From: a virus
Taxonomy: Duplodnaviria; Heunggongvirae; Uroviricota; Caudoviricetes
DNA length: 33,280 nt
Direction: 5' to 3' (one strand)
IMG/VR virus record: IMGVR_UViG_2700989274_000006
Span: 1 to 33,280 of that record
Shown here: positions 1 to 33,280 of the stretch, one piece after another
How the letters are laid out: each line of letters begins with the position of its first letter
How positions within the stretch are numbered: position 1 is the first letter of the stretch
Made by a program: the position numbers and the translations under genes
Notes under the pieces: model-generated
What the model was told of the DNA's origin: nothing
The model's database searches: none
The model's input: only the letters and a program-made list of their open reading frames with translations

Positions 1-1326
1 ATGGCGCTTTCAAGACAAAAATTTACCTTCGAAAGACTTCGCAGATTCACCTTACCGGAAGGGAAAAAACAAACTTTTCTTTGGGATGCAGATGTAACAA
101 CCCTGGCATGCCGAGCAACTAGCGGAGCAAAAGCCTTTGTATTCCAAAGCGTATATGCGGGGAAAACCCTTCGCATGACTATTGGCAATATTAACGACTG
201 GAAGATTGATGATGCGAGAGCCGAGGCAAGACGGATACAAACATTGATCGATACAGGGATAGATCCACGAGTTGCTAAGGCTGTAAAAATCGCAGAAGCA
301 GAATCCCTGCAGGCAGAATCACGTAAAACAAAAGTGACTTTCTCCGTCGCCTGGGAAGACTATCTTCAAGAATTGAGAACCGGTATCAGTGCAAAAACTA
401 AACGCCCATATTCTACTCGATACATTGCCGATCACATTAACTTGTCCAGTCGTGGAGGCGAAAGTAAAAAAAGAGGCCAAGGCCCGACTTCGGCTGGACC
501 ATTGGCTAGTTTGCTCAACCTGCCGTTATCGGAGCTAACCCCAGATTACATAGCAGCGTGGCTGAGTACAGAAAGGCAAAATAGACCTACCGTCACTGCT
601 CACGCTTATCGCCTACTACGTGCTTTCATCAAATGGAGTAATTATCAGAAAAAATATCAAGGGATCATTCCTGGCGATCTGGCACAAGATTACAACGTAA
701 GAAAAATGGTTCCCGTGTCAGCGAGTAAAGCTGATGATTGCCTGCAAAAGGAACAACTAAAAAGCTGGTTTAGTGCCGTGCGTAGCCTCAATAATCCTAT
801 TGCATCGGCCTATCTCCAAGTACTTTTGCTCACTGGTGCTCGGCGTGAAGAAATTGCGTCGCTTCGCTGGTCAGACGTAGATTTCAAATGGTCAAGCATG
901 CGAATTAAAGACAAGATCGAAGGTGAACGTATCATCCCTCTCACTCCTTATGTTTCTGAATTGTTAAATGTACTAGCGCAATCCCCAAATTCTGACGTAA
1001 ATAAGGAGGGTTGGGTTTTCAGAAGTAACAGTAAAAGTGGCAAAATTATTGAGCCGCGTTCAGCGCACAACAGAGCGTTAGTGCTGGCTGAGTTACCACA
1101 TATCAGCCTTCACGGTTTACGTCGTAGTTTTGGTACTTTGGCCGAGTGGGTTGAAGTTCCCACTGGTATTGTTGCTCAAATTATGGGACACAAACCCAGC
1201 GCTCTTGCCGAAAAACACTATCGCCGTCGTCCGTTAGATCTGTTACGAAAATGGCACGAGAAAATTGAGACATGGATCTTAAATGAAGCAGGTATTACCA
1301 TAAAAAACAACGTTGATATGCGTTGA
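1..1326 (+). CDS. Tyrosine site-specific integrase (P4/CP4-57-like island integrase)
   Basis: 441 aa ORF; conserved catalytic-domain motifs LLLTGARREEIASLRWSDVDF, HGLRRSF and a C-terminal HxxY-type region (MGHKPSALAEKHY); gene starts at window position 1, so the att site or tRNA target would lie upstream, outside the window. Confidence 0.9.
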   Translation: MALSRQKFTFERLRRFTLPEGKKQTFLWDADVTTLACRATSGAKAFVFQSVYAGKTLRMTIGNINDWKIDDARAEARRIQTLIDTGIDPRVAKAVKIAEAESLQAESRKTKVTFSVAWEDYLQELRTGISAKTKRPYSTRYIADHINLSSRGGESKKRGQGPTSAGPLASLLNLPLSELTPDYIAAWLSTERQNRPTVTAHAYRLLRAFIKWSNYQKKYQGIIPGDLAQDYNVRKMVPVSASKADDCLQKEQLKSWFSAVRSLNNPIASAYLQVLLLTGARREEIASLRWSDVDFKWSSMRIKDKIEGERIIPLTPYVSELLNVLAQSPNSDVNKEGWVFRSNSKSGKIIEPRSAHNRALVLAELPHISLHGLRRSFGTLAEWVEVPTGIVAQIMGHKPSALAEKHYRRRPLDLLRKWHEKIETWILNEAGITIKNNVDMR

Positions 1327-1442
1327 TTCCATTAAAAATCAACATATTACAAAATATCATCAACTATTGATCAAGATAGATTTTCATGTATCGTAATACA
1401 CAGTTTAGTCAATGATACAGCAACTACACAGGAGATAAGCCA

Positions 1443-1883
1443 ATGGCAACCCCAGCAACTGTATCCATAGAACCCACTCTGGCAGCTATCAGAGCTCGCT
1501 GGTGTATTAATTCAAGTAAAACAACTCAATCCTTTAACGATCCTGCGTCCATGGAAGAGGTTGTCGAGTATCTCAAAGGAACATACTCAGCTCTTCGCAA
1601 GTCTGTCGCATGCGCCAAACTGAAAATTTTACATCTTAAACAAAGAATGCAAAATGCTACTAACTTTCTCGCGCGTCTGATGTCATGTAAAAATCAGGCA
1701 TCCAGATCGCATCACAGTACGGCTAAATCAGCTAAAAGTGCCTTATCATCAGATTCAGGTGATGGTAGTGACCCCGACCCCGAGCCCGAAACGTTTCCTT
1801 CTGCCTTCATTACTACCCCTACTAATTCAATAATGCTTAAAGCTTTCTTTGCCAATATCTCAATCACTGAGGTGGCAAAATGA
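1443..1883 (+). CDS. Hypothetical protein with acidic Ser/Asp/Pro-rich low-complexity tail
   Basis: 146 aa ORF preceded by AGGAGA about 8 nt upstream; its stop overlaps the alpA-like start (ATGA); no recognisable domain. Confidence 0.4.
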   Translation: MATPATVSIEPTLAAIRARWCINSSKTTQSFNDPASMEEVVEYLKGTYSALRKSVACAKLKILHLKQRMQNATNFLARLMSCKNQASRSHHSTAKSAKSALSSDSGDGSDPDPEPETFPSAFITTPTNSIMLKAFFANISITEVAK

Positions 1884-2104
1884 GCGCATTCAAACTCCCG
1901 GATACATCTCAATCACAGCTCATTTCAACAGCTGAGTTAGCTAAAATCATTAGCTACAAATCTCAAACCATTCGTAAATGGCTTTGTCAGGACAAATTGC
2001 CTGAGGGGCTACCTCGCCCAAAACAAATCAATGGCCGCCATTACTGGTTACGTAAAGATGTCCTCGATTTTATAGATACATTTTCTGTACGAGAAAGTCT
2101 GTAA
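1880..2104 (+). CDS. alpA: AlpA-family phage/island transcriptional regulator (excisionase-like HTH)
   Basis: 74 aa; pattern LISTAELAKIISYKSQTIRKWLCQDKLPEGLPRPKQINGRHYWLRKDVLDFI matches the AlpA winged-HTH family; its position just downstream of the integrase is as in CP4-57. Confidence 0.65.
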   Translation: MSAFKLPDTSQSQLISTAELAKIISYKSQTIRKWLCQDKLPEGLPRPKQINGRHYWLRKDVLDFIDTFSVRESL

Positions 2105-2222
2105 TAAATTACAGATTTAATTTTATTGATTTATAGCGATGTTGCCCCGAGAAAAATGGGGCAACACTGAGAAATTTCAGATAGTAGTTTTATATTGAGA
2201 TAACAAAGAGGTTTCCTTAAAA

Positions 2223-3077
2223 ATGTCTAATAGTGTTACTAATTTTGAGATGAGCAGCGTTCTACCAGGAAAAAAACCTTGTCAAGGCAAAAACAATGAG
2301 TCACAGGTAGTACAGACTACTCCCATAAAAAAACACTCAGTCACGTTCAAAAATCAATCTTCATTAGGAGTAATTGATCATTATGCCAGACTAACAAATA
2401 AATCTCACTCTTCCGTAATAGCGGAAGTTGTGGATTTGGCTATCCCTATATTAGAAAAATGCAATCGTCATAACTGGTCAATAAATGAAATAAAAAATGA
2501 CCTGTTAAAGTTCTCTATAAAAGAAAGCATCAATCGAAGCCGAGGTAAAACAGAAGTAACTCTGGAAGAGTACTGTTCGTTAATCTGGAAAACGAACATC
2601 ATGAGTCCATTAAAAATCCCCATTGCAGATTACTTTCAACTGAACGCTAATGATGAATTCATGGGGAAAGATGAAAAAACAGTTATACGTGAAAGGCTAT
2701 CCTCGCTGAGGGAAAATTACGATATGGAAAAAGCCATTTACATTTACAATCAACGACATTTTAATGTAAAGCATCAAAGTGTCTCAGGATATTCAAACAT
2801 TATTCTTATTCATAGAACAACCTTTGAGGATTATTACTTTGATGTCGGGCAGACTCTACTCTTGTCAACATCCCAATTAATTATATTCGGGATAAATGAA
2901 GTTCTTAGAAGAAAGGGGATTGTTATGCCTTATCCGGTTGTTTGTTGGATTGATATTTACCATGTCAATGAGATGGTGGTTATGCTGCCAGTGATCCGTA
3001 AAACAGATGTTTCCAACCGTGTTAATGCACCGGATGACATCATTATAAACCCATACTCACAGGAGAGCAGAACCTAA
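2223..3077 (+). CDS. Hypothetical protein with N-terminal ribbon-helix-helix-like segment
   Basis: 284 aa ORF in a markedly AT-rich stretch; the segment KHSVTFKNQSSLGVIDHYARLTNKSHSSVIAEVVDLAI has the beta-strand plus two-helix pattern of Arc/CopG RHH domains; C-terminal ~200 aa unassigned. Confidence 0.45.
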   Translation: MSNSVTNFEMSSVLPGKKPCQGKNNESQVVQTTPIKKHSVTFKNQSSLGVIDHYARLTNKSHSSVIAEVVDLAIPILEKCNRHNWSINEIKNDLLKFSIKESINRSRGKTEVTLEEYCSLIWKTNIMSPLKIPIADYFQLNANDEFMGKDEKTVIRERLSSLRENYDMEKAIYIYNQRHFNVKHQSVSGYSNIILIHRTTFEDYYFDVGQTLLLSTSQLIIFGINEVLRRKGIVMPYPVVCWIDIYHVNEMVVMLPVIRKTDVSNRVNAPDDIIINPYSQESRT

Positions 3078-3103
3078 GAGGTAACAAAGAAGGACAAACA
3101 ATT

Positions 3104-3802
3104 ATGAGAGGTAAAATACTACTTTACCACTCAAAGTATCGCTGGCAATCACGCTCTATTTTTGGTTATTTTTTATACAAAATAACATTATTCAGGTATC
3201 AAAAAATAATTTATGACACCGGAGTGCATCAGATGCGTTCATTTTTTTACACCATATGCAGTAGCGAACAGCAAGAAAGCATTACAGATCATCACTCACT
3301 TGCTGAGATATGCCAAAAATTTAATATTCTACCTGAACATGTTGTGATCGAGCAGGTAGATATTAAAGAGGTTGTTTCAGAGCAACGTTTACTCAGACAA
3401 TTGATTCATCATGAAATGAACCGGCAGGACACGCTTGTCATTCCAGATCTAAGCTGTCTTGGCAGAACTGTGGAGGACTTACAGAATATTTTATTTTTTT
3501 GCCTTCAAAAAGAAATGTTTATCTACAGCTACCATCCAGCTTCAAGGATAGAGCCTTCTGCTGAAAGTTGCTTGTCTTTTTTGATTGCTCGTCAGGATAC
3601 GATTGACATTCACAATCTGAAATCAACTAAAAGCCGATATCGACATGTTAAGAAGAAATTAGGACGAAAGGAGGGAAGCAAATACCGACGTGATATCACA
3701 ATACTTAAGAAAGGTGGATTTACTCAGGCTGAGATTGCAAAGAAATTGAGTATCAGTTTATCGACTGTGAAGCGGCACTGGAATAACGGAATCATCGGTT
3801 AA
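3104..3802 (+). CDS. Serine-recombinase (resolvase)-like protein with C-terminal HTH, probably catalytically degenerate
   Basis: Segment YTICSSEQQ ... LVIPDLSCLGR aligns with resolvase YARVSTSQQ ... LVKKLDRLGR but lacks the Arg equivalents (R8 to I, D67-R68 to S-C); C-terminal HTH GFTQAEIAKKLSISLSTVKRH; alternative start at 3233 (MRSFFYT, GGAG upstream). Confidence 0.5.
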   Translation: MRGKILLYHSKYRWQSRSIFGYFLYKITLFRYQKIIYDTGVHQMRSFFYTICSSEQQESITDHHSLAEICQKFNILPEHVVIEQVDIKEVVSEQRLLRQLIHHEMNRQDTLVIPDLSCLGRTVEDLQNILFFCLQKEMFIYSYHPASRIEPSAESCLSFLIARQDTIDIHNLKSTKSRYRHVKKKLGRKEGSKYRRDITILKKGGFTQAEIAKKLSISLSTVKRHWNNGIIG

Positions 3803-3904
3803 TTCCAGAAGCTAATTGCAGAGTAACTTTTTAACAGCCATCACAGGCTGGGGCTACCTTCGTCTCAAATTTAGATGTTGGATAGGTATTATAATGGCAT
3901 TGTG

Positions 3905-4063
3905 TACTCTTACTACCTGTATTCACCAGTAAGAGTAGTAATCAGATCAGTATATCCGTACTAAGATCTGATACCAGTATATACCGACAACAGTGACCAG
4001 GAATAGCCCTGCCTGTATGGCATCCCTGTACGGTCTGCTATAGACCGTAGGACCAAATACAGG
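3905..4063. promoter_or_regulatory. Cluster of inverted repeats immediately upstream of the YfjJ-like gene (candidate operator or origin-like structure)
   Basis: 9-bp IR tactcttac (3905-3913) / gtaagagta (3929-3937); nested dyad cctgtat (4012-4018) ... tacggtc (4029-4035) / gaccgta (4043-4049) ... atacagg (4057-4063); direct repeats of cagtatat(a/c)ccg at 3948-3990. Confidence 0.3.
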
Positions 4064-4071
4064 TATATATT

Positions 4072-4698
4072 ATGAAAACATATCAAGGTACTCATGGAGT
4101 ACATATCCTCGAATATCAGATCAAGATTAAAAAATTATTATGTTATTTGACTAACCGTTACCCCAGGTTAACGGCGGTACGTGTCGATCTGCATTATCCG
4201 AAGATAGTCGATAACGGAGACAATATCTGCTGTTTCCCTAATCTTGAACCAGGGGTGATATCCCGAATGCGTGATTCCCTCAGAGCTAAACTGGAGGCTG
4301 ACCGTACCCGTAAGGAGCGTGAAGGTAAACGCATCTACCGTTGCCCTTTATTTATTATATGGGCGAAAGAGTATTCTGAATCAGGTAAATGCCACTATCA
4401 CATTTGCCTGTTGTTCAACAAAGACGCTTACTACCACCTCGGGGATTACGATCAGCACGATAACCTGAGAGGGATGATTACGGGAGCGTGGTACAGCGCC
4501 CTGAGACTGGAGAGAGACGATCACCCAGGTCTGGTCCATTTTCCTGATAACTGTAAGTACGTGCTGGATACCAATAATGCTGACTTCCAGCATAACTACC
4601 AAGCGCTGTTAACCCGACTGGATTACCTCACCAAAGTCGAAAGCAAAGTGTTTGGTGAAGGAGACCGTAACTTCGGCTGTAGCCAAATCGATCTGTAA
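4072..4698 (+). CDS. YfjJ/YagK-like protein (inovirus Gp2-type family)
   Basis: 208 aa; recalled similarity to the CP4-57 YfjJ / CP4-6 YagK family (PRLTAVRVDLHYP, CHYHICLLFNKDAYYHLG); position after int-alpA is as in CP4-57; family assignment is from memory, not a search. Confidence 0.5.
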   Translation: MKTYQGTHGVHILEYQIKIKKLLCYLTNRYPRLTAVRVDLHYPKIVDNGDNICCFPNLEPGVISRMRDSLRAKLEADRTRKEREGKRIYRCPLFIIWAKEYSESGKCHYHICLLFNKDAYYHLGDYDQHDNLRGMITGAWYSALRLERDDHPGLVHFPDNCKYVLDTNNADFQHNYQALLTRLDYLTKVESKVFGEGDRNFGCSQIDL

Positions 4699-4707
4699 GT
4701 CGGCAAT

Positions 4708-4737
4708 GGCCTTCTCTTTGTGGGAAGGCCTATTTTA
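4708..4737 (+). terminator. Rho-independent terminator downstream of the YfjJ-like gene
   Basis: GGCCTTC (4708-4714), 9-nt loop, GAAGGCC (4724-4730), followed by TATTTTA. Confidence 0.55.
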
Positions 4738-4785
4738 CGTCAGAGTTCAATAATATAACCAGCAGATAACCTGCCCCCAGGATCT

Positions 4786-5577
4786 TCAATTTGGTGTGAT
4801 TTTTCCACTTTCAGTCATGATAGCGATTGCTTCGTCGATAGTCTGTGTTGTAAAGAGCGAGTTTTCCCTACAGTCCTTGCGAATCACCTTCCTGTTTTTT
4901 TGCACAGAAATGTTCTCGCACCAAGCTAATGTTTCGGCGGCATGCTTTTCTTCCATGCTAATGTCCAAAAAAGCGAGGCGGCTATCAAGGGATTGCATAT
5001 CCTCATTGACAATTGAAGGACTGGATTCTAGGAGGTTCAAACGGTTTTCAACATCGGCAACCTTGCCTTTCACCTGTGAGACGTCTTCCACCAATTTTTC
5101 ATGTCTGTGGATAGCATCAGCAAGTGCTCGTGAGTTTTGGGCCAATATTTCAGCCATTTGCGCGAGGGCAGATCCTTTTGCTTCTGGCGGTGGTGGATAT
5201 ACTCCATGTTTAGTCAACGATGGTATGACCTCATGGAATAACCATTTTTGAAAGCGCTTACCAGCCGCGCTTCGGTCACTCGACATAACTCGATACAAAC
5301 CTGGTTGGGTGACGAAGATCTCTTTCTGACCTTCAAAAACACCATTTTCAGCATCTGTAGTAATATACTCATCGGGGTCAAGAGCCTGTAATTGCGCCCT
5401 GATTATTCCAGCCATCGATTTTACTGTGTAATCAGCGTTGATTTCTCTATTTTCTTTATTCAGCGTGATTAAAACATCTCGTAGTGAGATATATAGAATC
5501 TCACCAAGTATCAATGTTCTTAGATCACTTTCACCAGTCTCACCACGGTAACATATCTTGGTCAGGTTACTATTCAT
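4786..5577 (-). CDS. BRO-N domain protein (phage antirepressor-like)
   Basis: 263 aa; N-terminal Bro-N signature QPGLYRVMSSDRSAAGKRFQKWLFHEVIPSLTKHGVY; coiled-coil-like C-terminus; GAGGA 4-5 nt upstream of the ATG. Confidence 0.6.
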   Translation of the reverse strand: MNSNLTKICYRGETGESDLRTLILGEILYISLRDVLITLNKENREINADYTVKSMAGIIRAQLQALDPDEYITTDAENGVFEGQKEIFVTQPGLYRVMSSDRSAAGKRFQKWLFHEVIPSLTKHGVYPPPPEAKGSALAQMAEILAQNSRALADAIHRHEKLVEDVSQVKGKVADVENRLNLLESSPSIVNEDMQSLDSRLAFLDISMEEKHAAETLAWCENISVQKNRKVIRKDCRENSLFTTQTIDEAIAIMTESGKITPN

Positions 5578-5632
5578 TGATCCTCACATCGCAAAGTATA
5601 GGCACATTCAAATCAGTATCTTTTTTCCTGTG

Positions 5633-5665
5633 CTGTTCTGAGGTGAGTATATCACCTCAGAACAG
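5633..5665. repeat. Perfect 14-bp inverted repeat with 5-nt loop
   Basis: ctgttctgaggtga (5633-5646) / gtata / tcacctcagaacag (5652-5665); lies between the 3' end of the methyltransferase-helicase-T5orf172 operon and the BRO-N gene start; no U-tract on either strand. Confidence 0.5.
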
Positions 5666-5691
5666 GTGGCCAAATTCGGTGTGTCACTTCA

Positions 5692-6870
5692 CTATGCCTT
5701 CACCAGTTTCGCAGACATGGGGTCATAAACATACCCAATGATGCTACCATCCTTAATACGTGCAACAGCCTCATCGATAACGAATAACGGAACGAGAAAC
5801 CATTCCTCGGGCTGTACTGGATGGCCGAAACGGTCGTTAATGGTAATGTTAAGCCTTGCGGGTGCAAACAACCTGTGAAACAGGTTTTCCATCCGGGTGC
5901 GGTTGATGCCTGCAAGCTTGTATGAAGCTACTACCTCGACCTTCGCTAACAGATAGGTGGAATCGTGTTCCGCATTGGCAATACGCGCCTCTACTTTGCC
6001 GCCAGTCACTCCAATCTTGTGAATGACATCACGATGTTCAGCTACATAAGGGTTATCAGATAGCGAACGCAACACATAAATGGTGCCACTTTCTAGATCG
6101 CTCTCTTCTAGAGCATCGCTGAATAAAGGCCCCATGTCTGGATCGGTAATTCGGCGTGCTGTTTCGTCTTTATACAAAGCACGAACCAGTGACAGCCGAA
6201 GTAGGTTGCTTTCCGTACCATTCGAGTAAATGACACGCAGTCGAGCATCTTTCTTCCCCTGTGGCGAATCGAACTCTTCACCTTCCTCAGCCACATAAGC
6301 CGTTTGACCATCCAGGATGAACCAATGGCCCACTTCAATCGTTGCATACTGTCCAAAAGGTCGGGTCACTCTTAACCCTGAACTTAGATCACTGCGCACC
6401 TGTTCAAATAGCGGTTTGAATGTATCAAAATCCTCGCACGGCTTGCGATCCGCGATCCCTTGTACAGCACGCTTTTCGGAGCTAGCACGAACATGACGCA
6501 AGACTGTGATATCGTCCTCGCTGGTAACATCCGCCAGTTCGGCAGCCAAATTATCGATATCGATAAATTCGTCCGCTGACTCCGCTCCCTCCCCCCCTCC
6601 GGCCAACAAGCCCTGATGATCCAGCGGCTCTAGCAAGGCACGGCAGTCTGGGAGACTGCGTAGCCGGTCGAGCCGCACTGCATAGAGGCGCTCGAAGATC
6701 TCACGATCTTCGCCGTGTTGCGGCGCACGTCCATGTTGGTCAGCGAAGCGCTGGATTTCCTCAAAACCTGCGATGATGCGTTCCTCGCTGGCTGGACGTC
6801 CTTTTTTCTTCTCCGGTGGTGCAAATTCGGCAAGTTCTGCCGCCAAATCGTCTAAATCAGAATTACTCAT
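5692..6870 (-). CDS. T5orf172 (GIY-YIG-like) domain protein, third gene of the candidate defense operon
   Basis: C-terminal motifs GTIYVLRS, HKIGVTGGKVEARI, MENLFHRLF, EEWF match the T5orf172 family pattern; preferred start at 6870 (MSNSDLDD, GGAGGG 5 nt upstream, 8-nt overlap with the helicase stop); the longest ORF extends to 6936. Confidence 0.6.
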   Translation of the reverse strand: MSNSDLDDLAAELAEFAPPEKKKGRPASEERIIAGFEEIQRFADQHGRAPQHGEDREIFERLYAVRLDRLRSLPDCRALLEPLDHQGLLAGGGEGAESADEFIDIDNLAAELADVTSEDDITVLRHVRASSEKRAVQGIADRKPCEDFDTFKPLFEQVRSDLSSGLRVTRPFGQYATIEVGHWFILDGQTAYVAEEGEEFDSPQGKKDARLRVIYSNGTESNLLRLSLVRALYKDETARRITDPDMGPLFSDALEESDLESGTIYVLRSLSDNPYVAEHRDVIHKIGVTGGKVEARIANAEHDSTYLLAKVEVVASYKLAGINRTRMENLFHRLFAPARLNITINDRFGHPVQPEEWFLVPLFVIDEAVARIKDGSIIGYVYDPMSAKLVKA

Positions 6871-8908
6871 AATGTCCCTCCGCCCTAAAACGCATAAACG
6901 CGGCTGCACCTTCTGCAAGGTGCTTTTCCCAGGCATCCGGCGAAGTTAACGATGGGAGGCGTCCACGTTCACGTTTGAATTCAGCAGCACGCTTGGCGAT
7001 CACTTTGGCATCTTCAGGCGTGATCGAGGTACGCTTGGCCGAGATGGCCGCCGCGACCTGCTTCAAGCTATCTTCGCTCATTGTCTTAGCAAGGATGGCG
7101 TAGGCTTCACCAAAGGGATTGATGCGGTCGATAAGATCTATGTCTAAATCGCGTACGTCCATCGCAAAGCGACGCACTCCGTCAATAAGGGCAGTATTGA
7201 GCGTCCCATCGTTCTCGCCGTTGACAATACGCTTAGCCTGCTGCGTGAGATTAAGGGCGGCAATAGCGTGCTGACGCACAGCCTCCTGATCTTCAGCGCC
7301 AAGTTCAGGGTACTTTTCTTTGATGATCTTCCCCATACGAACCTGTGTTAATTCTTCAGGAATGAGCTCTTCGTCGAACAGTCCACGTTCGATGGCGGGC
7401 TTATCTTGCACAAAAGCCGCGATCACTTCATTTAAATCTTCCTGGCAGATGCGTGCCGCCTCTTTGCTCCTGGGCTCGGCAAGTCCCTTAATCTCGATTT
7501 GATACGTCCCTGTCTGCTCATTAACACCAAAATTGCAGTTATCCGGGTCATACCCTCCTTCACCATAATCAAAACCTGGGGTCGGGCCGCTTTCTGGGTT
7601 CTTAGGCTTGAACTCGAAGCGCGGAGCCAATACTTGCTCCATCAGCAGGCTTGCCGCGATGGCTTTCAAGGTATCGTTGACTGCCTCGGTGACTGCCCCC
7701 TCTACAGCATCCGGCTCGGCGATCAGGTTAGTAAACCTTGCGCGGGTTTTACCCGGCGCGTCGCGAGTGGCGCGACCGATGATCTGCACGATCTCAGTCA
7801 GGCTGGCACGGTAACCAACGGTCAACGCATGTTCGCACCAGATCCAGTCGAAACCTTCCTTCGCCATACCAAGTGCAATAATGATGTCCACATAATCACG
7901 GTCTGTCTTCATTTCTGCAGCACGGAGACTTTCCTGAATCTTGCCTTGGCTGGTTGGGTCCACCAGGTCAGCAATACGTAACACGCGTCCATCGAGGCAT
8001 TTGACTAGCTGAAAACCAGTCACAGGATCCGCTCCTTGCCAATCGCCAAGCTCGCCGAGAATGTGCTCCACCTCTTTGATTTTATCCTTCGTGCTCTCGC
8101 GCGAATTGACGTTGGGAATATGGATAATGGTCTTCTTGTCAGGATCGAGTACATTGAGGATGTCATCGACGTAGGAGCCACTGTAGAAGAAGTAGCCGAT
8201 ATCGAGTTGCTTGAGGTATTCGTAGCCGTTAAGTTGTTCGTAGTAGGTGTAGGTGACGGTATCGAACCTGGACTCATCCTGAGGAGCCAACACGGCCTCC
8301 GCATCACCCCGGAAGTAGGATCCGGTCATGGCAACGATGTGCGTCTTGTCCCGCGCGATAAACTGCCCCAGCTGCTGACCAAGCTTATTATCCGGGTTAG
8401 CTGACACATGGTGGAATTCATCGACCGCGATCAGGCGATCGTCAAACGCTTCTATACCGTAGGCATCGACCGCGAAGCGAAAGGTTGCGTGTGTGCAAAC
8501 AAGCACCTTGTCACTACTTTCAAGAAAAGAGCCAAAAGATCTTACCTTGCCACCGTTGTCGTTACCGGGCGCGTTGCACAGGTTCCACTTAGGTTCGACA
8601 TGCCAATCAGTCCAGAATCCAAACTGCGATAGCGGTTCATCGTTGAAGCTCGCGCCGATAGATTTTTCCGGCACAACGATGATTGCCTGTTTAATCCCTT
8701 GATTTTCGAGTTTGTCGAGTGCGACGAACATCAGAGCACGACTCTTACCGGAGGCGGGCGGCGACTTGATGAGAAGATATTGTTCTCCGCGCTTCTCATA
8801 GGCCCTTTCTTGCATAGGCCGCATCCCAAGAGCATTAGCCTTGGTCGATGCTCCGCTGCGTGAGTAGGTAACGGAAACGGACGGTACTGATTTAATCTTG
8901 TTGCTCAT
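6863..8908 (-). CDS. SF2 DExH-box helicase/translocase (type III restriction Res-like ATPase)
   Basis: 681 aa; Walker A SPPASGKS, motif II VDEFHH, motif III MTGS, motif VI QIIGRATR; ~250 aa C-terminal extension of unknown function; start overlaps the methyltransferase stop (ATGA). Confidence 0.8.
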   Translation of the reverse strand: MSNKIKSVPSVSVTYSRSGASTKANALGMRPMQERAYEKRGEQYLLIKSPPASGKSRALMFVALDKLENQGIKQAIIVVPEKSIGASFNDEPLSQFGFWTDWHVEPKWNLCNAPGNDNGGKVRSFGSFLESSDKVLVCTHATFRFAVDAYGIEAFDDRLIAVDEFHHVSANPDNKLGQQLGQFIARDKTHIVAMTGSYFRGDAEAVLAPQDESRFDTVTYTYYEQLNGYEYLKQLDIGYFFYSGSYVDDILNVLDPDKKTIIHIPNVNSRESTKDKIKEVEHILGELGDWQGADPVTGFQLVKCLDGRVLRIADLVDPTSQGKIQESLRAAEMKTDRDYVDIIIALGMAKEGFDWIWCEHALTVGYRASLTEIVQIIGRATRDAPGKTRARFTNLIAEPDAVEGAVTEAVNDTLKAIAASLLMEQVLAPRFEFKPKNPESGPTPGFDYGEGGYDPDNCNFGVNEQTGTYQIEIKGLAEPRSKEAARICQEDLNEVIAAFVQDKPAIERGLFDEELIPEELTQVRMGKIIKEKYPELGAEDQEAVRQHAIAALNLTQQAKRIVNGENDGTLNTALIDGVRRFAMDVRDLDIDLIDRINPFGEAYAILAKTMSEDSLKQVAAAISAKRTSITPEDAKVIAKRAAEFKRERGRLPSLTSPDAWEKHLAEGAAAFMRFRAEGHYE

Positions 8909-11712
8909 GCATTAGTTCTCACTTTACGCTTCTTGCCTTTGGCCGGTGCAGCAGAAGCGGCCATCTTTATATAAAGATCAAATAGCTTTTCAAGCCGCTC
9001 TGTATCATTCTTAAAGCGACGGCCGATGTAGATGCGCTCCAGTACTTCATCATTGCGATCATGCGCAGCCCGCAGATCAGTAGGCATGTTAGCAGGATCG
9101 TATAGGTCCGCGATGGTCGCGGGAAAATGATGCTCACGCGCCAGAAGTATGTCCTCCGCGCAGCGTGTGAGGTCAGCCTTGTTTTTTTCTGTGAGTTTTG
9201 GTACTGGGAAGGTGTTCCAGCCGAGGGTGTTAGAGTAGCGGTAGCGTGTTTCCAATTTTCCGCAGATGGTGGCGATCCAAACCAGGTGTAGACGAGATGC
9301 AATGAGCGCAAGATTCCAGAGCGGAGCGTCGTAGAGAGCAAAGGCGAGGTTACTGACTACCGAATGATTATCAATCAGTCCAACAGGAAGATACTCGCGC
9401 CCTTCCGATGAAACCCCCGGTAGAATCAGCGTGTGCTTGCCACCGTGATACATTTCGCGAAACTGATGAGCCCGTGATGCTAACTCATTCGTACCAGCAT
9501 CTTTACTTTTGAGCCGCATTTCCCGAACGCCATCAATCCGACCCCGAATAGACGCAATCTCCAAAGCTTGCGGCAATTTTACATCAGGGATCCAGAGGCA
9601 CTTACGTACTACTCCGCGAATAAACTCGGCAGAACCATAGATGCGCCGAAGAAATGTCTCTTCATCCTGCTTGCTCAAACCGAGCGAAACCGCGTCATCC
9701 GCCGATAACAAAAGATTTCCCCCATCGACGGGCATGTTGCCAAAAGACATATCCGGCAGACCCGATATGCTCTTGCGCTGGCCCTCGACTACAACATCCT
9801 CACCAACACTCAGATAGGGCGTGATGTTTGTCGCCTCGCGTACAGTAGTTTGGCCATTGCGGTCCAAGTCGTAAAGTAGCCTTGTCTTACTCACATCCGT
9901 AGATAGGCCGACGATAGCGACTGTTACACCCGCGTTGTGTGCAGCAAGGTTCGTCCATTTGAAGCTGGAGTGCGCGAAGCGAATGTGGGAGCCACATTTG
10001 AAAATTGCTGGCCACAGGATAGGAACAATTCGGCCTTGACAGATAGAGTTGGTGCTAACAAAAGCCGAATCCGTTGGTGTGGCTTGCGCGTAGGCAGCAG
10101 CTTTCATGAACCAACCACCAACATAATCGATTTGTTTAGACGAAATACCATAAGGTTCAAATACCGAAGCCAAATCCGCTTTCTGCTCTTTAGTCTGCGT
10201 TTGGCTACCTTTGTAAGGTGGGTTACCACAGATGTATGTCTCCCCACCTTCGTTCTGAAAGCCAATCTCTGCTTGACCGAGAGGCGTCTCAAAGAGGTTA
10301 TCTGCCTGCAACTTCACGCCAATTCCGGACGGAGGGCAAACGCTCAACCAATCAATCCGCAATGCGTTGCCACATGTAATCCAATTATCATTACGCAGAG
10401 GAAGAAACTCGGCCAGTGCAAGTTTTAGTCCCCGGTACACCACATCGCACTGATACTCAGCAATAACTAGCGCGAGACGGGCAATCTCCGCAGGGAAATC
10501 TCGTATTTCGATCCCGCGAAAGTTGGTAAGAGGGATGTCAGAGGCATTATCCATCTCGCCACGTCGTCGATTAATCTCGGCCTCGATGGCTCGCATTTCC
10601 TTGTACGCAATCACTAAGAAGTTGCCAGATCCACATGCTGGGTCGAATACGCGGATTCGGGCCATACGCTTGCGCAGATTGAGCAGCATGCGCGGATTGT
10701 CACCGGCTTCATCCAGTTTCGCCCGCAGTTCGTCGAGGAATAGTGGGTTAAGCACCTTGAGTATATTGGGGACACTAGTGTAATGCATTCCCAACTCACC
10801 ACGCTCTTCGTCTTCGGTAATGGCCTGAATCATCGAGCCGAATATGTCTGGGTTGATTTTGGTCCAATCCAGATTGCCAACATGTAGAAGATAGGATCGC
10901 GCAATACGGCTGAAGCGCGGTACCTCCTCACTTCCCGAGAAAAGAGCGCCGTTTACATAAGGAAACTCAGCAGCCCAACGCGGGATACCGACAACACTTC
11001 GCTCATCGCGTGGGGTGTTCATTGCACGAAACAACGTGGCGATGACCTCGTGCAAATTAGAAGCGTCGCGCTCACTCATCTGCGCAATAGTGTCAGTAAA
11101 GCGCCCCTTGCCTATAAATATGTCAGTGTCTTCGGCGAAAAAGCAGAAAATTAGACGCGCCATGAACTTGTTCATGTCATGACGACGCCCCGAAGTACCC
11201 CATTCAGGATTGTCTTTTAACAGTTCGACGTACAGGCGGTTCAAACGGCTAGTAGCACGGATGTCAAAGGCGTCTTCGCTGATCTGCCGAACAGTGCTGA
11301 TACCTGCCAATGGCAAAAAGAAGCCGAAGTGATCGGGAAAGTCTTTAAAGGCACAAGCCACAGTCTGACCACTGTTGAGGTCCTCGGCTTCAAAGTATTT
11401 GCCGTCCGTGGCAAGGATGAATTTCGCCTTGGCCTTGCCTGTTGCCGGGCTGGCCTTAAGTGCAGCCAGCATCTGTGTGACTTGGCCCCCTTCACTGGCC
11501 AGAATGTGGATGTTGTTTGTCTGAAGAACACCACCCAAGTCGGACTTATTCGATGCCCCGGCGCGCAGACGTTTGATGGTCGTTTCCTTGTTACCAAAGG
11601 CTTCAAGAAAAGCATAAGGAAACTCTATAGGATCAAAGGGTTGTTCCGCAAGATCCGTGATGGCTTGCTCAATTTCTACGGCGTTCATTTGCGTACAGTT
11701 CTCCATTGGCAT
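8905..11712 (-). CDS. MmeI-family (type IIG/IIL-like, YeeA-like) N6-adenine DNA methyltransferase, apparently without endonuclease motif
   Basis: 935 aa; SAM motif I FDPACGSGNFLV, catalytic motif IV GNPPY; further MmeI-family blocks MARLIFCFFAEDTDIF, LGMHYTSVPNILKVLNPLFLDEL; no PD-(D/E)xK seen in the N-terminal ~120 aa. Confidence 0.85.
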   Translation of the reverse strand: MPMENCTQMNAVEIEQAITDLAEQPFDPIEFPYAFLEAFGNKETTIKRLRAGASNKSDLGGVLQTNNIHILASEGGQVTQMLAALKASPATGKAKAKFILATDGKYFEAEDLNSGQTVACAFKDFPDHFGFFLPLAGISTVRQISEDAFDIRATSRLNRLYVELLKDNPEWGTSGRRHDMNKFMARLIFCFFAEDTDIFIGKGRFTDTIAQMSERDASNLHEVIATLFRAMNTPRDERSVVGIPRWAAEFPYVNGALFSGSEEVPRFSRIARSYLLHVGNLDWTKINPDIFGSMIQAITEDEERGELGMHYTSVPNILKVLNPLFLDELRAKLDEAGDNPRMLLNLRKRMARIRVFDPACGSGNFLVIAYKEMRAIEAEINRRRGEMDNASDIPLTNFRGIEIRDFPAEIARLALVIAEYQCDVVYRGLKLALAEFLPLRNDNWITCGNALRIDWLSVCPPSGIGVKLQADNLFETPLGQAEIGFQNEGGETYICGNPPYKGSQTQTKEQKADLASVFEPYGISSKQIDYVGGWFMKAAAYAQATPTDSAFVSTNSICQGRIVPILWPAIFKCGSHIRFAHSSFKWTNLAAHNAGVTVAIVGLSTDVSKTRLLYDLDRNGQTTVREATNITPYLSVGEDVVVEGQRKSISGLPDMSFGNMPVDGGNLLLSADDAVSLGLSKQDEETFLRRIYGSAEFIRGVVRKCLWIPDVKLPQALEIASIRGRIDGVREMRLKSKDAGTNELASRAHQFREMYHGGKHTLILPGVSSEGREYLPVGLIDNHSVVSNLAFALYDAPLWNLALIASRLHLVWIATICGKLETRYRYSNTLGWNTFPVPKLTEKNKADLTRCAEDILLAREHHFPATIADLYDPANMPTDLRAAHDRNDEVLERIYIGRRFKNDTERLEKLFDLYIKMAASAAPAKGKKRKVRTNA

Positions 11713-11993
11713 GTGACCGCCCTGCTGCTACTGGTGTGCAGTGAACTCATGTCATATCCTAGGTTTTCTTGGAAATTTTTGACCGTAAGTTTAACAGAAT
11801 AGAACCCAGCGCTGTAGCTGATTCAGTCTCAGATCCACGTTTCAGAAAGCCCTATTATGTATTTATGGCGAGAATTTTAGCATTGAGATATTTTCGATAA
11901 AATATACATATTTTCAGCCAATTAAAGACTGCTAAATTCATGGTATATGAGACGCTCGCATGTGAGTAACTTCCGTTCTTATTTCTGGTTTTC

Positions 11994-13316
11994 TTAAAAC
12001 GTATTAAGGTTGCACCGAATATGGTTTTCCCCGCTGACCCTGACCCGATTGACTGTCCAGTCAGCTATGACGTCAAGCACATGACGAAGGTAGCTTTCTG
12101 GATCCACGCCGTTTAGTTTGCACGTCCCGATCAGACTGTACATCAGCGCTACACGCTCACCTCCGTGGTCTGAGCCGAAGAACAGCCAGTTTTTTCTCCC
12201 CAAACTGACCATCCGCAGCGCATTTTCAGCGATGTTGTTATCGGCTTCTGTCCAGCCATTGCCTGCATAGTGCGTCAGGGCCGGCCACTGGTTAAGGGCG
12301 TACGCGAACGCTTTCGCCAGCTCTGAGTGTCGTGACAGGGTGTTCATCTTTTCACGCAGCCAGCTTTCCAGGGATTTCAGCAGCGGTTTCGCTTTCTGCT
12401 GACGTTCAGCAAGACGTTGCTCCGCCGGCATTCCCCTTATTTCCGCCCCGATGGCATACAACCCGCCGATACGCTTCAGGGCATCCTCCGTCAGCGCCGA
12501 CGGCGTGCGGGCGTACACATCGTGGATTTTACGGCGGGCGTGAGCCCAGCAGGCGGCTTCCGTTATCTGGCCACCGCGGTACAACTCGTTGAATCCTGCA
12601 TACGCATCCGCCTGCAGCACTCCCCTGAAGCCGGCAAGATGGGTCTGCGGGTGGATGGCTTTTCTGTCCGGGCTGTAAGCGAACCACACCGCCGGTGCGA
12701 CTGCTGACCCGGCGTTGCGGTCATCACGAACGTACTTCCACAATCGCCCGGACTTCGTCTTCTTATTGCCCGACAGCAGCATCTGGACCGGGGTATCATC
12801 GACATGGAGTTTGCCGTCGCTCAGGACATAGCCCCGAAGCGCCTCCTCCAGCGGTGACAGCAGCCTGCAGCATGCATCCACCCAGCCCGACAGGAGGGAG
12901 CGGCTCAGTTCCACACCCTGGCGGCTATATATTTCAGACTGGCGGTACAGCGGGGTATGCTCTGCATACTTTGAGCCCAGTACCCGGGCCAGCAGCCCCG
13001 CTCCGGCGATACTCCGCTCGATGGGACGTGAAGGCGCGGGGGCCTGCACGATAGCGTCGCATTTTGTACAGGCGTGTTTTTCCCGCACGGTCCGGATAAC
13101 CCGGAAGGCGCTGCGCATCAGCTCCAGCTGTTCAGCAGTATCTTCACCCAGCCAGCGCAGTGAATCGCCACAGTCCGGGCAGCATGATGCCGCCGACAAC
13201 AGCCGTTTTTCGTCACGAGGGAGTGATTCGGGGAACGGTTTACGGGTGCGGGTCTGGCGAAGCGACCACGCTCCAGCCGTTTGGTCAGCAGACACAGCCT
13301 GTCGCCGGTAGACCAC
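11994..13316 (-). CDS. tnpC: IS66-family transposase TnpC (N-terminus likely truncated)
   Basis: 440 aa; conserved IS66 TnpC blocks LPRDEK, CPDCGDSLRWLGEDTAEQLEL, IVQAPAPSRPIERSIAG, HTPLYRQSEI; only ~26 aa precede the LPR motif whereas family members usually carry a longer N-terminal zipper region. Confidence 0.8.
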   Translation of the reverse strand: MVYRRQAVSADQTAGAWSLRQTRTRKPFPESLPRDEKRLLSAASCCPDCGDSLRWLGEDTAEQLELMRSAFRVIRTVREKHACTKCDAIVQAPAPSRPIERSIAGAGLLARVLGSKYAEHTPLYRQSEIYSRQGVELSRSLLSGWVDACCRLLSPLEEALRGYVLSDGKLHVDDTPVQMLLSGNKKTKSGRLWKYVRDDRNAGSAVAPAVWFAYSPDRKAIHPQTHLAGFRGVLQADAYAGFNELYRGGQITEAACWAHARRKIHDVYARTPSALTEDALKRIGGLYAIGAEIRGMPAEQRLAERQQKAKPLLKSLESWLREKMNTLSRHSELAKAFAYALNQWPALTHYAGNGWTEADNNIAENALRMVSLGRKNWLFFGSDHGGERVALMYSLIGTCKLNGVDPESYLRHVLDVIADWTVNRVRVSGENHIRCNLNTF

Positions 13317-13486
13317 AGCAATTTTACCTGACTGCCACTGCAGCCCCGGAAGATGAAGACTTGGCCGGACATCGGGTCGTCTTTCAGTGCCGTCTGCACT
13401 TTTGCCGCCAGCCCGTTGAAGCCGTTGCGCATGTCGGTGATACCGGCAACCAGCCAGATTTTAGTGCCTGCAGGAAGATTTATCAT
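13118..13486 (-). CDS. tnpB: IS66 Orf2 (TnpB)
   Basis: N-terminal WLVAGITDMRNGFNGLAAKVQ ... KRLERGRF is the IS66 OrfB signature; the C-terminal tail looks atypical and overlaps the tnpC start by ~200 nt, consistent with a frameshift or deletion. Confidence 0.75.
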   Translation of the reverse strand: MINLPAGTKIWLVAGITDMRNGFNGLAAKVQTALKDDPMSGQVFIFRGCSGSQVKLLWSTGDRLCLLTKRLERGRFARPAPVNRSPNHSLVTKNGCCRRHHAARTVAIHCAGWVKILLNSWS

Positions 13487-13866
13487 ACAGTCCCTCGCAT
13501 CAGTTCGCGCAGGACAGTGGTGATGAGTTCAGTTGAGGGATGAGTCAGTGTTATATCTCCGCCCCGACATTTTATGTGACAGGCAGTCTGAGGTGAACAG
13601 GATGGCGGTTCGGGCGTTGGGGGAGATGGCTCTGCCCGAAATTGCACGGGTATGAGAGCAGGAAGCGACGATGCGTTTTTCCGTGGGTGGCAGACCCGCC
13701 CTTCACGTTGCCAGAGCCTTATCCATTTAAAGAGCAGGTTGTCATTGACATCATGTTGTCGGGCCAGCGCAGCAACACTTCCTTCTTTTTCAAGTGCCAG
13801 CCTGACCAGTTCCATTTTAAACTCAGGGGAATATCGTTTTCGGGGAAGTCTTTCTTTGGCGCGCAT
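13483..13866 (-). CDS. tnpA: IS66 Orf1 (TnpA, HTH protein)
   Basis: 127 aa; RKRYSPEFKMELVRLALEKEGSVAALARQHDVNDNLLFKW is an IS66/IS3-type N-terminal HTH; stop overlaps the tnpB start (ATGA). Confidence 0.8.
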   Translation of the reverse strand: MRAKERLPRKRYSPEFKMELVRLALEKEGSVAALARQHDVNDNLLFKWIRLWQREGRVCHPRKNASSLPALIPVQFRAEPSPPTPEPPSCSPQTACHIKCRGGDITLTHPSTELITTVLRELMRGTV

Positions 13867-14089
13867 TAGGTGTCCACCTGCAAATTAAGTGGGGGCTTAA
13901 GTTACAGGATAGTGGTTTCAGAGCCAGACGTTTTTGAGACAACGCTTACTCTAAACCCAAGCGTAAATGTCTATTATTGGCAAAATACCACCAGCCAACA
14001 TGAGCTGTGATGTAAAGTTGACACTGCTACAGTTACATGAGCCTGTTTATATTCTAAATAAATTCAGATAGATATTATCTCCGTGAATC

Positions 14090-14128
14090 CCCCGCCTCCC
14101 TGACCGGAGCGCGGGAATTTTTGTTTTT
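14090..14128 (+). terminator. Hairpin plus T-tract; candidate late-operon terminator (tR'-like) upstream of the lysis region
   Basis: GCCCGCCTCC ... GGAGCGCGGG imperfect stem followed by AATTTTTGTTTTT; a TTGACA hexamer lies at 14018-14023, but no convincing -10 was found. Confidence 0.35.
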
Positions 14129-14252
14129 CACGCTGAGAACCCTGTATGAATAAAACTGATGGCCTTCAGGCCCTGGAAAAACCGCTGGCGTCGCTTCCCG
14201 ATACGCTTCGCCAGCTTATTCTTGAACGTATTCAGAATCTGACCCACTACGA

Positions 14253-14262
14253 NNNNNNNNNN
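14253..14262. other. Assembly gap (10 N)
   Basis: Run of n characters; interrupts a plus-strand ORF that begins MNKTDGLQALEKP at 14146. Confidence 0.99.
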
Positions 14263-14281
14263 GCCACCGACGGCATTGCGG

Positions 14282-14695
14282 TCAGAAAAAGATGATATTG
14301 AATCGCCCATTGAAAAACTGGAGGGCAGCGTCGCTGATCTGAATAAAAAATTGTCGGTGCTGATTCCTTCTGAAGATGAAAAAAAACGCCGCGATGAGCA
14401 GTTTGCGGCGTTTTACGATTATTGCATTGAAGTTACTCTCGCAGGAATTTTGTGAAGATTTTTGAGGAGGGTAAATCTCTTCAGTAAGCTTAATGGCGGA
14501 CGCTGCAATTAATTCAGGAAGGTCCGCAAGGTCATCTGTCAGTGGATATGATGAAAAATCGGCGGCAGTTCTGTTAAGAAGCGCTTTAACTAATTCCTTT
14601 TCCTTCTCCGGCAACAAGTTGATTAGAGCTACGACTGCTTGCCTGAGTGCGATTAAATCAGCAAAAGTTTGTTTAGGTAGATTTGTGTAATCCAT
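14282..14695 (-). CDS. Hypothetical protein (extent uncertain)
   Basis: ORF with AGAGG about 9 nt upstream of the ATG at 14695; its C-terminal half overlaps a plus-strand reading frame that crosses the gap, so the true coding extent is ambiguous. Confidence 0.3.
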   Translation of the reverse strand: MDYTNLPKQTFADLIALRQAVVALINLLPEKEKELVKALLNRTAADFSSYPLTDDLADLPELIAASAIKLTEEIYPPQKSSQNSCESNFNAIIVKRRKLLIAAFFFIFRRNQHRQFFIQISDAALQFFNGRFNIIFF

Positions 14696-14808
14696 AGTCG
14701 CCTCTGTGTTTATCAGATTGACATCCTCCTCCCGCCAGTGCCCATCACTGGTGAGGTAAGATTTAACATATCCGGGGATTTGAAGCCGATAAATCCTGAT
14801 AAATATCC

Positions 14809-15836
<1,028 letters not shown>

Positions 15837-16087
15837 ATTAATATTAAATCGGATTATTTTTAGCGCTGAATGTGAAATTTAAATAAAAAGGACTCTTCCA
15901 TGAGTCAAAATCCTTGAAATCTTAAGGGTAAGATAAAAGGTCATTAGACAGAATGACACGTTTTATTAATAAATAAAGCTATTGTTTCATTCGTGTGTTT
16001 TTCTTTACAAAAGTAATCCTTGCTATGGTTGGTTAATCATGCGTTAATGGTGTTCTGGTTTGTTACAAAATTATCTGAAGCAGTCAT

Positions 16088-16096
16088 TGTTATAAT
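16088..16096 (+). promoter_or_regulatory. Extended -10 element (TGtTATAAT), candidate promoter for the csp gene
   Basis: tgttataat at 16088-16096, about 105 nt upstream of the csp ATG, which would give the long 5' UTR typical of cold-shock genes; no good -35. Confidence 0.3.
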
Positions 16097-16199
16097 TTTA
16101 TTATTTGTACCTCTTGAGATTTCCTTGTTGGTTTTTCTCTCTGATATTTTTTTTCGGACCATTCTGCCCAAGGGCTAACTTCTTCAAAAGGTAATAATG

Positions 16200-16412
16200 A
16201 TGTCTAACAAAATGACTGGTTTAGTGAAATGGTTTAACCCTGAAAAAGGTTTTGGTTTCATCACGCCGAAAGATGGTAGCAAAGATGTGTTTGTCCATTT
16301 CTCAGCTATTCAGAGCAACGATTTCAAAACGTTAACTGAGAATCAGGAAGTCGAATTTGGTATTGAGAACGGACCTAAAGGCCCCGCGGCTGTTCATGTT
16401 GTGGCACTTTGA
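16200..16412 (+). CDS. cspI: CspA-family cold-shock protein (CspI-like, prophage-borne)
   Basis: 70 aa; [38 protein letters not shown] contains the RNP1/RNP2 motifs; the sequence matches my recollection of E. coli Qin-prophage CspI. Confidence 0.85.
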
Positions 16413-16611
16413 GGTAGAAAATATTACAAACCATATTCACTTTAGATGCCCGTGTTGCCATGGTTCTCAGTATAGAACATCATCTTTTGATGTTTCTGAC
16501 AGGAATCCTTTCGGGGCAAAATGTATCTTTTGTAAATCAATGATGATTACATTTGATAATATTTCACAATACTTAAATGTTAGCCGTCTATCGTTAGATT
16601 TAAGAAAGTGA
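16396..16611 (+). CDS. Possible small zinc-ribbon protein
   Basis: CPCCHG...(21 aa)...CIFC pairs of Cys; ATG at 16396 overlaps the csp 3' end; no clear RBS; ends 7 nt before a strong terminator. Confidence 0.25.
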
Positions 16612-16618
16612 AAATGAA

Positions 16619-16640
16619 GGCTCCTTCGGGAGCTTTTTTG
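16619..16640 (+). terminator. Rho-independent terminator (UUCG tetraloop)
   Basis: GGCTCC-TTCG-GGAGC followed by TTTTTT. Confidence 0.7.
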
Positions 16641-16723
16641 CTTAGTGTCTAGTCGATGGATACTCACATATTACGGTAACATTATGAAAAAAAATAATAG
16701 TTTTTTTTAACTCTGAACCAGCA

Positions 16724-16915
16724 ATGGTAGTGCCAGTGATGACCGGAGTTAACACCATCATGCGTGAATATCCAAATGGCGAAACAACACACCTCACTGT
16801 AATGGCTGCAGGGTTTCCATCTCTGACCGGAGATCATAAAGTCATTTATGTAGCAGCGGATCGACATGTAACTTCAGAAGAAATTCTGGAAGCAGCAATG
16901 AGACTCTTGAATTGA
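16724..16915 (+). CDS. Hypothetical small protein
   Basis: 63 aa ORF; no recognised motif. Confidence 0.3.
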   Translation: MVVPVMTGVNTIMREYPNGETTHLTVMAAGFPSLTGDHKVIYVAADRHVTSEEILEAAMRLLN

Positions 16916-17084
16916 TTTGATTCTAATGCATTGATAATAAATGATAATCATCTTTATCTGTTTGTGTGAAATTTAGACCGTCGTATGTTGATTATTGCGA
17001 TGTTTCATCTTATCTTTTATACGTTTGCTCCATATAATTGACACTACTGTGTACCAGGAAAGTCATAACAGACTAAAAGAGGAA

Positions 17085-17261
17085 ATGATGAACATTGAAG
17101 AGTTAAAAACAAAAACAGAAGCAGATATTTCTGAATATATAACAAAAAAAATCATTGAGCTTAAGAAAAAGACCGGGAAAGAAGTTACCAGTATCCAGTT
17201 TACTGCACGGGAAAAAATGACTGGTCTTGAAAGCTATGATATCAAGATTGATTTAATCTAG
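17085..17261 (+). CDS. GnsA/GnsB-family protein (prophage moron)
   Basis: MMNIEELKTKTEADISEYITKKIIELKKKTGKEVTSIQFTAREKMTGLESYDIKIDLI matches the Gns family; AAGAGGA upstream of the ATG at 17085. Confidence 0.7.
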   Translation: MMNIEELKTKTEADISEYITKKIIELKKKTGKEVTSIQFTAREKMTGLESYDIKIDLI

Positions 17262-17554
17262 TCTGTTTAGTATTAGCATCAATTTCTCATCAGATGCTAT
17301 TCAACAATACAAATTACCCATAAACCTCGTTTTTACGGGGTTTTGTTATATTTAAACATTACCGAATAGGTATAAATCTCGATTGTCGATGGTATTGGTT
17401 GTGTGACAATACCTAGTCTTTCCGGTATGCCTGAAGAGAATACAAACGACAGATTATGTAAGGGAAACGCGCTGAATCTTTAACTCTTTCATGCTGAGTG
17501 ATTTGACGTTATATTTTTAGCCGTAAGTGAAGAGCAAACGCATGGAGCGACAAA

Positions 17555-17761
17555 ATGCATAAAGATCAATACACTGATGCCCCCTCCCAGGAGCAGGTTC
17601 GTGTAAAAACTATGCTTAATAGCACCATTTCGATGGGTTACCCGGATGTTGTAATTGCATGTATAGAACATCAAGTGTCTCTGGAAGCATTCAGGGCAAT
17701 TGAGGCCGCGTTAGTAAAGCACGATAAGAATACGAAGGATTATTCCCTGGTGGTTGACTGA
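17555..17761 (+). CDS. Hypothetical small protein
   Basis: 68 aa ORF with GGAG 8 nt upstream of the ATG; no recognised motif. Confidence 0.4.
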
Positions 17762-18127
17762 TCACCATAACTGCTAACCATTCTGACCATTTCACAAGTG
17801 ACAGAGTCAATATCGTATTCTGTCACTGTCAGGCTAATACAGCAATGCAATTCAACTACAGCAATGCCTCGTATTTAGGTGAATTTACAATATCGTCCAG
17901 TTCGGATGCCGGCTGCATTTCTGAAGATAAGGCATTTCGGTTCTCGTATTTTCCCCTCATGCTCGTCAGTCCTGCGCGTAGTAAGAAACAGGACACTCAC
18001 ACTAATTTGTGTGGGCATGCTGTGATGTCCTTCTGAATTATCCCCATGCCATTATGTAAAGCTCTGTTTCAGATGCTCGTCACGGTTGTCAGGCTGTCGG
18101 GTCCTCCCAGTGGGGGTCCCTGCCACG

Positions 18128-18139
18128 GGGCGGGAGCGT
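18128..18139 (+). other. Candidate cosN cohesive-end site of the prophage
   Basis: acg-GGGCGGGAGCGT-cgcgg closely resembles lambda acg-GGGCGGCGACCT-cgcgg (9 of 12 positions, identical flanks); lies 196 nt upstream of the Nu1-like ATG at 18324, versus ~190 nt in lambda. Confidence 0.55.
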
Positions 18140-18323
18140 CGCGGAAAAAGGCTAGTTTTTGCATTTCCATGGCGGCGGCAGCATGTTTGGTAATTTATTG
18201 ATAATTAAAAGTTATTTCTCTTTTCAGCTGTACAATATTTTTTTCTCCCTGTCATTAGACTAGTTTGCAATTAATTGAAATATATAAATAAACCTGATTT
18301 TCACCTGCCAGATGGAGTTGCTT

Positions 18324-18851
18324 ATGTCAAATGTGAGCGGGATCGGTGATGCTTATTACTGGAGTGTTTTTAAAATCGCCGAGGCCTTTGGGCTTCACTG
18401 GGACACAGTAAAAAAACGGCTCCTCGCGGCCAACACTCCTGTGGCTGCGACTGTCAGGGGGAACCCCGTTTACGCCCTGCAGCATGTCGGGCCTGCCCTG
18501 TTTAGTGTGAAGCATGAGGCAGCAGACTCTGTTCATGATCCATCCCGTATGGAGCCGAAAGAGAGAAAGGACTGGTACCAGTCGGAAAATGAAAGGATCA
18601 AGCTGGAAAAGGAGCAGCGAAAACTCATCCCCGTTGATGAAGTAGTCATCGTCTATTCGTCCATGAGAAAGGCTGTCGTCCAGGTTCTGGAGACAATTCC
18701 GGATGTTCTTGAACGCGATTGCGCCCTGACTCCTCAGGCCGTTGGCGTTGTACAGCAGGCCATTGATGACCTGCGATACACTCTTCAGGAAAAATCCTAC
18801 GAGGCTTGTGCTGCTGAATTAATTCCTGATGAGGAAGGAGAGAGTCTCTAG
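18324..18851 (+). CDS. Terminase small subunit (Nu1-like)
   Basis: N-terminal winged-HTH-like pattern similar to lambda Nu1; immediately upstream of the large terminase; an alternative ATG at 18312 is in frame. Confidence 0.65.
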   Translation: MSNVSGIGDAYYWSVFKIAEAFGLHWDTVKKRLLAANTPVAATVRGNPVYALQHVGPALFSVKHEAADSVHDPSRMEPKERKDWYQSENERIKLEKEQRKLIPVDEVVIVYSSMRKAVVQVLETIPDVLERDCALTPQAVGVVQQAIDDLRYTLQEKSYEACAAELIPDEEGESL

Positions 18852-18859
18852 GAGGAATA

Positions 18860-20959
18860 ATGGGTTTTTCATCAGCCCGAAATTTGGGAAGGGACATATC
18901 GGCAGGATTTTCCCCACCACGTCGCATGCCGATTTCGGAGGCTGTTAAAAAATTCATGCGTGTTCCCAAGGGGGCTGGTAACTCGGTGCCATGGGATCCT
19001 GAACTGACACCCTACATCATTGAGCCCATGAACTGCCTGGCATCGCGTGAATACGATGCGGTGATTTTTGTTGGTCCTGCGCGAACAGGGAAGACCATTG
19101 GTCTGATCGATGGATGGATTGTCTATACCATCGTTTGCGATCCTTCGGACATGCTCGTTGTGCAGATGACCGAAGATAAGGCCCGCGAGCATTCAAAAAA
19201 GCGCCTCGACAGAACGTTCAGAAGCAGTGCGGCGGTAAAGAAAAGAATGAGTCCACGTCGTAATGACAATAATGTCCATGATAAGACGTTCAGGGATGGC
19301 TCGTTCCTTAAAATTGGTTGGCCCTCGGTCAACATTATGTCGTCGTCGGATTACCGGTTTGTCGCCTTAACCGATTACGACCGTTTTCCGGAGAATATCG
19401 ACAGCGAGGGTGATGGTTTCTCCCTGGCCTCAAAACGTACCACCACATTTATGTCCGCCGGGATGACTCTGGTGGAGAGCTCGCCGGGACGTGACATCTG
19501 CGACAGCAAATGGCGACGTAAGTCGCCTCATGAAGCGCCACCGACGACTGGTATTCTTTCCCTTTACAATCGTGGTGACCGCCGCCGCTGGTACTGGCCA
19601 TGTCCGCACTGCGGTGAATATTTTCAGCCAGCCATGGATGCCATGACCGGCTACCGTAATGAACCGGATCCCTTTAAAGCCAGTGAGGCGGCGTATCTAC
19701 TTTGCCCGCACTGCAGCGGCATTATCACGGCGGAGAAAAAGCGTGAGCTCAATAGTGCAGGAGTCTGGTTGCGTGAAGGTCAGGTCATTGATTGTAACGG
19801 CAACGTTTCCGGTGAACCGCGCCGCTCCCGTATCGCCAGTTTCTGGATGGAAGGGCCAGCTGCTGCGTATCAGACCTGGGCGCAACTGGTTTACAAATTA
19901 CTGACTGCAGAACAGGAGTATGAAGCGACAGGAAGTGAAGAAACACTCAGGGCGGTTATCAACACCGACTGGGGATTACCTTATCTTCCCCGCGCCAGCA
20001 TGGAGCAACGAAAAAGTGAACTGCTTGAGCAGCGGGCAGAGCCAGTTCCTTCCCGCAGTGTGCCGGATGGCGTTAATTTTCTTGTGGCGACAGTGGATGT
20101 GCAGGCGGGACGTCATCGCCGTTTTGTGGTTCAGGTAACGGGCTATGGCAGCCGTGGCGAACGCTGGATTATTGATCGTTACAACATCACGCAGTCATTG
20201 CGCGGTGACAGCGACGGGGAGAGCCAGCGAATTGATCCGGCCAGCTATCCGGAAGACTGGGATGTCCTGCTGACGGATGTTTTTCATAAAAGCTGGCCGC
20301 TGGCCTCCGATCCTTCTCAACAAATGCGACTGATGGCAATGGCGGTGGACTCCGGCGGTGAAGACGGGGTCACTGATAATGCCTATAAATTCTGGCGTCG
20401 TTGCCGTCGTGATGGCCTTGGTAAACGTATTTACCTGTTTAAGGGCGACAGCATCCGGCGCGCAAAACTGATCACCCGTACATTCCCTGATAACACCGGA
20501 CGAACGGGCCGACGGGCGCAGGCCGCAGGTGATGTGCCGCTCTGGCTTCTTCAGACGGATGCACTGAAAGACCGGGTGAATAACGCGTTATGGCGTGACT
20601 CGCCAGGTCCCGGCTATGTGCATTTCCCTGACTGGCTGGGGAGCTGGTTTTACGACGAACTGACGTATGAAGAGCGGAGCAGTGACGGGAAATGGAGTAA
20701 GCCGGGTCGCGGTGCCAACGAAGCTTTTGACCTGATGGTGTATGCCGAGGCTCTGGTCATTCTGCATGGATACGAAAAGATCCGCTGGCCGGATGCACCG
20801 GAGTGGGCGAGCCGGGAAACCTGGCTGGAGTGTGTCCCGGACAGTACCGAACCGTCATCCTCACCGGAACCGGTATCCACGCCTGTTAAAAAACAAAAAC
20901 GGAAGAAAACAGTAACTGACGATGTTAACCCCTGGCTGACTTCCGGAGGATGGTTATGA
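18860..20959 (+). CDS. Terminase large subunit (GpA family)
   Basis: 699 aa; AGGAGG RBS; GpA-family signature YWPCPHCGEYF (lambda ACPHCGEEQY); matching gene order. Confidence 0.9.
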   Translation: MGFSSARNLGRDISAGFSPPRRMPISEAVKKFMRVPKGAGNSVPWDPELTPYIIEPMNCLASREYDAVIFVGPARTGKTIGLIDGWIVYTIVCDPSDMLVVQMTEDKAREHSKKRLDRTFRSSAAVKKRMSPRRNDNNVHDKTFRDGSFLKIGWPSVNIMSSSDYRFVALTDYDRFPENIDSEGDGFSLASKRTTTFMSAGMTLVESSPGRDICDSKWRRKSPHEAPPTTGILSLYNRGDRRRWYWPCPHCGEYFQPAMDAMTGYRNEPDPFKASEAAYLLCPHCSGIITAEKKRELNSAGVWLREGQVIDCNGNVSGEPRRSRIASFWMEGPAAAYQTWAQLVYKLLTAEQEYEATGSEETLRAVINTDWGLPYLPRASMEQRKSELLEQRAEPVPSRSVPDGVNFLVATVDVQAGRHRRFVVQVTGYGSRGERWIIDRYNITQSLRGDSDGESQRIDPASYPEDWDVLLTDVFHKSWPLASDPSQQMRLMAMAVDSGGEDGVTDNAYKFWRRCRRDGLGKRIYLFKGDSIRRAKLITRTFPDNTGRTGRRAQAAGDVPLWLLQTDALKDRVNNALWRDSPGPGYVHFPDWLGSWFYDELTYEERSSDGKWSKPGRGANEAFDLMVYAEALVILHGYEKIRWPDAPEWASRETWLECVPDSTEPSSSPEPVSTPVKKQKRKKTVTDDVNPWLTSGGWL

Positions 20960-21168
20960 ACCAGAATGATATCGAAGCCATGATTCAGCGTTATACGGAA
21001 GCTGAAATGGCGGTGCTGGACGGAAAATCCGTCACCTTTAATGGTCAGCAGATGACCATGGAAAACTTATCTGAGATCCGGCAGGGACGGCAGGAGTGGG
21101 AGCGCCGCCTTGCGGCTCTGATTACACGACGACGGGGGCATCCCGGGTATCGGCTGGCGAGGTTCTGA
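20956..21168 (+). CDS. Head-tail joining protein (lambda W-like)
   Basis: 70 aa; GGAGGA RBS; size, position and C-terminal RRRG motif resemble lambda gpW. Confidence 0.65.
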   Translation: MNQNDIEAMIQRYTEAEMAVLDGKSVTFNGQQMTMENLSEIRQGRQEWERRLAALITRRRGHPGYRLARF

Positions 21169-22676
21169 TGGCAATTCTTGATGATGTGATTGGCGTTTTT
21201 TCACCAGGATGGAAAGCGGCAAGGCTGCGTTCCCGTGCGGTGATCCAGGCTTATGAGGCCGTAAAAACGACGCGGACACACAAAGCCCGACGGGAGAACC
21301 GAACTGCCGACCAGTTAAGCCAGTACGGGGCCGTGTCGTTACGTGAGCAGGCCCGTTACCTTGATAACAACCACGATCTGGTTATTGGTGTATTTGACAA
21401 GCTGGAAGAACGGGTGGTGGGGAAAAACGGGATTATTGTCGAGCCACATCCGGTATTACGCAATGGGGCCATTGCCCGTGACCTGGCTGCGGAGATTCGC
21501 ACCCGATGGAGTGAATGGTCTGTCAGCCCGGAAGTCACCGGGCAGTTTACCCGTCCGATGCTGGAACGTCTGATGCTTCGTACCTGGCTGCGCGATGGTG
21601 AGGTGTTTGCCCAGATGGTTTCCGGGCGCATAAACAGCCTGACGCCTTCTGCCGGTGTTCATTTCTGGCTGGAGGCGCTCGAGCCGGACTTTATTCCCAT
21701 GACCAGTGATGAGAGCAACAGGCTGAATCAGGGCGTGTTTGTTGATGACTGGGGGCGTCCCGAAAAATATCTGGTGTATAAAAGCCGTCCCGTATCCGGA
21801 CGGCAGATGGAAACCAAAGAAGTGGATGCAGAGCGAATGCTGCATCTTAAATTTGTTCGCCGTCTGCACCAGATGCGCGGGACGTCTTTATTGTCCGGTG
21901 TGCTGATCCGCCTCAGTGCTCTGAAAGAGTATGAAGATTCTGAGCTGACTGCAGCAAGGATCGCCGCTGCTCTGGGGATGTACATCCGGAAAGGCGACGG
22001 GCAGAGCTATGAAGCGGATGGTAATGGCAGCAAGGATAAGGAACGCGAGCTTACCATTCAGCCAGGCATTATTTACGATGATCTGAAACCCGGCGAAGAA
22101 ATCGGAATGGTGAAGTCGGATCGCCCCAATCCTAACCTTGAAACTTTTCGTAATGGTCAGTTGCGTGCCGTGGCGGCGGGCAGTCGTCTGAGTTTTTCCA
22201 GTACAGCGCGCAACTATAACGGCACTTACAGCGCCCAGCGTCAGGAGCTGGTTGAATCCACTGATGGCTACCTGATCCTGCAGGACTGGTTTATTGGTGC
22301 CGTCACCCGTCCGATGTATCGTGCCTGGCTGAAACAGGCTGTGGCATCCGGTGTTATCAGGCTACCCCGCGATCTTGACCGTTCTTCACTGTATACCGCG
22401 GTGTATTCCGGACCGGTGATGCCGTGGATTGACCCTGTTAAGGAGGCTGAGGCCTGGAAAATCCAGATTCGTGGTGGAGCGGCGACAGAATCAGACTGGG
22501 TACGTGCTGGTGGTCGTAATCCGGATGATGTCAAACGTCGGCGCAAGGCCGAAATTGATGAAAACCGCAAGCTGGATCTGGTATTTGATACCGATCCGGC
22601 CAGTGATAAAGGAGGCAGCAGTGCCGCAACGAAACGACATGAGCCGCAGCACACCGACGACCAGTCCGAAGAATAA
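21168..22676 (+). CDS. Portal protein (lambda B-like)
   Basis: ~502 aa; ATG overlaps the W stop (ATGA); position between W and the prohead protease; the longest ORF begins at 21096. Confidence 0.8.
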   Translation: MAILDDVIGVFSPGWKAARLRSRAVIQAYEAVKTTRTHKARRENRTADQLSQYGAVSLREQARYLDNNHDLVIGVFDKLEERVVGKNGIIVEPHPVLRNGAIARDLAAEIRTRWSEWSVSPEVTGQFTRPMLERLMLRTWLRDGEVFAQMVSGRINSLTPSAGVHFWLEALEPDFIPMTSDESNRLNQGVFVDDWGRPEKYLVYKSRPVSGRQMETKEVDAERMLHLKFVRRLHQMRGTSLLSGVLIRLSALKEYEDSELTAARIAAALGMYIRKGDGQSYEADGNGSKDKERELTIQPGIIYDDLKPGEEIGMVKSDRPNPNLETFRNGQLRAVAAGSRLSFSSTARNYNGTYSAQRQELVESTDGYLILQDWFIGAVTRPMYRAWLKQAVASGVIRLPRDLDRSSLYTAVYSGPVMPWIDPVKEAEAWKIQIRGGAATESDWVRAGGRNPDDVKRRRKAEIDENRKLDLVFDTDPASDKGGSSAATKRHEPQHTDDQSEE

Positions 22677-24648
22677 TTCCTGGTTCAGGATGCAGGCTGG
22701 TCACCAGAGTGACGCGGATATTTATATTTATGACGAGATTGGTTTCTGGGGTGTTACAGCGAAGCAGTTTATCAGTGATCTGAATGCACTGGGCGATATC
22801 ACCCACATTAATCTCCATATTAATTCACCGGGTGGCGATGTCTTTGAAGGCATCGCCATTTTTAATGCGCTGAAAACACATGGTGCGTCCATTACCGTTT
22901 ATGTCGACGGTGTGGCGGCGTCAATGGCGTCGGTCATTGCGATGGTGGGAAACCCGGTCATTATGCCGGAAAACACCTTCATGATGATTCATAAACCATT
23001 TGGCTTTACGGGCGGTGATGCGGAGGACATGCGCACCTATGCCGACCTGCTCGATAAAGTTGAGGCGGTTCTGTTACCCGCTTATGCACAGAAAACCGGG
23101 AAAACCACCGATGAAATTGCTGCCATGCTGGCGGATGAGACCTGGATGTCCGGTGCCGAATGTCTGGCACATGGATTTGCTGATCAGGTAACGCCAGCCG
23201 TTAAGGCAATGGCATGTATTCAGTCAAAACGTACAGAGGAATTTAAAAAGATGCCGGAATCCATTCGAAACATGATTACTCCGCCACGCAACAGTGCTCC
23301 ACGCGTACAGGATAATGAACCTGAAGCCTCCCGGACGCCAGTGCAGGCAGCAGCACCCGTGGTGGATGAAAACAGCATCCGTGCGCAGGTACTGGCAGAG
23401 CAAAAAGCGCGTGTAAACGGTATTAATGATCTGTTTGCCATGTTTGGCGGGCGTTATCAGACGCTGCAGGCTCAGTGTCTTGCCGATCCTGAATGTTCGC
23501 TGGAGCAGGCCCGCGAAAAGCTGTTGAACGAGATGGGGCGCGAGTCCACGCCATCCAATAAAAATACCCCGGCTCATATTTATGCCGGTAACGGTAATTT
23601 TGTGGGGGACGGGATCCGCCAGGCGCTGATGGCGCGTGCCGGATTTGAAAAAACCGAACGTGATAATGTCTACAACGGGATGACCCTGCGTGAATATGCC
23701 CGTATGTCACTGACTGAACGGGGTATTGGGGTTTCCAGTTATAACCCGATGCAGATGGTCGGTGCGGCGTTCACACACAGTACGTCTGACTTCGGTAATA
23801 TTCTGCTGGATGTTGCGAACAAAGCCATTCTGCAGGGCTGGGAAGATGCCCCTGAAACCTATGAACAGTGGACGCGGAAAGGTCAGTTGTCTGATTTTAA
23901 AATTGCCCATCGTGTGGGTATGGGTGGCTTCAGTGCTCTGCGTCAGGTGCGTGAAGGGGCGGAATATAAATACGTCACCACCGGAGATAAACAGGCCACT
24001 ATTGCACTGGCGACCTATGGCGAGCTGTTCAGTATCACCCGTCAGGCCATTATCAATGATGATCTGAATATGCTGACCGATGTCCCGATGAAACTGGGCC
24101 GTGCGGCGAAATCCACTATTGCCGATCTGGTTTATGCCATTCTGACGTCTAACCCGAAAATCTCCACAGATAATGTAAGTCTGTTCGATAAAGCGAAACA
24201 TGCAAACGTACTGGAGAGCGCTGCAATGGACGTGGCATCGCTGGATAAAGCCCGCCAGTTGATGCGCGTTCAGAAAGAGGGGGAGCGTCATCTGAATATT
24301 CGTCCTGCGTTCGTACTGGTACCGACGGCGATGGAGTCTGTTGCTAACCAGGTCATTCGCTCCTCAAGTGTCAAGGGGGCTGACATTAACGCCGGTATTA
24401 TTAACCCGGTGAAAGATTTTGCGACCGTTATTGCAGAGCCTCGTCTTGATGATAACAGCCAGACCACCTTCTACCTGGCTGCGTCAAAAGGCTCCGATAC
24501 GATTGAAGTGGCTTATCTCAACGGTGTGGATACGCCATATATTGATCAGATGGAGGGCTTCAGTGTGGATGGCGTGACAACGAAAGTGCGTATTGACGCC
24601 GGTGTCGCGCCAGTTGATCACCGCGGTCTGGTGAAATGTACGGCGTAA
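22639..24648 (+). CDS. Prohead protease (ClpP/S49-like) fused to major capsid protein
   Basis: N-terminal protease motifs HINSPGGDVFEGIAIFNAL and GVAASMASVIAM; C-terminal ~330 aa resembles Mu gpT-type major head subunits; start uncertain (22639 or 22690). Confidence 0.7.
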   Translation: MSRSTPTTSPKNNSWFRMQAGHQSDADIYIYDEIGFWGVTAKQFISDLNALGDITHINLHINSPGGDVFEGIAIFNALKTHGASITVYVDGVAASMASVIAMVGNPVIMPENTFMMIHKPFGFTGGDAEDMRTYADLLDKVEAVLLPAYAQKTGKTTDEIAAMLADETWMSGAECLAHGFADQVTPAVKAMACIQSKRTEEFKKMPESIRNMITPPRNSAPRVQDNEPEASRTPVQAAAPVVDENSIRAQVLAEQKARVNGINDLFAMFGGRYQTLQAQCLADPECSLEQAREKLLNEMGRESTPSNKNTPAHIYAGNGNFVGDGIRQALMARAGFEKTERDNVYNGMTLREYARMSLTERGIGVSSYNPMQMVGAAFTHSTSDFGNILLDVANKAILQGWEDAPETYEQWTRKGQLSDFKIAHRVGMGGFSALRQVREGAEYKYVTTGDKQATIALATYGELFSITRQAIINDDLNMLTDVPMKLGRAAKSTIADLVYAILTSNPKISTDNVSLFDKAKHANVLESAAMDVASLDKARQLMRVQKEGERHLNIRPAFVLVPTAMESVANQVIRSSSVKGADINAGIINPVKDFATVIAEPRLDDNSQTTFYLAASKGSDTIEVAYLNGVDTPYIDQMEGFSVDGVTTKVRIDAGVAPVDHRGLVKCTA

Positions 24649-24671
24649 ACGTCGCAGACAACAACTCTGAT

Positions 24672-24691
24672 GGCCCGTAAGGGCTTTTTTT
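24672..24691 (+). terminator. Weak intrinsic terminator after the capsid gene
   Basis: GGCCC-GTAA-GGGCT followed by a T7 run; short stem. Confidence 0.4.
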
Positions 24692-24734
24692 GTACCTGAA
24701 ATCAGCCCCTGAACGGGGCTGTGCGGAGACAGTT

Positions 24735-25058
24735 ATGGCAAAGAATTTTGTAGAAGAAGGAAAAACGGTGGCGATTGTTGCCAGTGCAGCCATCAGCAGC
24801 GGAGATCTGGTGCAGGTGGGTGATGTTTTTGCGGTGGCGCTGACCGATATTCCACAGGGTGAAACAGGCGACGGCATGACCGAAGGTGTGTTTATCCTGC
24901 CTAAACTGAAAACGGATGACATGAAAACGGGTAAGAAGGTTTATCTGAAGTCCGGAAAAGTTCAGCTGACTAACAGCGGCTCTGATCCGCTGGTCGGGGT
25001 TGTCTGGGCAGATGCCGGAACCAGTGCAGAAGAAGTGCCGGTAAAACTCAATGTCTGA
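24735..25058 (+). CDS. Putative head accessory/decoration protein
   Basis: 108 aa ORF directly after the capsid gene; assignment is by position and a vague recollection of a DUF2190-type family only. Confidence 0.35.
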   Translation: MAKNFVEEGKTVAIVASAAISSGDLVQVGDVFAVALTDIPQGETGDGMTEGVFILPKLKTDDMKTGKKVYLKSGKVQLTNSGSDPLVGVVWADAGTSAEEVPVKLNV

Positions 25059-25326
25059 TCCCTTTTCCCGGCTGGCAGCGCGTATGGATGCGATCACGGT
25101 CAGAAAGATGGGAAAGACAGCCTCGATTAATGATGTCGATATGGCTGTGATCCCGGGCGAAACACTGGCAGAGCTGAATGCTCTGTCCGGACCTGCGGTC
25201 TCTCTGGTGGTGTTTTCTTCGGGATACCGCCCACGGCGCGGGGATCGCGTTGTTTATGACGGACAACAATGGACGGTCACACGGCATGAACGTTTTAACG
25301 GTAAGCCAATGATCTTTATTGAGTAA
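25051..25326 (+). CDS. Head-tail attachment protein (lambda FII-like)
   Basis: 91 aa; F..L.A, MGK.A.I and RRGD...W.V pattern resembles lambda gpFII; located before Z. Confidence 0.5.
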   Translation: MSDPFSRLAARMDAITVRKMGKTASINDVDMAVIPGETLAELNALSGPAVSLVVFSSGYRPRRGDRVVYDGQQWTVTRHERFNGKPMIFIE

Positions 25327-25337
25327 AGAGGTGTGGG

Positions 25338-25916
25338 ATGAAGGGGCTTGAGAATGCCATCCGCAATCTGAACAGCCTTGATACCCGTATGGTGCCACAG
25401 GCCAGCGCATGGGCGATAAACCGTGTGGCACAGAAAGCGGTCTCGGTTGCCACCCGGCAGGTTGCCGGGAATACCGTTGCGGGAGATAACCAGGTGAAAG
25501 GGATCCCCCTGAAACTGGTACGTCAGCGTGTCCGGGTGTTTAAAGCCAGTCCGTCAGGAAAAATGACGGCCAGGATCCGCGTTAACCGGGGCAATCTGCC
25601 CGCCATTAAGCTGGGGACAGCCCGGGTCAGACTGGCCCGGCGTGGTGGAAAACTGCAGTACCGTGGCAGTGTGCTGAAGGTGGGTAAATATCTTTTCCGG
25701 GATGCGTTTATTCAGCAACTGGCGAATGGTCGCTGGCATGTGATGCGGCGTATTGATGGCAAAAATCGTTACCCCATTGATGTGGTGAAAATCCCGCTTT
25801 CCGGACCGCTGACACAGGCATTTGAAGATGCCCGCGACCGCATCATTGCTGCGGAAATGCCGAAACAGCTGGGGTATGCACTGAAACAACAACTGAGGTT
25901 ATGGCTGACCCGATGA
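25338..25916 (+). CDS. Tail completion protein (lambda Z-like)
   Basis: 192 aa, the same length as lambda gpZ, and immediately upstream of a clear gpU homolog. Confidence 0.6.
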   Translation: MKGLENAIRNLNSLDTRMVPQASAWAINRVAQKAVSVATRQVAGNTVAGDNQVKGIPLKLVRQRVRVFKASPSGKMTARIRVNRGNLPAIKLGTARVRLARRGGKLQYRGSVLKVGKYLFRDAFIQQLANGRWHVMRRIDGKNRYPIDVVKIPLSGPLTQAFEDARDRIIAAEMPKQLGYALKQQLRLWLTR

Positions 25917-26314
25917 ACCGACATACACAAATCCGCCAGGCCGTACTGGCACGCCTTCGGGAACAGTGTGGAGACAGCGCCACGTTTTTTGACGGGCTTC
26001 CGGCATTTATTGATGCGCAGGAACTGCCTGCCGTGGCGGTGTGGCTGAGTGATGCTCAGTACACCGGAAAAATGACGGATGAAGATGACTGGCAGGCTGT
26101 TCTGCATATTGCTGTCTTCATCCGGGCACAGGCACCGGATTCAGAGCTGGATATGTGGATGGAGAGCACCATTTTCCCGGCTCTGAATGATATACCGGCA
26201 CTTTCCGGACTCATCGACACCCTGATCCCTCTCGGTTTTAACTATCAACGTGATAATGAGATGGCCACCTGGGCGATGGCGGAAATCACGTACCAGATCA
26301 CGTACACGAATTAA
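25913..26314 (+). CDS. U: Tail terminator protein U
   Basis: Strong similarity to lambda gpU: ATFFDG, PAVAVWLSDAQYTGK, PDSELDMWMES, DIPALSGLI, ITYQITY; start at 25913 overlaps the Z stop (ATGA). Confidence 0.9.
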   Translation: MNRHTQIRQAVLARLREQCGDSATFFDGLPAFIDAQELPAVAVWLSDAQYTGKMTDEDDWQAVLHIAVFIRAQAPDSELDMWMESTIFPALNDIPALSGLIDTLIPLGFNYQRDNEMATWAMAEITYQITYTN

Positions 26315-26319
26315 AGGAG

Positions 26320-27069
26320 GTGGCAATGACCACACCAAATCCACTGGCAAAAACGAAAGGTGCGGGAACGACGTTCTGGATGTACACCGGCAAGGGCGAT
26401 GCGTTTGCGAACCCTTTATCGGACACTGACTGGCTGCGTCTTGCGATGGTGAAGGATCTGCAACCTGGCGAAATGACCGCTGATGCAGAAGATGACACTT
26501 ATCTCGATGATGAAGATGCAGACTGGAAAACGACAACCCAGGGGCAGAAATCCGTCGGTGATACTTCGGCGACGCTGGCCTGGCGTCCGGGTGACAGCGG
26601 ACAGAAAAAACTGGTTCAGTTGTTCGACTCCGGTGAAGTCTGCGCGTTTCGTATCAAATATCCCAACGGCACTGTTGATGTTTTCCGTGGCTGGCTGAGC
26701 TCACTGGGTAAAACCATTGCCTCAAAAGACGTGATGACCCACACAGTGAAAATCAGCGGTGTGGGGCGTCCGTATCTGGCAGAGGAAGGCACTGAAACAG
26801 TGAGCGTTACCGGGCTGACGGTGGCACCGGCATCTGCCAGTGTAAAAGTGGGAGCAACCACCACGCTGACCTTTACAGTAAAACCTGACGGAGCCAGTGA
26901 CAAAGCGATCAGTGTGCATTCGACAGATCCACAGACTGCCACGGTGACCCTGAACGGGCTTGTGGCCACGGTGAAAGGCGTGAAGCAGGGCAGTGTCAGC
27001 ATTGTGGGCATGACTTCTGACGGCGATTTTGTGGCAGTGGCTGCGGTGGCTGTCAGCGCCGCAGGTTAA
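26320..27069 (+). CDS. V: Major tail protein V with C-terminal Ig-like domain
   Basis: Strong similarity to lambda gpV: KGAGTT, ANPLSD, YLDDEDADW, QGQKS.GDTS.TLAW, PNGTVDVFRGW. Confidence 0.9.
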   Translation: MAMTTPNPLAKTKGAGTTFWMYTGKGDAFANPLSDTDWLRLAMVKDLQPGEMTADAEDDTYLDDEDADWKTTTQGQKSVGDTSATLAWRPGDSGQKKLVQLFDSGEVCAFRIKYPNGTVDVFRGWLSSLGKTIASKDVMTHTVKISGVGRPYLAEEGTETVSVTGLTVAPASASVKVGATTTLTFTVKPDGASDKAISVHSTDPQTATVTLNGLVATVKGVKQGSVSIVGMTSDGDFVAVAAVAVSAAG

Positions 27070-27089
27070 CAGGACGATACTCATCATTT

Positions 27090-27113
27090 GCCCCGGTTAT
27101 CCGGGGCTTTTTT
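27090..27113 (+). terminator. Strong intrinsic terminator between V and G
   Basis: GCCCCGG-TTAT-CCGGGGC perfect 7-bp stem followed by TTTTTT. Confidence 0.7.
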
Positions 27114-27126
27114 GCAGGTGGAGAAC

Positions 27127-27516
27127 ATGATGTTTCTGAAACAGGGCACGTTTAATTATGAAAAGCAGTCCGTGGTGCTCAGTGAGCTGTCCGGGCTGCA
27201 GAGAATTGAATATCTGGCGTTTGTTCAGCAGCGAACGGCAAAGTTTGATGCCGAAGAGGGAGAACTGCCGGAGGCTGAACGACAGATTGCTTTTCTGCGG
27301 ATGGGGATGGATATCAATGCCTGGCTGGTTTCCCGCTCACTGTGGAATGCGGAACAGTCTCAGGATGTTGAGACGCTTTGCGCATCCGTTATTACAACAT
27401 GGTCGTATGATGCCCTGGGAGCGGGGGCGGAGATGGTTCTGTCGCTGAGCGGTATGGGAGCCATTGAGAATGCCGGGGATTTGGAGCATGAGGTGCTGAC
27501 GCCGGAAAAGTCCTGA
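27127..27516 (+). CDS. G: Tail assembly chaperone G
   Basis: Similarity to lambda gpG (MFLK..., VLSELSGLQRIEYLA, SLW); GGTGGAG RBS; start is at an internal Met of the longer ORF. Confidence 0.8.
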   Translation: MMFLKQGTFNYEKQSVVLSELSGLQRIEYLAFVQQRTAKFDAEEGELPEAERQIAFLRMGMDINAWLVSRSLWNAEQSQDVETLCASVITTWSYDALGAGAEMVLSLSGMGAIENAGDLEHEVLTPEKS

Positions 27517-27854
27517 CGCGGGAAATGCAGTTTGTCATGCGGCTTGCCCGGGAGTTCAGGCGGGCAGACTGGCGGCGGATGCTGTCGGAAATGTCGGCCA
27601 CTGAGCTTGGTGAGTGGGGCGATTATTTCCGGATGCAGAGCTTCAGTGATGTGTGGATGGATGCGCAGTTTGCCTCGCTGAAGGCATTGATCGTGAGAAT
27701 GGTGTCCGGCAGCAGTGATGCTGCGGTGGCTGATTTCAGCCTTTTACCGGAAGAGAACGGGATACCGGAGCGAACGGACGAAGAACTGATGCATCTTGGG
27801 GAAGGTATTTCCGGAGGTGTGCGTTATGGACCAGATAGCCAACCTGGTCATTGA
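27504..27854 (+). CDS. T: T segment of the G-T tail assembly chaperone, reached by -1 programmed frameshift
   Basis: The -1 frame is open from 27492 and encodes a gpT-like sequence (RADWRRMLSEMSATELGEWGDYF ... GISGGVRYG); candidate slip site GGAAAAG at 27504-27510 inside the 22-nt overlap. Confidence 0.75.
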   Translation, partial: GKVLTREMQFVMRLAREFRRADWRRMLSEMSATELGEWGDYFRMQSFSDVWMDAQFASLKALIVRMVSGSSDAAVADFSLLPEENGIPERTDEELMHLGEGISGGVRYGPDSQPGH

Positions 27855-30800
27855 TTTGGGGATTGATGCGGCAGAGTTTAAAAATGAAATTCCCCGTATC
27901 AAAAACCTTCTGAATGGTGCAGCCAGCGATGCAGAACGGTCTTCTGCCCGTATGCAGCGTTTTATGGAGCGTCAGACTCAGGCCGCCCGGCAGACAACGC
28001 AGGCGGCGTCTTCGGCTGCAACAGCCGCATCCGTCCATGCGCAGACGGTGGAGAAGAACGCACAGGCTCATGAACGCATGGCCCGCGAGGTGGAGAAAAC
28101 CCGCCAGCGTATGGAGGCACTGAGCCAGAAAATGCGCGAGGAACAGGCGCAGGCCATGGCTCTGGCGGAGGCTCAGGATAAAGCAGCTGCTGCGTTTTAT
28201 CGTCAGATTGACAGTGTGAAACAGGCCAGTGCGGGGCTGCAGGAATTACAGCGTATTCAGCAGCAGATCCGACAGGCCAGAAACAGTGGCGGGATTGGTC
28301 AGCAGGATTATCTGGCGCTGATTTCTGAGGTTACGGCGAAAACCCGTGTTCTTACGCAGGCTGAGGAAGAGGCTACCCGACAGAAAGTGGCGTTTATCCG
28401 TCAGCTTAAAGAGCAGGCAACCCGCCAGAATCTTTCTTCTTCTGAGTTGCTTCGTGCTAAGGCTGCCCAGCTGGGGGTAAGCAGTGCTGCAGAAGTGTAT
28501 ATCCGCAAAATGGAGCAGGCAGGAAAAGCCACGCATTCGCTGGGTCTGAAAAGTGCAGCGGCCCGCCAGGAGATAGGCGTTCTGATAGGTGAACTGGCCC
28601 GCGGCAATTTAGGGGCGCTGAGGGGATCCGGGATAACGCTGGCTAACCGTGCCGGATGGATAGACACTCTGATGTCACCGAAAGGCATGATGCTTGGCGG
28701 GGTTATTGGCGGTATTGCCGCGTCCGTCTATGGTCTGGGTAAAGCCTGGTATGACGGTCAGAAGGAGGGGGAAGAATTTAACCGCCAGTTGTCGCTGACG
28801 GGGCATTATGCCGGAGTCACTGCCGGGCAGCTGTGGACGCTCAGTCGTGCTATTTCCGGGAATGGTATCACGCAACATGCTGCAGCCGGTGTGCTGGCTC
28901 AGGTGGTGGGGAGTGGTGCATTTCGTGGAAACGATATCGGTATGGTGGCGAGAGCTGCCGCACAGATGGAGCGATCGGTTGGCCAGTCGGTCAGCGATAC
29001 CATAAATCAGTTTAAGCGGCTGAAGGATGATCCTGTAAATGCCGCGAAGGCTCTGGACAATGAGCTGCATTTTCTTACTGCCACTCAGCTTGAGCAGATA
29101 CGTGTCCTTGGGGATCAGGGACGGTCCAGTGATGCTGCACGGATAGCCATGTCTGCACTGGCAGAGGAAACCGGTCGGCGTACTGCGGATATTGATAATA
29201 ACCTCAATGCGCTTGGCAGTACGCTGAAGTATCTGTCTGATTTATGGAGTCGTTTCTGGGATGCGGCCATGAATATTGGTCGTGAAGACTCGCTGGATGA
29301 ACAGATTGCCGCTTTACAGGAGAAAGTGTCGCGGGCGAAAAGACTCCCCTGGACGGCATCATCTTCTCAGGTTGAATACGATCAGCAGCGTCTTAACGAT
29401 CTTCAGGAGAAAAAACGCCAGAAGGATTTGCAGGATGCAAAAGAGCAGGCAGAGCGGAATTATCAGGAGCAACAGAAACGACGTAATGCTGAAAATGCTG
29501 CACTGAACCGGATGAATGAAACGGAAGCAGCACGACATCAGCGTGAAATTGCGCGTATTAATGCCATGCAGTACGCCGATCAGGCTGTCAGGGATGCAGC
29601 GATACAACGTGAAAATGAACGTTACGAGAAAGCCCTGGCATCCGGTAAGAAAAAAACACGCGAAACCCGTAATGATGAGGCCACCCGGTTATTGCTGCAG
29701 TACAGTCAGCAACAGGCACAGGTGGAAGGACAGATTGCTGCTGCAAGACAGTCAGCAGGCATTGCCACTGAAAAGATGACAGAAGCGCATAAACAGCTTC
29801 TGGCTCTGCAGCAGCGCATCAGCGATCTGGACGGGAAAAAACTGACGGCAGATGAAAAGAGTGTGCTGGCCCGTAAAGATGAACTGATTCAGGCACTGAC
29901 GCTGCTGGATGTAAAACAGCAGGAGCTTCAGAAACAGACGGCACTCAACGATCTGAAGAAAAAAACAATTCAGCTGACCAGTCAACTGGCTGAAGAAGAG
30001 CTCGCTCAGCGTCAGCAACATGACCTGGATATCGCCACGGTGGGTATGGGTGATCAGCAGCGGCAGCGATATCAGGTACAACTGAGTCTTCGCCAGAAAT
30101 ACCAGCAACAGCTGGAGCAGTTGAGGCGGGATAGTGAGCAGAAAGGGACATATAACACGGATGACTACAGAAAGGCCGAGCAGGCGCTGACGGAGAGCCT
30201 GAACCGACAACTGAATGAGAATCGCCGTTACTGGCAACAGCTTGAAGTTGTGCAGGGTAACTGGAAAAACGGAGTCCTGCGTGCATTTCAGGATTTTACC
30301 GTGGATGCAGACAATACGGCAGGAACAGCAGAACAGGTGTTCTCGTCAGCCTTCAGCAACATGGGAAATGGCCTGGCAACTTTTGTCACTACCGGCAAAC
30401 TCAACTTCAAATCCTTCACCTCTTCGGTGCTGTCAGATATGGCGAAAATCCTGGCGCAGGCAACCATGATGAAATCGATAAAAGGGATTGGCAGTGTACT
30501 GGGATTTGATCTCAGCAGCCTTTCCCTGAATGCCAATGGGGGGATTTATCAGTCTGCTGATTTGAGTCGTTACAGTGGCACGGTGGTTAACCGTCCGACG
30601 TTTTTTGCTTTTGCAAAAGGCGCGGGTGTGATGGGGGAAGCGGGACCTGAAGCCATTCTGCCACTGCGTCGTGGTGCTGACGGTAAGCTGGGGGTTGTGG
30701 CGGATATTGGTGGTTCAGGTATGGCGATGTTTGCCCCGCAGTACAACATCGAGATCAATAACGATGGCACGAACGGGCAGATAGGTCCGGCTGCCCTGAA

Positions 30801-30891
30801 GGTGGTTTATGACCTTGGGAAAAAAGCGGCAGCGGACTTTATGCAACAGCAGGCCCGTGATGGTGGTCGGTTAAGTGGAGCATATCGGTAA
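27826..30891 (+). CDS. H: Tail tape measure protein (lambda H-like)
   Basis: ~1021 aa; GGAGGTG RBS; long Q/A/E/R-rich coiled-coil region; conserved C-terminal tape-measure block (GGIYQSADLSRYSGTVVNRPTFFAFAKGAGVMGEAGPEAILPLRRGADGKLGV); position after G-T. Confidence 0.9.
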   Translation: MDQIANLVIDLGIDAAEFKNEIPRIKNLLNGAASDAERSSARMQRFMERQTQAARQTTQAASSAATAASVHAQTVEKNAQAHERMAREVEKTRQRMEALSQKMREEQAQAMALAEAQDKAAAAFYRQIDSVKQASAGLQELQRIQQQIRQARNSGGIGQQDYLALISEVTAKTRVLTQAEEEATRQKVAFIRQLKEQATRQNLSSSELLRAKAAQLGVSSAAEVYIRKMEQAGKATHSLGLKSAAARQEIGVLIGELARGNLGALRGSGITLANRAGWIDTLMSPKGMMLGGVIGGIAASVYGLGKAWYDGQKEGEEFNRQLSLTGHYAGVTAGQLWTLSRAISGNGITQHAAAGVLAQVVGSGAFRGNDIGMVARAAAQMERSVGQSVSDTINQFKRLKDDPVNAAKALDNELHFLTATQLEQIRVLGDQGRSSDAARIAMSALAEETGRRTADIDNNLNALGSTLKYLSDLWSRFWDAAMNIGREDSLDEQIAALQEKVSRAKRLPWTASSSQVEYDQQRLNDLQEKKRQKDLQDAKEQAERNYQEQQKRRNAENAALNRMNETEAARHQREIARINAMQYADQAVRDAAIQRENERYEKALASGKKKTRETRNDEATRLLLQYSQQQAQVEGQIAAARQSAGIATEKMTEAHKQLLALQQRISDLDGKKLTADEKSVLARKDELIQALTLLDVKQQELQKQTALNDLKKKTIQLTSQLAEEELAQRQQHDLDIATVGMGDQQRQRYQVQLSLRQKYQQQLEQLRRDSEQKGTYNTDDYRKAEQALTESLNRQLNENRRYWQQLEVVQGNWKNGVLRAFQDFTVDADNTAGTAEQVFSSAFSNMGNGLATFVTTGKLNFKSFTSSVLSDMAKILAQATMMKSIKGIGSVLGFDLSSLSLNANGGIYQSADLSRYSGTVVNRPTFFAFAKGAGVMGEAGPEAILPLRRGADGKLGVVADIGGSGMAMFAPQYNIEINNDGTNGQIGPAALKVVYDLGKKAAADFMQQQARDGGRLSGAYR

Positions 30892-31220
30892 TGGAGACGT
30901 TTCACTGGAAAGTGCGCCCGGATATGAATGTGGTATCAGAGCCGAAAGTGGTGACAGTGAAGCTGGGCGATGGTTATGAACAGCGTCGTGCGGCGGGACT
31001 GAATAACCAGTTGTCGACTTACAGCGTGACGATACGTGTTCGTAAATGTGAACACCCATCTTTAAAAGCCTTTCTGGAACGGCACGGTGGCGTCCGCGCA
31101 TTTCAGTGGACGCCACCTTATGACTGGAAGCCGATCAGGGTGGTTTGTCGTAAATGGTCGGCAAGCGTGGGGGCGTTGTGGGTAACCATAACGGCAGATT
31201 TTGAACAGGTCGTGGCATAG
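30891..31220 (+). CDS. M: Minor tail protein M
   Basis: 109 aa, the same length as lambda gpM; similar motifs GDGYEQR, LSTYSVT, FLERHGG, WTPPYDW, FEQVV; start overlaps the H stop (TAATG). Confidence 0.9.
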   Translation: METFHWKVRPDMNVVSEPKVVTVKLGDGYEQRRAAGLNNQLSTYSVTIRVRKCEHPSLKAFLERHGGVRAFQWTPPYDWKPIRVVCRKWSASVGALWVTITADFEQVVA

Positions 31221-31229
31221 GAGTCTCTG

Positions 31230-31594
31230 ATGCAGGATATTCCACAGGAAACACATCATGAGACGACACGCCTCACTCAGTCAGCCCAGGTGGTGCTCTG
31301 GGAAATCGATCTGACAGTGGTCGGTGGAGAACGTTATTTTTTCTGTAATGAGCAGAACGAAAAAGGTGAGCCGATCACCTGGCAGGGGCGACAGTATCAG
31401 GCGTATCCCATTCAGGGGACGGGATTTGAACTGAACGGCAAGGGCAGTGCTGCCCGTCCGACACTGACGGTTTCTAACCTGCACGGCATGGTCACCGCGA
31501 TGGCGGAAGACCTGCAGAGTCTGGTCGGAGGAACGGTGGTCCGGCGTAAGGTTTACGCCCGTTTTCTGGATGCGGTGAACTTCGTCAACGGAAN
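31230..31594 (+). CDS. L: Minor tail protein L (3' end truncated by assembly gap)
   Basis: Near-identity to the lambda gpL N-terminus (MQDI.QET, VVLWEIDLT.VGGERYFFCNEQNEKGEP.TWQGRQYQ.YPIQG.GFELNGKG, VVRRKVYARFLDAVNFVNG); the ORF runs into the N run at 31595. Confidence 0.9.
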
Positions 31595-31604
31595 NNNNNN
31601 NNNC
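31595..31604. other. Assembly gap (10 N)
   Basis: Run of n characters; the sequence after it is unrelated to phage tail genes. Confidence 0.99.
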
Positions 31605-32374
31605 ATGTCGGGCGGATGAGATAAGCGAGTCGACATCTGGCGTTACCGGGGAATATCAGAAAAATGTCATGGTTATGTGATGATTTAGTCTGGGATTTTA
31701 CTTCAGAGAAACGGGTGTCTGTTTAGTCAACAAAATAATCACAAACGCAACGGATGGGTTCTCGACGTTATTCACGACAGGCTCGTACATTACAGCGAGT
31801 AATAAAAAACCTGATATGCAAAGTCAAACCAATATTCATAATGTCTTTTTATTCACAACAATAAATAATTCAATAACAATCATTGAAATGAATGATGATT
31901 TGTATAAGTAATATACGCTACCGCCCCACCCTGATAACATGATCTGCACATTGCCATCTTAACGTCGTTAAACACTGGCTTAATAGTGGATATTTCAAAT
32001 TAGGAATTTATTAAATTCACCTGATGAATATCATAAGCAAATAGCATAGAAAATAATGACAATTCCCCCGAGGGGACCATTTCCAAAGCACTGCACCACC
32101 ACCAGGTGCCCGGATGATCTTGCTTCAGTGGTAAGAGTACCTGATTCATTGTTCCCAAAATGATGTTTTCCCCGGCCCCGCCAATAATGTGCAGCTCTCA
32201 CGTGATAATCTATTGATTAGGTTATATTAAGAATCAATATTTAAAATACATCCATTTTCTTGAATAAATCAACATGTTTATTTATCAATTGCTGTTTTAG
32301 CTCTGACTCATCAAGCTCTCCATATTTGTCCTACAGATAATTGCGAATAAATACAGAGAACGCCATTTATCCTT

Positions 32375-32587
32375 TTAGCATACCTGCCGGATATTTTTAT
32401 TTGTATTAATATTAATTGCATCTCCAACTCCGAGCATATCCATCATTAAAAACTTTTTGAGATTATAGAATACCTGTGATAACAAGTAAAACATCTGCAC
32501 AATGTGAATAGTTAGTTTCTTTTCAGAGGAAATGAAATAGACAAGCTGAATGAAGGGGAGAGTGATATAAATCAAAAAACATAACAT
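32375..32587 (-). CDS. Possible small hydrophobic protein (perhaps YncH-like)
   Basis: 70 aa ORF in an AT-rich region downstream of the GST gene; the length matches my recollection of E. coli yncH next to yncG, but the composition is low-complexity and it could be spurious. Confidence 0.25.
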   Translation of the reverse strand: MLCFLIYITLPFIQLVYFISSEKKLTIHIVQMFYLLSQVFYNLKKFLMMDMLGVGDAININTNKNIRQVC

Positions 32588-32662
32588 GAATTTAATTAAT
32601 TACACCCATCATTGTGGATAAAGTTACTGAATAATAAATAACATAATCTTCTGGTATCCCAC

Positions 32663-33280
32663 TCAAATAATTTCATTCCTTTTTAATACTTCTTGTAATT
32701 TCGGTAACTGACATACAGCATCAGCGATCGCGCTGATATTCTGCGCATTATCCTGAAACCATTCATGCCCCGGCCCCCATGTGCGCATGGTGCAGAGATA
32801 ACAGTCCACCAGCGTTAGTTGCTCACCAAAGGCATAAGGTTCAGCGGTCAATTGTGAATTCAGCCAGATATAAAGTGATTTGCGATATTCAATTACATTC
32901 TTCTTTAACTGTTCAGGTGCGTCAGATGCCCAACGCTCAGGGTAATCGGCGAAAGTGAATGTTGGATAGACATTAGCAACCAGCCAGACCAATAGCCGTT
33001 GAAACTGCTGACGTTCGGCGCGCCCAACCGGTGGCGCAAGGTCCGGGCGACGATCGAGAACCATAAATGCAATCGCCGCTGTCTCCGTCATAATCTCGTC
33101 ATTTTCCAGCGCCAGTGTCGGAACCTGACACAACGGGTTCAGGGTTTTCAATAACTCGCGTGAAGCTCCCTCGTGGTCAAAACCACTGACATCAACGAAC
33201 TGATAAGGAATATCAGCCAGTGTTAGCATCAGCTCACTGATTGTAGAGCCCCATCCGGGTACGCCATACACCTTAATCAT
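32663..33280 (-). CDS. yncG: Glutathione S-transferase family protein (YncG-like)
   Basis: 205 aa complete ORF whose start is the last codon of the window; thioredoxin-like GST N-domain (MIKVYGVPGWGSTISELMLTLADIPYQFVDV ... LCQVPTLAL) and a helical C-domain; the sequence matches my recollection of E. coli YncG. Confidence 0.7.
   Translation of the reverse strand: MIKVYGVPGWGSTISELMLTLADIPYQFVDVSGFDHEGASRELLKTLNPLCQVPTLALENDEIMTETAAIAFMVLDRRPDLAPPVGRAERQQFQRLLVWLVANVYPTFTFADYPERWASDAPEQLKKNVIEYRKSLYIWLNSQLTAEPYAFGEQLTLVDCYLCTMRTWGPGHEWFQDNAQNISAIADAVCQLPKLQEVLKRNEII

Follow-up and report, generated by a model that had tools for sequence, protein, structure and literature searches.

A single-ended, internally deleted IS66-family remnant upstream of a methyltransferase–helicase–GIY-YIG operon

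In a 33,280-nt stretch of viral DNA (IMG/VR record IMGVR_UViG_2700989274_000006; the window), an IS66-family gene trio, tnpA-tnpB-tnpC, lies on the minus strand upstream of a methyltransferase operon. The initial annotation placed a short element at 11966–13948, noted that no target-site duplication flanked it, and proposed that it had taken part in a deletion or rearrangement at an island–prophage junction. This raises the question of whether the locus holds an IS66 element with two ends that has reshaped its surroundings, or a decayed copy. We conclude with high confidence that it is an ordinary dead IS66-family fragment, lacking an internal 449 bp and the entire right end.

Extent and gene content of the IS66-family fragment

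Elements of the IS66 family are ~2.4–2.7 kb long, have terminal inverted repeats that start 5′-GTAA(GCG) and are flanked by an 8-bp target-site duplication. The fragment occupies 12044–13949 (minus strand), its bounds being the limits of homology (13949 and 12040–12043) to the full-length relatives L002 and L009 and to >25 loci from other Enterobacterales. It is indeed short, at 1,906 bp instead of the ~1.98 kb first estimated, compared with 2,436–2,441 bp in the full-length relatives, which is also the approximate length of the parent. The left end had been placed nearly correctly, one base from 13949, but the right end at 11966 was wrong, since homology stops at 12040–12043 and the DNA at 11966 is native. 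The left terminal inverted repeat (IRL; 13924–13949, minus strand, outer end at 13949, inner limit approximate) reads GTAAGCGTTGTCTCAAAAACGTCTGG... and can be aligned to the left repeats of both L002 and L009 (GTAAGCGTCGTCTGAGTACCGTCTGG). In agreement, the flank homology of the IS-less E. coli ET565 ends exactly at 13950, the base adjoining the IRL. A search of 11700–14252, including the surroundings of 11966–12100, found no inverted-repeat partner for the IRL.

The NCBIfam models for IS66 TnpA, TnpB and transposase all scored above their cut-offs. tnpA (13483–13866, minus strand) is an intact ORF of 127 aa, the same length as the L009 TnpA; it matches Pfam HTH_Tnp_1 and overlaps tnpB through the ATGA at 13483–13486. 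The other two genes are fragments. tnpB (13256–13486, minus strand) retains codons 1–77 of the 115 in L009 and covers positions 2–73 of 101 in the Pfam TnpB_IS66 profile. tnpC (12044–13264, minus strand) retains the equivalent of residues 95–499 of 512, again by residue mapping against L009, and matches zf-IS66, DDE_Tnp_IS66 and DDE_Tnp_IS66_C. Its own start codon is missing; the GTG chosen by the ORF finder at 13316 falls in tnpB-derived sequence. A full IS66 element encodes a complete TnpB of ~115 aa and a complete TnpC of ~510–540 aa, and all three ORFs are reportedly required for transposition. The remaining tnpA and tnpC ORFs are predicted to be inactive, and the remnant as a whole would have lost activity.

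The nearest full-length kin belong to an ISEc8-like group of Enterobacterales, which includes L002, L009 and the element that RefSeq names ISEc8 in E. coli 536. L002 comes from E. coli ECamp083 (L002 1502–3942; 2,441 bp, duplication GCTTGCGT) and L009 is the copy on the C. freundii plasmid pMH17-012N_3 (L009 1501–3936; 2,436 bp, duplication TGAGAAAC); both have the ends GTAAGCG...CGCTTAC. Several other relatives make up whole repeat contigs of 2,439–2,459 bp. The remnant shares with this group the tnpA-tnpB-tnpC order, the ATGA overlap, an IRL starting GTAAGCG, and the zf-IS66, DDE_Tnp_IS66 and C-terminal domains of TnpC, with 84–91% nucleotide identity over the common parts. It is <90% identical to L002 and L009. 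The search for a parent IS above 90% identity covered 5,426 E. coli genomes, 72,556 plasmids and a single genome for each species; the best matches reached 88–92% at the protein level and ~90.5% at the nucleotide level over tnpB-tnpC (locus L037). By ISfinder convention, the parent would count as an IS of its own or as a borderline isoform, and not as a further copy of any sampled element. In the same search, the best tnpA-tnpB match was to Klebsiella indica (95.6%). The tnpA module is mosaic and is shared by few relatives, namely K. indica at this identity, L009 and L002.

Two lesions and the lost target duplication

A single internal deletion explains both the shortened N-terminus of TnpC and the unusual tail of TnpB. 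It joins tnpB codon 77 to tnpC codon 95 and measures 449 bp against relatives that are at most ~88–91% identical over tnpB-tnpC, not against the true parent. The junction lies at 13256–13264 (CGCTTCGCC|AGACCCGC), with a positional ambiguity of 4–9 nt, and the relatives all hold ~440–458 extra bases here. Indeed, >25 relatives from different genera each align to the remnant in two blocks, at 84–91% identity, with the break at 13250–13264 and ~445 extra bases in the relative. Unlike ISEc8-like elements, the remnant therefore lacks TnpB residues 78–115 and TnpC residues 1–94. The initial annotation had suspected an internal deletion or frameshift from the shortness of TnpC before its conserved block, an atypical TnpB C-terminus and a ~200-nt overlap, and this was borne out: the first 94 of 512 TnpC residues are gone, and past codon 77 the tnpB ORF continues in tnpC sequence, out of frame, until it meets a stop at 13118, overlapping the TnpC ORF by 199 nt (13118–13316). 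When the deleted 449-bp segment was sought elsewhere in the window, in BE2-5, ECC-1470 and ET565 and in one Klebsiella plasmid, nothing beyond chance matches of ≤20 nt turned up.

The second lesion is the 3′ truncation at 12040–12043, where homology to >25 full-length relatives ceases. Compared with ISEc8-like elements, the last 77–85 bp are missing, and with them the final 13 codons of tnpC, its stop codon and the right inverted repeat; the 8-bp duplication is absent too. A search for this missing 3′ end in the window, BE2-5, ECC-1470, ET565 and the Klebsiella plasmid loci likewise returned only chance matches of ≤20 nt. The absence of a flanking 8-bp direct repeat had been noted correctly, and, as had been anticipated, no full-length IS66 with intact ends and such a duplication exists here. 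The original target octamer was probably GGTTTAGA (minus strand; 13950–13957), which adjoins the IRL only.

ET565 indicates what the site looked like without the IS. There, the flank of a GTPase-family gene is continuous to the base adjoining the IRL and is followed by 134 bp without a BLAST match in the window, and then by the upstream DNA of the methyltransferase. The last ~10 bp of the 134-bp stretch align by eye, giving a lost flank of ~125 bp, a figure that is approximate because ET565 is only ~80–85% identical on the methyltransferase side, with an indel. The second copy of the target duplication is absent because it was lost together with the right end and this flank, and the comparison makes it very likely that all three went by local deletion within one intergenic region.

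We propose that a ~2.44-kb ISEc8-like IS66 element inserted once, between the GTPase-family gene and the methyltransferase–helicase–GIY-YIG operon, and later suffered two deletions, in either order. The internal one would have taken the final third of tnpB, the spacer between tnpB and tnpC, and tnpC codons 1–94; the short sequence identity at its junction is consistent with illegitimate recombination. The terminal one would have taken the last ~77–85 bp of the IS, the second target copy and ~125 bp of adjoining intergenic DNA. The outcome would be an immobile scar with a single end, no complete transposase and no full TnpB, inherited and transferred passively with the island module.

The boundary at 12043 and the methyltransferase upstream region

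Native DNA resumes directly beyond the truncation. The region 11713–12039 (minus strand) forms the upstream region of the methyltransferase operon; it is 100% identical in ECC-1470, which has no IS66 here, and ~80–85% identical, across 11966, in ET565, where 12037–11713 is likewise native intergenic DNA. It holds the GTAA at 11966–11969 that had been taken for an IS end, as well as the last 15 codons and the stop codon of the apparent TnpC ORF. The remnant is 331 bp from the start of the longest methyltransferase ORF (11712), not ~250 bp as first estimated.

Simple random deletion would not predict one feature of this boundary: in ECC-1470 a different truncated IS (IS5/ISKpn26-like) abuts the same base, 12043 ± 2. 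To explain that arrangement, 12043–11960 was considered as part of an IS5/ISKpn26-like element and rejected for want of a match. Position 12043 could instead be the defined boundary of a mobile methyltransferase–helicase–GIY-YIG cassette, whose insertion, and not a deletion, truncated the IS66 element; in another lineage the cassette would have landed in an IS5-like element. If true, the mobility of the module would be sequence-directed. Consistent with this, the two truncated ISs are followed by sequence that is 100% identical from the shared base onward, an IS3-family-like end directly follows the GIY-YIG stop codon on the other side of the module, and a third arrangement carries another IS scar at 11926. 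However, the upstream DNA of ET565 is unbroken at 12043 and continues leftward into unique sequence and then into the same GTPase flank. Nor does the missing IS66 3′ end reappear on the far side of the operon, in the window, in BE2-5 or at the plasmid loci, and no terminal repeats or duplication were found at 12043. We consider a cassette boundary improbable, though less so than the alternatives discussed below.

As a weaker variant of the cassette-boundary reading, the operon may have recruited the retained tnpA, or read-through from the remnant, for its expression or regulation. The initial annotation, too, suggested that the IS could affect operon expression. In operon variants that lack IS66 or bear other IS scars, no less than ~215 bp of this upstream DNA is retained, which suggests a native promoter. 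A consensus promoter scan of the minus-strand interval from the remnant to the methyltransferase gave no sigma-70-like site, and only a weak terminator-like hairpin at 11821–11806.

The contig join and the same remnant in other genomes

On the IRL side, the remnant is followed by 303 bp of native island DNA (13950–14252, plus strand), consisting of intergenic sequence and the first 35 codons of the GTPase-family gene (14146–14252), and this flank is 98% identical in ET565 and 99.6% identical in E. coli BE2-5. The gene goes on for 876 nt in BE2-5; in the window it is cut by the contig end. A run of 10 Ns follows at 14253–14262, and it is here, 303 bp from the remnant, that island sequence truly switches to prophage sequence: homology to BE2-5 ends at 14252 and homology to a Qin-like lysis region begins at 14263. 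Across 5,426 complete E. coli genomes, the two sides are nowhere adjacent, nor are those of a second N run at 31594–31603. In complete genomes, the left side runs on into the GTPase gene, and the right side leads to ydfR/essQ in a Qin-like prophage at another place on the chromosome. The neighbouring prophage is almost certainly unrelated to the IS66 element, belonging to another contig joined with 10 Ns.

The proposal that an IS bounded by 11966 and 13948/9 mediated a rearrangement, joining the defence island to the prophage and removing its early genes, must be weighed against this structure. It could draw on the lack of an 8-bp repeat at the ends first inferred, on the GTAA tetranucleotide at 11966 and on the presence of prophage late genes within ~300 bp in the window as given. 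However, 12037–11713, including 11966, is native and present without IS66 in ET565 and ECC-1470, and the 303-bp island flank with the start of the GTPase gene stands between the IRL and the prophage. Moreover, the whole GTPase gene follows the same remnant in 15 complete genomes. We therefore regard this rearrangement as highly unlikely. The IS does not itself separate island from prophage, as had been claimed, and the absent duplication, once read as a sign of IS-mediated deletion, would reflect the local loss described above. Since the two sides of the N run are never adjacent in the 5,426 genomes, IS-mediated loss of prophage early genes is unsupported; the junction is an artefact of the 10-N join and no inference on such a loss should be drawn from the window.

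The same fragment occurs elsewhere. An unbroken deletion junction was found nowhere but in 15 complete E. coli chromosomes and 4 Klebsiella plasmids, as a single copy per replicon. An exact search for the junction in species-representative genomes gave no match, and thousands of other IS66 copies carry the extra ~449 bp. The block 11900–14060, which includes the GTPase-side flank, is 99.5–99.7% identical in the 19 records, and all of them share the flanking sequence, and so one insertion site. Mobilisation of the internally deleted form in trans, as a non-autonomous IS66 derivative whose 3′ loss is specific to this copy, is the least credible reading, because although the IRL and tnpA are intact and full-length IS66 relatives in many E. 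coli genomes could supply proteins, the junction occurs at this one locus in the 19 records, the 3′ truncation and the absence of a right inverted repeat are common to all copies, and the possible helpers are at most ~88–91% identical over tnpB-tnpC.

The single-insertion scar keeps the same surroundings wherever these were compared. E. coli BE2-5 (NZ_CP032986.1, 3673786–3675595) and the Klebsiella plasmids NZ_CP017451.1 and CP067932.1 carry the same two lesions, at 99.5–99.7% identity over the remnant and both flanks. Their annotation places the GTPase gene on one side and the methyltransferase, helicase and GIY-YIG nuclease genes on the other, as in the window, and in the BE2-5 record PGAP calls tnpB and tnpC partial pseudogenes. 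E. coli islands often contain decayed IS copies, and the biological weight of this one is small; its practical value is corrective. It is also a handy marker, indicating that the GTPase-to-GIY-YIG block moved whole between islands on E. coli chromosomes and IncHI1B/IncFIB megaplasmids of Klebsiella. The methyltransferase allele of BE2-5 and the plasmids differs from that of the window, down to 65–90% identity in mid-gene, and the window shares its allele, at 100% identity, with ECC-1470.

Coding content and internal deletion of the IS66 remnant

The feature at 12044-13949 (minus strand, 1,906 bp) is genuine but unremarkable: an IS66-family remnant that is dead, carries an internal deletion and lacks its right end. 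The same remnant is present in public genomes, where it is tagged as pseudogenes, and it is of limited biological importance. The initial annotation described an IS66-family element of insufficient length in which the tail of TnpB is odd and TnpC is short at its N-terminus, and ORFs and domain matches confirmed this. The ORF listing placed three overlapping ORFs on the minus strand within 11994-13866: tnpA (13866..13483, 127 aa; Pfam HTH_Tnp_1 and NCBIfam IS66-like TnpA), a tnpB ORF (13486..13118, 122 aa; TnpB_IS66, profile positions 2-73 of 101 only) and a tnpC ORF (13316..11994, 440 aa from a GTG start; zf-IS66, DDE_Tnp_IS66 and the IS66 C-terminal element). The tnpA and tnpB ORFs share an ATGA overlap (13483-13486).

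All relatives aligned to the remnant as two blocks meeting at 13250-13264, with ∼445 extra bases in the relative; 449 bp are missing relative to L009, a full-length copy from a C. freundii plasmid. At the deletion junction (CGCTTCGCC joined to AGACCCGCACCC), tnpB on the upstream side (...RLERGRFA) meets tnpC on the downstream side (QTRTRKPF...), and a few bases are common to both parental sites. Of the 115 TnpB residues, 77 remain, after which the frame is lost and the ORF continues through tnpC sequence to 13118. What is left of TnpC is equivalent to residues 95-499 of 512; its own start codon is gone, and the GTG at 13316 sits in tnpB-derived sequence. A single 449-bp deletion explains both peculiarities previously ascribed to an internal lesion, i.e. 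the short TnpC N-terminus (LPRDEK preceded by just 26 aa) and the TnpB/TnpC overlap of ∼200 nt.

Ends of the element and history of the insertion site

Two full-length relatives served as comparison standards for the ends: a 2,441-bp copy in E. coli ECamp083 (L002), with the duplication GCTTGCGT on either side, and the 2,436-bp L009 copy, with TGAGAAAC. Both start with GTAAGCG and end with CGCTTAC. The left inverted repeat in the window (GTAAGCGTTGTCTCAAAAACGTCTGG) aligned with theirs and gave 13949 as the outermost base, one beyond the 13948 of the initial annotation. On the right side, homology to both standards ended at 12040-12043, as it did for >25 additional relatives in genera including Lelliottia, Klebsiella, Enterobacter, Serratia, Mixta and Buttiauxella. 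The terminal 77-85 bp of the parent (13 tnpC codons with their stop codon, and the right inverted repeat) are absent. They had no match elsewhere in the window, and no inverted partner of the left repeat was found in 11700-14252.

The right end originally proposed, 11966, instead falls in native DNA that is present in two E. coli strains, ECC-1470 and ET565. Positions 12043-11713 are 100% identical in ECC-1470, which has no IS66 at that site; a 92-bp IS5/ISKpn26-like end fragment (L003 5911-6002; also in CFSAN051542) abuts the same base there. From ∼12037 to 11601, identity with ET565 is 80-85%; in this strain, the GTPase–methyltransferase interval is free of any IS. As ET565 is unbroken across the GTAA at 11966 (AATTTACTCAAAGG versus AAGTTACTCACATG), that GTAA belongs to native DNA and matches only by chance. 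The 15 codons that close the apparent TnpC ORF (RVSGENHIRCNLNTF) are likewise native.

The left flank (14252..13950) is 98% identical to ET565 up to the base touching the inverted repeat; at the insertion point, ET565 reads GGTTTAGA followed by TATCGAAATT, and the window GGTTTAGA followed by GTAAGCG. ET565 then carries 134 bp (5867-6000) without a BLAST match in the window before methyltransferase-side homology begins, although by eye this homology resumes ∼10 bp earlier, near window 12037. The simplest history is that IS66 inserted at GGTTTAGA and that one later deletion would have taken the right end of the IS, the second copy of the duplication and ∼125 bp of flank. Such a deletion accounts for the missing 8-bp repeat without a large rearrangement: the repeat is indeed absent, but the ET565 comparison indicates that a local event suffices.

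The only mildly unusual point of the locus is a coincident breakpoint, since two different truncated ISs (IS66 here, IS5-like elsewhere) abut the upstream DNA at 12043 ± 2. Beyond the breakpoint (12041-12045), ECC-1470 is 100% identical down to window position 1 (100.0% over 1-12043), and the strain therefore carries the ECC-1470 allele plus the IS66 remnant. Two observations speak against a cassette-insertion model: ET565 is continuous across 12043, and the missing IS66 end is absent beyond the operon.

The island–prophage junction

Homology to BE2-5, an E. coli chromosome with the same remnant (NZ_CP032986.1), extends past the IS over 303 bp of native flank, including codons 1-35 of the GTPase gene (14146-14252), and ends exactly at 14252, just before a ten-N run (14253-14262). 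From 14263, the sequence matches a Qin-like cryptic prophage at 99.8% over its lysis genes (ydfR′, rrrQ, rzpQ, cspI), upstream of which complete genomes have ydfR/essQ rather than island DNA. A probe made by fusing the 250-bp segments that flank the run had its halves adjacent in none of 5,426 complete E. coli genomes, 580 of which carried a single half, and the two sides of a second 10-N run (31594-31603) were likewise adjacent in 0 of 5,426. Therefore, at least three draft-assembly contigs have been strung together in the window, and features spanning either run are unreliable. The IS-mediated island–prophage rearrangement put forward in the initial annotation rests on this contig join, 303 bp from the IS, and the junction is thus no evidence for it. 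Overall, that account described the damage largely correctly and erred on the right boundary and the rearrangement.

The Qin-like lysis and cold-shock cluster (14263-16300; ydfR fragment, rrrQ, rzpQ, cspI) is 99.8% identical in ∼200 E. coli genomes. Its contig starts inside ydfR, beside the essQ and IS3 of other genomes, which is compatible with a repeat-induced contig break.

The methyltransferase operon and distribution of the module

The minus-strand operon (5692-11712) encodes a 935-aa methyltransferase, a 681-aa DEAD/DEAH helicase and a GIY-YIG nuclease (414-aa ORF in the window). The methyltransferase matched the PADLOC Type IIG restriction-methyltransferase model (REase_MTase_IIG) end to end (E = 3e-283); the helicase and nuclease had no significant family in PADLOC or NCBIfam. 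The methyltransferase centre (∼9000-10800) is highly variable among carriers (65-90% identity, versus 99-100% for the remnant and flanks), and against the BE2-5 allele is just 65-75% identical or unalignable with flanks at 99%, which suggests specificity-domain swapping.

The remnant lies upstream of the methyltransferase as annotated, at 331 bp from the longest ORF start (11712) or 355 bp from the PGAP start (11688) rather than ∼250 bp. Since it shares the orientation of the operon, read-through is conceivable. The region upstream of the operon is a recurrent IS breakpoint. Upstream DNA is retained to ∼12037 in ET565-type variants (without IS66), to 12043 in ECC-1470-type variants (IS5-like scar) and to 11926 in EBJ003-type variants (another IS scar, ∼70 genomes); its retention in all variants suggests a putative native promoter within ∼215 bp of the methyltransferase gene.

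In E. coli EBJ003 (L005 5003-5998) and ∼70 similar genomes, a related operon is preceded by other IS remnants (a tnpB fragment of IS66 type and a further transposase pseudogene), which abut at the position corresponding to window 11926. In the window, the GIY-YIG stop codon is immediately followed by a stretch beginning TGAAGTGACACACCGAATTTGGCCACCTG (∼5557-5691, minus strand) that is shared with the Klebsiella plasmids and not BE2-5. It presumably resembles an IS3-family terminal repeat, in which case IS scars would flank the operon on both sides.

A 141-bp probe spanning the deletion junction matched in one piece only in 15 complete E. coli chromosomes and four Klebsiella plasmids (IncHI1B/IncFIB type); in thousands of other IS66 copies it was split in two pieces spanning 587-599 bp. 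The remnant is single-copy in all 19 carriers. Identity over 11900-14050 (remnant plus ∼100-140 bp each side) is 99.5-99.7% in the 15 chromosomes, and the remnant alone is 99.5% identical in the four plasmids, in two of which both flanks were checked. BE2-5 and the two plasmids examined closely share the gene order WYL/GTPase genes, remnant, methyltransferase, DEAD/DEAH helicase and GIY-YIG nuclease, and PGAP labels tnpB "missing C-terminus" and tnpC "missing N-terminus" in BE2-5. The remnant is a scar inherited passively within this module, which has passed between chromosomal islands of E. coli and megaplasmids of Klebsiella.

Within this IS66 group, the tnpA module (13475-13949) is mosaic (compared with relatives at loci L010-L037). 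Most relatives with tnpB-tnpC at 85-91% fail to align over tnpA and the left inverted repeat; in Klebsiella indica (L016) tnpA-tnpB is 95.6% identical to the window and tnpC just 88%.

Follow-up and report, generated by a model that had tools for sequence, protein, structure and literature searches.

The stretch of DNA analysed here (the window, 33,280 nucleotides) consists of three contigs from three chromosomal loci, strung together by spacers of 10 N. Its middle contig very probably carries the late genes of a lambdoid prophage of the Qin type, present as a short-read contig in a spacer-strung draft record (JRSJ01000075.1), the missing parts of the phage being an artefact of assembly. It belongs to a known phage type and is the ordinary late half of a common E. 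coli prophage. The initial annotation had called it a remnant that is probably defective; this view is not supported, since immunity, replication, Q, holin and distal tail genes are contiguous with the module in the gap-free scaffold JRRI01000005.1 and in closed genomes. An early region, Q and holin adjoining the module is also the arrangement that had been named beforehand as speaking against a remnant.

The window contains two N runs, each exactly 10 N long, which delimit the following parts:

1–14252: contig 1, a CP4-6-like island with an IS66 remnant, unrelated to the phage
11994–13866, minus strand: IS66 remnant on contig 1, recognised by domain matches
14146–14250: start (35 codons) of a YkfA/YeeP-type GTPase gene, at the end of contig 1
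14253–14262: 10-N spacer between contigs 1 and 2, without any adjacency information
14263–31593: contig 2, the phage late region (17.3 kb)
31594–31603: 10-N spacer between contigs 2 and 3
31604–33280: contig 3, the yncH-yncG contig, unrelated to the phage
32375–32587, minus strand: yncH, on contig 3
32663–33280, minus strand: yncG, on contig 3

The window is identical base for base to JRSJ01000075.1, both N runs included, over the overlap that was fetched (window 4282–33280). The end coordinate given to the phage in the initial annotation, 31594, is the first base of the second N run, and the first run falls inside the stretch that had been searched for Q and a holin. In closed genomes the three pieces map apart, to the intF locus at 0.32 Mb in ECC-1470, to rspB-ydfK at 2.43–2.47 Mb in THO-008 and to yncGH at 2.42 Mb in strain 2452, and no two of them were found joined in closed E. 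coli genomes. Contig 1 carries, in order, intF, yagN-yagK, BRO-N and a GIY-YIG / DEAD-box helicase / MmeI-type IIG restriction-modification operon, and window positions 1–12043 are 100% identical to the intF locus of E. coli ECC-1470. In the closed genome of 2013C-4282 and in JRRN01000033.1, a scaffold of the same WGS accession series (JRR/JRS), the contig-1 sequence continues not as phage DNA but with a GTPase gene of 291 aa, followed by an island of CP4 type. Contig 3 is 99.9% identical to many closed genomes, and in strain 2452 vgrG-rhs is its natural left neighbour, about 50 bp from the contig start.

The same phage contig is present in at least 13 other scaffolds of the JRR/JRS series and is 100.000% identical over the fetched part (at most 16,697 bp). 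Twelve of the 13 fetched scaffolds break at N runs, at window-equivalent positions 13766–14262 or 31530–31603, the interruption falling about 75 bp or less from the same two edges. On the left, spacers of the same kind lie at window-equivalent 14189–14262, with a far-side locus that differs in nearly every scaffold; on the right, eight other scaffolds break at 31530–31603 and show eight different neighbours. One of these eight has 567 N instead of 10. The loci found past the breaks are unrelated (luxS-gshA, nagE-glnS, the psp operon, purU, pflAB, hha, nlpD, mhp, kdsA and others). The sequence just past each edge of contig 2 is multi-copy, with a median of 2 and 3 places per genome and a maximum of 9 and 15. 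In this scheme contig 2 would end where the sequence turns multi-copy in the genome, the left edge within the ydfR/holin segment common to lambdoid prophages and the right edge within gene L, before the conserved L-K-I region. From the accession series and the identical phage contig we infer that one project or one clone stands behind the JRR/JRS records, for which the literature search found no describing paper.

The exception is JRRI01000005.1, which is N-free across this region. Upstream it carries, in order, cro, ydaT, a replication gene, DUF977, hok, DUF968, Q (PF06530), a lipocalin gene, ybgA, IS1, a holin gene (PF04971), DUF1327 and then the module, followed downstream by a full-length L (232 aa), K, I, J, lom and a tail fibre gene; the full-length L and the same downstream genes are also found in the closed genomes. 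The IS1 between Q and the holin gene could affect late expression. A second scaffold, JRSN01000059.1, contains an N-free stretch with, in order, a Q fragment, a porin gene (360 aa), the PF04971 holin gene, DUF1327 and the identical module. The upstream paths of the two scaffolds are identical over the last 242 bp only, and one of them may be a mis-join through a repeat, but both hold the PF04971 holin. The other series scaffolds and the closed relatives also lead us to infer that the JRSJ isolate itself has the holin, Q and early region.

All ORFs were assigned by Pfam and PHROGs, and the left part of contig 2 contains:

14264–14455, plus strand: last 63 codons of a DUF1327 (YdfR-family) gene, matching positions 111–168 of 183 of the PHROG 2091 profile
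14282–14695, minus strand: antisense 137-aa ORF between ydfR and the endolysin gene (PHROG 2572, E 5e-53)
14809–15342, plus strand: RrrQ-type GH24 endolysin (lysozyme, PF00959) with a SAR-like N-terminal segment
15339–15836, plus strand: Rz-like i-spanin gene rzpQ (DUF2514; PHROG 312, 'Rz-like spanin')
about 15517–15786, embedded in the +1 frame: Rz1-like o-spanin with a lipobox LTSC and a proline-rich tail

The contig start has cut away the first 110 codons of the DUF1327 gene, which is found in full (173 aa) in JRRI01000005.1 and JRSN01000059.1. The antisense ORF has no Pfam or PADLOC match and is annotated as a hypothetical protein in closed genomes. The GH24 enzyme has homologues in the phage 21 endolysin (structures 3HDE, E 3e-17, and 3HDF) and in RrrD (4ZPU). 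Its triad E35-x8-D-x5-T occupies residues 35–50, and its N-terminus is weakly hydrophobic and rich in Ala and Ser over residues 7–27 (56% Ala/Gly/Ser/Thr over residues 7–24, peak hydropathy 1.75), features by which SAR endolysins are recognised (criteria from PMC9239132). The triad, the N-terminus and the homology to 3HDE are thus in agreement with the SAR endolysin predicted initially. The usual partners of such enzymes are pinholins such as S21 68, and the definitive test of endolysin release by pinholin or depolarisation is an expression experiment (PMC9239132).

The pinholin partner that had been expected is found in JRRI01000005.1 ahead of the identical module, where a class II holin of the phage-21 S family (PF04971), with an MKSM dual-start motif, is encoded about 0.9 kb upstream of the endolysin. 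This holin has 71 aa in JRRI01000005.1 and JRSN01000059.1 and is reduced to a 50-aa fragment by an N run in JRRM01000067.1, and essQ is annotated upstream of the module in closed genomes. Q, likewise absent from the window, precedes the identical module in JRRI01000005.1 and the module of closed genomes. Within the window, as first reported, there is indeed no gene for a repressor, replication, Q or a holin, but it is not confirmed that this is a property of the element, as the absences coincide with the 10-N joins; the statement that there is no holin is not supported, since a holin gene is contiguous with the identical module in JRRI01000005.1 and with the module in closed genomes that are 98.6–99.1% identical.

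Between the lysis genes and the head genes are located a cluster of morons, the cos site and the terminase genes:

16197–17761, plus strand: low-GC moron cluster with cspI, a ymcF/ynfQ-like gene, a ynfN-like gene (63 aa), gnsB and a 68-aa ORF (Pfam CSD, YmcF-like, GnsAB_toxin; PHROGs 3425 and 657)
18128–18139, plus strand: cosN-like site GGGCGGGAGCGT, where the genomes of related phages have their left end
18312 or 18324–18851, plus strand: DUF1441-type small terminase (PF07278; PHROG 141, 'terminase small subunit')
18860–20959, plus strand: gpA-type large terminase (PF05876, PF20454)

The GC content of the moron cluster is 35–39%, and closed genomes annotate the same genes. The position of cos is fixed because the records of phages cdtI (AB285204) and Tritos (OV696610) begin exactly at window 18128; the first bases of the cdtI record are the same as the cos site, and its end, ...CTGCCACG, corresponds to window 18120–18127. 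A cos site preceding the small terminase gene, already proposed in the initial annotation, is thereby confirmed at 18128–18139 by comparison with these record termini. The terminase pair that had been read as Nu1 and A is present, but the small subunit is of the DUF1441 type and not of the lambda Nu1 Pfam family.

The remaining part of the contig is occupied by the head and tail genes:

20956–25326, plus strand: head gene block
20956–21168, plus strand: head-tail adaptor in the W position (70 aa)
ending at 22676, plus strand: lambda-family portal
ending at 24648, plus strand: ClpP-like protease / major capsid fusion
24735–25058, plus strand: head decoration/cement protein
25051–25326, plus strand: FII-position protein of the Gifsy-2 family
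25338–31593, plus strand: tail genes Z, U, V, G, T, H, M and a partial L
27826–30891, plus strand: tape measure H
30891–31220, plus strand: M
31230–31592, plus strand: L, codons 1–121 only, cut by the contig end

Pfam and PHROGs agree with the lambda gene order described for the plus strand between 14.8 and 31.6 kb, with L limited to its first 121 codons; the decoration protein is an addition to the earlier gene list. The late genes are all full length except for the two cut by the contig ends, and the 129-aa 'L' ORF (31230–31619), which extends across the N run, is in part artificial. Relative to G, the T gene is in the –1 frame and stays open throughout the overlap; a candidate slip site, G GAA AAG at 27504–27510, differs from the canonical lambda heptamer. 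A helper-dependent cos satellite was also considered and rejected, the full terminase, head and tail gene set being present.

On the real chromosome, an S21-type pinholin gene, Q and the replication and immunity genes most likely precede the module without interruption, and L-K-I-J-lom and the tail fibre gene follow it. By homology with known phages, late transcription antiterminated by Q would enter from upstream, the pinholin would depolarise the membrane and so release the SAR endolysin, and the Rz/Rz1 spanins would disrupt the outer membrane. The DUF1441-type small and gpA-type large terminase would cut at cos (18128), and the DNA would be packaged through the lambda-family portal into a capsid made of the ClpP-protease/capsid fusion and the decoration protein. 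A lambda-like flexible tail would be built from Z, U, V, G/G-T, H, M and L, then K, I and J.

Several other explanations could be issued for the structure of the record. In the case where the 10-N runs were true small gaps in a correct scaffold, the three pieces would be real neighbours with a few bases missing. A reading frame can in fact be followed across the first N run, from the GTPase N-terminus to the C-terminal fragment on its right, and gene callers predicted a 49-aa product there; however, the two halves of this frame come from different protein families (the start of a GTPase and the C-terminus of a DUF1327/PHROG 2091 protein), and no closed E. coli genome joins them. With the same phage edge meeting many other loci in other scaffolds, and the pieces matching separate loci in ECC-1470, THO-008 and strain 2452 without any two joined in a closed genome, we give this explanation practically no credit. 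A true defective remnant, in which the early region, Q and holin were deleted with IS66 at the deletion point and the late module could possibly be mobilised by a helper through cos, appears very improbable. It would account for the absence of Q, holin, repressor and replication genes within the window and for an IS66 remnant ending only 0.4 kb left of the first N run, and IS66-family insertions are known in this prophage type (ISEc23 lies inside the terminase gene of PCN061). The IS66 element had been said to abut the place where Q would be, but the remnant and the GTPase start lie on a different contig, with the 10-N join in between, and that contig ends in a GTPase gene which, in closed genomes and in another scaffold of the series, leads on into an island of CP4 type. 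Moreover the phage contig starts in the middle of ydfR; among the other scaffolds of the series, nearly every one attaches the identical contig to a locus of its own, and one continues from it into holin, Q and early genes. A true remnant would not break off at just the two positions at which repeats start.

The module could also be complete in a DLP12-like context (Q, porin, holin, ydfR, module) or belong to a recombinant of two prophages, which we regard as unlikely, though less so than the preceding explanations. The N-free path of JRSN01000059.1 is in agreement with such a context, as is the sharing of just 242 identical bases by the two upstream paths next to the module. In contrast, the best-matching closed genomes have a Qin-type upstream region, which directly abuts the module in THO-008 (the match of the early region runs to 2445344, that of the module from 2445326), and JRSN01000059.1 is just upstream a patchwork of very small contigs, with seven N runs in 1.6 kb. 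If it were true, the main conclusion would be the same, namely that the prophage has its holin and Q genes and is truncated only by artefact. Finally, a loss of the early region and distal tail in the JRSJ isolate alone, leaving a cos-plus-morphogenesis cassette packageable by a co-resident lambdoid phage, has a very slight probability.

The module is at least 80% present in 831 closed E. coli genomes, and the best of these are 98.6–99.1% identical over 100% of the contig, with essQ, Q and early genes upstream and K-J-stf-pinQ downstream. The closest are Qin-type lambdoid prophages at rspB / ydfK-ydfJ (for example THO-008, CUPF06 and PCN061), at this same identity over the 17.3-kb contig; in THO-008 the whole prophage, from integrase to pinQ, lies between rspB and ydfK (the Qin site). 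They share with the window ydfR', rrrQ, rzpQ, cspI, ymcF/ynfQ, ynfN and gnsB, then terminase to L, and differ in nothing of substance, the window holding only their middle 17.3 kb because of the contig breaks; the ynfN call in the window is 13 codons shorter (63 aa against 76 aa). The Qin cryptic prophage of K-12 is the degraded form of this type and has presumably lost its head and tail genes.

Among phages, sequence identity assigns the morphogenesis genes to the same type as cdtI, Tritos, mEp460 and Ayreon, the phage records overall being 95–98.6% identical over 71–78% of the contig. For cdtI (AB285204 / NC_009514) and Tritos (OV696610), the cos-to-L part is 98.1–98.6% identical and 77–78% of the contig is covered, whereas the lysis-to-cos stretch differs: cdtI has a 'lysis protein'-lysin-Rz cassette right after a DNA methylase gene, without the cspI/gnsB morons. 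The set formed by mEp460, Ayreon, HannyBb and PhiR40_1/PhiR47_1/PhiR55_1, phage genome records of the INPHARED collection that we take to be viable isolated phages, is 95–98% identical over the packaging, head and tail genes, while its early and lysis regions are mosaic and shared partly or not at all. With the phage 21 lysis system, where the S21 pinholin and R21 SAR endolysin are functionally paired (PMC9239132), the module shares an endolysin homologous to R21, with the same triad and a SAR-like N-terminus, and the PF04971 holin with its MKSM dual start that lies upstream in JRRI01000005.1. It differs in that the holin gene lies outside the window, set about 0.9 kb from the endolysin by the ydfR-family gene and the antisense ORF, and in its DUF2514-type spanin.

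Two N runs, each of exactly 10 bases (14253-14262 and 31594-31603), divide the window into three separate sequence pieces. The first run falls inside the interval of 13.9-14.8 kb in which the initial annotation had sought Q and a holin, and the second run begins right at 31594, the end coordinate then given to the phage late region. Exact-protein look-ups identified the window as part of JRSJ01000075.1 (GCA_001413745.1), which agrees with it at every position of the fetched overlap (window 4282-33280), also in both N runs. The records of this WGS accession series (JRR/JRS, GCA_0014129xx-0014138xx) are pseudo-molecules of 0.15-4.7 Mb in which contigs are joined by 10 N; a full-text search by WGS accessions found no paper describing them, and the shared series together with the identical phage contig suggests that they come from one project. 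The phage contig (window 14263-31593) is also carried by at least 13 other records of the series, at 100.000% identity over the fetched sequence, and N-run breaks occur in 12 of 13 of these at the window equivalents of 13766-14262 or 31530-31603 (in one record of the series the break is 567 N, not 10). Beyond the breaks lie unrelated loci, among them luxS-gshA, nagE-glnS, the psp operon, a type II secretion cluster, purU, pflAB, hha-tomB, nlpD-pcm, mhp-lacI, kdsA-prfA and the early region of another prophage, so the N joins carry no adjacency information. Since the records are pseudo-molecules of this kind, no gene neighbourhood, "truncation" or "IS-mediated deletion" that is read across a join is real.

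The practical lesson is that the joins of this series mislead the reading of neighbourhoods, and that ORF callers yield chimeric products there. In the window, a 49-aa product is called across the first join and a 129-aa 'L' (31230-31619) across the second. A single real gene spanning the first N run was considered and rejected, its two halves belonging to different families.

Both flanking pieces are unrelated to the phage. Over window 1-12043 the left piece matches the intF / CP4-6-like island of E. coli ECC-1470 at 100% identity; it then holds an internally deleted IS66-family copy (11994-13866, minus strand) and ends 107 bases into a YkfA/YeeP-type GTPase gene, which in the closed genome 2013C-4282 and in JRRN01000033.1, another scaffold of the series, has 291 codons and leads into a CP4-type island. 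The approximately 64 bases before the first N run are identical between diverged copies, as is characteristic of a contig that stops within a repeat. The IS66 copy, placed by the initial annotation at the position of Q, is thus on a separate contig with a 10-N join in between, and that placement is not supported. The right piece is yncH-yncG, whose natural left neighbour in closed genomes is vgrG-rhs, also a repeat family.

The TnpC of the IS66 copy has 374-440 aa, as against 512-537 aa in intact copies, and is without the N-terminal leucine-zipper domain, while its TnpB aligns to no more than positions 2-73 of a 101-position profile and its frame overlaps that of tnpC; in several closed genomes the same remnant adjoins the same methyltransferase gene. 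The CP4-6-like island also carries an operon adjoining intF (4786-11712, minus strand) with genes for a BRO-N protein, a T5orf172/GIY-YIG nuclease, a DEAD-box helicase and an MmeI-family type IIG restriction-modification enzyme. The last is recognized by PADLOC as REase_MTase_IIG (E 3.5e-283); for the helicase and GIY-YIG genes PADLOC yields nothing above noise and no defence-system assignment. The helicase/nuclease/type IIG arrangement of three genes may represent an undescribed accessory to the type IIG system.

The content of the phage contig, assigned with Pfam and PHROGs, bears out the gene list and order of the initial annotation with small corrections, as follows.

14264-14455, DUF1327/ydfR-family gene, last 63 codons only, cut by the contig start
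14282-14695, minus strand, antisense ORF, 137 codons open, PHROG 2572, function unassigned
14809-15342, GH24 endolysin
15339-15836, Rz-like spanin (DUF2514) with an embedded Rz1 frame, lipobox LTSC
16197-17761, moron cluster (cspI, ymcF-like, ynfN-like, gnsB, 68-aa ORF), 35-39% GC
18312/18324-18851, small terminase of the DUF1441 type, not of the lambda Nu1 family
18860-20959, large terminase, gpA type
20956-21168, adaptor of 70 aa at the W position
to 22676, portal, lambda family
to 24648, protease/capsid fusion with a ClpP-like protease
24735-25058, decoration (cement) protein, absent from the initial list
25051-25326, FII-position protein, Gifsy-2 family
25338-31220, Z, U, V, G, T, H and M, with H at 27826-30891
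31230-31592, L, codons 1-121 of 232 only

All genes of the contig are full length except L and the DUF1327/ydfR-family gene, both cut by the contig ends, and the late genes were rightly read as intact. No tRNA genes are found in the window. The antisense ORF, annotated as 86-98 aa in closed genomes, sits between ydfR and the endolysin gene and overlaps the 3' end of the former on the opposite strand; PADLOC gives it no defence-system assignment.

When the canonical lambda cosN (GGGCGGCGACCT) was searched with up to 3 mismatches, no match was found near the terminase genes and the match count was not above chance. The site was located instead through the termini of phage records, which agree with the cos called earlier: the genome records of phage cdtI (AB285204) and phage Tritos start exactly at window 18128, with 98% identity, the start of the cdtI record (GGGCGGGAGCGTCGCGG...) being identical to the window and its end (...CTGCCACG) corresponding to 18120-18127. 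These two matches place cosN at 18128-18139; the first candidate start of the small terminase (18312) lies 184 bp further downstream, and the site differs from lambda cosN at 4 of 12 positions. T is in the -1 frame relative to G. The canonical lambda slip heptamer G GGA AAG is absent from the G/T overlap, and the sole candidate there, G GAA AAG (27504-27510), would be the likely slip site; perfect re-pairing is possible at this heptamer for the A-site lysine codon only.

The E35-x8-D-x5-T triad is present in the endolysin, whose N-terminal segment is rich in Ala/Ser and weakly hydrophobic. Homologues of known structure are the phage 21 SAR endolysin (3HDE/3HDF) and RrrD (4ZPU); by published criteria (PMC9239132) the SAR label given to the protein is reasonable. 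Its expected partner is found in JRRI01000005.1, a record with no N in the module region, where cro, ydaT, a replication gene, DUF977, hok, DUF968, Q (PF06530), lipocalin, ybgA, an IS1, a 71-aa PF04971 holin and a 173-aa DUF1327 gene lead into the identical module, followed by full-length L, K, I, J, lom and a tail fibre gene. This holin belongs to the phage 21 S family and carries the MKSM dual-start motif and a single strong peak of hydrophobicity (residues 37-53).

Closed genomes give the same picture. The module is at least 80% present in 831 complete E. coli genomes. In CUPF06 and PCN061 (99.0-99.1% identity), essQ lies 0.3-0.5 kb and Q approximately 4.5 kb upstream of the contig start, and L is followed by K, I, J, lom, a tail fibre gene and pinQ. 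In THO-008, an early region as in JRRI01000005.1 directly abuts the module, and the complete prophage, with integrase at one end and pinQ at the other, occupies the Qin site between rspB and ydfK. An early region, Q and a holin contiguous with the module being precisely the arrangement that the initial annotation named as incompatible with its reading, its description of a probably defective remnant lacking both is not supported, and we infer that the missing parts are present in the JRSJ isolate itself. No feature that might impair inducibility was seen other than the IS1 that separates Q from the holin in JRRI01000005.1.

Two gap-free records of the series take different paths through the left repeat, which leaves the true upstream context in some doubt; at least two prophages probably share this junction. 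The other gap-free path, in JRSN01000059.1, passes through a Q fragment, a porin, the holin and DUF1327 into the identical module. The two paths, compared over the window equivalent of 11555-14262 (JRSN01000059.1, L014:2696-5403; JRRI01000005.1, L033, reverse strand), show 93% identity across 560 bp, with full identity confined to the final 242 bp; both contain the holin. Their difference reflects either two prophages sharing a junction repeat or one mis-joined assembly. The contig breaks where it does because the sequences just beyond its edges are multi-copy: per genome, the 700 bases left of its start (holin and ydfR) are found at 2 places in the median and at 9 at most, and the 1000 bases that follow its end (K and the 3' part of L) at 3 in the median and at 15 at most.

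In PCN061, the closest closed genome (99.1%), an intact ISEc23 of the IS66 family interrupts the large terminase gene (L002:20104-22520). This is a real IS66 inactivation of the prophage type, at a position other than that proposed initially.

The element is a member of a well-known prophage/phage type and carries little biological weight: closed E. coli genomes with this prophage type number in the hundreds, and phages that share its morphogenesis genes have been sequenced. Its lysis, packaging and assembly would proceed as their homology to lambda, phage 21 and phage cdtI suggests.

Follow-up and report, generated by a model that had tools for sequence, protein, structure and literature searches.

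A predicted lambda-type cos site with a variant right half, upstream of the terminase genes of a widespread Escherichia coli prophage type

The window, by which we mean the whole 33,280-nt stretch of DNA analysed here, has been scaffolded from three contigs, with 10-N spacers between them at 14253–14262 and 31594–31603. Prophage sequence occupies the 17.3-kb contig between these spacers (14263–31593), whose breaks fall inside a ydfR-like gene and inside the gene for minor tail protein L. Because of the 10-N spacers, we attribute the position of an integrase island to the left of the prophage, and of host genes to its right, to assembly joins. For the same reason we rejected the integrase/restriction-modification island left of the lysis genes as a sign of a truncated prophage. 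The island itself (1–14252) is 99.8% identical to one in E. coli ECC-1470. In addition to the features listed in Table 1, it encodes a YagK/YfjJ protein and a Bro-N protein, and it looks like a defence island.

Within the prophage contig, lysozyme, Rz-like, cspI, ynfN-like and gnsB genes precede a 12-nt sequence, GGGCGGGAGCGT, of which the window holds exactly one copy. Following this sequence, in order, are terS, terL, a head-tail adaptor gene, a portal gene, a fused ClpP-protease/capsid gene and lambda-type tail genes (Table 1; adaptor and portal boundaries are taken from the RefSeq annotation of a homologous prophage). In lambdoid phages, cos likewise lies after the lysis genes and ahead of the terminase genes. 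The accessory cluster that lies between the lysis genes and this site (16197–17261) comprises cspI at 16197–16412, a ynfN-like gene and a GnsA/GnsB family gene at 16995–17261, a layout that matches Qin-like prophages. Homologues of this cluster in phage Tritos are highly expressed in the lysogen (PMC9928086).

Table 1. Features of the window discussed in the text. Coordinates are window positions, bp 1 of the cos region is 18128, and slashes bound the predicted cohesive end.
Feature	Position	Strand	Remarks
Tyrosine integrase	1–1326		island
T5orf172/GIY-YIG protein	5692–6936	-	island
DEAD-box helicase	6863–8908	-	island
MmeI-family restriction-modification enzyme	8905–11712	-	island
IS66 element	~11994–14252		island
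cosQ-like GGGTCCT	18099–18105	+	first base 29 nt before the predicted top-strand nick; same heptamer in lambda, at 30 nt
cosN, CCACG/GGGCGGGAGCGT/CGCGG	18123–18144 (-5 to 17)		predicted 22-bp nicking region
Predicted nicks	top strand 18127/18128; bottom strand 18139/18140		inferred from phage record boundaries
Predicted 12-nt 5′ cohesive end	18128–18139	+	left virion end 5′-GGGCGGGAGCGT, right end 5′-ACGCTCCCGCCC
Spacer CGCGGAAAAAGGCTAGTTTTTGC	18140–18162 (bp 13–35)	+	conserved, adjoins cosN
Candidate R3-equivalent block CATGGCGGCGGCAGCATGTT	18168–18187 (bp 41–60)	+	candidate small-terminase binding block
IHF consensus site TATCAATAAATTA	18191–18203 (bp 64–76)	-	putative I1 equivalent
Second cosB block TTTTCAGCTGTACAAT ... 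TCCCTGTCA	18221–18254 (bp 94–127)	+	possible R2 region; weak evidence
Third cosB block TTTTCACCTGCCAGATGG	18298–18315 (bp 171–188)	+	possible R1 region
terS, terminase small subunit, 175 aa	18324–18851	+	Pfam DUF1441, PHROG 141
terL, terminase large subunit, gpA family, 699 aa	18860–20959	+	predicted cosN-nicking enzyme
Head-tail adaptor	20956–21168	+	phrog_118
Lambda-family portal	21168–22676	+	Pfam Phage_portal_2

The terS product matches Pfam DUF1441 (E 5e-43) and phrog_141 (E 2.8e-63), with a further match to phrog_57 (E 7.5e-9). Lambda Nu1 gives the reciprocal pattern, with phrog_57 as its main match (E 1.3e-76) and phrog_141 as a second one (E 5.6e-8). BLASTP detected no significant similarity between the terS product and Nu1, and the protein is not a member of Pfam Phage_Nu1. 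In its AlphaFold model (mean pLDDT 82), a helix-turn-helix with a beta-hairpin wing at the N terminus leads into long helices; the fold matches of this N-terminal domain are MerR-like winged helix-turn-helix proteins and a fragment of a viral packaging motor (Foldseek probabilities 0.9–1.0, E > 0.05). The DNA-binding domain of Nu1 is of this MerR-like class. An earlier note on this DNA, made from the sequence alone, had called the gene Nu1-like; this description seems fair for its predicted architecture and, judging from the reciprocal profile matches, for remote homology, and does not extend to family membership, which is that of DUF1441. The MSN start of terS is conserved in relatives and is preceded by GGAG at 18314–18317. 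The terL product matches Pfam GpA_ATPase (E 5e-81) and GpA_nuclease (E 1.8e-86) and falls in phrog_15, as does lambda gpA, to which it is 24% identical (E 7e-22).

The 12-mer stands at 18128–18139 on the plus strand, flanked within 18125–18144 by ACG on its left and CGCGG on its right; more widely, ...CTGCCACG leads into GGGCGGGAGCGT, which continues as CGCGGAAAAAGG... The corresponding junction in the lambda record (NC_001416) is ...GGTTACG/GGGCGGCGACCT/CGCGGGTTTT. Both flanks (three bases on the left, five on the right) and overhang bases 1–6 are the same as in this record, and the 12-mers share 8 of 12 bases, with four substitutions at positions 7, 8, 9 and 11. The earlier note had described a match to lambda cosN with three substitutions: the identity of the flanks and of bases 1–6 is borne out, and the count has to be corrected to four, three being the number by which Gifsy-1 (GGGCGGCAGCGT) departs from lambda. 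Allowing up to four mismatches, the 20-nt lambda context has a single match in the window. Twofold rotational symmetry extends over 12 of the 22 positions of cosN, compared with 10 of 22 in lambda. The resemblance in spacing that the note had pointed out also holds, the distance from 18128 to the terS ATG at 18324 being 196 nt, against 190 nt in lambda, where Nu1 begins at base 191. Were translation to start at the in-frame upstream ATG at 18312, as annotated in cdtI, the spacing would be 184 nt.

The boundary at 18127/18128 coincides with the ends of deposited phage records. Those of cdtI (AB285204 / NC_009514) and Tritos (OV696610, linear) start with GGGCGGGAGCGTCGCGG..., in which bases 1–12 are GGGCGGGAGCGT, and both end in ...CTGCCACG. 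Tritos is produced spontaneously by E. coli LF82, forms plaques and has been imaged as a siphovirus (PMC9928086), and its cos region is 98.9% identical to that of the window; the paper describing it contains no discussion of cos or of how the record ends were set (PMC9928086). For phage LLS (PQ299149), bases 1–12, at the homologous position, are annotated as a '5′ extended single-strand cohesive site' with the sequence GGGCGGCGCGCT, a site that its authors inferred from the family of the large terminase and from the putative cos of mEp213 (PMC12315714). The record of Hafnia phage yong2 opens with CGCGGGAAACGGC..., immediately beyond the homologous 12-mer, which instead closes the record, so that its boundary marks the other, bottom-strand predicted nick. 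We found no report of experimental virion-end mapping for GGGCGGGAGCGT in the accessible literature, and the papers retrieved by full-text searches for this 12-mer, for its reverse complement or for the 12-mer of Gifsy-1 were all unrelated.

Scanning viral contigs with the pattern CACGGGGCGG-N6-CGCGGRA (framework CACG/GGGCGG-N6/CGCGGRA) recovered at least 124 sites at no fewer than 120 loci. A homologous terS starts 150–220 nt downstream on the same strand at 103 of the 124 sites listed, and terL follows terS at 89 of the 124, most of the rest being cut by contig ends. The window's 12-mer is the commonest of at least 24 variants (49 of the 124 sites listed), and all 24 12-mers among the matches listed vary in the right half. 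Position by position, the right half of the overhang is 50–70% conserved among the 113 unique sites listed, and conservation decays beyond bp 35.

The elements around cosN can be read against this survey. cosQ is the packaging-termination element (PMC9026076); its heptamer is 80–99% conserved among the 113 unique related sites listed, in a search whose pattern carried no cosQ requirement. On the other side, the spacer at bp 13–35 is the same in mEp460, phi458, PhiR40_1, mEp213, LLS, yong2 and PSTCR8lys and is thus common to phages with quite different small-terminase types, and bp 20–33, which the pattern leaves unconstrained, are 85–99% conserved among the matches listed. This spacer is probably read by the large subunit together with cosN. 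The block at bp 41–60 corresponds roughly in position to lambda R3 (bp 50–65; PMC9026076), and its sequence changes with the small-terminase type, whereas that of bp 13–35 does not. It reads CATGCTGTCAGCAGCAGGTG in relatives with 52–57% small-terminase identity and, in the types of mEp213, LLS, Fels-1 and Sakai, carries CATCATCATC-type sequences. Because it varies in this way, we regard the block as a candidate R3-like small-terminase site.

Further to the right, TATCAATAAATTA is an exact match to the IHF consensus WATCAANNNNTTR, one of seven such matches in the 33 kb. In an alignment with the relatives of 52–57% small-terminase identity, its TTGA core is invariant at the same position. Alignment with loci L042 and L029 and with PSTCR8lys shows that the second cosB block is positionally homologous to an inverted GAGGTGACA/TGTCACCTC pair in relatives. 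The third block overlaps the ribosome-binding site of terS (GGAG, see above), and TTTTCACCTG(A/C)CAGA directly before the start codon is conserved in relatives. The cosB of lambda has the order R3-I1(IHF)-R2-R1. A repeat search of cosB in the window found no lambda-style 16-bp R1/R2/R3 repeats and yielded nothing beyond short two-copy matches, for example AGGCTAGTTT/AGACTAGTTT. This pair was rejected as R sites, as its first copy lies in the spacer common to all small-terminase types. A simpler cosB exists within the lambda-like family, in N15 (PMC4669245). We also note a 51-codon open reading frame at 18046–18201 (+) that spans cosQ–cosN and matches nothing in Pfam or PHROG, probably a spurious call; 'hypothetical proteins' are likewise annotated over cos in HannyBb and, on the opposite strand, in mEp460_ev081.

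Phage record boundaries, linkage to terminase genes and the anatomy of the cos region together support the view, put forward in the earlier note, that this site is the packaging origin and predicts the virion ends. Judged from its sequence, 18128–18139 is a real and functional-looking lambda-type cosN, and 18099–18323 is very probably the cos site, made up of cosQ, cosN and cosB, of an E. coli prophage that is lambda-like and of the cdtI/Tritos type. Such prophages are abundant. The 16.5–21.5 kb segment of the window matches 3427 of 5426 complete E. coli genomes, and the 86-nt cos core is covered to at least 80% in 2071 of the 5426 (~38%), at up to seven places per genome. In the RefSeq versions of those genomes, the core carries no annotation.

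Such abundance also bears on whether the site is in use. The prophage could be defective (cryptic) and its cos, though structurally intact, idle, cut only by the same-specificity terminase of a co-resident or superinfecting phage, a situation that we consider unlikely here though well worth weighing. Many of the prophages that place this module in so large a share of E. coli genomes, several times over in some, are degraded, and some of the genome matches have IS insertions in the terminase region. The window itself contains only the lysis-to-tail part, on a contig that breaks inside prophage genes. The open reading frames of terS, terL, the portal, the protease-capsid fusion and the tape measure are nevertheless full-length in the window, and the absent early region is explained by assembly gaps rather than by deletion. 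Whichever way this is decided, it concerns the use of the site and not its identity as a lambda-type cos.

A second alternative, which we rate as very improbable, is that the terminase cuts here with another geometry, giving an overhang that is shifted by 1–2 bases or has a length other than 12 nt. The large terminase is, after all, just 24% identical to lambda gpA, and the distance from CACG to CGCGG is other than 12 nt in several related phages: 11 nt in VT1-Sakai (L011), 10 nt in CP-1639 (L012) and Stx2_14040 (L145) and 14 nt in Gifsy-2 (L018). These odd spacings reflect either a shifted right flank (e.g. GGGCGGGCGGCG/CGGAAAAA), a different end length or old sequencing errors in a GC-rich stretch. 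In the window, however, the flanking CG dinucleotides are exactly 12 apart, as in lambda and Gifsy-1, and the first base of the 12-mer opens both the cdtI and the Tritos record, as base 13 of the homologous site opens that of yong2. Finally, a chance GC-rich likeness to lambda cosN without packaging function is scarcely credible: although a match to the 20-nt lambda context with up to four mismatches, on either strand and at any place, arose in 62 of 3000 base shuffles of the window (~2%), chance is even less likely than this indicates because the site is on the correct strand directly upstream of the terS-terL genes, and it has cosQ at the right distance, recurs in conserved form in hundreds of sequences from phages and prophages and falls where phage records end.

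We return to the reading of the site as a lambda-type cos, whose cohesive end departs from that of lambda in its right half. Vahanian et al., in a 2017 study cited in PMC12315714 and PMC9026076, reportedly described that the left half of lambda-like cohesive ends is fixed and the right half free. Our survey reproduces this published rule. The Feiss laboratory, which likewise describes an invariant left and a variable right half, counts as lambda-like those phages whose 12-base 5′ ends show identity to those of lambda, and reports conservation of cosQ, bp 1–6 and the flanking CG dinucleotides (PMC4669245). Differences at bp 7–12 are common, N15 departing from lambda at bp 9 and 12 and Gifsy-1 at bp 8, 9 and 11, and right-half mutations, including C11G, had no phenotype in lambda (PMC4669245).

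Among the sites recovered here, a single terminase (~99% identical proteins, with cosB 92% identical) occurs with at least three ends, whose right-half hexamers are GAGCGT, CAGCGT and CAGCGG. At locus L091 (IMGVR_UViG_2778261579_000006), the small terminase is ~99% and the large terminase 99.8% identical to those of the window, and the hexamer is CAGCGG. Locus L112, whose contig ends before terL, combines a small terminase ~99% identical to the window's with the hexamer CAGCGT. By sequence comparison, these two loci are apparent natural right-half variants within one packaging specificity. Near-identical ends also occur with unrelated terminases, as in Gifsy-1 and the window phage.

The earlier note had further proposed that the variant overhang would be incompatible with lambda ends. 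This is plausible because the two ends mismatch at 4 of 12 positions. Chromosomes that pair a lambda end with an N15 end, mismatched at 2 of 12 positions, nevertheless circularise, and progeny yield falls about fourfold, to about a quarter of normal (PMC4669245). It is conceivable, but in our estimation improbable, that the cohesive end defines compatibility groups among lambda-like prophages sharing one E. coli cell. If it did, hybrid chromosomes carrying the cos start of one prophage and the end of another would be penalised unless their ends match. What speaks for such groups is the occurrence, described above, of several ends with a single terminase and of near-identical ends with unrelated terminases.

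A working scheme for the site can be drawn from the lambda model (PMC9026076, PMC4669245). During late development, the small terminase subunit would bind cosB, aided by an IHF-induced bend at 18191–18203, and in its bound state would position and anchor the gpA-family large subunit on cosN. The large subunit would then nick the top strand at 18127/18128 and the bottom strand at 18139/18140, 12 bp apart. Strand separation would leave 12-nt 5′ overhangs, GGGCGGGAGCGT on the left end and its complement ACGCTCCCGCCC on the right end, and rejoining of these predicted ends would restore CCACGGGGCGGGAGCGTCGCGG. Packaging would proceed by rightward translocation, through terS and terL, and would stop at the next cos, with cosQ (18099–18105) needed for the terminal cut. 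In this scheme, we infer the nicking, the cosB binding sites and the role of IHF by analogy.

This cos site is already known, in that ends identical to it entered GenBank with the record of cdtI and their pattern of variation has been published (PMC4669245). The prophage type to which it belongs is an ordinary one that is very widespread in E. coli. For that prophage family, the site would fix the packaging origin and the expected virion ends. It may accordingly be of use in orienting phage assemblies, in reading end-mapping results and in predicting cross-packaging between prophages.

Comparison with named phages places the site within this family. Phages cdtI, Tritos and HannyBb (PP925841) have the same 12-mer, GGGCGGGAGCGT, with cosB 97.5–99% identical and the small terminase 99.4% identical to those of the window; to the left of cosQ, the cdtI and Tritos sequences diverge from it, because different genes precede cos. 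LLS and mEp213 (GGGCGGCGCGCT) share the cos framework and the terminase lineage, with large terminases ~77–78% identical to the window's. They differ from it in the right-half hexamer (CGCGCT vs GAGCGT), in the N-terminal part of the small terminase and in the cosB block, which has CATCATCATC-type repeats. In phage Ayreon (L013, MF807953), family sequence near the record end runs through cosQ to ...CCACGGGG and then diverges abruptly (GGGGTGAAGGAAC...), with the rest of cosN absent; this divergence may be an assembly artefact at cohesive ends.

Gifsy-1 resembles the window in its end and differs from it in the machinery. Its end, GGGCGGCAGCGT, departs from that of the window only at position 7, and its cosQ heptamer and left flank (ACG/) are the same. 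Unlike the window, however, it has terminase and head genes of the true Nu1/phage 21 type, an unrelated cosB and the right flank CGCAGG, where the window reads CGCGGA. Lambda shares with the window the subsite order cosQ-cosN-cosB (cosQ distance 30 nt, vs 29 nt in the window), overhang bases 1–6, the flanking CG dinucleotides and a large terminase of the gpA family; the putative IHF site of the window also follows a block at roughly the R3 position. The two differ in that the lambda small terminase belongs to another Pfam family than the DUF1441 protein of the window, the large terminases are 24% identical and the head genes of the window are of Gifsy-2 type, with a fused protease-capsid gene, unlike those of lambda.

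What the first reader, a model, noticed from the sequence alone, without database searches (positions are those of the whole stretch)
27492..27516. G-T programmed -1 frameshift with a non-canonical slippery heptamer (GGAAAAG)
The gpT-like frame is -1 relative to G and open only from 27492; G stops at 27514-27516, so the shift must occur within 22 nt. The only shifty sequence there is G-GAA-AAG (27504-27510), whereas lambda uses G-GGA-AAG. Here the P-site codon is GAA (Glu), which would re-pair to GGA with a central mismatch, while the A-site Lys AAG to AAA slip is standard. This predicts a lower or differently tuned G to GT ratio.
Basis: partly seen in the sequence, partly recalled or inferred. 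Interest (0 to 1): 0.45.

Follow-up and report, generated by a model that had tools for sequence, protein, structure and literature searches.

The report
Lambda-type G/GT tail frameshift site
This is the ordinary ribosomal frameshift site that lets a lambda-like E. coli prophage make two tail-assembly chaperones (G and GT) from one message. Its GGAAAAG "slippery" sequence looks odd next to lambda's GGGAAAG, but it is already annotated in phage N15 and is the commonest version in this phage family.

Summary
G (27130..27516, Pfam Phage_TAC_2) stops at TGA 27514-16. The -1 frame (Pfam Phage_tail_T) is closed by TGA 27489-91 and open from 27492 to 27854. G_GAA_AAG (27504-10) is the only in-phase heptamer in the overlap that lets the A-site tRNA re-pair.

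The -1 frameshift interpretation is well supported by comparison:
- The heptamer sits at exactly the position of lambda's proven G_GGA_AAG.
- T-frame protein conservation starts right at the junction.
- The variable codon position switches from the G frame to the -1 frame there.
- ATG 27525, used by RefSeq as the T start, has no Shine-Dalgarno sequence and is not conserved.

It is not novel. The N15 GenBank record marks GGAAAAG as the "slippery sequence for -1 translational frameshift", and the Gifsy-1/-2 records call T a frameshift product. The same 801 nt occur in 1846 of 5426 complete E. coli genomes and in the phage isolates mEp460, Ayreon and Tritos. In my survey GGAAAAG occupies 18 of 32 GT protein clusters, against 4 for GGGAAAG.

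The first G is kept across four different preceding codons, which favours tandem slippage with a tRNA-Glu U35·G re-pairing. I found no conserved stimulatory structure. The predicted lower G:GT ratio remains untested.

The parts
26320..27069 (+). Major tail protein V homologue with a C-terminal Big_2 domain (upstream neighbour)
   Evidence: PF16461 E=2.7e-66, PF02368 E=1.9e-11
27090..27113 (+). Terminator-like GC hairpin plus T-run between V and G
   Evidence: the same position is annotated as a terminator in Ayreon, mEp460 and N15
27130..27516 (+). Gene G, tail assembly chaperone (128 aa; alternative ATG at 27127); zero-frame product
   Evidence: PF06894 E=1.8e-39; RefSeq 'phage tail assembly chaperone G'; SD GGAG 27120-23
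27489..27491 (+). TGA closing the -1 (T) frame upstream; sets the 5' limit for the shift
27490..27495 (+). GAGGUG, a perfect 6-nt complement to the 16S rRNA 3' end; aligned spacing of about 11 nt to the heptamer (dnaX: 10). A possible but non-conserved stimulator
   Evidence: Duplex dG -9.3 kcal/mol, top 1.4% of G-ORF 9-mers. Position 27494 is polymorphic, and the motif is absent or displaced in Gifsy, Fels and other relatives
27504..27510 (+). Slippery heptamer G_GAA_AAG: P-site GAA (Glu) to GGA, A-site AAG (Lys) to AAA
   Evidence: positional homologue of lambda G_GGA_AAG; annotated as the slip site in N15; invariant in 61 close relatives; 18 of 32 GT clusters
27514..27516 (+). G stop codon TGA; 3' limit for the shift
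27510..27854 (+). T segment read in the -1 frame after the slip (114 aa, VLTREMQFVM...GH, stop TGA 27852-54). GT fusion = 27130..27510 + 27510..27851, 241 aa, junction ...LTPEK|VLTRE...
   Evidence: PF06223 E=5e-15, phrog_39 E=8e-43; the fused-type family phrog_32165 matches both halves; codon-phase switch
27826..30891 (+). Tape measure protein H homologue (downstream neighbour; strong SD GGAGGTG)
   Evidence: PF06791, PF09718; aSD duplex -13.4 kcal/mol

Best explanation
Positions 27504-27510 are the programmed -1 ribosomal frameshift site of the lambda-type tail assembly chaperone pair. Most ribosomes read G to its stop at 27514-16. A minority slip back one base on G_GAA_AAG and continue in the T frame, making a 241-aa GT fusion (...TPEK|VLTRE...). 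By analogy with lambda, G and the G part of GT coat the tape measure protein, and the T part recruits the major tail protein V. The most likely mechanism is tandem slippage. A-site tRNA-Lys(mnm5s2UUU) moves from AAG to the better-paired AAA. P-site tRNA-Glu(mnm5s2UUC) moves from GAA to GGA, keeping G1:C36 and A3:U34 with a U35·G wobble-type pair in the middle. No conserved RNA stimulator is needed; in this sub-family an upstream SD-like GAGGUG may help. What is shown: gene identity, frames, positional homology with lambda's site, conservation of the heptamer and of its first G, and the switch of coding frame at the site. What is inferred: that GT is actually made, its amount, and whether both tRNAs re-pair. 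I put about 0.9 on the shift occurring at this heptamer and about 0.6 on the tandem detail.
For: - Gene identity: G and T families, with V-G-T-H synteny.
- Slip position: only one in-phase slip-competent heptamer lies in the 25-nt overlap.
- Homology with lambda: anchored alignment of 18 diverged loci puts G_GAA_AAG or G_GGA_AAG at the identical position. Upstream G tails are unalignable, and T-frame protein is conserved from the first post-slip codon (VLTRE/VLNRE/ALTRE/VFDGE).
- Existing annotation: the N15 record annotates this heptamer as the slip site, and the Gifsy-1/-2 records call T a frameshift product.
- Unbiased surveys anchored on a T motif: viral contigs gave 49 GGAAAAG, 48 GGGAAAG and 8 AAAAAAG. 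Metagenomes gave 40 GGAAAAG and 59 GGGAAAG. Pooled 80%-identity clusters were 18 GGAAAAG, 4 GGGAAAG and 3 AAAAAAG.
- First G conserved: it is kept at a four-fold-degenerate third position in CCG, GCG, GTG and ACG, in all 18 GGAAAAG clusters (the related L195 has A_GAA_AAG). Background G frequency is about 0.46.
- Phase analysis on 61 unique relatives: variable sites at G-frame codon positions 1/2/3 are 23/16/34 upstream and 18/34/16 downstream.
- No independent T start: ATG 27525 has no SD (-3.5 against -13.4 kcal/mol for H) and is Leu or Val in relatives.
- Viability: the same region is in the isolated phages mEp460, Ayreon and Tritos and in 1846 of 5426 complete E. coli genomes.
- Precedent: G_GA-type P-site re-pairing is an accepted intermediate class (review PMC5009743).
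Against: There is no direct evidence of GT protein or of the frameshift rate for this heptamer. In a reconstituted E. coli system G GAA AAG gave mainly 0-frame product and was used as the 'unfavourable for slippage' mRNA (PMC6924986). An A_AAG tetramer without a stimulator is near background (about 0.15%) in vivo (PMC4066793). I found no conserved downstream structure: z = 0.25 and -1.3, consensus -3.9 kcal/mol, no Rfam hit. The SD-like element is not conserved. Rare relatives with A_GAA_AAG, C_GCA_AAG or GCA_AAA_TAG show that P-site re-pairing is not strictly required.
Confidence: 0.85

Rival explanations
1. Same frameshift and same product, but by single-tRNA slippage. Only tRNA-Lys re-pairs (AAG to AAA), either in the A site or as peptidyl-tRNA in the P site while the UCC A site is empty. 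tRNA-Glu does not contribute, so the operative motif is the GAA_AAG hexamer or the A_AAG tetramer.
For: A_AAG (or A_AAA) is the only element shared by every variant at this position, including A_GAA_AAG (L195), C_GCA_AAG (L231) and GCA_AAA_TAG (L202). NNA_AAG hexamer frameshifting is established in E. coli (review PMC5009743). Peng et al. regard GAA to GGA as a second-position mismatch.
Against: The first G of the heptamer is conserved in all 18 GGAAAAG clusters through four different preceding codons, at a synonymous site that the -1 frame does not translate. Known hexamer or tetramer sites need a strong downstream stimulator, and none is conserved here.
Confidence: 0.3
2. There is no frameshift. 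T is translated on its own from ATG 27525, as RefSeq and most phage records annotate it (109 aa).
For: An ATG exists at 27525. RefSeq, mEp460 and Tritos annotate a separate T CDS from it. The fused GT sequence is absent from a 15-billion protein collection.
Against: There is no SD: the best aSD duplex is -3.5 kcal/mol, and GGGAA abuts the ATG. The ATG is CTG, CTT or GTG in Gifsy-1/-2, Fels-1, N15, lambda and others. T-frame conservation begins 5 codons upstream, at the heptamer. In lambda T is made only as GT (PMC5009743). Ayreon annotators chose a different, later start, which shows these starts are arbitrary.
Confidence: 0.05
3. The heptamer is a decayed lambda site (G_GGA_AAG mutated G to A) in a defective prophage, and GT is no longer made.
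For: A single transition separates the two heptamers. The window's prophage block is bounded by N-runs and looks incomplete.
Against: The identical site is present in plaque-forming phages (mEp460, Ayreon, Tritos, N15). It is conserved in 18 protein clusters on both major branches of the GT tree. T remains under purifying selection in the -1 frame.
Confidence: 0.02
4. RNA polymerase slippage on the A-run, rather than ribosome slippage, produces an mRNA with one base fewer or more that fuses G to T.
For: The heptamer contains a short A-run.
Against: The run is only 4 A. From general knowledge, productive transcriptional slippage in bacteria needs about 7-9 or more identical bases. The conserved G_GRA_AAG phase and the terminal G (AAG, not AAA) are hallmarks of tRNA-Lys slippage.
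Confidence: 0.01

Closest known systems
Bacteriophage lambda G/GT -1 frameshift (G_GGA_AAG; Levin, Hendrix & Casjens 1993; Xu, Hendrix & Duda 2004, 2013, 2014, as cited in PMC5009743)
   Same: Homologous G and T proteins (34-36% identity), the same V-G-T-H gene order, T in the -1 frame with no start of its own, and a heptamer at the exactly homologous position with the same A-site A_AAG.
   Different: The P-site codon is GAA (Glu) rather than GGA (Gly), so re-pairing has a U35·G at the middle position instead of a third-position wobble. The junction dipeptide is Glu-Lys, not Gly-Lys. G stops 1 codon after the site rather than 5. T is 114 aa rather than 144.
Phage N15 genes 14/15 (GenBank AF064539: misc_feature 'slippery sequence for -1 translational frameshift')
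   Same: The annotated slippery sequence is GGAAAAG in phase G_GAA_AAG (GCG GAA AAG CCC), at the same position of a homologous G/T pair.
   Different: Only about 36% protein identity to the window's GT; the preceding codon is GCG rather than CCG; G continues 5 codons past the site. As far as I could find, the annotation is by inference, not experiment.
Gifsy-1, Gifsy-2 and Fels-1 prophages of Salmonella LT2
   Same: 67-70% nt identity, an identical ACG/ACA CCG GAA AAG YCC TGA overlap, and T annotated as 'part of ... gpG by translational frameshifting'.
   Different: Different host; upstream G tail sequence and SD-like elements differ.
Non-canonical G_GAN_NNN sites of RNA viruses (insect-specific flaviviruses, dianthoviruses, umbraviruses, mesoniviruses; review PMC5009743)
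   Same: The P-site tRNA re-pairs from GAN to GGA, the same first-codon geometry.
   Different: These are eukaryotic ribosomes with a U-rich A-site codon and strong downstream RNA structures.
Single-tRNA NNA_AAG sites (IS1222 G_CGA_AAG, B. subtilis cdd A_CGA_AAG; Licznar et al. 2003 via PMC5009743) and dnaX A_AAA_AAG
   Same: They rely on E. coli tRNA-Lys slipping from AAG to AAA. dnaX uses an SD-like element 10 nt upstream, comparable to GAGGUG here.
   Different: Those sites depend on pseudoknot or stem-loop stimulators, and no conserved one exists here. The SD-like element here is not conserved.

Membership tests
Lambda-type G/GT tail assembly chaperone frameshift cassette | Two overlapping ORFs between the major tail protein gene and the tape measure gene | tested here: met
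   V 26320-27069, G 27130-27516, T frame 27492-27854, H 27826-30891
Lambda-type G/GT tail assembly chaperone frameshift cassette | Sequence homology to gpG and gpT | tested here: met
   PF06894 E=1.8e-39; PF06223 E=5e-15; phrog_42, phrog_39 and the fused-type phrog_32165; tblastn to lambda 35.8% over 91%
Lambda-type G/GT tail assembly chaperone frameshift cassette | The downstream ORF is in the -1 frame and lacks its own conserved start and RBS | tested here: met
Lambda-type G/GT tail assembly chaperone frameshift cassette | A slippery sequence in the overlap at the position homologous to lambda's | tested here: met
   Anchored alignment of 18 loci; surveys
Lambda-type G/GT tail assembly chaperone frameshift cassette | GT fusion made at a few percent of G and required for tail assembly | not testable with these tools
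   Needs a reporter, immunoblot, MS or genetics
Canonical X_XXY_YYZ tandem-slippage heptamer | XXX: three identical bases allowing cognate or third-position-wobble P-site re-pairing | tested here: not met
   G_GA is not XXX; re-pairing GAA to GGA changes the middle base pair (A:U to G·U)
Canonical X_XXY_YYZ tandem-slippage heptamer | YYYZ allowing cognate A-site re-pairing (A_AAG, the best in E. coli) | tested here: met
   AAG to AAA; A_AAG ranks highest among tetramers (PMC4066793)
Single-tRNA hexanucleotide (NNA_AAG) frameshift sites | In-phase A_AAG | tested here: met
Single-tRNA hexanucleotide (NNA_AAG) frameshift sites | A strong downstream stimulatory structure 5-9 nt after the motif | tested here: not met
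   z = 0.25 (60 nt) and -1.3 (90 nt); consensus fold -3.9 kcal/mol with little covariation; no Rfam match
dnaX-type stimulated -1 frameshift | An SD-like sequence about 10-14 nt upstream of the heptamer | tested here: inconclusive
   GAGGUG 27490-95, -9.3 kcal/mol, aligned spacing 11 nt. But it is polymorphic (27494) and not conserved in relatives

The most novel reading that the evidence does not exclude
G_GAA_AAG, not lambda's G_GGA_AAG, is the ancestral and dominant slip site of enterobacterial lambda-type G/GT cassettes. It reaches a lambda-like, assembly-competent GT level in vivo without any RNA stimulator, even though it is treated as 'non-slippery' in vitro. Both slipping tRNAs (Glu and Lys) carry mnm5s2U34, so GT output in this large prophage family would be doubly sensitive to the host's tRNA thiolation state (the Tus/MnmA versus Isc sulfur competition shown for lambda in PMC3296357). 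That would provide a host-physiology or defence handle on tail assembly.
Probability: 0.2. Interest if true: 0.5.

Novelty: already known. Interest (0 to 1): 0.22.

Why it matters
There are three mostly practical reasons it matters.
- Annotation: in this very common prophage family the GT fusion is never annotated. It is absent from a 15-billion protein set, and RefSeq starts T at a non-conserved ATG. Pipelines that look only for X_XXY_YYZ will miss the site.
- Frameshift rules: the most widespread natural G/T heptamer in this family is one that biochemists use as a poorly slippery control. Measuring it in vivo would calibrate how much a P-site middle-position G·U costs, a base-pair change not covered by the published thermodynamic model (PMC6787027).
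- Ratio tuning: if its rate differs from lambda's roughly 4%, that bears on how strictly the G:GT ratio must be tuned for tail assembly.

Tried and rejected
- Downstream stimulator: folding 60-130 nt after the heptamer gave z = 0.25, -1.3 and -2.2. The only local stem starts 0 nt after the site. The consensus fold of 10 diverged GGAAAAG loci is -3.9 kcal/mol, so I rejected a conserved structure.
- Rfam scan of 27000-28000: nothing relevant.
- Upstream SD-like stimulator as a family feature: strong in the window (GAGGUG) but not conserved in position or strength. The acidic G tail makes GAGG/AGGA motifs easy to get by chance. I kept it only as a local possibility.
- Independent T initiation: rejected.
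- Literature: full-text searches for GGAAAAG with 'frameshift' or 'slippery', and for N15 or Gifsy tail frameshift. These found only the in-vitro control use (PMC6924986) and no paper on the phage site. One search was an uninformative search.
- Papers not held in the library: Xu et al. 2004, 2013 and 2014, and Licznar 2003. I therefore could not check whether GGAAAAG is tabulated or measured there.
- PRFect supplements: no listing. Its text does define a 'twofour' motif class and discusses GAA to GGA re-pairing through G:U.
- Bock et al. 2019: the model has no parameter for middle-position changes.
- Exact look-up of the fused GT protein: not found.

Full report
**What is there.** The window's 14.3-31.6 kb block is the late region of a lambdoid E. 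coli prophage. In order it carries lysozyme, Rz-like, small and large terminase, lambda-family portal, a ClpP-capsid fusion, decoration protein, Z, U, V, G, T, H, M and L.
- G reads ...GAG GTG CTG ACG CCG GAA AAG TCC TGA and stops at 27514-16.
- The -1 frame is closed by TGA at 27489-91 and is then open to 27854.
- G matches Pfam Phage_TAC_2 (E=1.8e-39). The -1 ORF matches Phage_tail_T (E=5e-15). The PHROG family phrog_32165, whose single profile spans both a G-like and a T-like region, matches both halves.
- Of the seven in-phase heptamer positions in the 25-nt overlap, only 27504-27510, G_GAA_AAG, lets the A-site tRNA re-pair cognately.

The heptamer alone is not enriched in the window (8 copies against 4.9 expected). 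What makes it significant is its phase, position and conservation.

**Where it comes from.** The 801 nt around the site are 98-100% identical to phages phi458, Ayreon, mEp460, cdtI and Tritos. They occur in 1846 of 5426 complete E. coli genomes. RefSeq annotates 'tail assembly chaperone G' and a separate 'tail assembly protein T' starting at ATG 27525. The fused GT sequence is not in a 15-billion protein collection, whereas G and T separately are each seen on at least 1000 contigs.

**Comparative test of the slip site.** I anchored 18 diverged loci on the heptamer: E. coli variants, Gifsy-1/-2, Fels-1, Citrobacter, Superficieibacter, Atlantibacter, Pluralibacter, Phytobacter, Serratia, Symbiopectobacterium, E. 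albertii and lambda.
- Upstream, the acidic G tails are unalignable.
- At one fixed position, every locus has NNG GAA AAG or NNG GGA AAG.
- From the first post-slip codon the -1 frame protein is conserved (VLTREMQFVMRLAREF / VLNRELAFVMRLAREF / VFDGELSFALKLAREM...).

So G_GAA_AAG is the positional homologue of lambda's experimentally established G_GGA_AAG. The window's ATG 27525 is CTG, CTT or GTG in relatives and has no Shine-Dalgarno sequence (best anti-SD duplex -3.5 kcal/mol, against -13.4 for H). Independent initiation of T is therefore not credible.

Among 61 unique close relatives the heptamer is invariant, and 27495-27541 contains a single variable site. The most variable codon position switches from G-frame position 3 upstream (23/16/34) to G-frame position 2, which is position 3 of the -1 frame, downstream (18/34/16).

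**How common is this heptamer?** To avoid bias I scanned for a motif inside T (TTTG-N8-CTNGC-N4-GA-N13-GACTGGCG) and read the seven bases 27 nt upstream of each hit.
- Viral contigs (109 loci): 49 GGAAAAG, 48 GGGAAAG, 8 AAAAAAG and 4 others.
- Metagenomes (102 genuine G/T loci): 40 GGAAAAG, 59 GGGAAAG and 1 GGAAAAA.
- Pooled and clustered at 80% GT identity (32 clusters, a few of them not real G/T): 18 GGAAAAG, 4 GGGAAAG and 3 AAAAAAG.
- A neighbour-joining tree of the clusters from the first (pre-metagenome) survey puts GGAAAAG on both major branches and GGGAAAG in two separate clades.

Even so, GGAAAAG is clearly not an oddity. In terms of diversity it is the majority state, and lambda's canonical site is the minority.

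**Already known.** The N15 GenBank record carries a misc_feature, 'slippery sequence for -1 translational frameshift', at 10027-10033. That sequence is GGAAAAG in phase G_GAA_AAG. The Gifsy-1 and Gifsy-2 records describe T as part of a frameshift product. The Atkins et al. review lists G_GA-type first codons as accepted intermediates between hexamer and heptamer sites. PRFect defines a 'twofour' motif class and discusses GAA to GGA re-pairing through G:U.

**Mechanism.**
- *A site.* E. coli has a single tRNA-Lys(mnm5s2UUU) that pairs better with AAA than with AAG. A_AAG is the most shift-prone tetramer.
- *P site.* tRNA-Glu(mnm5s2UUC) moving from GAA to GGA keeps G:C36 and A:U34 and replaces the middle A:U35 with G·U35.
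- *Evidence that the P-site tRNA re-pairs.* The first G of the heptamer is a four-fold-degenerate third position and is not translated in the -1 frame. It is nevertheless G in all 18 GGAAAAG clusters, through four different codons (CCG, GCG, GTG, ACG); one related locus (L195) has A_GAA_AAG instead. The background G frequency is about 0.46. Treating clusters as independent gives P of about 1e-6; with only 8 deep lineages it is about 2e-3.
- *Evidence that re-pairing is not essential.* Rare relatives carry A_GAA_AAG, C_GCA_AAG or GCA_AAA_TAG. Single-tRNA slippage therefore remains a live variant, which I weight at about 0.3.

All these routes give the same junction peptide, TPEK|VLTR, so mass spectrometry alone cannot separate them. 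A synonymous change of G27504 in a reporter can.

**Stimulators.** I found no conserved downstream structure. The window has GAGGUG at 27490-95, a perfect 6-nt anti-SD complement (-9.3 kcal/mol, top 1.4% of 9-mers in G). Its aligned spacing is about 11 nt, close to dnaX's 10. However, 27494 is polymorphic and the element is not conserved in other lineages. I list it as a possible local enhancer only.

**Efficiency.**
- In a reconstituted system G GAA AAG gave mainly 0-frame product, while G GGA AAG shifted readily (PMC6924986).
- A_AAG without a stimulator is near background in vivo (PMC4066793).
- The site is retained in plaque-forming phages and across 18 clusters, which implies the output is sufficient for tail assembly.
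- The published thermodynamic model has no parameter for a middle-position change in the P site.

Both slipping tRNAs carry s2U34. In lambda, loss of this thiolation raises G/T frameshifting and impairs infection (PMC3296357). That makes a testable, speculative link for this family.

**Verdict.** The feature is an ordinary and very common member of the lambda-type G/GT frameshift cassettes, and its heptamer has already been annotated in N15. Interest is low. The residual value is an annotation gap and an unmeasured in-vivo efficiency.

Noticed in passing
window 14253-14262 and 31594-31603: Two runs of exactly 10 N bracket the prophage late-gene block. gpL (PF05100) is cut at 31593 after 121 aa, and host-like sequence with a GST-like gene (32663-33280, minus strand) follows. 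These look like scaffold joins, so the prophage's apparent truncation after L (no K, I, J) is probably an assembly artefact.
   Followed up: partly
window 27090-27113: There is a GC-rich hairpin (GCCCCGG-TTAT-CCGGGGC) plus a T-run between V and G. The same spot is annotated as a rho-independent terminator in Ayreon, mEp460 and N15. It could lower G/T/H transcript levels relative to V.
   Followed up: partly
window 27525 (RefSeq start of T) and the Ayreon record (L001 792-1055): Public records start T at different, non-conserved internal ATGs. The fused GT protein of this family is absent from a 15-billion protein collection, while G and T are each on at least 1000 contigs. This is a systematic annotation gap.
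   Followed up: yes
L006 (lambda) 717-806: The 90 nt after lambda's own G_GGA_AAG fold better than shuffles (z = -2.5, 3 of 200 shuffles as good). An 8-bp outer stem begins 7 nt after the heptamer (its first paired base is the 8th). I did not check whether this is conserved or functional.
   Followed up: no
L025-L037 (genome contigs): Lambda-identical G/T sequence turns up in assemblies of unrelated taxa (Kitasatospora, Neobacillus, Oceanobacillus, Pseudomonas, Shewanella, Chromatium, Leeuwenhoekiella and others), mostly on low-coverage contigs. This is almost certainly lambda DNA contamination. L007, labelled a Bacillota MAG, carries a 99% identical E. coli prophage G.
   Followed up: no
L158, L167, L226, L236, L239; L202, L204, L231, L195, L365: Other heptamers occur at the homologous G/T position. 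A_AAA_AAG occurs in a clade next to lambda. Rare forms are A_GAA_AAG, C_GCA_AAG, GCA_AAA_TAG and G_GAA_AAA_TAG, the last two with the stop codon immediately 3'. L204 has an in-phase G_GAA_AAG three codons further upstream.
   Followed up: partly
window 22735-24648: A single ORF fuses a ClpP-type protease domain to the major capsid protein (PF00574 + PF25209), as in the Gifsy and mEp460-type head modules.
   Followed up: no
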